DNA of 64,000 nucleotides. Source: Eledone cirrhosa (taxonomy: Eukaryota). Below the pieces are notes generated by a model, which had not been told where the DNA came from, ran no database searches, and saw only the letters and a program-made list of their open reading frames with translations. The position numbers and the translations under genes are program-made. Below are positions 1 through 64,000 of the stretch, one piece after another; positions within the stretch are counted from its first letter, which is position 1, and each line of letters opens with the position of its first letter. Location: positions 366,730,001 to 366,794,000 of the forward strand of contig OZ024743.1 in assembly GCA_964016885.1 (NCBI GenBank), written 5' to 3'.

Positions 1-3000
1 CACTACTACTACCATTACTACAACTCCCACCATTACCACTACTACTACCATTACTACAACTTCCTCCATTACCACTACTACTACCATTACTACAACTTCC
101 TCCATTACCACTACTACTACCATTACTACAACTCCCACCATTACCACTACTACTACCATTACTACAACTTCCTCCATTACCACTACTACTACCATTGCCA
201 CTACTACTACCATTACTACAACTTCCTCCATTACCACTACTACTACCATTACTACAACTCCCACCATTACCACTACTACTACCATTACTACAACTTCCTC
301 CATTACCACTACTACTACCATTACCACTACTACTACCATTGCCACTACTACTACCATTACTACAACTCCCACCATTACCACTACTACTACCATTACTACA
401 ACTTCCTCCATTACCACTACTACTACCATTGCCACTACTACTACCATTGCCACTACTACTACCATTACTACAACTCCCACCATTACCACTACTACTACCA
501 TTACTACAACTTCCACCATTACCACTACTACTACCATTACTACAACTCCCACCGTTACCACTACTACTAGCATTACTACAACTACCACCGTTACCACTAC
601 TACTACCATTACTACAACTCCCACCATTACCACTACTACTACCATTACTACAACTTCCTCCATTACCACTACTACTACCATTACCACTACTACTACCATT
701 ACTACAACTACCACCATTACCACTACTACTACCATTACTACAACTTCCTCCATTACCACTACTACTACCATTACTACAACTCCCACCGTTACCACTACTA
801 CTACCATTACTACAACTCCCACTGTTACCACTACTACTACCATTACTACAACTTCCACCATTACCACTACTACCACCATTACTATAACTACCACCGTTAC
901 CACTACTACTACCATTACTACAACTTCCACCATTACCACTACTACTACCGTTACTACAACACCCACCATTACCACTACTACTACCATTACTACAACTTCC
1001 TCCATTACCACTACTACTACCATTACTACAACTTCCACCGTTACCACTACTACTACCATTACTACAACTTCCACCGTTACCACTACTACTACCATTACTA
1101 CAACTTCCTCCATTACCACTACTACTACCATTACTACAACTTCCACCGTTACCACTACTACTACCATTACTACAACTTCCTCCATTACCACTACTACTAC
1201 CGTTACTACAACTTCCTCCATTACCACTACTACTACCATTACTACAACTTCCACCATTACCACTACTACTACCATTACTACAACTCCCACCGTTACCACT
1301 ACTACTACCATTACTACAACTCCCACCATTACCATTACTACTACCATTACTACAACTCCCACCATTACCACTACTACTACCATTACTACAACTTCCACCG
1401 TTACCACTACTACTACCATTACTACAACTTCCACTACTACTACTACCGTTACCACTACTACTACCATTACTACAACTCCCACCGTTACCACTACTACTAC
1501 CATTACTACAACTCCCACCATTACCACTACTACTACCATTACTACAACTCCCACCATTACCACTACTACTACCACTACTACAACTTCCACCGTTACCACT
1601 ACTACTACCATTACTACAACTACCACCGTTACCACTACTACTACCATTACTACAACTTCCACCGTTACCACTACTACTACCATTACTACAACTTCCACCG
1701 TTACCACTACTACTACCATTACTACAACTCCGACCGTTACCACTGCTACTACCATTACTACAACTACCACCGTTACCACTACTACTACTACCATTACTAC
1801 AACTTCCACCATTGCCACTACTACTACCGTTACTACAACTTCCTCCATTACCACTACTACTACCATTACTACAACTTCCACCATTGCCACTACTACTACC
1901 ATTACTACAACTTCCACCGTTACCACTGCTACTACCATTACTACAACTTCCACCGTTACCACTACTACCACCGTTACCACTACTACTACCATTACTACAA
2001 CTTCCACCGTTACCACTGCTACTACCATTACTACAACTTCCACCGTTACCACTACTACTACCATTACTACAACTACCACCGTTACCACTACTACTACCAT
2101 TACTACAACTTCCACCGTTACCACTACTACTACCATTACTACTACTACTCCCATTACTACAACTTCCACCATTACCATTACTACTACCATTACCACTACT
2201 ACTACCATTACTACAACTTCCACCGTTACCACTACTACAACCATTACTACAACTTCCACTACTACTACTACCGTTACCACTACTACTACCATTACTACAA
2301 CTCCCACCGTTACCACTACTACTACCATTACTACAACTCCCACCATTACCACTACTACTACCATTACTACAACTCCGACCGTTACCACTACTACTACCAT
2401 TACTACAACTCCCACCGTTACCACTGCTACTACCATTACTATAACTCCCACCATTACCACTACTACTACCATTACTACAACTCCCACCGTTACCACTGCT
2501 ACTACCATTACTACAACTCCCACCATTACCACTGCTACTACCATTACTACAACTCCACCATTACCACTACTACTACCATTACTACAACTTCCACCATTAC
2601 CACTACTACTACCATTACTACAACTCCCACCATTACCACTGCTACTACCGTTACTACAACTCCGACCGTTACCACTACTACTACCATTACTACAACTCCC
2701 ACCGTTACCACTACTACTACCATTACTACAACTTCCACCATTACCACTACTACTCCCATTACTACAACTCCCACCATTACCACTACTACTACCATTACTA
2801 CAACTCCCACCGTTACCACTGCTACTACCATTACTACAACTCCCACCGTTACCACTACTACTACCATTACTACAACTCCCACCGTTACCACTACTACTAC
2901 CATTACTACAACTCCCACCATTACCACTACTACTACCATTACTACAACTTCCAACGTTACCACTACTACTACCATTACTACAACTCCGACCGTTACCACT

Positions 3001-6000
3001 ACTACTACCATTACTACAACTCCCACCGTTACCACTGCTACTACCATTACTACAACTCCCACCGTTACCACTACTACTACCATTACTACAACTCCCACCG
3101 TTACCACTACTACTAACATTACTACAACTCCCACCGTTACCACTACTACTACCATTACTACAACTACCACCGTTACCACTACTACTACCATTACTACAAC
3201 TACCACCGTTACCACTACTACTACCGTTACTACAACTCCCACCATTACCACTACTACTACCATTACTACAACTCCGACCGTTACCACTACTACTACCATT
3301 ACTACAACTACCACCGTTACCACTACTACTACCATTACTACAACTACCACCGTTACCACTACTACTACCATTACTACAACTTCCACCGTTACCACTACTA
3401 CTACCATTACTACAACTCCGACCGTTACCACTACTACTACCATTACTACAACTTCCACCATTGCCACTACTACTACCGTTACTACAACTTCCTCCATTAC
3501 CACTACTACTACCATTACTACAACTTCCACCGTTACCACTACTACTACCATTACTACAACTCCAACCATTACCACTACTACTACCATTACTACAACTCCA
3601 ACCATTACCACTACTACTACCATTACTACAACTTCCTCCATTACCACTACTACTACCATTACTACAACTCCAACCATTACCACTACTACTACCATTACTA
3701 CAACTTCCACCATTGCCACTACTACTACCGTTACTACAACTTCCTCCATTACCACTACTACTACCGTTACCACTACTACTACCATTACTACAACTCCAAC
3801 CATTACCACTACTACTACCATTACTACAACTTCCACCATTGCCACTACTACTACCGTTACTACAACTTCCTCCATTACCACTGCTACTACCATTACTACA
3901 ACTTCCACCGTTACCACTACTACTACCATTACTACAACTTCCACCATTGCCACTACTACTACCGTTACTACAACTTCCTCCATTACCACTACTACTACCA
4001 TTACTACAACTCCAACCATTACCACTACTACTACCATTACTACAACTTCCACCATTGCCACTACTACTACCGTTACTACAACTTCCTCCATTACCACTAC
4101 TACTACCATTACTACAACTTCCACCGTTACCACTACTACTACCATTACTACAACTCCAACCATTACCACTACTACTACCATTACTACAACTTCCACCATT
4201 GCCACTACTACTACCATTACTACAACTTCCACCGTTACCACTGCTACTACCATTACTACAACTTCCACCGTTACCACTACTACTACCATTACTACAACTA
4301 CCACCGTTACCACTACTACTACCATTACTACAACTTCCACCGTTACCACTGCTACTACCATTACTACAACTTCCACCGTTACCACTACTACTACCATTAC
4401 TACAACTACCACCGTTACCACTACTACTACCATTACTACAACTTCCACCGTTACCACTACTACTACCATTACTACTACTACTCCCATTACTACAACTTCC
4501 ACCGTTACCACTACTACTACCGTTACTACAACTTCCACCGTTACCACTACTACTACCATTACTACAACTCCCACCGTTACCACTACTACTACCGTTACTA
4601 CAACTCCCACCATTACCACTACTACTACCATTACTACAACTACCACCGTTACCACTACTACTACCATTACTACAACTCCCACCGTTACCACTACTACTAC
4701 CGTTACTACAACTCCCACCATTACCACTACTACTACCATTACTACAACTACCACCGTTACCACTACTACTACCATTACTACAACTTCCACCGTTACCACT
4801 ACTACTACCATTACTACAACTCCCACCGTTACCACTACTACTACCGTTACTACAACTCCCACCATTACCACTACTACTACCATTACTACAACTACCACCG
4901 TTACCACTACTACTACCATTACTACAACTCCCACCGTTACCACTACTACTACCGTTACTACAACTTCCACCGTTACCACTACTACTACCGTTACTACAAC
5001 TTCCACCGTTACCACTACTACTACCATTACTACAACTTCCACCATTACCACTACTACTACCATTACTACAACTTCCACCATTACCACTACTACTACCGTT
5101 ACTACAACTTCCACCGTTACCACTACTACTACCATTACTACAACTTCCACCGTTACCACTACTACTACCCTTACTACAACTTCCACCGTTACCACTACTA
5201 CTACCGTTACCACTACTACTACCATTACTACAACTTCCACCGTTACCACTACTACTACCATTACTACAACTTCCACCGTTACCACTACTACTACCATTAC
5301 TACAACTCCCACCATTACCACTACTACTACCGTTACTACAACTTCCACCGTTACCACTACTACTACCATTACTACAACTTCCACCGTTACCACTACTACT
5401 ACCGTTACCACTACTACTACCGTTACTACAACTTCCACCGTTACTACAACTCCCACCGTTACCACTACTACTACCATTACTACAACTTCCACCATTACCA
5501 CTACTACTACCATTACTACAACTCCCACCGTTACCACTGCTACTACCATTACTACAACTCCCACCGTTACCACTACTACTACCATTACTACAACTCCCAC
5601 CGTTACCACTGCTACTACCATTACTACAACTCCCACCGTTACCACTACTACTACCATTACTACAACTCCCACCGTTACCACTGCTACTACCATTACTACA
5701 ACTTCCACCGTTACCACTACTACTACCATTACTACAACTTCCACCATTGCCACTACTACTACCGTTACTACAACTTCCTCCATTACCACTACTACTACCA
5801 TTACTACAACTCCCACCGTTACCACTGCTACTACCATTACTACAACTCCCACCGTTACCACTGCTACTACCATTACTACAACTCCCACCGTTACCACTAC
5901 TACTACCATTACTACAACTCCCACCGTTACCACTACTACTACCATTACTACAACTCCCACCGTTACCACTGCTACTACCATTACTACAACTTCCACCGTT

Positions 6001-9000
6001 ACCACTACTACTACCATTACTACAACTTCCACCATTGCCACTACTACTACCATTACTACAACTCCCACCGTTACCACTACTACTACCATTACTACAACTC
6101 CCACCGTTACCACTGCTACTACCATTACTACAACTTCCACCGTTACCACTACTACTACCATTACTACAACTTCCACCATTACCACTACTACTACCATTAC
6201 TACAACTCCCACCGTTACCACTGCTACTACCATTACTACAACTCCAACCATTACCACTACTACTACCATTACTACAACTTCCACCATTGCCACTACTACT
6301 ACCATTACTACAACTTCCACCATTACCACTACTACTACCATTACTACAACTCCCACCGTTACCACTGCTACTACCATTACTACAACTCCCACCGTTACCA
6401 CTGCTACTACCATTACTACAACTCCCACCGTTACCACTGCTACTACCATTACTACAACTTCCACCATTGCCACTACTACTACCGTTACTACAACTTCCTC
6501 CATTACCACTACTACTACCATTACTACAACTCCAACCATTACCACTACTACTACCATTACTACAACTTCCACCATTGCCACTACTACTACCATTACTACA
6601 ACTTCCACCATTACCACTACTACTACCATTACTACAACTCCCACCGTTACCACTGCTACTACCATTACTACAACTCCCACCGTTACCACTGCTACTACCA
6701 TTACTACAACTTCCACCGTTACCACTACTACTACCATTACTACAACTTCCACCATTGCCACTACTACTACCGTTACTACAACTTCCTCCATTACCACTAC
6801 TACTACCATTACTACAACTCCAACCATTACCACTACTACTACCATTACTACAACTTCCACCATTGCCACTACTACTACCGTTACTACAACTTCCTCCATT
6901 ACCACTACTACTACCATTACTACAACTTCCACCGTTACCACTACTACTACCATTACTACAACTCCAACCATTACCACTACTACTACCATTACTACAACTC
7001 CAACCATTACCACTACTACTACCATTACTACAACTTCCTCCATTACCACTACTACTACCATTACTACAACTCCAACCATTACCACTACTACTACCATTAC
7101 TACAACTTCCACCATTGCCACTACTACTACCGTTACTACAACTTCCTCCATTACCACTACTACTACCGTTACCACTACTACTACCATTACTACAACTCCA
7201 ACCATTACCACTACTACTACCATTACTACAACTTCCACCATTGCCACTACTACTACCGTTACTACAACTTCCTCCATTACCACTGCTACTACCATTACTA
7301 CAACTTCCACCGTTACCACTACTACTACCACTACTACTACCATTACTACAACTCCCACCGTTACCACTACTACTACCATTACTACAACTTCCACCGTTAC
7401 CACTACTACTACCATTACTACAACTCCCACCGTTACCACTACTACTACCATTACTACAACTTCCACCGTTACCACTACTACTACCATTACTACAACTCCC
7501 ACCATTACCACTACTACTACCGTTACTACAACTTCCTCCATGACCACTACACTACTACCATTACTACAACTTCCTCCATTACCACTACTACTACCATTAC
7601 TACAACTCCCACCGTTACCACTACTACTACCATTACTACAACTCCCACCATTACCACTACTACTACCATTACTACAATTCCTCCATTACCACTACTACTA
7701 CCATTACTACAACTCCCACCATTACCAACTACTACTACCATTACTACAACTTCCTCCATTACCACTACTACTACCATTACTACAACTTCCTCCATTACCA
7801 CTACTACTACCATTACTACAACTACCACCATTACCACTACTACTACCATTACTACAACTACCACCATTACCACTACTACTACCATTACTACAACTCCCAC
7901 CATTACCACTACTACTACCATTACTACAACTTCCTCCATTACCACTACTACTACCATTACTACAACTTCCTCCATTACCACTACTACTACCATTACTACA
8001 ACTACCACCATTACCACTACTACTACCATTACTACAACTTCCTCCATTACCACTACTACTACCATTACTACAACTCCCACCGTTACCACTACTACTACCA
8101 TTACTACAACTCCCACCATTACCACTACTACTACCATTACTACAACTTCCTCCATTACCACTACTACTACCATTACTACAACTCCCACCATTACCACTAC
8201 TACTACCATTACTACAACTTCCTCCATTACCACTACTACTACCATTACTACAACTCCCACCGTTACCACTACTACTACCATTACTACAACTCCCACCATT
8301 ACCACTACTACTACCATTACTACAACTTCCTCCATGACCACTACTACTACCATTACTACAACTTCCTCCATTACCACTACTACTACCATTACTACAACTC
8401 CCACCGTTACCACTACTACTACCATTACTACAACTCCCACCATTACCACTACTACTACCATTACTACAATTCCTCCATTACCACTACTACTACCATTACT
8501 ACAACTCCCACCATTACCACTACTACTACCATTACTACAACTTCCTCCATTACCACTACTACTACCATTACTACAACTTCCTCCATTACCACTACTACTA
8601 CCATTACTACAACTACCACCATTACCACTACTACTACCATTACTACAACTACCACCATTACCACTACTACTACCATTACTACAACTTCCTCCATTACCAC
8701 TACTACTACCATTACTACAACTTCCTCCATTACCACTACTACTACCATTACTACAACTCCCACCATTACCACTACTACTACCATTACTACAACTTCCTCC
8801 ATTACCACTACTACTACCATTACTACAACTTCCTCCATTACCACTACTACTACCATTACTACAACTCCCCACCGTTACCACTACTACTACCATTACTACA
8901 ACTCCCACCATTACCACTACTACTACCATTACTACAACTTCCTCCATTACCACTACTACTACCATTACTACAACTTCCTCCATTACCACTACTACTACCA

Positions 9001-12000
9001 TTACTACAACTCCCACCATTACCACTACTACTACCATTACTACAACTCCTCCATTACCACTACTACTCCATTGCCACTACTACTACCATTACTACAACTT
9101 CCTCCATTACCACTACTACTACCATTACTACAACTCCCACCATTACCACTACTACTACCATTACTACAACTTCCTCCATTACCACTACTACTACCATTAC
9201 CACTACTACTACCATTGCCACTACTACTACCATTACTACAACTCCACCATTACCACTACTACTACCATTACTACAACTTCCTCCAATTACCACTACTACT
9301 ACCATTGCCACTACTACTACCATTGCCACTACTACTACCATTACTACAACTCCCACCATTACCACTACTACTACCATTACTACAACTTCCACCATTACCA
9401 CTACTACTACCATTACTACAACTCCCACCGTTACCACTACTACTAGCATTACTACAACTACCACCGTTACCACTACTACTACCATTACTACAACTCCCAC
9501 CATTACCACTACTACTACCATTACTACAACTTCCTCCATTACCACTACTACTACCATTACCACTACTACTACCATTACTACAACTACCACCATTACCACT
9601 ACTACTACCATTACTACAACTTCCTCCATTACCACTACTACTACCATTACTACAACTCCCACCGTTACCACTACTACTACCATTACTACAACTCCCACTG
9701 TTACCACTACTACTACCATTACTACAACTTCCACCATTACCACTACTACCACCATTACTATAACTACCACCGTTACCACTACTACTACCATTACTACAAC
9801 TTCCACCATTACCACTACTACTACCGTTACTACAACACCCACCATTACCACTACTACTACCATTACTACAACTTCCTCCATTACCACTACTACTACCATT
9901 ACTACAACTTCCACCGTTACCACTACTACTACCATTACTACAACTTCCACCGTTACCACTACTACTACCATTACTACAACTTCCTCCATTACCACTACTA
10001 CTACCATTACTACAACTTCCACCGTTACCACTACTACTACCATTACTACAACTTCCTCCATTACCACTACTACTACCGTTACTACAACTTCCTCCATTAC
10101 CACTACTACTACCATTACTACAACTTCCACCATTACCACTACTACTACCATTACTACAACTCCCACCGTTACCACTACTACTACCATTACTACAACTCCC
10201 ACCATTACCATTACTACTACCATTACTACAACTCCCACCATTACCACTACTACTACCATTACTACAACTTCCACCGTTACCACTACTACTACCATTACTA
10301 CAACTTCCACTACTACTACTACCGTTACCACTACTACTACCATTACTACAACTCCCACCGTTACCACTACTACTACCATTACTACAACTCCCACCATTAC
10401 CACTACTACTACCATTACTACAACTCCCACCATTACCACTACTACTACCACTACTACAACTTCCACCGTTACCACTACTACTACCATTACTACAACTACC
10501 ACCGTTACCACTACTACTACCATTACTACAACTTCCACCGTTACCACTACTACTACCATTACTACAACTTCCACCGTTACCACTACTACTACCATTACTA
10601 CAACTCCGACCGTTACCACTGCTACTACCATTACTACAACTACCACCGTTACCACTACTACTACTACCATTACTACAACTTCCACCATTGCCACTACTAC
10701 TACCGTTACTACAACTTCCTCCATTACCACTACTACTACCATTACTACAACTTCCACCATTGCCACTACTACTACCATTACTACAACTTCCACCGTTACC
10801 ACTGCTACTACCATTACTACAACTTCCACCGTTACCACTACTACCACCGTTACCACTACTACTACCATTACTACAACTTCCACCGTTACCACTGCTACTA
10901 CCATTACTACAACTTCCACCGTTACCACTACTACTACCATTACTACAACTACCACCGTTACCACTACTACTACCATTACTACAACTTCCACCGTTACCAC
11001 TACTACTACCATTACTACTACTACTCCCATTACTACAACTTCCACCATTACCATTACTACTACCATTACCACTACTACTACCATTACTACAACTTCCACC
11101 GTTACCACTACTACAACCATTACTACAACTTCCACTACTACTACTACCGTTACCACTACTACTACCATTACTACAACTCCCACCGTTACCACTACTACTA
11201 CCATTACTACAACTCCCACCATTACCACTACTACTACCATTACTACAACTCCGACCGTTACCACTACTACTACCATTACTACAACTCCCACCGTTACCAC
11301 TGCTACTACCATTACTATAACTCCCACCATTACCACTACTACTACCATTACTACAACTCCCACCGTTACCACTGCTACTACCATTACTACAACTCCCACC
11401 ATTACCACTGCTACTACCATTACTACAACTCCACCATTACCACTACTACTACCATTACTACAACTTCCACCATTACCACTACTACTACCATTACTACAAC
11501 TCCCACCATTACCACTGCTACTACCGTTACTACAACTCCGACCGTTACCACTACTACTACCATTACTACAACTCCCACCGTTACCACTACTACTACCATT
11601 ACTACAACTTCCACCATTACCACTACTACTCCCATTACTACAACTCCCACCATTACCACTACTACTACCATTACTACAACTCCCACCGTTACCACTGCTA
11701 CTACCATTACTACAACTCCCACCGTTACCACTACTACTACCATTACTACAACTCCCACCGTTACCACTACTACTACCATTACTACAACTCCCACCATTAC
11801 CACTACTACTACCATTACTACAACTTCCAACGTTACCACTACTACTACCATTACTACAACTCCGACCGTTACCACTACTACTACCATTACTACAACTCCC
11901 ACCGTTACCACTGCTACTACCATTACTACAACTCCCACCGTTACCACTACTACTACCATTACTACAACTCCCACCGTTACCACTACTACTAACATTACTA

Positions 12001-15000
12001 CAACTCCCACCGTTACCACTACTACTACCATTACTACAACTACCACCGTTACCACTACTACTACCATTACTACAACTACCACCGTTACCACTACTACTAC
12101 CGTTACTACAACTCCCACCATTACCACTACTACTACCATTACTACAACTCCGACCGTTACCACTACTACTACCATTACTACAACTACCACCGTTACCACT
12201 ACTACTACCATTACTACAACTACCACCGTTACCACTACTACTACCATTACTACAACTTCCACCGTTACCACTACTACTACCATTACTACAACTCCGACCG
12301 TTACCACTACTACTACCATTACTACAACTTCCACCATTGCCACTACTACTACCGTTACTACAACTTCCTCCATTACCACTACTACTACCATTACTACAAC
12401 TTCCACCGTTACCACTACTACTACCATTACTACAACTCCAACCATTACCACTACTACTACCATTACTACAACTCCAACCATTACCACTACTACTACCATT
12501 ACTACAACTTCCTCCATTACCACTACTACTACCATTACTACAACTCCAACCATTACCACTACTACTACCATTACTACAACTTCCACCATTGCCACTACTA
12601 CTACCGTTACTACAACTTCCTCCATTACCACTACTACTACCGTTACCACTACTACTACCATTACTACAACTCCAACCATTACCACTACTACTACCATTAC
12701 TACAACTTCCACCATTGCCACTACTACTACCGTTACTACAACTTCCTCCATTACCACTGCTACTACCATTACTACAACTTCCACCGTTACCACTACTACT
12801 ACCATTACTACAACTTCCACCATTGCCACTACTACTACCGTTACTACAACTTCCTCCATTACCACTACTACTACCATTACTACAACTCCAACCATTACCA
12901 CTACTACTACCATTACTACAACTTCCACCATTGCCACTACTACTACCGTTACTACAACTTCCTCCATTACCACTACTACTACCATTACTACAACTTCCAC
13001 CGTTACCACTACTACTACCATTACTACAACTCCAACCATTACCACTACTACTACCATTACTACAACTTCCACCATTGCCACTACTACTACCATTACTACA
13101 ACTTCCACCGTTACCACTGCTACTACCATTACTACAACTTCCACCGTTACCACTACTACTACCATTACTACAACTACCACCGTTACCACTACTACTACCA
13201 TTACTACAACTTCCACCGTTACCACTGCTACTACCATTACTACAACTTCCACCGTTACCACTACTACTACCATTACTACAACTACCACCGTTACCACTAC
13301 TACTACCATTACTACAACTTCCACCGTTACCACTACTACTACCATTACTACTACTACTCCCATTACTACAACTTCCACCGTTACCACTACTACTACCGTT
13401 ACTACAACTTCCACCGTTACCACTACTACTACCATTACTACAACTCCCACCGTTACCACTACTACTACCGTTACTACAACTCCCACCATTACCACTACTA
13501 CTACCATTACTACAACTACCACCGTTACCACTACTACTACCATTACTACAACTCCCACCGTTACCACTACTACTACCGTTACTACAACTCCCACCATTAC
13601 CACTACTACTACCATTACTACAACTACCACCGTTACCACTACTACTACCATTACTACAACTTCCACCGTTACCACTACTACTACCATTACTACAACTCCC
13701 ACCGTTACCACTACTACTACCGTTACTACAACTCCCACCATTACCACTACTACTACCATTACTACAACTACCACCGTTACCACTACTACTACCATTACTA
13801 CAACTCCCACCGTTACCACTACTACTACCGTTACTACAACTTCCACCGTTACCACTACTACTACCGTTACTACAACTTCCACCGTTACCACTACTACTAC
13901 CATTACTACAACTTCCACCATTACCACTACTACTACCATTACTACAACTTCCACCATTACCACTACTACTACCGTTACTACAACTTCCACCGTTACCACT
14001 ACTACTACCATTACTACAACTTCCACCGTTACCACTACTACTACCCTTACTACAACTTCCACCGTTACCACTACTACTACCGTTACCACTACTACTACCA
14101 TTACTACAACTTCCACCGTTACCACTACTACTACCATTACTACAACTTCCACCGTTACCACTACTACTACCATTACTACAACTCCCACCATTACCACTAC
14201 TACTACCGTTACTACAACTTCCACCGTTACCACTACTACTACCATTACTACAACTTCCACCGTTACCACTACTACTACCGTTACCACTACTACTACCGTT
14301 ACTACAACTTCCACCGTTACTACAACTCCCACCGTTACCACTACTACTACCATTACTACAACTTCCACCATTACCACTACTACTACCATTACTACAACTC
14401 CCACCGTTACCACTGCTACTACCATTACTACAACTCCCACCGTTACCACTACTACTACCATTACTACAACTCCCACCGTTACCACTGCTACTACCATTAC
14501 TACAACTCCCACCGTTACCACTACTACTACCATTACTACAACTCCCACCGTTACCACTGCTACTACCATTACTACAACTTCCACCGTTACCACTACTACT
14601 ACCATTACTACAACTTCCACCATTGCCACTACTACTACCGTTACTACAACTTCCTCCATTACCACTACTACTACCATTACTACAACTCCCACCGTTACCA
14701 CTGCTACTACCATTACTACAACTCCCACCGTTACCACTGCTACTACCATTACTACAACTCCCACCGTTACCACTACTACTACCATTACTACAACTCCCAC
14801 CGTTACCACTACTACTACCATTACTACAACTCCCACCGTTACCACTGCTACTACCATTACTACAACTTCCACCGTTACCACTACTACTACCATTACTACA
14901 ACTTCCACCATTGCCACTACTACTACCATTACTACAACTCCCACCGTTACCACTACTACTACCATTACTACAACTCCCACCGTTACCACTGCTACTACCA

Positions 15001-16180
15001 TTACTACAACTTCCACCGTTACCACTACTACTACCATTACTACAACTTCCACCATTACCACTACTACTACCATGACTACAACTCCCACCGTTACCACTGC
15101 TACTACCATTACTACAACTCCAACCATTACCACTACTACTACCATTACTACAACTTCCACCATTGCCACTACTACTACCATTACTACAACTTCCACCATT
15201 ACCACTACTACTACCATTACTACAACTCCCACCGTTACCACTGCTACTACCATTACTACAACTCCCACCGTTACCACTGCTACTACCATTACTACAACTC
15301 CCACCGTTACCACTGCTACTACCATTACTACAACTTCCACCATTGCCACTACTACTACCGTTACTACAACTTCCTCCATTACCACTACTACTACCATTAC
15401 TACAACTCCAACCATTACCACTACTACTACCATTACTACAACTTCCACCATTGCCACTACTACTACCATTACTACAACTTCCACCATTACCACTACTACT
15501 ACCATTACTACAACTCCCACCGTTACCACTGCTACTACCATTACTACAACTCCCACCGTTACCACTGCTACTACCATTACTACAACTTCCACCGTTACCA
15601 CTACTACTACCATTACTACAACTTCCACCATTGCCACTACTACTACCGTTACTACAACTTCCTCCATTACCACTACTACTACCATTACTACAACTCCAAC
15701 CATTACCACTACTACTACCATTACTACAACTTCCACCATTGCCACTACTACTACCGTTACTACAACTTCCTCCATTACCACTACTACTACCATTACTACA
15801 ACTTCCACCGTTACCACTACTACTACCATTACTACAACTCCAACCATTACCACTACTACTACCATTACTACAACTCCAACCATTACCACTACTACTACCA
15901 TTACTACAACTTCCTCCATTACCACTACTACTACCATTACTACAACTCCAACCATTACCACTACTACTACCATTACTACAACTTCCACCATTGCCACTAC
16001 TACTACCGTTACTACAACTTCCTCCATTACCACTACTACTACCGTTACCACTACTACTACCATTACTACAACTCCAACCATTACCACTACTACTACCATT
16101 ACTACAACTTCCACCATTGCCACTACTACTACCGTTACTACAACTTCCTCCATTACCACTGCTACTACCATTACTACAAC
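1..16180. repeat. 8,876-bp higher-order duplication within the array (about 1-7300 repeated at about 8877-16180)
   Basis: Rare variants recur at a constant 8,876 offset: ORF starts 195/9071, 1812/10688, 3461/12337; CTT variant 5170/14046; 1-nt deletion near 2553/11430. Confidence 0.85.
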
Positions 16181-19100
16181 TTCCACCGTTACCACTACTA
16201 CTACCATTACTACAACTTCCACCATTGCCACTACTACTACCGTTACTACAACTTCCTCCATTACCACTACTACTACCATTACTACAACTCCAACCATTAC
16301 CACTACTACTACCATTACTACAACTTCCACCATTGCCACTACTACTACCGTTACTACAACTTCCTCCATTACCACTACTACTACCATTACTACAACTTCC
16401 ACCGTTACCACTACTACTACCATTACTACAACTCCAACCATTACCACTACTACTACCATTACTACAACTTCCACCATTGCCACTACTACTACCATTACTA
16501 CAACTTCCACCGTTACCACTGCTACTACCATTACTACAACTTCCACCGTTACCACTACTACTACCATTACTACAACTACCACCGTTACCACTACTACTAC
16601 CATTACTACAACTTCCACCGTTACCACTGCTACTACCATTACTACAACTTCCACCGTTACCACTACTACTACCATTACTACAACTACCACCGTTACCACT
16701 ACTACTACCATTACTACAACTTCCACCGTTACCACTACTACTACCATTACTACTACTACTCCCATTACTACAACTTCCACCGTTACCACTACTACTACCG
16801 TTACTACAACTTCCACCGTTACCACTACTACTACCATTACTACAACTCCCACCGTTACCACTACTACTACCGTTACTACAACTCCCACCATTACCACTAC
16901 TACTACCATTACTACAACTACCACCGTTACCACTACTACTACCATTACTACAACTCCCACCGTTACCACTACTACTACCGTTACTACAACTCCCACCATT
17001 ACCACTACTACTACCATTACTACAACTACCACCGTTACCACTACTACTACCATTACTACAACTTCCACCGTTACCACTACTACTACCATTACTACAACTC
17101 CCACCGTTACCACTACTACTACCGTTACTACAACTCCCACCATTACCACTACTACTACCATTACTACAACTACCACCGTTACCACTACTACTACCATTAC
17201 TACAACTCCCACCGTTACCACTACTACTACCGTTACTACAACTTCCACCGTTACCACTACTACTACCGTTACTACAACTTCCACCGTTACCACTACTACT
17301 ACCATTACTACAACTTCCACCATTACCACTACTACTACCATTACTACAACTTCCACCATTACCACTACTACTACCGTTACTACAACTTCCACCGTTACCA
17401 CTACTACTACCATTACTACAACTTCCACCGTTACCACTACTACTACCCTTACTACAACTTCCACCGTTACCACTACTACTACCGTTACCACTACTACTAC
17501 CATTACTACAACTTCCACCGTTACCACTACTACTACCATTACTACAACTTCCACCGTTACCACTACTACTACCATTACTACAACTCCCACCATTACCACT
17601 ACTACTACCGTTACTACAACTTCCACCGTTACCACTACTACTACCATTACTACAACTTCCACCGTTACCACTACTACTACCGTTACCACTACTACTACCG
17701 TTACTACAACTTCCACCGTTACTACAACTCCCACCGTTACCACTACTACTACCATTACTACAACTTCCACCATTACCACTACTACTACCATTACTACAAC
17801 TCCCACCGTTACCACTGCTACTACCATTACTACAACTCCCACCGTTACCACTACTACTACCATTACTACAACTCCCACCGTTACCACTGCTACTACCATT
17901 ACTACAACTCCCACCGTTACCACTACTACTACCATTACTACAACTCCCACCGTTACCACTGCTACTACCATTACTACAACTTCCACCGTTACCACTACTA
18001 CTACCATTACTACAACTTCCACCATTGCCACTACTACTACCGTTACTACAACTTCCTCCATTACCACTACTACTACCATTACTACAACTCCCACCGTTAC
18101 CACTGCTACTACCATTACTACAACTCCCACCGTTACCACTGCTACTACCATTACTACAACTCCCACCGTTACCACTACTACTACCATTACTACAACTCCC
18201 ACCGTTACCACTACTACTACCATTACTACAACTCCCACCGTTACCACTGCTACTACCATTACTACAACTTCCACCGTTACCACTACTACTACCATTACTA
18301 CAACTTCCACCATTGCCACTACTACTACCATTACTACAACTCCCACCGTTACCACTACTACTACCATTACTACAACTCCCACCGTTACCACTGCTACTAC
18401 CATTACTACAACTTCCACCGTTACCACTACTACTACCATTACTACAACTTCCACCATTACCACTACTACTACCATTACTACAACTCCCACCGTTACCACT
18501 GCTACTACCATTACTACAACTCCAACCATTACCACTACTACTACCATTACTACAACTTCCACCATTGCCACTACTACTACCATTACTACAACTTCCACCA
18601 TTACCACTACTACTACCATTACTACAACTCCCACCGTTACCACTGCTACTACCATTACTACAACTCCCACCGTTACCACTGCTACTACCATTACTACAAC
18701 TCCCACCGTTACCACTGCTACTACCATTACTACAACTTCCACCATTGCCACTACTACTACCGTTACTACAACTTCCTCCATTACCACTACTACTACCATT
18801 ACTACAACTCCAACCATTACCACTACTACTACCATTACTACAACTTCCACCATTGCCACTACTACTACCATTACTACAACTTCCACCATTACCACTACTA
18901 CTACCATTACTACAACTCCCACCGTTACCACTGCTACTACCATTACTACAACTCCCACCGTTACCACTGCTACTACCATTACTACAACTTCCACCGTTAC
19001 CACTACTACTACCATTACTACAACTTCCACCATTGCCACTACTACTACCGTTACTACAACTTCCTCCATTACCACTACTACTACCATTACTACAACTCCA

Positions 19101-22100
19101 ACCATTACCACTACTACTACCATTACTACAACTTCCACCATTGCCACTACTACTACCGTTACTACAACTTCCTCCATTACCACTACTACTACCATTACTA
19201 CAACTTCCACCGTTACCACTACTACTACCATTACTACAACTCCAACCATTACCACTACTACTACCATTACTACAACTTCCACCATTGCCACTACTACTAC
19301 CATTACTACAACTTCCACCGTTACCACTGCTACTACCATTACTACAACTTCCACCGTTACCACTACTACTACCATTACTACAACTACCACCGTTACCACT
19401 ACTACTACCATTACTACAACTTCCACCGTTACCACTGCTACTACCATTACTACAACTTCCACCGTTACCACTACTACTACCATTACTACAACTACCACCG
19501 TTACCACTACTACTACCATTACTACAACTTCCACCGTTACCACTACTACTACCATTACTACTACTACTCCCATTACTACAACTTCCACCATTACCATTAC
19601 TACTACCATTACCACTACTACTACCATTACTACAACTTCCACCGTTACCACTACTACAACCATTACTACAACTTCCACTACTACTACTACCGTTACCACT
19701 ACTACTACCATTACTACAACTCCCACCGTTACCACTACTACTACCATTACTACAACTCCCACCATTACCACTACTACTACCATTACTACAACTCCGACCG
19801 TTACCACTACTACTACCATTACTACAACTCCCACCGTTACCACTGCTACTACCATTACTACAACTCCCACCATTACCACTACTACTACCATTACTACAAC
19901 TCCCACCGTTACCACTACTACTACCATTACTACAACTCCCACCATTACCACTGCTACTACCATTACTACAACTCCCACCGTTACCACTACTACTACCATT
20001 ACTACAACTCCCACCATTACCACTACTACTACCATTACTACAACTTCCACCATTACCACTACTACTACCATTACTACAACTCCCACCATTACCACTACTA
20101 CTACCATTACTACAACTTCCAACGTTACCACTACTACTACCATTACTACAACTCCGACCGTTACCACTACTACTACCATTACTACAACTCCCACCGTTAC
20201 CACTACTACTACCATTACTACAACTTCCACCATTACCACTACTACTCCCATTACTACAACTCCCACCATTACCACTACTACTACCATTACTACAACTCCC
20301 ACCGTTACCACTGCTACTACCATTACTACAACTCCCACCGTTACCACTACTACTACCATTACTACAACTCCCACCGTTACCACTACTACTACCATTACTA
20401 CAACTCCCACCATTACCACTACTACTACCATTACTACAACTTCCAACGTTACCACTACTACTACCATTACTACAACTCCGACCGTTACCACTACTACTAC
20501 CATTACTACAACTCCCACCGTTACCACTGCTACTACCATTACTACAACTCCCACCGTTACCACTACTACTACCATTACTACAACTCCCACCGTTACCACT
20601 ACTACTACCATTACTACAACTACCACCGTTACCACTACTACTACCATTACTACAACTACCACCGTTACCACTACTACTACCGTTACTACAACTCCCACCA
20701 TTACCACTACTACTACCATTACTACAACTCCGACCGTTACCACTACTACTACCATTACTACAACTACCACCGTTACCACTACTACTACCATTACTACAAC
20801 TACCACCGTTACCACTACTACTACCATTACTACAACTTCCACCGTTACCACTACTACTACCATTACTACAACTCCGACCGTTACCACTACTACTACCATT
20901 ACTACAACTTCCACCATTGCCACTACTACTACCGTTACTACAACTTCCTCCATTACCACTACTACTACCATTACTACAACTTCCACCGTTACCACTACTA
21001 CTACCATTACTACAACTCCAACCATTACCACTACTACTACCATTACTACAACTCCAACCATTACCACTACTACTACCATTACTACAACTTCCTCCATTAC
21101 CACTACTACTACCATTACTACAACTCCAACCATTACCACTACTACTACCATTACTACAACTTCCACCATTGCCACTACTACTACCGTTACTACAACTTCC
21201 TCCATTACCACTACTACTACCATTACTACAACTTCCACCGTTACCACTACTACTACCATTACTACAACTCCAACCATTACCACTACTACTACCATTACTA
21301 CAACTTCCACCATTGCCACTACTACTACCGTTACCACTACTACTACCGTTACTACAACTTCCTCCATTACCACTACTACTACCGTTACTACAACTCCCAC
21401 CATTACCACTACTACTACCGTTACTACAATTCCCACCATTACCACTACTACTACCGTTACTACAACTTCCACCGTTACCACTACTACTACCGTTACTACA
21501 ACTTCCACCGTTACCACTACTACTACCATTACTACAACTCCCACTGTTACCACTACTACTACCATTACTACAACTACCACCGTTACCACTACTACTACCG
21601 TAACTACAACTTCCACCGTTACCACTACTACTACCATTACTACAACTCCCACCGTTACCACTACTACTACCATTACTCCAACTCCCACCATTACCACTAC
21701 TACTACCATTACTACAACTACCACCGTTACCACTACTACTACCATTACCACTACTACTACCATTACTACAACTACCACCGTTACCACTACTACTACCGTT
21801 ACTACAACTTCCACCGTTACCACTACTACTACCATTACTACAACTCCCACCGTTACCACTACTACTACCGTTACTACAACTCCCACCATTACCACTACTA
21901 CTACCATTACTACAACTACCACCGTTACCACTACTACTACCATTACTACAACTCCCACCGTTACCACTACTACTACCGTTACTACAACTCCCACCATTAC
22001 CACTACTACTACCATTACTACAACTACCACCGTTACCACTACTACTACCATTACTACAACTTCCACCGTTACCACTACTACTACCATTACTACAACTCCC

Positions 22101-25100
22101 ACCGTTACCACTACTACTACCGTTACTACAACTCCCACCATTACCACTACTACTACCATTACTACAACTACCACCGTTACCACTACTACTACCATTACTA
22201 CAACTCCCACCGTTACCACTACTACTACCGTTACTACAACTTCCACCGTTACCACTACTACTACCGTTACTACAACTTCCACCGTTACCACTACTACTAC
22301 CATTACTACAACTTCCACCATTACCACTACTACTACCATTACTACAACTTCCACCATTACCACTACTACTACCGTTACTACAACTTCCACCGTTACCACT
22401 ACTACTACCATTACTACAACTTCCACCGTTACCACTACTACTACCGTTACCACTACTACTACCATTACTACAACTTCCACCGTTACCACTACTACTACCA
22501 TTACTACAACTTCCACCGTTACCACTACTACTACCATTACTACAACTCCCACCATTACCACTACTACTACCGTTACTACAACTTCCACCGTTACCACTAC
22601 TACTACCATTACTACAACTTCCACCGTTACCACTACTACTACCGTTACCACTACTACTACCATTACTACAACTTCCACCGTTACCACTACTACTACCATT
22701 ACTACAACTTCCACCGTTACTACAACTTCCACCGTTACTACAACTCCCACCGTTACCACTACTACTACCATTACTACAACTTCCACCATTACCACTACTA
22801 CTACCATTACTACAACTCCCACCGTTACCACTGCTACTACCATTACTACAACTCCCACCGTTACCACTACTACTACCATTACTACAACTCCCACCGTTAC
22901 CACTGCTACTACCATTACTACAACTCCCACCGTTACCACTACTACTACCATTACTACAACTCCCACCGTTACCACTACTACTACCATTACTACAACTCCC
23001 ACCGTTACCACTACTACTACCATTACTACAACTTCCACCATTACCACTACTACTACCATTACTACAACTCCCACCGTTACCACTGCTACTACCATTACTA
23101 CAACTCCCACCGTTACCACTACTACTACCATTACTACAACTCCCACCGTTACCACTGCTACTACCATTACTACAACTCCCACCGTTACCACTACTACTAC
23201 CATTACTACAACTCCCACCGTTACCACTGCTACTACCATTACTACAACTCCCACCGTTACCACTACTACTACCGTTACTACAACTTCCACCATTACCACT
23301 ACTACTACCATTACTACAACTCCCACCGTTACCACTGCTACTACCATTACTACAACTCCCACCGTTACCACTACTACTACCATTACTACAACTCCCACCG
23401 TTACCACTGCTACTACCATTACTACAACTCCCACCGTTACCACTACTACTACCGTTACTACAACTTCCACCATTACCACTACTACTACCATTACTACAAC
23501 TCCCACCGTTACCACTGCTACTACCATTACTACAACTTCCACCGTTACCACTACTACTACCGTTACTACAACTTCCACCGTTACCACTACTACTACCATT
23601 ACTACAACTCCCACCGTTACCACTACTACTACCATTACTACAACTTCCACCATTACCACTACTACTACCATTACTACAACTCCCACCGTTACCACTGCTA
23701 CTACCATTACTACAACTCCCACCGTTACCACTACTACTACCATTACTACAACTCCCACCGTTACCACTGCTACTACCATTACTACAACTCCCACCGTTAC
23801 CACTACTACTACCGTTACTACAACTTCCACCATTACCACTACTACTACCATTACTACAACTCCCACCGTTACCACTGCTACTACCATTACTACAACTTCC
23901 ACCGTTACCACTACTACTACCGTTACTACAACTCCCACCGTTACCACTGCTACTACCATTACTACAACTCCCACCGTTACCACTGCTACTACCATTACTA
24001 CAACTCCCACCGTTACCACTGCTACTACCATTACTACAACTCCCACCGTTACCACTGCTACTACCATTACTACAACTCCCACCGTTACCACTACTACTAC
24101 CATTACTACAACTCCCACCGTTACCACTGCTACTACCATTACTACAACTCCCACCGTTACCACTACTACTACCATTACTACAACTCCCACCGTTACCACT
24201 GCTACTACCATTACTACAACTCCCACCGTTACCACTACTACTACCATTACTACAACTTCCACCATTACCACTACTACTACCATTACTACAACTCCCACCG
24301 TTACCACTGCTACTACCATTACTACAACTCCCACCGTTACCACTGCTACTACCATTACTACAACTCCCACCGTTACCACTGCTACTACCATTACTACAAC
24401 TCCCACCGTTACCACTACTACTACCATTACTACAACTCCCACCGTTACCACTGCTACTACCATTACTACAACTCCCACCGTTACCACTGCTACTACCATT
24501 ACTACAACTCCCACCGTTACCACTGCTACTACCATTACTACAACTCCCACCGTTACCACTGCTACTACCATTACTACAACTCCCACCGTTACCACTGCTA
24601 CTACCATTACTACAACTCCCACCGTTACCACTGCTACTACCATTACTACAACTCCCACCGTTACCACTGCTACTACCATTACTACAACTCCCACCGTTAC
24701 CACTACTACTACCATTACTACAACTCCCACCGTTACCACTGCTACTACCATTACTACAACTCCCACCGTTACCACTGCTACTACCATTACTACAACTCCC
24801 ACCGTTACCACTGCTACTACCATTACTACAACTCCCACCGTTACCACTGCTACTACCATTACTACAACTCCCACCGTTACCACTGCTACTACCATTACTA
24901 CAACTCCCACCGTTACCACTACTACTACCATTACTACAACTCCCACCGTTACCACTGCTACTACCATTACTACAACTCTCACCGTTACCACTACTACTAC
25001 CATTACTACAACTCCCACCGTTACCACTGCTACTACCATTACTACAACTCCCACCGTTACCACTACTACTACCATTACTACAACTTCCACCATTACCACT

Positions 25101-28100
25101 ACTACTACCATTACTACAACTCCCACCGTTACCACTGCTACTACCATTACTACAACTCCCACCGTTACCACTACTACTACCATTACTACAACTCCCACCG
25201 TTACCACTGCTACTACCATTACTACAACTCCCACCGTTACCACTACTACTACCATTACTACAACTCCCACCGTTACCACTGCTACTACCATTACTACAAC
25301 TCCCACCGTTACCACTACTACTACCATTACTACAACTCCCACCATTACCACTACTACTACCATTACTACAACTCCAACCATTACCACTACTACTACCATT
25401 ACTACAACTTCCACCGTCACCACTACTACTACCATTACTACAACTCCCACCATTACCACTACTACTACCGTTACTACAACTTCCTCCATTACCACTACTA
25501 CTACCATTACTACAACTCCCACCGTTACCACTGCTACTACCATTACTACAACTCCCACCGTTACCACTACTACTACCATTACTACAACTCCCACCATTAC
25601 CACTACTACTACCATTACTACAACTCCAACCATTACCACTACTACTACCATTACTACAACTTCCACCGTCACCACTACTACTACCATTACTACAACTCCC
25701 ACCATTACCACTACTACTACCGTTACTACAACTTCCTCCATTACCACTACTACTACCATTACTACAACTCCCACCGTTACCACTGCTACTACCATTACTA
25801 CAACTACCACCGTTACCACTACTACTACCGTTACTACAACTTCCTCCATTACCACTACTACTACCATTACTACAACTCCGACCGTTACCACTGCTACTAC
25901 CATTACTACAACTACCACCGTTACCACTACTACTACCATTACTACAACTACCACCGTTACCACTACTACTACCGTTACTACAACTTCCTCCATTACCACT
26001 ACTACTACCATTACTACAACTTCCACCATTGCCACTACTACTACCGTTACTACAACTTCCTCCATTACCACTACTACTACCATTACTACAACTTCCACCA
26101 TTGCCACTACTACTACCGTTACTACAACTTCCTCCATTACCACTACTACTACCATTACTACAACTTCCACCGTTACCACTACTACTACCATTACTACAAC
26201 TCCAACCATTACCACTACTACTACCATTACTACAACTCCAACCATTACCACTACTACTACCATTACTACAACTTCCTCCATTACCACTACTACTACCATT
26301 ACTACAACTCCAACCATTACCACTACTACTACCATTACTACAACTTCCACCATTGCCACTACTACTACCGTTACTACAATTTCCTCCATTACCACTACTA
26401 CTACCATTACTACAACTTCCACCGTTACCACTACTACTACCATTACTACAACTCCAACCATTACCACTACTACTACCATTACTACAACTTCCACCATTGC
26501 CACTACTACTACCGTTACTACAACTTCCTCCATTACCACTACTACTACCGTTACTACAACTCCCACCATTACCACTACTACTACCGTTACTACAATTCCC
26601 ACCATTACCACTACTACTACCGTTACCACTACTACTACCATTACTACAACTCCCACCGTTACCACTACTACTACCATTACTACAACTCCCACTGTTACCA
26701 CTACTACTACCATTACTACAACTACCACCGTTACCACTACTACTACCGTAACTACAACTTCCACCGTTACTACAACTTCCACCATTGCCACTACTACTAC
26801 CGTTACTACAACTCCCACCGTTACCACTGCTACTACCATTACTACAACTCCCACCGTTACCACTACTACTACCATTACTCCAACTCCCACTGTTACCACT
26901 ACTACTACCATTACTACAACTCCCACCATTACCACTACTACTACCATTACTACAACTACCACCGTTACCACTACTACTACCGTTACTACAACTTCCACCG
27001 TTACCACTACTACTACCATTACTACAACTCCCACCGTTACCACTACTACTACCGTTACTACAACTCCCACCATTACCACTACTACTACCATTACTACAAC
27101 TACCACCGTTACCACTACTACTACCATTACTACAACTTCCACCATTACCACTACTACTACCATTACTACAACTACCACCGTTACCACTACTACTACCATT
27201 ACTACAACTTCCACCGTTACCACTACTACTACCGTTACTACAACTCCCACCATTACCACTACTACTACCATTACTACAACTACCACCGTTACCACTACTA
27301 CTACCATTACTACAACTCCCACCGTTACCACTACTACTACCGTTACTACAACTTCCACCGTTACCACTACTACTACCGTTACCACTACTACTACCGTAAC
27401 TACAACTCCCACCGTTACCACTACTACTACCATTACTACAACTCACACCATTACCACTACTACTACCATTACTACAACTTCCACCATTACCACTACTACT
27501 ACCGTTACCACTACTACTACCATTACTACAACTTCCACCGTTACCACTACTACTACCATTACTACAACTTCCAACGTTACCACTACTACTACCGTTACTA
27601 CAACTCCCACCGTTACCACTACTGCTACCATTACTACAACTTCCACCGTTACCACTACTACTACCATTACTACAACTCCCACCATTACCACTACTACTAC
27701 CGTTACCACTACTACTACCATTACTACAACTTCCACCGTTACCACTACTACTACCATTACCACTACTACTACCATTACTACAACTTCCACCGTTACCACT
27801 ACTACTACCATTACCACTACTACTACCATTACTACAACTTCCAACGTTACCACTACTACTACCATTACTACAACTCCCACCATTACCACTACTACTACCA
27901 TTACTACAACTTCCACCGTTACCACTACTACTACCATTACCACTACTACTTCCATTACTACAACTCCCACCGTTACCACTACTACTACCATTACTACAAC
28001 TCCCACCATTACCACTACTACTACCATTACCACTACTACTACCATTACTACAACTTCCACCGTTACCACTACTACTTCCATTACTACAACTCCCACCGTT

Positions 28101-31100
28101 ACCACTACTACTACCATTACCACTACTACTACCATTACTACAACTTCCACCGTTACCACTACTACTACCATTACCACTACTACTACCATTACTACAACTT
28201 CCACCGTTACCACTACTACTTCCATTACTACAACTCCCACCATTACCACTACTACTACCATTACCACTACTACTACCATTACTACAACTTCCACCGTTAC
28301 CACTACTACTACCATTACCACTACTACTACCATTACTACAACTCCCACCGTTACCACTGCTACTACCATTACTACAACTCCCACCGTTACCACTACTACT
28401 ACCATTACTACAACTCCCACCGTTACCACTGCTACTACCATTACTACAACTCCCACCGTTACCACTGCTACTACCATTACTACAACTCCCACCGTTACCA
28501 CTACTACTACCATTACTCCAACTCCCACTGTTACCACTACTACTACCATTACTACAACTCCCACCATTACCACTACTACTACCATTACTACAACTACCAC
28601 CGTTACCACTACTACTACCGTTACCACTACTACTACCATTACTACAACTTCCACCGTTACCACTACTACTACCGTTACTACAACTCCCACCATTACCACT
28701 ACTACTACCATTACTACAACTACCACCGTTACCACTACTACTACCATTACTACAACTTCCACCATTACCACTACTACTACCATTACTACAACTTCCACCG
28801 TTACCACTACTACTACCATTACTACAACTCCCACCGTTACCACTACTACTACCGTTACTACAACTCCCACCATTACCACTACTACTACCATTACTACAAC
28901 TACCACCGTTACCACTACTACTACCATTACTACAACTACCACCGTTACCACTACTACTACCATTACTACAACTCCCACCGTTACCACTACTACTACCGTT
29001 ACTACAACTACCACCGTTACCACTACTACTACCATTACTACAACTCCCACCATTACCACTACTACTACCGTTACTACAACTTCCACCGTTACCACTACTA
29101 CTACCGTAACTACAACTCCCACCGTTACCACTACTACTACCATTACTACAACTCACACCATTACCACTACTACTACCATTACTACAACTTCCACCATTAC
29201 CACTACTACTACCGTTACCACTACTACTACCATTACTACAACTTCCACCGTTACCACTACTACTACCATTACTACAACTCCCACCGTTACCACTACTGCT
29301 ACCATTACTACAACTTCCACCGTTACCACTACTACTACCATTACTACAACTCCCACCATTACCACTACTACTACCGTTACCACTACTACTACCATTACTA
29401 CAACTTCCACCGTTACCACTACTACTACCATTACCACTACTACTACCATTACTACAACTTCCACCGTTACCACTACTACTACCATTACCACTACTACTAC
29501 CATTACTACAACTTCCAACGTTACCACTACTACTACCATTACTACAACTCCCACCATTACCACTACTACTACCATTACTACAACTTCCACCGTTACCACT
29601 ACTACTACCATTACCACTACTACTTCCATTACTACAACTCCCACCGTTACCACTACTACTACCATTACTACAACTCCCACCATTACCACTACTACTACCA
29701 TTACCACTACTACTACCATTACTACAACTTCCACCGTTACCACTACTACTACCATTACCACTACTACTTCCATTACTACAACTCCCACCGTTACCACTAC
29801 TACTACCATTACCACTACTACTACCATTACTACAACTTCCACCGTTACCACTACTACTACCATTACCACTACTACTTCCATTACTACAACTCCCACCATT
29901 ACCACTACTACTACCATTACCACTACTACTACCATTACTACAACTTCCACCGTTACCACTACTACTACCATTACCACTACTACTACCATTACTACAACTC
30001 CCACCATTACCACTACTACTACCATTACCACTACTATTACCGTTACTACAACTCCCACCATTACCACTACTACTACCGTTACCACTACTACTACCATTAC
30101 TACAACTTCCACCGTTACCACTACTACTACCATTACTACAACTTCCACGATTACCACTACTACTACCGTTACTACAACTCCCACCGTTACCACTACTACT
30201 ACCATTACTACAACTTCCACCGTTACCACTACTACTCCCATTACTACAACTCCCACCATTACCACTACTACTACCATTACCACTACTATTACCGTTACTA
30301 CAACTCCCACCATTACCACTACTACTACCGTTACCACTACTACTACCATTACTACAACTTCCACGATTACCACTACTACTACCATTACTACAACTCCCAC
30401 CATTACCACTACTACTACCATTACTACAACTTCCACCATTACCACTACTACTACCGTTACTACAACTCCCACCATTACCACTACTACTCCCATTACTACA
30501 ACTCCCACCATTACCACTACTACTCCCATTACTACAACTTCCACCATGACCACTACTACTACCATTACTACAACTCCCACCATTACCACTACTACTACCA
30601 TTACCACTACTATTACCGTTACTACAACTCCCACCATTACCACTACTACTACCATTACCACTACTATTACCGTTACTACAACTTCCACCATTACCACTAC
30701 TACTACCATTACTACAACTCCCACCATTACCACTACTACTACCATTACCACTACTATTACCGTTACTACAACTCCCACCATTACCACTACTACTACCGTT
30801 ACCACTACTACTACCATTACTACAACTTCCACCGTTACCACTACTACTACCATTACTACAACTTCCACGATTACCACTACTACTACCGTTACTACAACTC
30901 CCACCGTTACCACTACTACTACCATTACTACAACTTCCACCGTTACCACTACTACTCCCATTACTACAACTTCCACCATTACCACTACTACTACCATTAC
31001 TACAACTTCCACCATTACCACTACTACTACCGTTACTACAACTCCCACCATTACCACTACTACTACCATTACTACAACTTCCACGATTACCACTACTACT

Positions 31101-34100
31101 ACCGTTACTACAACTCCCACCGTTACCACTACTACTACCATTACTACAACTTCCACCGTTACCACTACTACTCCCATTACTACAACTTCCACCATTACCA
31201 CTACTACTACCATTACTACAACTCCCACCATTACCACTACTACTACCATTACTACAACTTCCACCATTACCACTACTACTACCATTACTACAACTCCCAC
31301 CGTTACCACTACTACTACCATTACTACAACTTCCACCATTACCACTACTACTACCACTACTACTACCATTACTACAACTCCCACCATTACCACTACTACT
31401 ACCATTACTACAACTCCCACCGTTACCACTACTACTACCATTACTACAACTTCCACGATTACCACTACTACTACCATTACTACAACTTCCACCATTACCA
31501 CTACTACTACCATTACTACAACTTCCACCATTACCACTACTACTACCATTACTACAACTTCCACCATTACCACTACTACTACCATTACTACAACTTCCAC
31601 CATTACCACTACTACTACCACTACTACTACCATTACTACAACTTCCACCATTACCACTACTACTCCCATTACTACAACTTCCACCATTACCACTACTACT
31701 ACCATTACTACAACTCCCACCATTACCACTACTACTACCATTACTACAACTTCCACCGTTACCACTACTACTACCATTACTACAACTCCCACCGTTACCA
31801 CTACTACTACCATTACTACAACTTCCACCATTACCACTACTACTACCATTACTACAACTTCCACCGTTACCACTACTACTACCGTTACTACAACTCCCAC
31901 CATTACCACTACTACTACCATTACTACAACTCCCACCATTACCACTACTACTACCGTTACTACAACTCCCACCATTACCACTACTACTACCATTACTACA
32001 ACTCCCACCATTACCACTACTACTACCATTACTACAACTTCCACCGTTACCACTACTACTACCGTTACTACAACTTCCACCGTTACCACTACTACTACCA
32101 TTACTACAACTTCCACCATTACCACTACTACTACCATTACTACAACTTCCACCGTTACCACTACTACTACCGTTACTACAACTCCCGCCATTACCACTAC
32201 TACTACCGTTACCACTACTACTACCATTACTACAACTTCCACCGTTACCACTACTACTACCATTAATACAACTTCCACGATTACCACTACTACTACCATT
32301 ACTACAACTCCCACCATTACCACTACTACTACCATTACTACAACTCCCACCATTACCACTACTACTACCATTACTACAACTTCCACCGTTACCACTACTA
32401 CTACCGTTACTACAACTCCCGCCATTACCACTACTACTACCGTTACCACTACTACTACCATTACTACAACTTCCACCGTTACCACTACTACTACCATTAC
32501 TACAACTTCCACCATTACCACTACTACTACCGTTACTACAACTCCCACCATTACCACTACTACTACCGTTACTACAACTTCCACCGTTACCACTACTACT
32601 ACCATTACTACAACTTCCACCATTACCACTACTACTACCGTTACTACAACTCCCACCATTACCACTACTACTACCGTTACTACAACTTCCACCGTTACCA
32701 CTACTACTACCATTACTACAACTCCCACCATTACCACTACTACTACCATTACTACAACTTCCACCGTTACCACTGCTACTACCATTACTACAACTTCCAC
32801 CGTTACCACTACTACTACCATTACTACAACTCCCACCATTACCACTACTACTACCATTACTACAACTTCCACCGTTACCACTACTACTACCATTACTACA
32901 ACTTCCACCGTTACCACTGCTACTACCATTACTACAACTTCCTCCATTACCACTACTACTACCATTACTACAACTCCCACCATTACCACTACTACTACCG
33001 TTACTACAACTCCCACCATTACCACTACTACTACCATTACTACAACTCCCACCATTACCACTACTACTACCATTACTACAACTCCCACCATTACCACTAC
33101 TACTACCATTACTACAACTCCCACCATTACCACTACTACTACCATTACTACAACTCCCACCATTACCACTACTACTACCGTTACTACAACTTCCACCGTT
33201 ACCACTACTACTACCATTACTACAACTTCCACCGTTACCACTACTACTACCATTACTACAACTCCCACCATTACCACTACTACTACCGTTACTACAACTT
33301 CCACCGTTACCACTACTACTACCATTACTACAACTTCCACCGTTACCACTACTACTACCATTACTACAACTTCCACCGTTACCACTACTACTACCGTTAC
33401 TACAACTTCCACCGTTACCACTACTACTACCATTACTACAACTTCCACCGTTACCACTACTACTACCGTTACTACAACTTCCACCGTTACCACTACTACT
33501 ACCATTACTACAACTTCCACCGTTACCACTACTACTACCGTTACTACAACTCCCACCGTTACCACTACTACTACCGTTACTACAACTTCCACCGTTACCA
33601 CTACTACTACCATTACTACAACTTCCACCGTTACCACTACTACTACCGTTACTACAACTTCCACCGTTACCACTACTACTACCATTACTACAACTCCCAC
33701 CGTTACCACTACTACTACCGTTACTACAACTTCCACCGTTACCACTACTACTACCATTACTACAACTTCCACCGTTACCACTACTACTACCGTTACTACA
33801 ACTTCCACCGTTACCACTACTACTACCATTACTACAACTTCCACCGTTACCACTACTACTACCGTTACTACAACTTCCACCGTTACCACTACTACTACCA
33901 TTACTACAACTTCCACCGTTACCACTACTACTACCGTTACTACAACTCCCACCGTTACCACTACTACTACCGTTACTACAACTTCCACCGTTACCACTAC
34001 TACTACCATTACTACAACTTCCACCGTTACCACTACTACTACCGTTACTACAACTTCCACCGTTACCACTACTACTACCATTACTACAACTCCCACCGTT

Positions 34101-36103
34101 ACCACTACTACTACCGTTACTACAACTTCCACCGTTACCACTACTACTACCATTACTACAACTTCCACCGTTACCACTACTACTACCGTTACTACAACTT
34201 CCACCGTTACCACTACTACTACCATTACTACAACTTCCACCGTTACCACTACTACTACCATTACTACAACTTCCACCGTTACCACTACTACTACCGTTAC
34301 TACAACTTCCACCGTTACCACTACTACTACCATTACTACAACTCCCACCGTTACCACTACTACTACCGTTACTACAACTTCCACCGTTACCACTACTACT
34401 ACCATTACTACAACTTCCACCGTTACCACTACTACTACCGTTACTACAACTTCCACCGTTACCACTACTACTACCATTACTACAACTTCCACCGTTACCA
34501 CTACTACTACCGTTACTACAACTCCCACCATTACCACTACTACTACCGTTACCACTACTACTACCATTACTACAACTTCCACCGTTACCACTACTACTAC
34601 CATTAATACAACTTCCACGATTACCACTACTACTACCGTTACTACAACTCCCACCGTTACCACTACTACTACCATTACTACAACTCCCACCGTTACTACA
34701 ACTTCCACCGTTACCACTACTACTACCATTACTACAACTTCCACCGTTACCACTACTACTACCGTTACTACAACTCCCACCATTACCACTACTACTACCG
34801 TTACTACAACTCCCACCATTACCACTACTACTACCGTTACTACAACTTCCACCGTTACCACTACTACTACCATTACTACAACTTCCACGATTACCACTAC
34901 TACTACCGTTACTACAACTTCCACCGTTACCACTACTACTACCATTACTACAACTCCCACCGTTACCACTACTACTACCGTTACTACAACTCCCACCATT
35001 ACCACTACTACTACCGTTACTACAACTTCCACCGTTACCACTACTACTACCATTACTACAACTTCCACGATTACCACTACTACTACCGTTACTACAACTT
35101 CCACCATTACCACTACTACTACCGTTACTACAACTTCCACCGTTACCACTACTACTACCATTACTACAACTCCCACCGTTACCACTACTACTACCGTTAC
35201 TACAACTCCCACCGTTACCACTACTACTACCATTACTACAACTTCCACCGTTACCACTACTACTACCATTACTACAACTCCCACCATTACCACTACTACT
35301 ACCATTACTACAACTTCCACCGTTACCACTACTACTACCATTACTACAACTTCCACCATTACCACTACTACTACCATTACTACAACTCCCACCATTACCA
35401 CTACTACTACCATTACTACAACTTCCACCATTACCACTACTACTACCATTACTACAACTTCCACCGTTACCACTACTACTACCATTACTACAACTCCCAC
35501 CATTACCACTACTACTACCATTACTACAACTCCCACCATTACCACTACTACTACCGTTACTACAACTTCCACCGTTACCACTACTACTACCATTACTACA
35601 ACTTCCACGATTACCACTACTACTACCGTTACTACAACTTCCACCGTTACCACTACTACTACCGTTACCACTACTACTACCGTTACTACAACTCCCACCG
35701 TTACCACTACTACTACCATTACTACAACTTCCACCGTTACCACTACTACTACCGTTACCACTACTACTACCGTTACTACAACTTCCACCGTTACCACTAC
35801 TACTACCATTACTACAACTCCCACCGTTACCACTACTACTACCATTACTACAACTCCCACCGTTACCACTACTACTACCGTTACTACAACTTCCACCGTT
35901 ACCACTACTACTACCATTACTACAACTCCCACCGTTACCACTACTACTACCATTACTACAACTTCCACCGTTACCACTACTACTACCATTACTACAACTC
36001 CCACCGTTACCACTACTACTACCATTACTACAATTTCCACGATTACCACTACTACTACCGTTACTACAACTTCCACCGTTACCACTACTACTACCATTAC
36101 TAC
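11433..36103 (+). CDS. Hypothetical mucin-like Thr/Pro/Ser (PTS) repeat ORF; longest indel-free stretch of the Thr register, which ends at TAG 37412-37414 after a 1-nt indel near 36103
   Basis: About 8,200 stop-free codons of TTTTT[I/V]TTT[P/S/T]T[I/V]; the stop sits exactly at the array end. No start or signal peptide is in the window, and openness is expected from the repeat composition. Confidence 0.25.
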
Positions 36104-37444
36104 ACTCCCACCGTTACCACTACTACTACCGTTACCACTACTACTACCATTACTACAACTTCCACGATTACCACTACTACTACCGTTACTACAACTCCCA
36201 CCGTTACCACTACTACTACCATTACTACAACACCCACCATTACCACTACTACTACCATTACTACAACTTCCACCGTTACCACTACTACTCCCATTACTAC
36301 AACTTCCACCATTACTACAACACCCACCATTACCACTACCGTTACTACAACTCCCACCATTACCACTACTACTACCATTACTACAACTCCCACCATTACC
36401 ACTACTACTACCATTACTACAACTCCCACCATTACCACTACTACTACCATTACTACAACTTCCACCGTTACCACTACTACTACCATTACTACAACTTCCA
36501 CCGTTACCACTACTACTCCCATTACTACAACTTCCACGATTACCACTACTACTACCGTTACTACAACTTCCACCATTACCACTACTACTACCACTACTAC
36601 AACTTCCACCGTTACCACTACTACTACCATTACTACAACTTCCACGATTACCACTACTACTACCGTTACTACAACTCCCACCGTTACCACTACTACTACC
36701 ATTACTACAACTTCCACCATTACCACTACTACTCCCATTACTACAACTTCCACCATTACCACTACTACTACCATTACTACAACTTCCACCATTACCACTA
36801 CTACTACCATTACTACAACACCCACTATTACCACTACTACTACCGTTACTACAACTTCCACCATTACCACTACTACTACCGTTACTACAACTTCCACCGT
36901 TACCACTACTACTACCATTACTACAACTTCCACCGTTACCACTACTACTACCATTACTACAACTTCCACCGTTACCACTACTACTACCATTACTACAACT
37001 TCCACCATTACCACTACTACTACCATTACTACAACTTCCACCATTACCACTACTACTACCATTACTACAACTTCCACCGTTACCACTACTACTACCATTA
37101 CTACAACTCCCACCATTACCACTACTACTACCATTACTACAACTTCCACCATTACCACTACTACTCCCATTACTACAACTTCCACCATTACCACTACTAC
37201 TACCATTACTACAACTTCCACCATTACCACTACTACTACCACTACTACAACTTCCACCATTACCACTACTACTCCCATTACTACAACTCCCACCATTACC
37301 ACTACTACTACCATTACTACAACTCCCACCATTACCACTACTACTACCATTACTACAACTCCCACCATTACCACTACTACTACCATTACTACAACTCCCA
37401 CCATTACCACTTAGGCCACAATCTTCCATCTGTTCCCTGTACAT
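11433..37444 (-). CDS. Hypothetical Gly/Ser/Asn/Cys repeat ORF (GGSCSNGSSSGN)n, entered from unique sequence MYREQMEDCGLS; one 1-nt indel near 36103
   Basis: The commonest unit variants are synonymous in this frame (GGN, AAY, AGY), and the frame is open from ATG 37444/37429 into the array. No independent evidence of expression. Confidence 0.25.
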
Positions 37445-37613
37445 ATTACTAATATGTCAAAGTCATGCCAGAATGGAAAGCAGTTGTAAAATAATCATCA
37501 TCATTATCATCATAAATATCAACATACATTTTTTTTTTCTCTATCTTAGTTTTATCAAAATATTGTAATTAAGCGGTCACTAATACAAACTAGGGACATT
37601 GGTTGCTGTATTT

Positions 37614-37823
37614 ATAATAATAATAATGAAATTATTGTGTACAGTGCTCAGGTGCACTACAACTCATCAAAGGTGCATGTATAGTACATAGAATAATGTA
37701 CAAATGTCAGGAAAATGAACAATGTATGAGTCATGATATAATAATAATAACAATAATGAAATATTGTGTACAGTGCCCAGGTGCACCACAACTCATCAAA
37801 AAAGTCACATGTACAATACATAG
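37614..37823. repeat. Two diverged ~80-bp direct repeats with (AAT)n heads, probably 3' ends of a retroposon on the minus strand
   Basis: AATAATGAAAT(T)ATTGTGTACAGTGC[T/C]CAGGTGCAC[T/C]ACAACTCATCAAA...TACATAG at 37614-37691 and 37741-37823. Confidence 0.7.
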
Positions 37824-38602
37824 TTGTTATGTTATTAGGTTGTTATTATGTTGCTGTATTGCAATTGTCATTGTTTATCCCTAGGCTAGCCTTGATGAAG
37901 CAGACTTAGGATCAAAGTGGCTCTAAGTGTGACCATCTCAGCTTTTATTCAGACATAATGGTAGAGTGTGATTTAAAGGAGATCTATTGATTCTATTAGT
38001 TCAAGTAACCACAAAGAGTCTCCCCCATTAGCTAGGTTATCTTGTTATTATTTGTGGGTGTTGAAATTATGGTTGTGCTGTTGAGAAGTCTCAGTCAACT
38101 CTTCACTCCTTATGGAAGTAGTAGTAAAATAAAGTGGGTTACATGTATGGTATATCAAGTATTTAAGATATTCTAGGTGTCTAGTATTTGATCAGTAGTC
38201 AAGTCATAGCTGGCATATTCATACTGAGTTAAGCTGCATTATTATTTTGGACTTAAAACACCAAGTACATTTTACAAATTGTCAAGAAATCCAGTAAATA
38301 AGATTTAGTTGGTACATTAAACAAACAAAAGATTTACAGAGTAATTCAGTTAACTGAAAGTATCATTTCAGTCATCCATGGTTGTTTATTTACAGAGTAA
38401 TATTTGTTTCCCTTTTCGTATAGTTACTGTGTATTTACTTGTTTATATTACAAATACTGTATTGGTTTTAGGTTTTAAACTGATAATAAATAATAATAAT
38501 AATGAATTTCAACGTTTTATCTTTTTCTAATATTGGGAGTGAAATTACCAGGAAGGAAATTGACTGGCTACCATATAATAATATATTCAATCATTATAAG
38601 TA

Positions 38603-38772
38603 TCGGTAGAGGGTCGGACGCCATGCTTTCCAGCATAGTTACGTCCCTTTACGATCTGAGTTCAAATCCCGCCGAGGTTGACTTTGCCTTTCATCCTTAC
38701 GGGGTCGATAAAATAAAGTACCAGTAATGCACTGGGTAATTGTTGGCCTTGTGCCTAAAGTAGAAACAATTA
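38603..38772 (+). mobile_element. tRNA-derived SINE (partial)
   Basis: B-box-like GAGTTCAAATCC followed by GACTTTGCCTTTCATCCTTACGGGGTCGATAAAATAAAGTACCAG, resembling conserved metazoan SINE cores. Confidence 0.75.
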
Positions 38773-38779
38773 TATTTAC

Positions 38780-39060
38780 AGGCCTGTCTGAAGAGGAATA
38801 GCAGTAATACTCCTGACCTTTGCAGCCCCGCTCAAACTAGTGAGACTGATGCAGTCAGTGTTCAGCTTGAACATAGGTAGCTCAATATCTGCAGGAAATA
38901 AATGTGGGTGAGGAGAGGAATTCCAGAAGGCTGCAGTTCTGGTGAGGAATGGGAGGAAGAAAGTATTTAATGCAGAAGCTAAAAAATGAGATGCAGTTGA
39001 GATGAGAAGAGAGGAGCTGAGTAGTTAGAATGAGTAAGACTTCTCATTCAGAGAAGCATA
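38780..39060 (-). mobile_element. 3' remnant of a CR1/Jockey-group LINE
   Basis: Minus-strand translation FLTRTAAFWNSSPHPHLFPADIELPMFKLN resembles the ORF2 C-terminal motif F.PRT...WNSLP...FP...L..FK. Confidence 0.55.
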
Positions 39061-39616
39061 AGATGTTGTTCTTGTTGAGAGAGAGAGAGAGAGAGAGAGA
39101 GCGAGCACATCCATAAGTTGAAAATTGAAATACTTTGCTTAGAGAATCATTATCAATGAATAGAATAGCTTTATTATATGTTGTGTAGGATGTTTGTATA
39201 TGTAACACCAAAACCATATATGGAAAAAGAGGTGAAGTTAACAGCTCAAATAAGTTTTCTATCAATGTTTACTCCATAACATTTATGTTGAATCAACTCC
39301 TACTTTAAATAACAATTAAGTTAAAGTGTATACCCAGCAAATTATAACACCATTTCAAGTTTTAAAAATTACAAGAACCACCTGTTTTAAAGTAATGGTC
39401 CAATTTACATCTATACTTATGATCCCAACAACACACAATATATTGAACTCAGGTCATCCCCAATACCAGCTTTTGTAATTATTCAGGACACATTTTATAT
39501 AAATATTACAGAATCCATGTTGAAATGCTAGTCATTGCTCTATTAACAAATGAAAAAAAAAGTTGGAATCAATAGAAAATAGATTATATTAGAAGTTGAA
39601 AGTTAGAAATACAAAC

Positions 39617-39681
39617 CAGCTCTGATGAAACCTCCAATGACTCACATAACCGGCTAAGTCTTTTGAAAGCAAGATGGCAAA
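39617..39681 (-). CDS. RB1: RB1-like exon (65 nt, phase 1 to 0), pocket B: (V)CHLAFKRLSRLCESLEVSSEL
   Basis: Acceptor tttttattttcag|TT, probable donor CTG|gtttgt; matches VYRLAYLRLNTLCERL...EL. Confidence 0.85.
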
Positions 39682-40568
39682 CTGAAAATAAAAATATTGT
39701 TTTCTTACATATTGGCAGAAGGCCATAAAGTTGTATGAAAATACATAATCAATTAAATCAATTCTCAGCTTATGACAGGCACATTCCCTTATTGATCTAC
39801 AGAGAGATAAAAGGAAAAGATGAAATCAACTCTCATAGATTTTTAAATTATACACAAGACATTTTACCTAGTGCCCTACCAATTTCACCACTATGTGACC
39901 CTTGGAAATAGATATATTGAAGTGAGTTATAGAACTTATCATGTGTGGTGGTAGTGTGGTTTATATAACAGAACTACAGTTAATATAATAGGTCATTTAT
40001 TCAATAATAATAACTGCATAAAATCTGCAAGATGAATAACTTTACATGTCTGATAGGACTGATTATTAGTAAATACTTATATATATATCTACAGGAGAAA
40101 ATATATTCAGAGAAAGTCTTAGAGGACTTGCAAGGTCTTGGCCAGTTTTTTCTTCACTGATTGTCAAACTGCTTGAAACTGCTCCTGGTTTTACAATACT
40201 AAACTGTTTATCATCATCATCATCATCATCAACGTTTAACGTCCGTGTTCCACGCTTGCATGGGTTTGGACGGGGGTAGTCCCACTTGAGGCAAGAGTGA
40301 TTGTCTTGCTCGCATAGGACTGTCTGGCAGGTTTTCTACAGTTGGATGCCCTTCCTAACACCAACCACATTTACAGTGTGGGTCTGGGAGGTTTTTACCG
40401 TGTTGCCTACACGGCCACATTACAGCGTGGACTGTGTGTTTTTTTGTCGTGACACCTACACGATCTCATTTGTTTCGGCCCGGATGGCGCGGCACCAACA
40501 TAACTTTACATAGGACGGGGTGGTGTGGATGGGGTGGGGGTGGTGGTGGTGGGACGGGGTGTATTTTG

Positions 40569-43500
40569 TTAGAGATGCCTACTGGCAAGGCGGGTCTTCT
40601 CTGTTACTGAGTACCGCCAAAGGTCTCGGTCCAGTGACATTGTCTTGGAGAGGTGTAAGTGTGTGAGGTCGGAGTTTATCAGCTCGTCCCAGGTTTTTCT
40701 AGGTCTGCCTATTCCGTGGCTACCGTCTATCTTTATTGCCCTGCACTTTGTTATACAGCTATCGACTTTCATGCGCATCACGTGTCCATACCAACGTAGC
40801 CTTCTCTCGAGTAAACAACATCTGATCCCTCTTATCTCTAATTTTTTCCTTAGTTCGTTTATGCTTTGCCGTTCACGTATATTACTGTTACACATCCAGC
40901 GGAGCATGCAAGCTTCGTTCCTCTCTAGTCTGCGTATATCCTCTGCACACAATGCCCAGGTCTCACTGCCATGCAACATTGCTGTTCGTATGCAGGCATC
41001 GTACAACCTGCCTTTCATTTTTAGGGAGAACCCTTTAGCAGCTAATAGTGGTATAAGCTCTCTGAACTTTTTCCAACCAGTTCTGACTCTAGCTACAGTA
41101 CTTTCAGAGCACCCTCCCCCACTGCTGATTTTATCGCCCAGGTAACGGAAGCTGTCCACTATTTCTATAGAACCCTCTGCGCAATTGAAAGAGCTAGTAT
41201 TGTGTGGGCACTTGCTGCTACTTATTGCACCAGAACACCGGCCACATGTAAAATCTATGTTCTTAGTTAGCTTACCTGTGATCCCACTACATCTTTTATG
41301 CACCCATACTTTGCATTTAGGACACAAAATGGAGTTTCTACCTACGCCTTTCCTACACACCGAGCACGACCATTTCCCAGAAGGGACCGCCGCCTTGTTT
41401 TCTTTCCTACAAACTAGAACTTTGGTCTTAGCCAGGTTAATTTTAAGTCCTTTTGACTCTAGGCCGTGCTTCCATGTTTGGAATTTCTTCTCTAGCTCGG
41501 CCATTGATTCCGCTATGAGTGTCAGGTCGTCTGCGTATAGGAGTTCCCATGGGCAGCCTGTCTTGAACTCCTCTGTTATAGCCTGAAGGGCAATAATAAA
41601 TAGTAGGGGGCTGAGAACAGAGCCCTGATGGACGCCAACTTTTACGCTAAACTCTTCACTATATTCGTTGTTAATTCTAACCTTGCTGACTGTTTCTTTA
41701 TACATGGCTTGTATAGCCCTCACAAGCCATTCGTCAACGCCTAGTTTTCTAAGAGCCCACCAGATAATGGAGCGGGGGACTCTGTCGAAGGCTTTCTCCA
41801 AGTCGACAAAAGCTAAGTAGAGGGGTTTACCTTTAGCTAGGTACTTCTCCTGTAGTTGTCGTACTATGAAAAGAGCGTCTGTGGTACTTTTGCCTGACAC
41901 AAACCCGAACTGCATTTCATCTAGGTCAATTCTCTCTCTGATTAGTTGCGCTATTACTTTTTCTGTGACCTTCATGACCTGGTCGATTAATTTAATGCCT
42001 CTATAGTTACTCCTATCTAGGGCGTCTCCTTTACCCTTATAACAGTTAACGATGATGCTGCTATGCCAGTCCTTCGGAACAGCCCCATTCTGTACGACTT
42101 GGTTAACTATGCGGGTGACCATGGTGTATCCCACCGTGCCAGATGCCTTCAGCATCTCAGCAACTATTTCCGAAGGCCCAGCCGCCTTACCTGTCTTCAT
42201 ATCCTTGATTGCCTTACTTATTATACTCCCCTCGACTAACACTGCTGGTCCCTCTATTGGGTCGACATGGGGGAGACTGTCTTTCTCCCATTTATTCTCC
42301 TCATTTAGTAGCCTTTCATAGTGACACTTCCAAGCTGCCTTCTTATCAGTGTCGGTGATGGCAAGTATGCCATCATCGTTAAGTACACACTTCTCCCCGA
42401 CAATATCACGGTTTTCCTTGACGCATTGCCTAGCAATCCTGAACACCTCACGTTTTTGGTCATCGCGTTGTAGGACATGCTTGAACTTTCTTTCCTCAGC
42501 TTCCCTTCTTGCTAAGTACACTTCTCTCCTAGCTTCCCTCCTGGCCACTTGATAGTCTACTCTACTTCCCCCATCCCGCCATACTTTCCAAGCCTGCTTT
42601 TTGGCCTTAATTGACTCCTCCACCTTACTGTTCCACCACCATGTTACTCTCCTCCTGCCTACAGGCCTGCTCCAGCCACAGACTTCGTCTGTGGCCAACA
42701 GCAGGTTTGCTTTCAGAAATTCCCACTGTCCCTCTATATTGTCCGACTCTAAGTGTTCTTCCTTACTGTCGAAAGCATCAAGTAATATGTTTTGAAATTT
42801 ATTTTTGGCTGTGGGGTCCTTTAGCTTCCATATTTTTCTCCTGAGGATAGTCCTCTTCTGCTGTCGAGTACGTCTCGACCTGACTATGAGGTCGCTAATT
42901 ATCAGTCTATGTTGGGAGGTGCATTCTTCATGGGGGAGGGATTTAGTGTTTACAACAGACACTCTGTCACGTCTTCTGGTAAGGATATAATCTACCTGGC
43001 TTGTGTGTTCCCCGGATCTATAGGTGATCAGGTGATTGTCACGTTTTTTGAAGTTAGTGTTACAGATAGTTAGGTTATTTGCATCACAGAATTCCAGGAT
43101 TCTGGAGCCTTCCTCATTTCTAGTACCAAACCCATAGCCTCCATGGATTTCGTCGTAGCCGTCACAATGTTGCCCAACGTGACCATTTAGGTCGCCTGCA
43201 ATAATTATATAGTCACTGTCAGATATTTGGGAGGTAGTGAGCATCAGTGTCTCATAGAATCTGTCTTTTATAGTGCCGGGCAGTCCGGATTGGGGTGCAT
43301 ACGCAGATATTACTGTCACCGTAGTTCTATTGAGGACAAGTCGTATTTTAATTATTCTGTCGTTCACTCTATTTACGTCTATTATCTTATCCGCCCACTT
43401 TTCTGCTACCATGATTCCTACTCCACCCAGCCCATCGTCGTTTCCCACCCAGAAAAGCTTATAACATCGTTTTTTACCCTCAATGAATCTAGCAGACCCA

Positions 43501-43847
43501 CCCCTCCACCTGGTCTCTTGAATACAACAAACATCGACCTCCTTACGTTCAAGCATTTCTACAACCTCGTTAGCGCGCCCCTTTAGGGTGCCTACATTTA
43601 TGGTACCAACTCTGAAGTTTTGGATCGCGTTTGGAGGGTGGGGGTGGTGTGGGGCGGGGGGAGATGGGGTTATGTTAGCCATCCGCGGGCGAAACAAAGA
43701 AGAGTGCTCGCATTCTCGTCCACGAGGTGAATTTGACTTTAGCATTGGCATTTTCGCTCTGAGCGTCCAGATTTTTCTCTCCCCTCCACTCTCCAGGATT
43801 CCGCAGTCCGTCCATCCATCCATCATATATCGAAGGCAACCGTGCAA
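40569..43847 (-). CDS. RTE ORF: APE endonuclease plus reverse transcriptase with an inserted PHD finger (true start probably an internal ATG)
   Basis: EN motifs INVGTL, CIQETRW, AYAPQ, AGDLNGH, VDYIL, SQH. RT motifs FVDLEKAFDRV, GVHQGSVLSPLLF, YADD, FRYLG. RTE C-terminus RRLRWYGHVMR...GRPRKTW. No stops or frameshifts. Confidence 0.95.
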   Translation of the reverse strand: MHGCLRYMMDGWTDCGILESGGERKIWTLRAKMPMLKSNSPRGRECEHSSLFRPRMANITPSPPAPHHPHPPNAIQNFRVGTINVGTLKGRANEVVEMLERKEVDVCCIQETRWRGGSARFIEGKKRCYKLFWVGNDDGLGGVGIMVAEKWADKIIDVNRVNDRIIKIRLVLNRTTVTVISAYAPQSGLPGTIKDRFYETLMLTTSQISDSDYIIIAGDLNGHVGQHCDGYDEIHGGYGFGTRNEEGSRILEFCDANNLTICNTNFKKRDNHLITYRSGEHTSQVDYILTRRRDRVSVVNTKSLPHEECTSQHRLIISDLIVRSRRTRQQKRTILRRKIWKLKDPTAKNKFQNILLDAFDSKEEHLESDNIEGQWEFLKANLLLATDEVCGWSRPVGRRRVTWWWNSKVEESIKAKKQAWKVWRDGGSRVDYQVARREARREVYLARREAEERKFKHVLQRDDQKREVFRIARQCVKENRDIVGEKCVLNDDGILAITDTDKKAAWKCHYERLLNEENKWEKDSLPHVDPIEGPAVLVEGSIISKAIKDMKTGKAAGPSEIVAEMLKASGTVGYTMVTRIVNQVVQNGAVPKDWHSSIIVNCYKGKGDALDRSNYRGIKLIDQVMKVTEKVIAQLIRERIDLDEMQFGFVSGKSTTDALFIVRQLQEKYLAKGKPLYLAFVDLEKAFDRVPRSIIWWALRKLGVDEWLVRAIQAMYKETVSKVRINNEYSEEFSVKVGVHQGSVLSPLLFIIALQAITEEFKTGCPWELLYADDLTLIAESMAELEKKFQTWKHGLESKGLKINLAKTKVLVCRKENKAAVPSGKWSCSVCRKGVGRNSILCPKCKVWVHKRCSGITGKLTKNIDFTCGRCSGAISSSKCPHNTSSFNCAEGSIEIVDSFRYLGDKISSGGGCSESTVARVRTGWKKFRELIPLLAAKGFSLKMKGRLYDACIRTAMLHGSETWALCAEDIRRLERNEACMLRWMCNSNIRERQSINELRKKLEIRGIRCCLLERRLRWYGHVMRMKVDSCITKCRAIKIDGSHGIGRPRKTWDELINSDLTHLHLSKTMSLDRDLWRYSVTEKTRLASRHL

Positions 43848-44041
43848 GCGATAGTATAGGCCTCTGGCTTATGATTGGTCCGCGTAATAATAATAATGGT
43901 GATGCGTGTGGGGGGGGGGGGGGGTCTCTGGCTTATAGTAATAATGGTGATGCGTGTGGGGGGGGGGTCTCTGGCTTATGATTGGTCCACGTATTAAGAA
44001 TGGTGGTGTGTGGGGGCGGGTGGGAGGGATGTGGGGTAGCT

Positions 44042-47000
44042 AGCTGGAAGGTTATGAATGTTTACCAGCGAGTAACAAAAAGCAAAACTGCAAGATTTGT
44101 TCTGTTCAATACAGAAAGGAAAGGATTTTGTTGTTTTTTTGTTTTTTTGTTTGAGAATACGATAGAATTAGGGAATTGGAGGATAAGCTGGAAGGTTATG
44201 AATGTTTACCAGCGAGTAACAAAAAGCAAAACTGCAAGATTTGTTCTGTTCAATACAGGAAGGAAAGGATTTTGTTGTTTTTTTGTTTTTTTGTTTGAGA
44301 ATACGATAGAATTAGGGAATTGGAGGATAAGCTGGAAGGTTATGAATGTTTACCAGCGAGTAACAAAAAGCAAAACTGCAAGATTTGTTCTGTTCAATAC
44401 AGAAAGGAAAGGATTTTGTTGTTTTTTTGTTTTTTTGTTTGAGAATACGATAGAATTAGGGAATTGGAGGATAAGCTGGAAGGTTATGAATGTTTACCAG
44501 CGAGTAACAAAAAGCAAAACTGCAAGATTTGTTCTGTTCAATACAGAAAGGAAAGGATTTTGTTGTTTTTTTGTTTTTTTGTTTGAGAATACGATAGAAT
44601 TAGGGAATTGGAGGATAAGCTGGAAGGTTATGAATGTTTACCAGCGAGTAACAAAAAGCAAAACTGCAAGATTTGTTCTGTTCAATACAGAAAGGAAAGG
44701 ATTTTGTTGTTTTTTTGTTTTTTTGTTTGAGAATACGATAGAATTAGGGAATTGGAGGATAAGCTGGAAGGTTATGAATGTTTACCAGCGAGTAACAAAA
44801 AGCAAAACTGCAAGATTTGTTCTGTTCAATACAGAAAGGAAAGGATTTTGTTGTTTTTTTGTTTTTTTGTTTTTTTGTTTGAGAATACGATAGAATTAGG
44901 GAATTGGAGGATAAGCTGGAAGGTTATGAATGTTTACCAGCGAGTAACAAAAAGCAAAACTGCAAGATTTGTTCTGTTCAATACAGAAAGGAAAGGATTT
45001 TGTTGTTTTTTTGTTTTTTTGTTTGAGAATACGATAGAATTAGGGAATTGGAGGATAAGCTGGAAGGTTATGAATGTTTACCAGCGAGTAACAAAAAGCA
45101 AAACTGCAAGATTTGTTCTGTTCAATACGACAAAAACACCGTATTTAAACCTTAATAAATAACAAAAAATACAGATTTCGGATTTTGCGGGATTGGATGT
45201 TTGTACGAAATTGTGGTGTGTGGAGGAGATAGGAAAAACGTGAACGTTACGATTACATGGTTACACCGTAGTAGGGGTAGTTGAAGCAGCAATTGTTTGG
45301 CGAAAGTGAATAAACATGAACGGGAATTTATCTTATATATATATGTGTGTGTGTGTGTGTGTAGCTAAGAGAGAGAGAGAGAGAGTGGGAAGGGGGAGAG
45401 AGAGAGAGAGAGAGTGGCTGACCGCAACCCCTCGTGAAGAAAATGGTGGGTGAGGGGTGTATGAGCGGGATTTTTGACTTTCGAGGTAGCATGATATATA
45501 TATTTAAAGTAAATTATAAGAAGTAGAATGGAAAGGATTTTGTTGTTTTTTTTGTTTTTTTGTTTGAGAATACGATAGAATTAGGGAATTGGAGGATAAG
45601 CTGGAAGGTTATGAATGTTTACCAGCGAGTAACAAAAAGCAAAACTGCAAGATTTGTTCTGTTCAATACAGAAAGGAAAGGATTTTGTTGTTTTTTTGTT
45701 TTTTTGTTTGAGAATACGATAGAATTAGGGAATTGGAGGATAAGCTGGAAGGTTATGAATGTTTACCAGCGAGTAACAAAAAGCAAAACTGCAAGATTTG
45801 TTCTGTTCAATACGACAAAAACACCGTATTTAAACCTTAATAAATAACAAAAAATACAGATTTCGGATTTTGCGGGATTGGATGTTTGTACGAAATTGTG
45901 GTGTGTGGAGGAGATAGGAAAAACGTGAACGTTACGATTACATGGTTACACCGTAGTAGGGGTAGTTGAAGCAGCAATTGTTTGGCGAAAGTGAATAAAC
46001 ATGGACGGGAATTTATCTTATATATATATGTGTGTGTGTGTGTGTGTAGCTAAGAGAGAGAGAGAGAGAGTGGGAAGGGGGAGAGAGAGAGAGAGAGAGT
46101 GGCTGACCGCAACCCCTCGTGAAGAAAATGGTGGGTGAGGGGTGTATGAGCGGGATTTTTGACTTTCGAGGTAGCATGATATATATATTTAAAGTAAATT
46201 ATAAGAAGTAGAATGGAAAGGATTTTGTTGTTTTTTTTGTTTTTTTGTTTGAGAATACGATAGAATTAGGGAATTGGAGGATAAGCTGGAAGGTTATGAA
46301 TGTTTACCAGCGAGTAACAAAAAGCAAAACTGCAAGATTTGTTCTGTTCAATACAGAAAGGAAAGGATTTTGTTGTTTTTTTGTTTTTTTGTTTGAGAAT
46401 ACGATAGAATTAGGGAATTGGAGGATAAGCTGGAAGGTTATGAATGTTTACCAGCGAGTAACAAAAAGCAAAACTGCAAGATTTGTTCTGTTCAATACAG
46501 AAAGGAAAGGATTTTGTTGTTTTTTTTGTTTTTTTTGTTTGAGAATACGATAGAATTAGGGAATTGGAGGATAAGCTGGAAGGTTATGAATGTTTACCAG
46601 CGAGTAACAAAAAGCAAAACTGCAAGATTTGTTCTGTTCAATACAGAAAGGAAAGGATTTTGTTGTTTTTTTTTGTTTTTTTGTTTGAGAATACGATAGA
46701 ATTAGGGAATTGGAGGATAAGCTGGAAGGTTATGAATGTTTACCAGCGAGTAACAAAAAGCAAAACTGCAAGATTTGTTCTGTTCAATACAGAAAGGAAA
46801 GGATTTTGTTGTTTTTTTGTTTTTTTGTTTGAGAATACGATAGAATTAGGGAATTGGAGGATAAGCTGGAAGGTTATGAATGTTTACCAGCGAGTAACAA
46901 AAAGCAAAACTGCAAGATTTGTTCTGTTCAATACAGAAAGGAAAGGATTTTGTTGTTTTTTTGTTTTTTTGTTTGAGAATACGATAGAATTAGGGAATTG

Positions 47001-50000
47001 GAGGATAAGCTGGAAGGTTATGAATGTTTACCAGCGAGTAACAAAAAGCAAAACTGCAAGATTTGTTCTGTTCAATACGACAAAAACACCGTATTTAAAC
47101 CTTAATAAATAACAAAAAATACAGATTTCGGATTTTGCGGGATTGGATGTTTGTACGAAATTGTGGTGTGTGGAGGAGATAGGAAAAACGTGAACGTTAC
47201 GATTACATGGTTACACCGTAGTAGGGGTAGTTGAAGCAGCAATTGTTTGGCGAAAGTGAATAAACATGAACGGGAATTTATCTTATATATATATGTGTGT
47301 GTGTGTGTGTGTAGCTAAGAGAGAGAGAGAGAGAGTGGGAAGGGGGAGAGAGAGAGAGAGAGAGTGGCTGACCGCAACCCCTCGTGAAGAAAATGGTGGG
47401 TGAGGGGTGTATGAGCGGGATTTTTGACTTTCGAGGTAGCATGATATATATATTTAAAGTAAATTATAAGAAGTAGAATGGAAAGGATTTTGTTGTTTTT
47501 TTTGTTTTTTTGTTTGAGAATACGATAGAATTAGGGAATTGGAGGATAAGCTGGAAGGTTATGAATGTTTACCAGCGAGTAACAAAAAGCAAAACTGCAA
47601 GATTTGTTCTGTTCAATACAGAAAGGAAAGGATTTTGTTGTTTTTTTGTTTTTTTGTTTGAGAATACGATAGAATTAGGGAATTGGAGGATAAGCTGGAA
47701 GGTTATGAATGTTTACCAGCGAGTAACAAAAAGCAAAACTGCAAGATTTGTTCTGTTCAATACGACAAAAACACCGTATTTAAACCTTAATAAATAACAA
47801 AAAATACAGATTTCGGATTTTGCGGGATTGGATGTTTGTACGAAATTGTGGTGTGTGGAGGAGATAGGAAAAACGTGAACGTTACGATTACATGGTTACA
47901 CCGTAGTAGGGGTAGTTGAAGCAGCAATTGTTTGGCGAAAGTGAATAAACATGAACGGGAATTTATCTTATATATATATGTGTGTGTGTGTGTGTGTAGC
48001 TAAGAGAGAGAGAGAGAGAGTGGGAAGGGGGAGAGAGAGAGAGAGAGAGTGGCTGACCGCAACCCCTCGTGAAGAAAATGGTGGGTGAGGGGTGTATGAG
48101 CGGGATTTTTGACTTTCGAGGTAGCATGATATATATATTTAAAGTAAATTATAAGAAGTAGAATGGAAAGGATTTTGTTGTTTTTTTTGTTTTTTTGTTT
48201 GAGAATACGATAGAATTAGGGAATTGGAGGATAAGCTGGAAGGTTATGAATGTTTACCAGCGAGTAACAAAAAGCAAAACTGCAAGATTTGTTCTGTTCA
48301 ATACAGAAAGGAAAGGATTTTGTTGTTTTTTTGTTTTTTTGTTTGAGAATACGATAGAATTAGGGAATTGGAGGATAAGCTGGAAGGTTATGAATGTTTA
48401 CCAGCGAGTAACAAAAAGCAAAACTGCAAGATTTGTTCTGTTCAATACGACAAAAACACCGTATTTAAACCTTAATAAATAACAAAAAATACAGATTTCG
48501 GATTTTGCGGGATTGGATGTTTGTACGAAATTGTGGTGTGTGGAGGAGATAGGAAAAACGTGAACGTTACGATTACATGGTTACACCGTAGTAGGGGTAG
48601 TTGAAGCAGCAATTGTTTGGCGAAAGTGAATAAACATGAACGGGAATTTATCTTATATATATATGTGTGTGTGTGTGTGTGTAGCTAAGAGAGAGAGAGA
48701 GAGAGTGGGAAGGGGGAGAGAGAGAGAGAGAGAGTGGCTGACCGCAACCCCTCGTGAAGAAAATGGTGGGTGAGGGGTGTATGAGCGGGATTTTTGACTT
48801 TCGAGGTAGCATGATATATATATTTAAAGTAAATTATAAGAAGTAGAATGGAAAGGATTTTGTTGTTTTTTTTGTTTTTTTGTTTGAGAATACGATAGAA
48901 TTAGGGAATTGGAGGATAAGCTGGAAGGTTATGAATGTTTACCAGCGAGTAACAAAAAGCAAAACTGCAAGATTTGTTCTGTTCAATACGACAAAAACAC
49001 CGTATTTAAACCTTAATAAATAACAAAAAAATACAGATTTCGGATTTTGCGGGATTGGATGTTTGTACGAAATTGTGGTGTGTGGAGGAGATAGGAAAAA
49101 CGTGAACGTTACGATTACATGGTTACACCGTAGTAGGGGTAGTTGAAGCAGCAATTGTTTGGCGAAAGTGAATAAACATGAACGGGAATTTATCTTATAT
49201 ATATATGTGTGTGTGTGTGTGTGTAGCTAAGAGAGAGAGAGAGAGAGTGGGAAGGGGGAGAGAGAGAGAGAGAGAGTGGCTGACCGCAACCCCTCGTGAA
49301 GAAAATGGTGGGTGAGGGGTGTATGAGCGGGATTTTTGACTTTCGAGGTAGCATGATATATATATTTAAAGTAAATTATAAGAAGTAGAATGGAAAGGAT
49401 TTTGTTGTTTTTTTGTTTTTTTGTTTGAGAATACGATAGAATTAGGGAATTGGAGGATAAGCTGGAAGGTTATGAATGTTTACCAGCGAGTAACAAAAAG
49501 CAAAACTGCAAGATTTGTTCTGTTCAATACGACAAAAACACCGTATTTAAACCTTAATAAATAACAAAAAATACAGATTTCGGATTTTGCGGGATTGGAT
49601 GTTTGTACGAAATTGTGGTGTGTGGAGGAGATAGGAAAAACGTGAACGTTACGATTACATGGTTACACCGTAGTAGGGGTAGTTGAAGCAGCAATTGTTT
49701 GGCGAAAGTGAATAAACATGAACGGGAATTTATCTTATATATATATGTGTGTGTGTGTGTGTGTAGCTAAGAGAGAGAGAGAGAGAGTGGGAAGGGGGAG
49801 AGAGAGAGAGAGAGAGTGGCTGACCGCAACCCCTCGTGAAGAAAATGGTGGGTGAGGGGTGTATGAGCGGGATTTTTGACTTTCGAGGTAGCATGATATA
49901 TATATTTAAAGTAAATTATAAGAAGTAGAATGGAAAGGATTTTGTTGTTTTTTTTGTTTTTTTGTTTGAGAATACGATAGAATTAGGGAATTGGAGGATA

Positions 50001-50202
50001 AGCTGGAAGGTTATGAATGTTTACCAGCGAGTAACAAAAAGCAAAACTGCAAGATTTGTTCTGTTCAATACGACAAAAACACCGTATTTAAACCTTAATA
50101 AATAACAAAAAAATACAGATTTCGGATTTTGCGGGATTGGATGTTTGTACGAAATTGTGGTGTGTGGAGGAGGAGGAGGAGATAGGAAAAACGTGAACGT
50201 TA
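44042..50202. repeat. Composite tandem repeat of 144-bp A units and ~397-bp B units, arranged A8-B-A2-B-A6-B-A2-B-A2-B-A-B-A-B-A-(partial B)
   Basis: AGCTGGAAGG recurs at 144-bp spacing (44042, 44186...). B starts (GACAAAAACACC) at 45129, 45814, 47079, 47764, 48449, 48990, 49531, 50072, giving periods of 685 and 541 bp. Confidence 0.95.
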
Positions 50203-50249
50203 TATTTATCTAAAAACTTTCCATCATAATTTTATGTAAGAACCTTTAA

Positions 50250-50465
50250 CCCTTTAACAATTACTCTATATTTACTATTGTATTTTTGTGGTAAAGGCTT
50301 TATCTCACATAATTATCTGACATAATTTAGAATCTATGAGATTTTGATATAATTTATTTTGAGAATATTACCTTAACATCAGTATGAGTGGCCAGCTACG
50401 GTCAGCTTGAACAGAAAGAGGTGAGAGAATTCTGGTTGGATACAACCGTTTTAAAGGCTAAAGGG
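50250..50465. mobile_element. piggyBac-type MITE
   Basis: TTAA|CCCTTTA...TAAAGGG|TTAA; homologous copy at 59996-60199. Confidence 0.75.
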
Positions 50466-50954
50466 TTAAAATATGCTTCAAACACCAACTCAATAATGAG
50501 AAAATTAGTTATATTTACTAAATCCCTTCAAATTCTTGATTATTTTCAAAATGATTTGAAAAGTATAAGCAGTGTCTTTCATTAGAGATACAGTAACAAA
50601 AGTACAGCAACTGACTTATCTCAATGGCATACAGGTGATGCTAATTCTGAACACATCAACCAGTATAACCTATGTCAGAAAGTACAGGGAAAGAAATATG
50701 AAAATAATACTAAAGGTATTTTCTAAATGGCTTAGTAAACTATGTCGCAGATGACTCAAGTAGCAGATTATTTGAGAAATTGTTTTATATAAATAAAATT
50801 CAGTATTGTGTGCATTTCAAGTTTTAGAATAAGTATACCATACTCCTGCATATCATAAAAGTTGTCATGCCATCGACCCTTTTCAGCATGGTTTCTACAG
50901 TGGGATTCCCTACTTATTTCAAGCGGGAATGAAAGGATCTGATTTATGAAATAC

Positions 50955-51121
50955 CTTTTGTGAAGAAGTGTTTGATTGATCGCTGTGATCTCTGAGTACT
51001 TGATGAAACTGGACTGCCCAGTATTGATTGACCATTTAATTCAGAGTTCATGGGCAGTTTTTCAGGTGTTACATAATAATAATAGTAACTGTTGCTTGGA
51101 TTATTTTTTGTTGGTGTCATC
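50955..51121 (-). CDS. RB1: RB1-like exon (167 nt, phase 2 to 1): spacer with TPTK, TPEK and SP CDK sites, then the pocket B start RSIKHFFTK
   Basis: Acceptor tactttcag|G, donor AAAG|gtattt; the ending matches SLSLFYKK|V. Confidence 0.87.
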
Positions 51122-51416
51122 CTGAAAGTAAGATATAAAAAACTCTTTTTATATGTTTCCAAATTTATCACAACAAATAATTTTTTTTTTTTAAATTTAA
51201 ATAAAATCTAACAAATAAAATAAAAAATTTTTTTGAAAGAGTTTGAATTTATTAAGTATTGGAATATTGAAACATAAATAGTTCCACAGTACTAAATTGT
51301 GGCTTAGTTTACAAACTACCAACCAATTCACAGTTGAGCAATTAAAGATGGGCATACAAATAGACACCAATATGGGAGTCTCTGTGACTGCTAGTCCCTT
51401 AAATCACACCCTACAG

Positions 51417-51595
51417 CAGGCATGTCAAACTGAGGGTTCCCGAGAGCCTCATGGGTCACATGTGTTGTCGGAGGGCACAACAACTAATTCTGCACATTAC
51501 AGCTAAATTTAGGAAGATAAAACATGCTTGCGCTGTAAAAACCTTTGTGCAGGCCTCAGGTATGCTTGTAAAGGGCCACATGCTTGACATGCCTG
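51417..51595. mobile_element. hAT (Charlie-like) MITE, 179 bp
   Basis: TIRs CAGGCATGTCAA / TTGACATGCCTG and a perfect 8-bp TSD CCCTACAG (51409-51416, 51596-51603). Confidence 0.9.
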
Positions 51596-51783
51596 CCCTA
51601 CAGTCTTTAATAAAAATAAAAAATTAAAAAAATGGAGGATGAATTAGATAATGTAATCCTAGATGTTCTTATGTTTGAATAAAAGACAGTTTTTTAACGA
51701 TTCAATCACAAACCATTTTTATACAAAAGATCAGGCATTTTGAAATGAAAAGTAAACAAATATTTAATGGCAAGTAGACTTAC

Positions 51784-51866
51784 ATTAGGTTTGTTGCATT
51801 TTCCCCATTTGTTGCTTCTAAGAGGTTTTCAAGCTCCTCATTTGAGATATCAAACACTGAACTGAA
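51784..51866 (-). CDS. RB1: RB1-like exon (83 nt, phase 0 to 2): FSSVFDISNEELENLLEATNGENATNL(M)
   Basis: Acceptor tctgttccag|, donor AAT|gtaagt; split Met codon AT|G as at the human exon 18/19 junction. Confidence 0.85.
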
Positions 51867-51954
51867 CTGGAACAGACAAAACTAAGTTTATACAAATTAC
51901 AAAACTGGACTGAAATACACAAGACTGAATAAATGTTAAGAAAAAAGAACTTAC

Positions 51955-52005
51955 CTCTTTCCGTGCATGGGAATCCAAAATATCATGTTCTGTCTTCTGA
52001 TAATG
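51955..52005 (-). CDS. RB1: Tandem duplicate of the 51-nt RB exon: HYQKTEHDILDSHARKE (alternative exon or pseudo-exon)
   Basis: Same length, intact tctttgtag| and |gtaagt sites, open frame, but five amino-acid changes including Trp to Arg. Confidence 0.5.
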
Positions 52006-52032
52006 CTACAAAGAAGACAGAACAAGGTTTAA

Positions 52033-52037
<5 letters not shown>

Positions 52038-52087
<50 letters not shown>
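52038..52087. repeat. (TA)n microsatellite; others at 53348-53386, (GA)n at 39076-39101, poly-G at 58889-58906
   Basis: Directly visible. Confidence 0.95.
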
Positions 52088-52089
<2 letters not shown>

Positions 52090-52323
52090 TCCTCATAATC
52101 AACATCATCATCACTGTTTCATGTCCATTTTTCCACGCTAGTAAGGGTTAGGCAAGTTGGCCCGTTGTGTAACAAGTCACATTTGATGATGGTTTTGCTC
52201 AAACAGAACTGCCAACACAACCACTTTACAGTGAGGACTGGGTGCCTTTTTCTCATAGCACCAAAACAACCACTAAAATATACACACACAAGACTGACTA
52301 AATGTTAAAAAAAAAGAACTTAC

Positions 52324-52374
52324 CTCTTTCCATGCATAACAATCCAAAATATCATGTTCTATCTTCTGAATATG
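52324..52374 (-). CDS. RB1: RB1-like exon (51 nt, phase 0 to 0): HIQKIEHDILDCYAWKE
   Basis: Acceptor ttttctttgtag|CAT, donor GAG|gtaagt; matches HLERCEHRIMESLAWLS including the invariant Trp. Confidence 0.88.
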
Positions 52375-53135
52375 CTACAAAGAAAACAGAATAAGGTTTC
52401 AACTATATATATATGCATCATCATCATCACCACCATTTAACATCCATTTTTCTACACTAGCATGGGTTGGACGAGTTGTCCCGTTGTGAGACAAGTCAGG
52501 TCAGATGACTGTCTTGCTCATACAGAACTGTTTCTGGCTTGTTTTTTACAGCTGGTTGCCCTTCCTAATGGCAACCACAGTTACAGTAAGGACTGGTCGT
52601 AACACAAAAATGACTCAATCACGACCACATATATATATATATGTGTGTCTGTGCGTGTTCTTCACCACCAACCTTGTCGCTTCAGTCACAAACCCAGGCT
52701 CTGATGCCCATAATTCAGAGAGGAAGATAGTCAAATACTGGAGCCTAACCGACCACTTCTTCTATGTCTTCATTGAGACCTCTGGTGTCCTTGGTCCCCA
52801 CACTTTGTTTTCTTCCATAAAGTCGAAAAGATGGCAGCCCGCTTGAAGAGGGAGTCCCATGAGGTGGAGTGGCTGTTACTGTAGGTGTCTTTAGCCATTC
52901 TTTGTGGTAACGCTTTTGCCGTTTTGTTCATGGGGCACCACACAGACTGGGGTGGAGTGACTGTCTCTGTCCCTTTCTGTCATTGCGTGATCCTTCTTTC
53001 CTTTTTTTTTTGTTCCCTTTAATAGTGTTTTGTTTTTCTTAGATTCTGCCCAATATGTACTTGTACTTTACATTGATTAATAAACTAACTACATAGAGGC
53101 AAGGACAATTCTTACAATAGAGAATAAAAATGTCC

Positions 53136-53344
53136 ATGTCTTGCTCATAAAGAACTGTTTCTGGCTTGGTTTCTATGTGTGGTTACAGTGTGGACTGGGT
53201 GCTTTTTACCGTGCCACCAAAACGCCCATTCTACAGTGTGGACTGGGCACTTTTTGTCATATCATCAACACAACCACCTTATAGTGCGGACTGGGTGCTT
53301 TTTGTTGTGACTCCAAAATGACTACTTTACAGTGTGGACTGGGC

Positions 53345-53347
<3 letters not shown>
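53136..53347 (-). mobile_element. Old RTE 3' UTR remnant with repeated ACAGTGTGGACTGGG motifs
   Basis: Similar to 40303-40460 (GTCTTGCTC.CATA...TTTTTACCGTG); four copies of the motif. Confidence 0.6.
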
Positions 53348-53386
<39 letters not shown>

Positions 53387-53388
<2 letters not shown>

Positions 53389-56193
53389 ATAGATCCGGGG
53401 AACACACAAGCCAGGTAGATTATATCCTTACCAGAAGACGTGACAGAGTGTCTGTTGTAAACACTAAATCCCTCCCCCATGAAGAATGCACCTCCCAACA
53501 TAGACTGATAATTAGCGACCTCATAGTCAGGACGAGACGTACTCGACAGCAGAAGAGGACTATCCTCAGGAGAAAAATATGGAAGCTAAAGGACCCCACA
53601 GCCAGAAATAAATTTCAAAGCATATTACTTGATGCTTTCGACAGTAAGGAAGAACATTTAGAGTCGGACAATATAGAGGGACAGTGGGAATTTCTGAAAG
53701 CAAACCTGCTGTTGGCGACAGACGAAGTCTGTGGCTGGAGCAGGCCTGTAGGCAGGAGGAGAGTAACATGGTGGTGGAACAGTAAGGTGAAGGGGTCAAT
53801 TAAGGCCAAAAAGCAGGCTTGGAAAGTATGGCGGGATGGGGGAAGTAGAGAAGACTATCAAGTGGCCAGGAGGGAAGCTAGGAGACAAGTGTACTTAGCA
53901 AGAAGGGAAGCTGAGGAAAGAAAGTTCAAGCATGTTCTACAACGCGATGACCAAAAACGTGAGGTGTTCAGGATTGCTAGGCAATGCGTCAAGGAAAACC
54001 GTGATATTGTCGGGGAGAAGTGTGTACTTAACGATGATGGCATACTTGCCATCACCGACGCTGATAAGAAGGTAGCTTGGAAGTGTCACTATGAAAGGCT
54101 ACTAAATGAGGAGAATAAATGGGAGAAAGACAGTCTCCCCCATATCGACCCAATAGAGGGACCAGCAGTGTTAGTCGAGGGGAGTATAATAAGTAAGGCA
54201 ATCAAGGATATGAAGACGGGTAAGGCGGCTGGGCCTTCGGAAATAGTTGCTGAGATGCTGAAGGCATCTGGCACGGTGGGACACACCATGGTCACCCGCA
54301 TAGTTAACCAAGTCGTACAGAATGGGGTTGTTCCGAAGGACTGGCATAGCAGCATCATCGTTAACTGTTATAAGGGTAAAGGAGACGCCCTAGATAGGAG
54401 TAACTATAGAGGCATTAAATTAATCGACCAGGTCATGAAGGTCACGGAAAAAGTAATAGCGCAACTAATCAGAGAGAGAGAATTGACCTAGATGAAATGC
54501 AGTTCGGGTTTGTGTCAAGCAAAAGTACCACAGACGCTCTTTTCATAGAACGACAACTACAGGAGAAGTACCTAGCTAAAGGTAAACCCCTCTACTTAGC
54601 TTTTGTCGACTTGGAGAAAGCCTTCGACAGAGTCCCCCGCTCCATTATCTGGTGGGCTCTTAGAAAACTAGGCGTTGACGAATGGCTTGTGAGGGCTATA
54701 CAAGCCATGTATAAAGAAACAGTCAGCAAGGTTAGAATTAACAACGAATATAGTGAAGAGTTTAGCGTAAAAGTTGGCGTCCATCAGGGCTCTGTTCTCA
54801 GCCCCCTACTATTTATTATTGCCCTTCAGGCTATAACAGAGGAGTTCAAGACCGGCTGCCCATGGGAACTCCTATACGCAGACGACCTGACACTCATAGC
54901 GGAATCAATGTCCGAGCTAGAGAAGAAATTCCAAACATGGAAGCACGGCCTAGAGTCAAAAGGACTTAAAATTAACCTGGCTAAGACTAAAGTTCTAGTT
55001 TGTAGGAAAGAAAACAAGGCGGCGGTCCCTTCTGGGAAATGGTCGTGCTCGGTGTGTAGGAAAGGCGTAGGTAGAAACTCCATTTTATGTCCTAAATGCA
55101 AAGTATGGGTGCATAAAAGATGTAGTGGGATCACAGGTAAGCTAACTAAGAACATAGATTTTACATGTGGCCGGTGTTCTGGTGCAATAAGTAGCAGCAA
55201 GTGCCCAAAAAATACTAGTTCTTTCAATTGCACAGAGGGTTCTATAGAAATAGTGGACAGCTTCCGTTACCTGGGCGATAAAATCAGCAGTGGGGGAGGG
55301 TGCTCTGAAAGTACAGTAGCTAGAGTCAGAACTGGTTGGAAAAAGTTCAGAGAGCTTATACCACTATTAGCTGCTAAAGGGTTCTCCCTAAAAATGAAAG
55401 GCAGGTTGTACGATGCCTGCATACGAACAGCAATGTTGCATGGCAGTGAGACCTGGGCATTGTGTGCAGAGGATATACGCAGACTAGAGAGGAACGAAGC
55501 TTGCATGCTCCGCTGGATGTGTAACAGTAATATACGTGAACGGCAAAGCATAAACGAACTAAGGAAAAAATTAGAGATAAGAGGGATCAGATGTTGTTTA
55601 CTCGAGAGAAGGCTACGTTGGTATGGACACGTGATGCGCATGAAAGTCGATAGCTGTATAACAAAGTGCAGGGCAATAAAGATAGACGGTAGCCACGGAA
55701 TAGGCAGACCTAGAAAAACCTGGGACGAGCTGATAAACTCCGACCTCACACACTTACACCTCTCCAAGACAATGTCACTGGACCGAGACCTTTGGCGGTA
55801 CTCAGTAACAGAGAAGACCCGCCTTGCCAGTAGCCATCTCTAACAAAATACATCCCCCCCCCCCCCCCCATCCACACCACCCCGTTCTATGTAAAGTTAT
55901 GTTGGTGCCGCGCCATCCAGGCCGAAACAAATGAGATCGTGTAGGTGTCACGACAAAAAAACACACAGTCCACGCTGTAATGTGGCCGTGTAGGCAACAC
56001 GGTAAAAACCTCCCAGACCCACACTGTAAATGTGGTTGGTGTTAGGAAGGGCATCCAACTGTAGAAAACCTGCCAGACAGTCCTATGCGAGCAAGACAAT
56101 CACTCTTGCCTCAAGTGGGACTACCCCCGTCCAAACCCATGCAAGCGTGGAACACGGACGTTAAACGTTGATGATGATGATGATGATGATGAT
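53387..56193 (+). pseudogene. 5'-truncated, frameshifted copy of the same RTE, inverted relative to the intact copy and inserted in a (TA)n microsatellite
   Basis: Near-identical to the reverse complement of 40210-43023. An extra AG in the (AG)n run at 54471-54480 splits the ORF (53334-54491 and 54497-55843). (GAT)8 tail; (TA)n on both flanks. Confidence 0.95.
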
Positions 56194-56296
56194 ATATATA
56201 TATATATAAAGAATTATGTGTTTATGTCCGGAAATACTATAAAATAGCTTATAAAAAAGAGTGAATATTCTTTAAAGTGAGAAAAAAAAGTTGCCA

Positions 56297-56371
56297 TCGG
56301 CCGCTGTGAGGAATTGAACTCCTGTATCTCCCAGATACCAGGTAGGCGTTTTAGACAATTAAGTCAAGGGA
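56297..56371 (-). mobile_element. Degenerate tRNA-like sequence (SINE head or tRNA pseudogene)
   Basis: Minus strand has A-box-like TGACTTAATTGTCTA and B-box-like GGAGTTCAATTCC at tRNA spacing; no good acceptor stem. Confidence 0.4.
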
Positions 56372-57026
56372 ACATGATAACTCTTAACATCTTAAATTAG
56401 ATGGCTGAATCACAGTGTTCAGATATCAACAGACATCAAAGTAGTAAAAAAACATTGTGTACTAATAGCCCATCTCTCAGACTATACATATATATATATA
56501 TAAATATATTGTTGTAAATTAAATTAGAATATTTCACCAGAACTGCTGATGCCCATCTTTTTCTGTTTGATGAGTTTATATGCCCCATAATTATTAGATT
56601 AGTTTATTTAGTCAAAGTTACAGCAAAATCTTCTAATTCAATTTTCAAATTCTGCTTGCCGTTTTCTAAACATGTTTTTTATATATTGTTGTTATAAAAT
56701 ATGTTGATTAATTAGTAGTTGAGGTTGTGACTGCATCATTCCAATCAATAAAGAATGGTGTAAGTCGTATTAAGCACTCAAAGCCATATACATCATTCCA
56801 ATCATGATGTGAAATCACCTGGGTAGTACATGATGGAGTATACATATAATAATAATGAATACAAAGGTTATATTCCCATAATTCATTTTATTACATAATT
56901 TTCTGTAATACACATTTCTGTGGTGCCAGTTTTGATTACACAATTATTAACATGATTTCTGCAGATAGTATTTTAGGTAATACATTTTATGTAATACAAC
57001 AGAGTGATATGGAAACGGATTTGTTT

Positions 57027-58615
57027 TCATCATCATCATCATCATTCAATGTTGTTATTTTGTATAAATGCTATTGCACATTCATATATATACATTCATA
57101 CACAGATGCACTGTGACTTCCTTCCACTGGCATTTCCTGGCACTTCTTCACCCAGTGATCATCATCCATGCGCATCACATCTCTCCTACACACCACCTCA
57201 GATTTCTCTTAAACCCAGCTTCTCCCTCAGTTCATCCAAGCTCTGCTTTTCTCTCACATTTACATTGCTCATCCAACGAAGCACGGGTGTGTCATTTCTT
57301 ATGTTTATGCATGTCTTCCGCAGTCATTGCCCATGTTTCACCACCATGTAATATCACACTTCGCACACGAGTCATACAGTTGTCTTTCTGTATGTAGGGA
57401 GAAACTTTTTGTTGTCAACAGTGGGAGCAGTTCTCTAAACTTCTTCCAACCTATCCTTATTCTAGCTATTATGTTCTCAGAGCCCTCTCCTCCACTGCTG
57501 GTTAAGTCACCTAGATAGCAGAAGCTGTCAACCACTTCTATGGACCATTCCTGTGACTTGAAGAGGTTTATAACAATGCTGCTCTTCTCTTTGATTACTT
57601 CTGTGCATCTTCTACATACAAAGTATTCTCTTCCTGTTTGTCTACCCCTTATCCCACTACATCTTTTGTGTACCCAAGATTTACATTGTATGTACACCAT
57701 ATGGAGTTTATGCCTACTCCCTTTCTACATATTGGAATCTAGGTTCTATCTTCTTTCCTACTCACTAGCACTATAGTTTTGGCAAATTTACATTCAGACC
57801 TTTTGATTCCAAATTCTGTTTCCATAGTCAGAACTTATTTTCTAGTTCTTTTATGGATTCGGCTATAAGGACCAAACCATCTGCATAGAGAAGTTCCCAT
57901 GGACAGCCAGTTTTAAACTCCTCTGATATGGTCTGGGAAACTATGATGAACAGCAGAGGGCTAAGAACTGAACCTTGATGAACTCCTTCATCACTAAACT
58001 TACTTACTGCTCTCACTTTACTAAGAGCTCCTCTGTATATGGCTTGCACTGCTCTCACAAGCCATTCTTCTACACTTAATTTCCTTAAGGGCCACCAGAT
58101 AAAAGATCGAGGCACTCTGTCAAAGGCCTTTTCTAGATCAATAAAAGCTAAATATAGCAGCTTATTCTTGGCTAGGAACTTTTCACTAAAAAGAGGGCAT
58201 TTGTCATACTTTTCCCAAGCATGAAATCAAACTGCATCTCATCTATATTAACTCTTTCCCTAATTAGTTGTGCTAAAACTGTTTCCATCACTTTCATAAC
58301 TTGGGCCGTTTGGTTTTATTCCTCTGTGGTTAATCCTTTCTAGGGCATCACCTTTTCTCTTGTAGCAATTTATGATCGTACTGCTACACCAGTCATTGGG
58401 TATGACTCTATCCTGTATCACTGATTGACTGGGTGGGTTACGAACTCAACCCCTACTTCCCCCAATGCTTTTAGCAGTTCAGCAACTATCCCTGATGGTT
58501 CTGCAGCCTTACCATTCTTCATCTCTTTGATTGCCTCTTTGACCCTATAACTGTCAACTTCAATGGCTAGGCTTTGTTGGGTAGGTTGGGGATAGTTTCT
58601 CTTCCTCCTATTTAT
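57027..58615 (-). pseudogene. Older degraded RTE copy of a related subfamily
   Basis: Fragments GVHQGSVLSPLLF, CPWELLYADG, CKSWVHKRCSG...CRRC, DSFCYLGD with frameshifts; (CAT)n tail at 57028-57045. Confidence 0.9.
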
Positions 58616-59269
58616 TCTCTACATTCATCAATCATGATTATATAAAGATTGAAAATATTCTTTTCAATTTTTAACGGTTTCATTATCATATTTGTAAGGA
58701 AATATAATTTACCTGATTTAATTAATGAAGAATTTGAAAGAATTAACTAAAATTATTAGTTATTTCATTAATATAGCATTTACAATGTAACTTAACAAAA
58801 GGTTCTTATACCAAATTATGATGAAAGATTTTAATTTATACAGAAATCCTTTAAAATGAATAGTTTTGTTTCATAGAACTAGGAACTTGGGGGGGGGGGG
58901 GGGGGGTTATATTAATGGGACTAAATTTTATGTTGTAATATAGTTACTGATATATTTTTGAATGTAACCTTAAACTTGGTGGAATTGAATGCTAAAATGA
59001 AATAGAATCTGGAACAAGCTTTGAAATTCATTTTATATGCAGTTTTCAGATTTTGTGCAACTGAGTTTCAATGAGCTTTTCCTGTTAGAATTTAGATAAC
59101 ATTACATTTCTCTATTAAGTCATTGTTATGATGTTAGACCAGTAAGATTTCAATGTTTCTGCTGCTCAATAAATTTGGTAATTTAATCAAATAGCTGAGT
59201 CCTTTTTCTTTTTATCTCTTTTCAAAGAGCAGAGAAAATGTTCAGTTTCATTCACAATCCATAACAATC

Positions 59270-59420
59270 TACACATTAGATGGAATATAGTTGGAATAAA
59301 TTACTGCAGTTAAATACCTTGGATCATATGTAGAGGAAAACAAAACTGCTGCATCTTTGGATATCAAAAATAGAATTGGCTTAGCATCTTCGGCCTTTGG
59401 TTTCTTTAAATGGTATATTT
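59270..59420 (+). mobile_element. Small RT remnant of another LINE
   Basis: Translates KYLGSYVEENKTAASLDIKNRIGLASSAFG, the typical post-RT motif YLG...I..RI..A..AF. Confidence 0.6.
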
Positions 59421-59995
59421 AGAAACAAAAATCTGTATTTATTATGTTTTGATATAGTACTGAATCAGAGGCCTTGTTTGAATATGCTCAAAGTCTTTCA
59501 AATAGGATGCCTTTGCCTGTTTGTATCACAGTCATAACTCTTAAATTGCTGTTTGCATCACTACTGTACCCCACTCTATCCAAGATTACCCTCAACTTTG
59601 TCAATTCCCACCACACTTATCATACACCCATAATATACTATCTATAGATAAAACTCAGAACAATATACTTAAAGCAAACACCTTAGCCACACGGTCACTT
59701 GAAGACAAAAAGTAGAATCTATGTTACCATTGTTGTAATGGTACATATACTAATAATGGTCATTGGAAACATTATATACTTAATTCTTAGTTAACATTGT
59801 CTTCTTGTCCTTTGGTTTGAAAAGAATCTTTCCAGATCTTCCTAAAGTAGGGGAGAGGAAAACTTAGATAGGTCTGGTAATGTTCATTTTGAACTTTTGT
59901 GGTTTCATTATCAGAGGGAGAATTTTGTCAAGGATGGAACTCCATGAAAATGTAATGATGAAGAAATATTAAGAAAGTATTTAGTAAGGATTTAA

Positions 59996-60199
59996 CTCTT
60001 TAGCATTTACATTACTGTGTATACTATTGTATTTTCACAGTAAAGGCTTTATCTCACATAGTATCGAATTTATGAGATTTTGATATTTATTTTGAGAACA
60101 ATACCTTAATATTTAGTATGAGTGGCCAGTTACAGCTGGTTTGAATAGAAAGAGGTGAGAGAATTATGGCCAGATATGGTCAGTTTAAATGCTAAAGGT
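59996..60199. mobile_element. piggyBac-type MITE, second copy
   Basis: TTAA|CTCTTTAGCATTTA...TAAATGCTAAAGGT|TTAA; internal similarity to 50250-50465. Confidence 0.7.
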
Positions 60200-60468
60200 T
60201 TAAGGATTAACTGAAAGAGGAGAGACGTGTATCTAGTGTATATAAGTCAGGAAAGTATATACCTGGTAAGCAGAAAAGAGCACATATATTTTTAGTAGTG
60301 AATTAGGCTGGAGTGCTTACTATATTAAATGAAATTTAAAAAAAAAATGTTCTCATCTCACATAGAGTGTATGTGAATGTATAGATAGTGGAGACATATA
60401 CTTCATGTACACACAGAAGTCATTCTATTGTAACTGAAATATATTCACAAGCAGATAGCTAAACTTAC

Positions 60469-60614
60469 CTTGCAAATTTCGACTGGAAGTTTATTTTCCA
60501 ACTTTAAGACAGATTCAAGCACCAAGAATAAACAAAATGCCTTTACATCAAACACTTTTAATACCCAAGGGAAAGCAAAATCAGGCTGAATGTTCTGAGG
60601 TTCAACATTGTTCA
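60469..60614 (-). CDS. RB1: RB1-like exon (146 nt, phase 1 to 0), pocket A: ...DFAFPWVLKVFDVKAF...PVEICK
   Basis: Branch-like ACTAAT, pyrimidine tract and tctag| acceptor; donor AAG|gtaagt; gapless match to DLSFPWILNVLNLKAF...TREMIK. Confidence 0.92.
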
Positions 60615-61428
60615 CTAGACAGATTCAAAAGAAAGAAACATTAGTAATAAGATAAACCAAACATTCAAAGTCACAAACAAACGTAATTCTACTCTTAAAT
60701 AGTTCCTTTAGTTTCCCCTCCAAATTTTTGTCTAGTCTGTGTCAATAATATATTTGTAACAGTTATAGTTCAAGAACAGCAGCATTCCCAAAGAAACTTG
60801 GTAGACAAGTGTTGGTACACACATCTTACTCCAATTGTGTGGCATCAGCCAACACTGCTTCAGAAAACAGGAGATTAAACAAAGTATTTCACAAATATTT
60901 TACCTGTAATTATACTGTCACAAAACTAAAGGACTTAAACATCTAAGCTTCCCTTGATTGCAACCAACAACATATTAGAGATCTGGATTGAACTCCAAGA
61001 AACAATACAGGGTGGTATGTCTGTAAATTCTGGACTGTCCAAATATCACCTTCTCTTGGCCTCACAAGTATTGTCTGCCGAGTTTGCATAGAAACTAGGT
61101 ATCTACTTATGGCCCCACTTATGCAGAGCTAAGGTTTGTGAAACAAACACTTAATACCTTTGGGTTAAAAGAGTTGCCAGAAGGAAGACATATTAGTTTG
61201 ACTATATTTGTTGTTCATTTCCTCAACCCTTACTCTTGTGACAAGACACTCACAAAACAGTGAGATTATTTATCCACAGCTGGAGATCTCCTTGTGGTGG
61301 TAGTAGAATTGAGCCTGGCTTCAGAAACCACTGAAATAGTTGCTAGCTTTACAGCACTATCACTACTTACAACAGTACCTAACACAAAACTTGTAAACAT
61401 TATATTTAAAACATGAGTGAGCTTTGTT

Positions 61429-61880
61429 ATCATCATCATTATTTTGTTTTATGTCTGTTTCCCTATACTAAGTTGGATGGGTTTCCTATACAACATATCA
61501 ACACTCATCACACACTTGCACCATCTCATTTGTAAAGTCCAGTATATTAAGATCTGACTACACCACCTCTTATGTATTCTTTAGGATTTCTGCCATATGT
61601 GTACTCCATGATCAGCACACATCACCATTTCACCCACTCCTAGTTCATTCACATCATATGAACATCAATCCACAACCAACTTTCCTGCATACAACAATTG
61701 ATATCTTTTAATACCTAACCACCTTCTCAGCTTAAATGTGGTCTGCCTTTAAAAAAGATTAACATTACACAACCAGTGGACCATCCTTGACATATTTCGC
61801 TCTAACCTTTCCAAATTTCCCATAGTTAATGCCCCATGTCTCACTAACATACAGCATCACTCATCTTGCACATGTTTTTA
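61429..61880 (-). mobile_element. Highly degraded RTE 3' fragment
   Basis: (ATC)n tail plus CCCATGTCTCACTAACATACAGCAT (L(Y/H)GSETW-like) matching 40956-40980. Confidence 0.5.
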
Positions 61881-62551
61881 CATGAGGAGAGAAAGTATTT
61901 CAGTTTATTGAGTGAAATTTGTTTGATACATTGAACAAGTTGAGTAACTACACAGAAATTTCTTTGTTGTCTTGAATTCTTTAGGTCATAGTGGTCTATA
62001 GAAAAAAGTGAACCAGTCAGTTAAAGATGGGACAAGATGATATGCAATTGATGAGCAGATAAATGTCATAAAATTTGAAGTTTAAATTTTGTAATATTTG
62101 ACAACAATTGGGTCAAATTTGTTCAATTGTTCAATTATTCAAAGATGCGAAAATAAAAGGTTTATATTAACTACCTTAACTGTCATATTTACAGCAGTGG
62201 TGTGTTTCTAAAGAGTTAATGGATATGGACAATATGACAACAGGGAGATAGACATTGTAAGCAATGTGACATTGGAAAGGTTAAAACAATATTAACTGAG
62301 AGTTCAGCTGAGCTTAACTGTTAACAACCTGTAACGATTTAGCAAAACATATCTAAAAACAGGTTTGTTAATTCAAATGTTTGTTGTATCCTTACTAGTG
62401 GGTAGATTGTTGTGAAAATTTGCAATATAAGAGTCAATATAATGTTTAATGTGATGCAGTCATAGAGCAGTTTTGTACTTTTCAAAAATGTTTTGCTGAT
62501 GTGATTTCATGCAGGACAGGGTATTAAGAATCAATAGTGAAATATACTTAC

Positions 62552-62663
62552 AAGAAACATTGTAAGTCATCAGGATTACTTCTGCACTACATGCCATCAA
62601 AGCTTTGTGGAGATCATTGTGAAACATTGTCACTAAACAAGTTTTCCCAACACGACGCTGTTC
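62552..62663 (-). CDS. RB1: RB1-like exon (112 nt, phase 0 to 1), pocket A: EQRRVGK...ALMACSAEVILMTYNVS
   Basis: Acceptor tttttcag|GAACAG, donor TCTT|gtaagt; similar to EEERL...SLLACALEVVMATYS. Confidence 0.9.
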
Positions 62664-63119
62664 CTGAAAAAACAAAATATGACTCATATATAACAAAACA
62701 TCATATACATACATATATATCAGTAATATATTTCTATATATGATGATGATGATGTGTGTATAATTTATTTGCAAACTACATCTATGTGTGTATTATATTT
62801 TCCTTGATAAATCTGCCCTACAAAGTCCTTGGTCTGTAAAATATTGATTTGGTTAATTGTAGTACATAAGTGAAAACAGGTGACTAAAGATATTCTGGAG
62901 GGCATCACAATTTGAGAAGATATCCCAAAACATGACTGATAAAATTATAAACAACATTAACTGTGATTACATGTCACAAGCTCAGAAGTATGGAGAAAGA
63001 ATATACAACCTACAATCATAATACATAGGAAACACTGAATGGAATACTGTACAGTAGCAATACAAATGTAGTTCTTGTCTAGTAAGTATTAATAAGGACA
63101 TACAACACCAACTTCAAGA

Positions 63120-63917
63120 AACCTACCAACCACCTAATAACCTACCAATCAGGCGACCACCTAAGCCAGATTGACTTCTTGCTAGTTAGGCAACAAGACA
63201 GACAAATGGTTTTAAATACTAAGGCATACCCCGGGGAAGAATGTACCCCACAACATAGGTTAGTTGTTAGTGACATCTCAATAAACAAGAGACAGAATGA
63301 GATGCCCAGCTTCCAATACCTAGGTGATCAGATTAGCAAGGGAGGAGGTGCTCCGAGGCCATAGTATCTAGAATAAGGACGGGTTGGAAGAAGTTTAGGG
63401 AGCTGCTTCCTCTGTTGACAAAGAAGGGTTTCTCCCTCCGAACGAAAGGCCAGTAATATGATGCCTGTGTGAGATGCGCGATGCTGCATGGTAGTGAGAA
63501 GTGGGCAGCAACTGCGGAGGATATGTGAGAGCTGGAGAGAAATAAAGCAAGCATGCTCCGATGGATGTGCAATGTCAATGTGCGTGAACGACCAAGCATA
63601 GACGAGTTGAGAGAGAAACTGTGTATAAGAGGGATAAACTGTAGTATGCGGGTGAGAAGACTGCGCTGGTATGGACATGTGATGCGCATGGAGGATGACC
63701 GCTGGGTAAAGAAGTGCCGAGAAATCTCAGTGGAAGGAAGACGTGGCAGAGGAAGACCATGAAAATCATGGGCAGAGGTGGTGAGAGCTGACCTCAGATC
63801 ATTGAAGCTCGCAGAGATGACAACGGACAGTAACGAATGGAGAGATGCTGTGCTGAAAAGGACCCGTCCCACCCTTGCAAGCAAGGAAAAGCGGACATAA
63901 AATGATGATGATGATGC
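63120..63917 (+). pseudogene. Internally deleted RTE (end of EN joined to the post-RT region) with a (GAT)n tail
   Basis: HLITYQSG...QIDF...EECTPQHRLVVSD is fused directly to SFQYLGDQIS...RRLRWYGHVMR...GRP; in-frame stops. Confidence 0.85.
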
Positions 63918-64000
63918 TTACTATTTAAAACAATCTATCATGGACCAACAACTAAGTTTTACCACTATTTCATTTCTCTCAAGAGAGGAGAGGTAATGCC

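Follow-up and report, generated by a model that had tools for sequence, protein, structure and literature searches.

Does the retinoblastoma gene of Eledone cirrhosa splice across a tandem array that fills nearly a whole intron, and is such an array a control device or a passenger? The question arises from the window, i.e. the whole stretch of 64,000 nt that was analysed (contig OZ024743.1, positions 366,730,001–366,794,000), in which a first-pass annotation had placed an array of at least 37 kb inside an RB intron. TRF analysis of the window finds one 36-bp tandem array of 1,040 copies at positions 1–37407. With the left neighbour sequence added, this array (termed array A) extends from −15355 to 37411, where 0 is the base to the left of window position 1. 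The total is 52,767 bp without N (G000:C4:366714645-366767411, about 1,468 copies); 15.4 kb lie beyond the left edge of the window and positions 1–37411, assigned to neither strand, lie within it. Array A takes up 96% of the 55,090-bp intron 20 of RB1, thus the earlier claim is confirmed and extended.

The gene has 29 exons on the minus strand, all with GT-AG borders, and spans 262 kb. Its open reading frame of 985 aa is intact with no internal stop, which argues against a truncated pseudogene. The protein is 85.5% identical (840/982) to RB1 of Octopus bimaculoides (P0015) and 75.4% identical to P0016, which is named retinoblastoma-associated protein; identity to the RB-like P0001 is 27.9%, and a separate RBL gene is located on C12. 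With pocket domains in one open reading frame and a pairwise identity nearer to RB1 than to RBL1/2, the gene is, as judged from its sequence, the RB1 orthologue.

Exons 1–14 are to the right of the window, with coding exon 1 at G000:C4:366955357-366955526. Pocket A is represented by exon 15 (62552–62663) and exon 16 (60469–60614), where RB_A exon matches are found at 62544–62687 and 60469–60645. These are followed by exon 17 (52324–52374, with a diverged duplicate at 51955–52005), exon 18 (51784–51866) and the spacer exon 19 (50955–51121). Exon 20 (39617–39681, 65 nt, ...CHLAFKRLSRLCESLEVSSEL) is the last exon in the window, as annotated; it ends in ...EVSSEL and has a weak phase-0 donor, CTG|GTTTGT. 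The donor is separated from array A by 2,205 nt of unique or SINE-like DNA. No exon had been seen at 37412–39616 and the rest of the gene was expected to the left of the window. This proved correct: exon 21 (78 nt, TQKVW...RHLDQ) was found by its RB_B match at −15474 to −15551 (G000:C4:366714449-366714526), with its acceptor 118 nt past the end of array A. Exons 21–29 are all left of the window and the stop is at G000:C4:366693822. Intron 20 therefore covers window positions 1–39616 and ends beyond the window at exon 21. It had been assigned to the middle of pocket B; it is within RB_B, but at about position 30 of the 144-position model, i.e. in the first third. Exons 20 and 21 combined presumably correspond to human RB1 exon 20. 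The paralogue RBL1 in the E. cirrhosa genome spans about 43 kb and has no intron at the site of intron 20.

In run X4, a contig of 2,976 nt displays exon 21 (record positions 1739–1817) abutting exon 20 (record positions 1817–1883) with no gap. The same contig supports exons 20–23 (4 of 29) at exactly the coordinates of the gene model. X4 is taken as RNA solely from its exon-only pieces, and splicing is documented by a single contig from a single run; the contig is likely to be RNA-derived and joined exactly across the 53-kb array. A pseudogene or retrocopy was rejected as its source, as the RB_B search gave no intronless copy among 23 candidates scored, and above the cut-off only RBL on C12 and, exon by exon, RB1 on C4 were matched. 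X4 depth is low over the edges of array A and was left out of the evidence. In each of the DNA runs X1–X3, an 864-nt contig leads from exon 21 into 33 bases of array A. These contigs, together with the exon 20/21 join in X4, speak against a mis-joined assembly. Given an intronic array in an intact gene that yields a spliced form, the RB1 pre-mRNA must carry the G/U-rich repeat, as had been proposed; array A is 40% G and 31% T on the RB1 sense (minus) strand. The exon 20/21 join also suggests that Pol II reads through array A.

The 36-bp unit is a pair of related 18-mers made of ACT/ACC triplets. Unit length is 36 in 1,274 of 1,403 units (the others are 54, 72, 48 and 18), and the 36-mers fall into 59 distinct sequences with a mean divergence of 5.7%. 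Lengths change in 18-bp steps and blocks are repeated at offsets of 3.4–12.3 kb. A 1-bp-deletion variant has been copied along the array. All 365 exact genome matches to a 33-mer are inside array A, as are 1,026 of the 1,045 matches to a 20-mer; the remaining 19 are comparable to the 27 matches of a control. Array A is thus a single-locus minisatellite, i.e. it has variant head-to-tail units of at least 7 bp, one locus and an internal duplication/deletion structure.

The exact length of array A has the assembly as its sole basis, and it is conceivable, though unlikely, that false duplication or collapse has made the assembled length of a real, intronic array substantially wrong. An 8.9-kb block is present twice or more, including a 5.8-kb exact match, and the right junction at 37411 is not bridged among the DNA contigs listed. 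However there is no N gap, 5.8 kb is the longest exact repeat in the array, 80% of 2-kb words are unique and variant frequencies shift along its length. The left junction is bridged in three of three DNA runs from one sample. Over the first unit, depth exceeds that of unique sequence by a factor in the hundreds, a value that does not equal copy number.

A second array (array B) is found to the right of the window at G000:C4:366831660-366948501, in the 132,622-bp intron 1 of RB1. It is 116.8 kb long with units of 57/58 bp, and all 1,191 genome matches to a 30-mer are inside it. Array B is also G-rich on the RB1 sense strand, and 65% of the gene consists of these two arrays. Like array A, it is a minisatellite confined to one locus, with variant units and block duplications of kilobase size. 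A common origin was considered and rejected; the weak local match was equalled in 20 of 500 shuffles, and the units are treated as unrelated and triplet-like.

Comparable human loci are the intronic VNTRs of ABCA7 (25-bp units) and CACNA1C (30-bp units), for which the available text (Course et al. 2021, PMC8327921; PMC6857246) likewise describes one locus, units of tens of bases, interspersed variant motifs and reshaping by deletion and duplication. The RB1 arrays differ in size, 53 and 117 kb compared to 10 kb for the ABCA7 VNTR (PMC6857246, as far as available). The first-pass annotation had drawn a likeness to the Drosophila Y-loop genes kl-3 and kl-5. In the accessible portions of PMC6508621 and PMC11207136, these have gigantic introns, of megabase size, filled with simple satellite that makes up >99% of the locus, and their transcription in spermatocytes takes about 90 h with dedicated RNA-binding proteins. 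The likeness holds mechanically: a tandem repeat forms most of an intron of a protein-coding gene and has to be transcribed and spliced out. Membership in the Y-loop type does not hold, as RB1 is a cell-cycle gene with introns of 55 and 133 kb, the arrays are 65% of a 262-kb locus, and the 36 and 57/58-bp units are complex and single-locus, i.e. neither megabase size nor simple satellite is found. Human RB1 is likewise long, and one of its pocket-region introns is very large (27 exons, 180 kb, 72-kb intron 17), however that intron is elsewhere and is not described as a tandem array in the part of the source available (PMC2361346). A literature search, largely of the main texts of open-access papers, listed none on giant minisatellites within cephalopod introns.

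On the plus strand array A can be read as (TTTSTITTTTTI)n, and it could belong, as a repeat exon, to a mucin-like gene nested antisense in RB1. The translation is 73% Thr, plus Ile, Val, Ser and Pro. There are no stops in 17,580 Thr-frame codons, one single-frame stretch is 24.7 kb long and a TAG directly follows the last unit of the array; a nested antisense gene is also described in human RB1 intron 17 in the available text of PMC2361346. Against this reading, the common codons all lie more than one step from a stop. Eighteen shifts interrupt the Thr frame, nine of them due to the one copied 1-bp-deletion variant. Among the distinct variants, 10 of 32 are synonymous and 22 non-synonymous, compared to 34:74 possible (34/108), which is the neutral ratio; coding constraint was thus not found. 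The plus strand of array A has no acceptor- or donor-like sites, the sole ATG at the left edge is out of frame, no signal peptide is visible there, and the 57/58-bp units of array B have at least 563 stops in each frame. An antisense coding role is highly improbable.

The question then is how splicing copes with the repeat. Over a thousand donor-like motifs had been predicted. TG|GTAAT, TG|GTAAC and TG|GTAGT occur 413, 585 and 898 times, i.e. 1,896 copies in the window and 2,729 in the whole of array A. Scored with a matrix built from the 28 donors of RB1 itself, the GTG|GTAATG variant (680 copies in array A) reaches 3.9 bits, the same as the weak real donor of exon 20. The significance attached to these motifs stands only in that respect: strong donor-like sites (≥5 bits) are rarer in array A than in ordinary intron (0.51 per kb vs 3.0–3.5), and at ≥3 bits no acceptor-like site is present among 7,558 AG on the sense strand of array A or 6,006 of array B, compared to 5.1–6.6 per kb in ordinary introns. 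AATAAA is absent from the sense strand of both arrays. Array A is likely tolerated because it lacks splice acceptors and poly(A) signals. The missing signals go back to only a few short units, thus their absence cannot demonstrate filtering. A 6-kb compound repeat in RB1 intron 19 carries acceptor-like sites at 9.9 per kb, and for a 46-bp array in an RNA polymerase gene the density of donor-like sites is 21 per kb.

Array A was rejected as a site of recursive splicing, since its sense strand contains no AGGT; array B has 32 AGGT, none with acceptor-like context. Three-tier G-quadruplexes were also rejected (the four-GGG motif is absent, the G4Hunter mean is 0.64 and practically no window reaches 1.2). 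R-loops may form over the arrays given the G-rich RNA.

We consider it probable that array A is a minisatellite of an intact RB1 gene whose flanking exons are joined exactly, and that it grew without selection and is tolerated by ordinary splicing. An ACT/ACC triplet run in a pre-existing intron would have given rise to the 18-mer and then the 36-mer. Growth in 18-bp steps and by 3.4–12.3-kb block duplications fits the pattern seen; slippage and duplication may be the mechanism, and the block duplications would have copied variants, including the 1-bp deletion. The process would have spared the 118-nt 3′ splice-site region and the 2.2 kb behind the donor, both of which are free of repeat. Pol II would read through, and ordinary co-transcriptional splicing would define the two short exons and join them. 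The intron delay suggested earlier follows from length alone as a predicted by-product, i.e. roughly 35 min for array A and 113 min for the pair, if the human-cell rate of 1.5 kb/min applies (PMC4032854); the available part of PMC4654234 gives a range of 1–5 kb/min. The neutrality of this growth is presumed; points against it are the outlier status of RB1 and the G-richness of both giant arrays on the sense strand.

The added time can also be read as selected. The arrays would then be a timing or regulatory device, with full-length RB1 mRNA made only in long cell cycles, array length as a tunable allele and repeat-binding proteins perhaps involved, as at the Drosophila Y-loops. With 170 kb of repeat, the transcription unit is almost three times as long, at 262 rather than 92 kb (174 vs 61 min predicted at 1.5 kb/min), one cell-cycle gene carries two unrelated giant arrays, each G-rich on the sense strand, and intron delay is an established principle in the accessible text of PMC4654234. 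Control genes are compact: in 16 stretches, which cover 286 kb and only the domain parts, no gap exceeds 27 kb, and RB1 is an outlier among the genes checked. However similar arrays are frequent in the genome, so a second array in RB1 is not rare once the first is given; about 0.2 would be expected in the 92 kb of unique span, as a rough estimate. Control of pRB is mainly by phosphorylation, and no conserved element or polymorphism favours a device. The human RB1 gene itself extends over 180 kb (PMC2361346, in the part available). A selected timer is distinctly unlikely.

Arrays made wholly of short units were found in 5 of 79 sampled genome stretches, with unrelated units of 7, 19, 34, 38 and 44 bp. 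The share of the genome in such arrays is roughly 6% (95% CI 2–14%, from a non-random sample). Four further arrays were traced to about 13 kb, about 25 kb, at least 44 kb and 299 kb, and the gene for the largest RNA polymerase subunit has two internal arrays of 13.2 and 6.6 kb. In the flanks of the four traced arrays, 70 of 160 exon candidates had no Pfam match over the cut-off. At 50 nt from the 299-kb array lies an exon-like segment, for which one search gave no homologue and another a single repetitive, uninformative match. Giant arrays thus appear to be a genome-wide feature of which RB1 is one case. An RB-specific setting or dedicated splicing control, as first suggested, is not supported so far, given the arrays in 5 of 79 stretches, the polymerase gene and the 72-kb human intron. 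As a long shot, this octopod could build giant introns in its own way, from thousands of unrelated single-locus minisatellites of 10–300 kb, many sitting in essential genes and retained only if they are splicing-silent, and the 170 kb in RB1 could be a heritable, length-variable timer that frees short cycles from the G1 brake.

Because the sequence of each array is unique to its locus, it can both detect nascent RB1 RNA directly by FISH and mark length, and intron delay and long-intron splicing thereby become testable in a cell-cycle gene. Short-read assemblies would probably miss such arrays. At present the RB1 arrays represent striking genome anatomy rather than a new mechanism. Given the huge single-site repeats elsewhere in the genome, they are likely to be tolerated passengers and not a special control device. 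The locus demonstrates that, in a lineage remote from Drosophila, splicing of an essential cell-cycle gene can span 53 kb of almost pure minisatellite, and it suggests that huge arrays of unrelated units, some within housekeeping genes, are a little-described component of this cephalopod genome.

RB1 in Eledone cirrhosa is encoded on the minus strand and extends from 225526 to −36178, as traced by exon by exon alignment with the Octopus bimaculoides RB1 protein, P0015 (in the extended window coordinates, 0 is the base left of position 1 and genome position is 366,730,000 + coordinate). The window is 12 Mb from the end of the 379-Mb contig C4 in a genome of 3.0 Gb. The splice-site-guided model has 29 exons, 28 GT-AG introns and a 985 aa open reading frame, which rules out a truncated pseudogene. 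Exon queries match Octopus and Argonauta proteins with 81–97% identity. The translated sequence is identical to P0015 at 840 of 982 aligned residues, versus 28% identity to the RB-like protein P0001.

Exon 20 (39617–39681, minus strand) ends in phase 0, and exon 21 (−15474 to −15551, minus strand, TQKVW...RHLDQ) starts in phase 0. The next exon is thus left of position 1, as the first-pass annotation had expected, and the tandem array is indeed within an RB intron: intron 20 is 55,090 bp and 96% of it is a 36-bp repeat (array A). Exon 21 begins 118 nt past this array. Intron 1 (132,622 bp) contains array B at 101660–218501 (116.8 kb, 57/58-bp units), where 1,191 of 1,191 matches to a unit 30-mer are local. 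The remaining 26 introns are 183–11,273 bp. Arrays A and B make up 65% of the 262-kb RB1 span, which is 92 kb without both. The RBL1 paralogue on contig C12 is about 43 kb long and lacks an intron at the intron-20 site.

Tandem Repeats Finder (TRF) reports a single 36-bp array at window positions 1–37407. The first-pass estimate of at least 37 kb is borne out and exceeded, i.e. with 120 kb of left flank added, array A spans −15355 to 37411 (52,767 bp, about 1,468 copies, without N). The cut units are 36 bp in 1,274 of 1,403 cases and the remainder are mostly 54, 72, 48 or 18 bp, thus each unit consists of two related 18-mers, built of ACT/ACC triplets. There are 59 distinct 36-mers with a mean divergence of 5.7%, and variant frequencies shift along the array. 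The longest exact repeat within it measures 5.8 kb, and such repeats are offset by 3.4 to 12.3 kb. All 365 genome matches of a 33-mer are inside the array, as are 1,026 of 1,045 for a 20-mer. Array A is a single-locus minisatellite and not a dispersed satellite family.

The plus strand of array A reads TTTSTITTTTTI, which would suit an antisense mucin. However the Thr frame shifts 18 times, with one copied 1-bp deletion accounting for nine of the shifts, and the distinct variants show a neutral-like ratio of 10 synonymous to 22 non-synonymous, versus 34 to 74 possible. A mucin identity is highly improbable and was dropped.

The locus is present in four runs of one study, none recorded as RNA. 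A contig of run X4 (2,976 nt, depth 10.4) aligns with exons only: positions 1514–1633 are exon 23, 1634–1738 exon 22 and 1739–1817 exon 21. A second alignment, to a contig of equal length and depth, places exon 20 at 1817–1883; length, depth and the contiguous coordinates suggest that this is the same contig, and the exon-only pattern suggests that X4 is RNA. The joins, which cover four of the 29 exons (20–23), agree with the model give or take 1–2 letters that fit either side. In this contig exon 20 is thus joined exactly to exon 21, the junction that the first-pass annotation had singled out. Runs X1–X3, from one DNA sample, each have an 864-nt contig that passes from exon 21 to 33 bases into array A with no mismatch; no contig among those listed bridges the right junction. 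That mis-assembly has given array A a wrong length is considered unlikely.

The more than 1,000 donor-like motifs proposed earlier are present: TG|GTAAT, TG|GTAAC and TG|GTAGT together occur 1,896 times within the window and 2,729 times over the whole array. By a small home-made matrix from RB1's own 28 donors, applied to a repeat of few short units, the genuine donor of intron 20 ranks among the weakest at 3.9 bits (range 2.6–12.8), a score matched by 680 copies of GTG|GTAATG. For sites of at least 5 bits, however, array A has only 0.51 per kb, fewer than the 3.0–3.5 per kb of ordinary introns. Acceptor-like sites of at least 3 bits number 0 of 7,558 AG in array A and 0 of 6,006 in array B, versus 5.1–6.6 per kb in ordinary introns; AATAAA and ATTAAA are absent from both. 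Because acceptor-like sites are lacking by this matrix, and the closest donor within the array lies 2.2 kb downstream of exon 20 and beyond an in-frame stop, array A would provide neither a pseudo-exon nor a recursive site. Acceptor- or donor-like sites do occur in other intronic arrays, e.g. 9.9 acceptors per kb in the intron-19 compound repeat and 21 donors per kb in a 46-bp polymerase array, thus their lack in A and B is no proof of filtering.

Probably, a seed derived from triplets expanded locally and neutrally within a pre-existing intron, by slippage and block duplication. The polymerase would read through array A and ordinary co-transcriptional splicing, by exon definition, would remove it; the array would be tolerated because both splice-site regions are intact and the repeat has no acceptor or poly(A) signal. 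At 1.5 kb/min array A is predicted to add 35 min of transcription (11–53 min at 5 to 1 kb/min), and A and B together 113 min, with rates taken from human and other cells (PMC4032854, PMC4654234). That the arrays are a selected delay device is quite unlikely.

The likeness to Drosophila Y-loop introns suggested earlier holds insofar as the repeat has to be transcribed into RNA that is then discarded, but the RB1 array differs in size, share of locus and repeat type (PMC6508621, PMC11207136). The RB1 arrays share every tested feature with single-locus intronic VNTRs (PMC8327921), and are about 5–10 times larger than the 10-kb ABCA7 VNTR. The human RB1 gene is 180 kb long and includes a 72-kb intron (PMC2361346), therefore lengths like these are in themselves not out of the ordinary for RB1. 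The mean intron length in Octopus minor is 5.4 kb (PMC6279123). The literature examined, whose coverage is incomplete, contained no description of arrays like these in introns of cephalopods.

RB1 has further repeats: a 1.2-kb array of 32-bp units in intron 13 (64888–66119) and a 6-kb compound array in intron 19 (44042–50200; 144-bp units inside longer repeats), giving arrays of 1.2, 6, 53 and 117 kb. Array A, the intron-13 array and an intronic array at L191:7077–7273, elsewhere in the genome, end 118, ~180 and ~195 nt before a 3′ splice site, respectively, which is anecdotal; array B and the compound repeat show no such closeness. A LINE in intron 19 (40572–43682, minus strand) has an intact 1,037 aa open reading frame with endonuclease, reverse transcriptase and a PHD-like finger. 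An inverted 2.8-kb copy, 98.4% identical, is in intron 16 (~53390–56200, plus strand), and the pair flanks exons 17–19. Exon 17 and its flanks are present as a tandem duplicate (52324–52374 and 51955–52005, minus strand; both 51 nt, phase 0, AG/GT). The copies read HIQKIEHD...WKE and HYQKTEHD...RKE, a candidate alternative exon at the pocket A end.

Background was sampled at even spacing in 79 stretches, of which 59 were 10 kb and 20 were 6 kb long; 40 lay on C4, including 20 within 12 Mb of the window. Five (6%, 95% CI 2–14%) consist entirely of short-unit arrays, whose units (7, 19, 34, 38 and 44 bp) are unrelated; one more has a 1,578-bp-unit array and another the edge of a large array. Four traced arrays are ~13, ~25, at least 44 and 299 kb. 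Two of the three patterns looked for match one strand only and the third, dispersed-repeat-like, matches the other strand too. By rough extrapolation, such arrays may number in the thousands genome-wide. The 299-kb array (G000:C4:361754577-362053659, L137–L140) is built of a 34-bp unit, whose 3,199 exact matches all lie on a single strand. At 50 nt to its right starts a segment that resembles an exon, flanked by good AG/GT (L140:3710–3820); no gene was identified for this segment. The 1,578-bp units (L113, G000:C4:316000001-316010000) are 97% identical and presumably start with a tRNA-like gene. Seven 228-bp units at L103 (G000:C4:146003342-146004941) are taken to be a polyubiquitin-like gene.

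Among 16 multi-exon control genes (9 Cpn60/TCP1, 4 DNA polymerase B, 3 RNA polymerase large subunits; 286 kb in all, limited to domain parts, intronless and scaffold matches excluded), no gap exceeds 27 kb. Two of the five largest gaps hold arrays, one of 13.2 kb with 37-bp units and one of 6.6 kb with 46-bp units, both between exons of one RNA polymerase largest-subunit gene (G000:C2:217909613-217962970, L189–L194), which from its motifs we take to be Pol I-like. Intronic arrays are therefore not peculiar to RB1. A family-B DNA polymerase gene occurs twice, ~190 kb apart, with near-identical scores (G000:C2:355463350-355488600 and 355647465-355680557), either a recent or a false duplication.

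RB1 is an extreme case among the genes checked. Its array is a real, well-supported feature that stands out by its scale and by what it may say about the genome as a whole.
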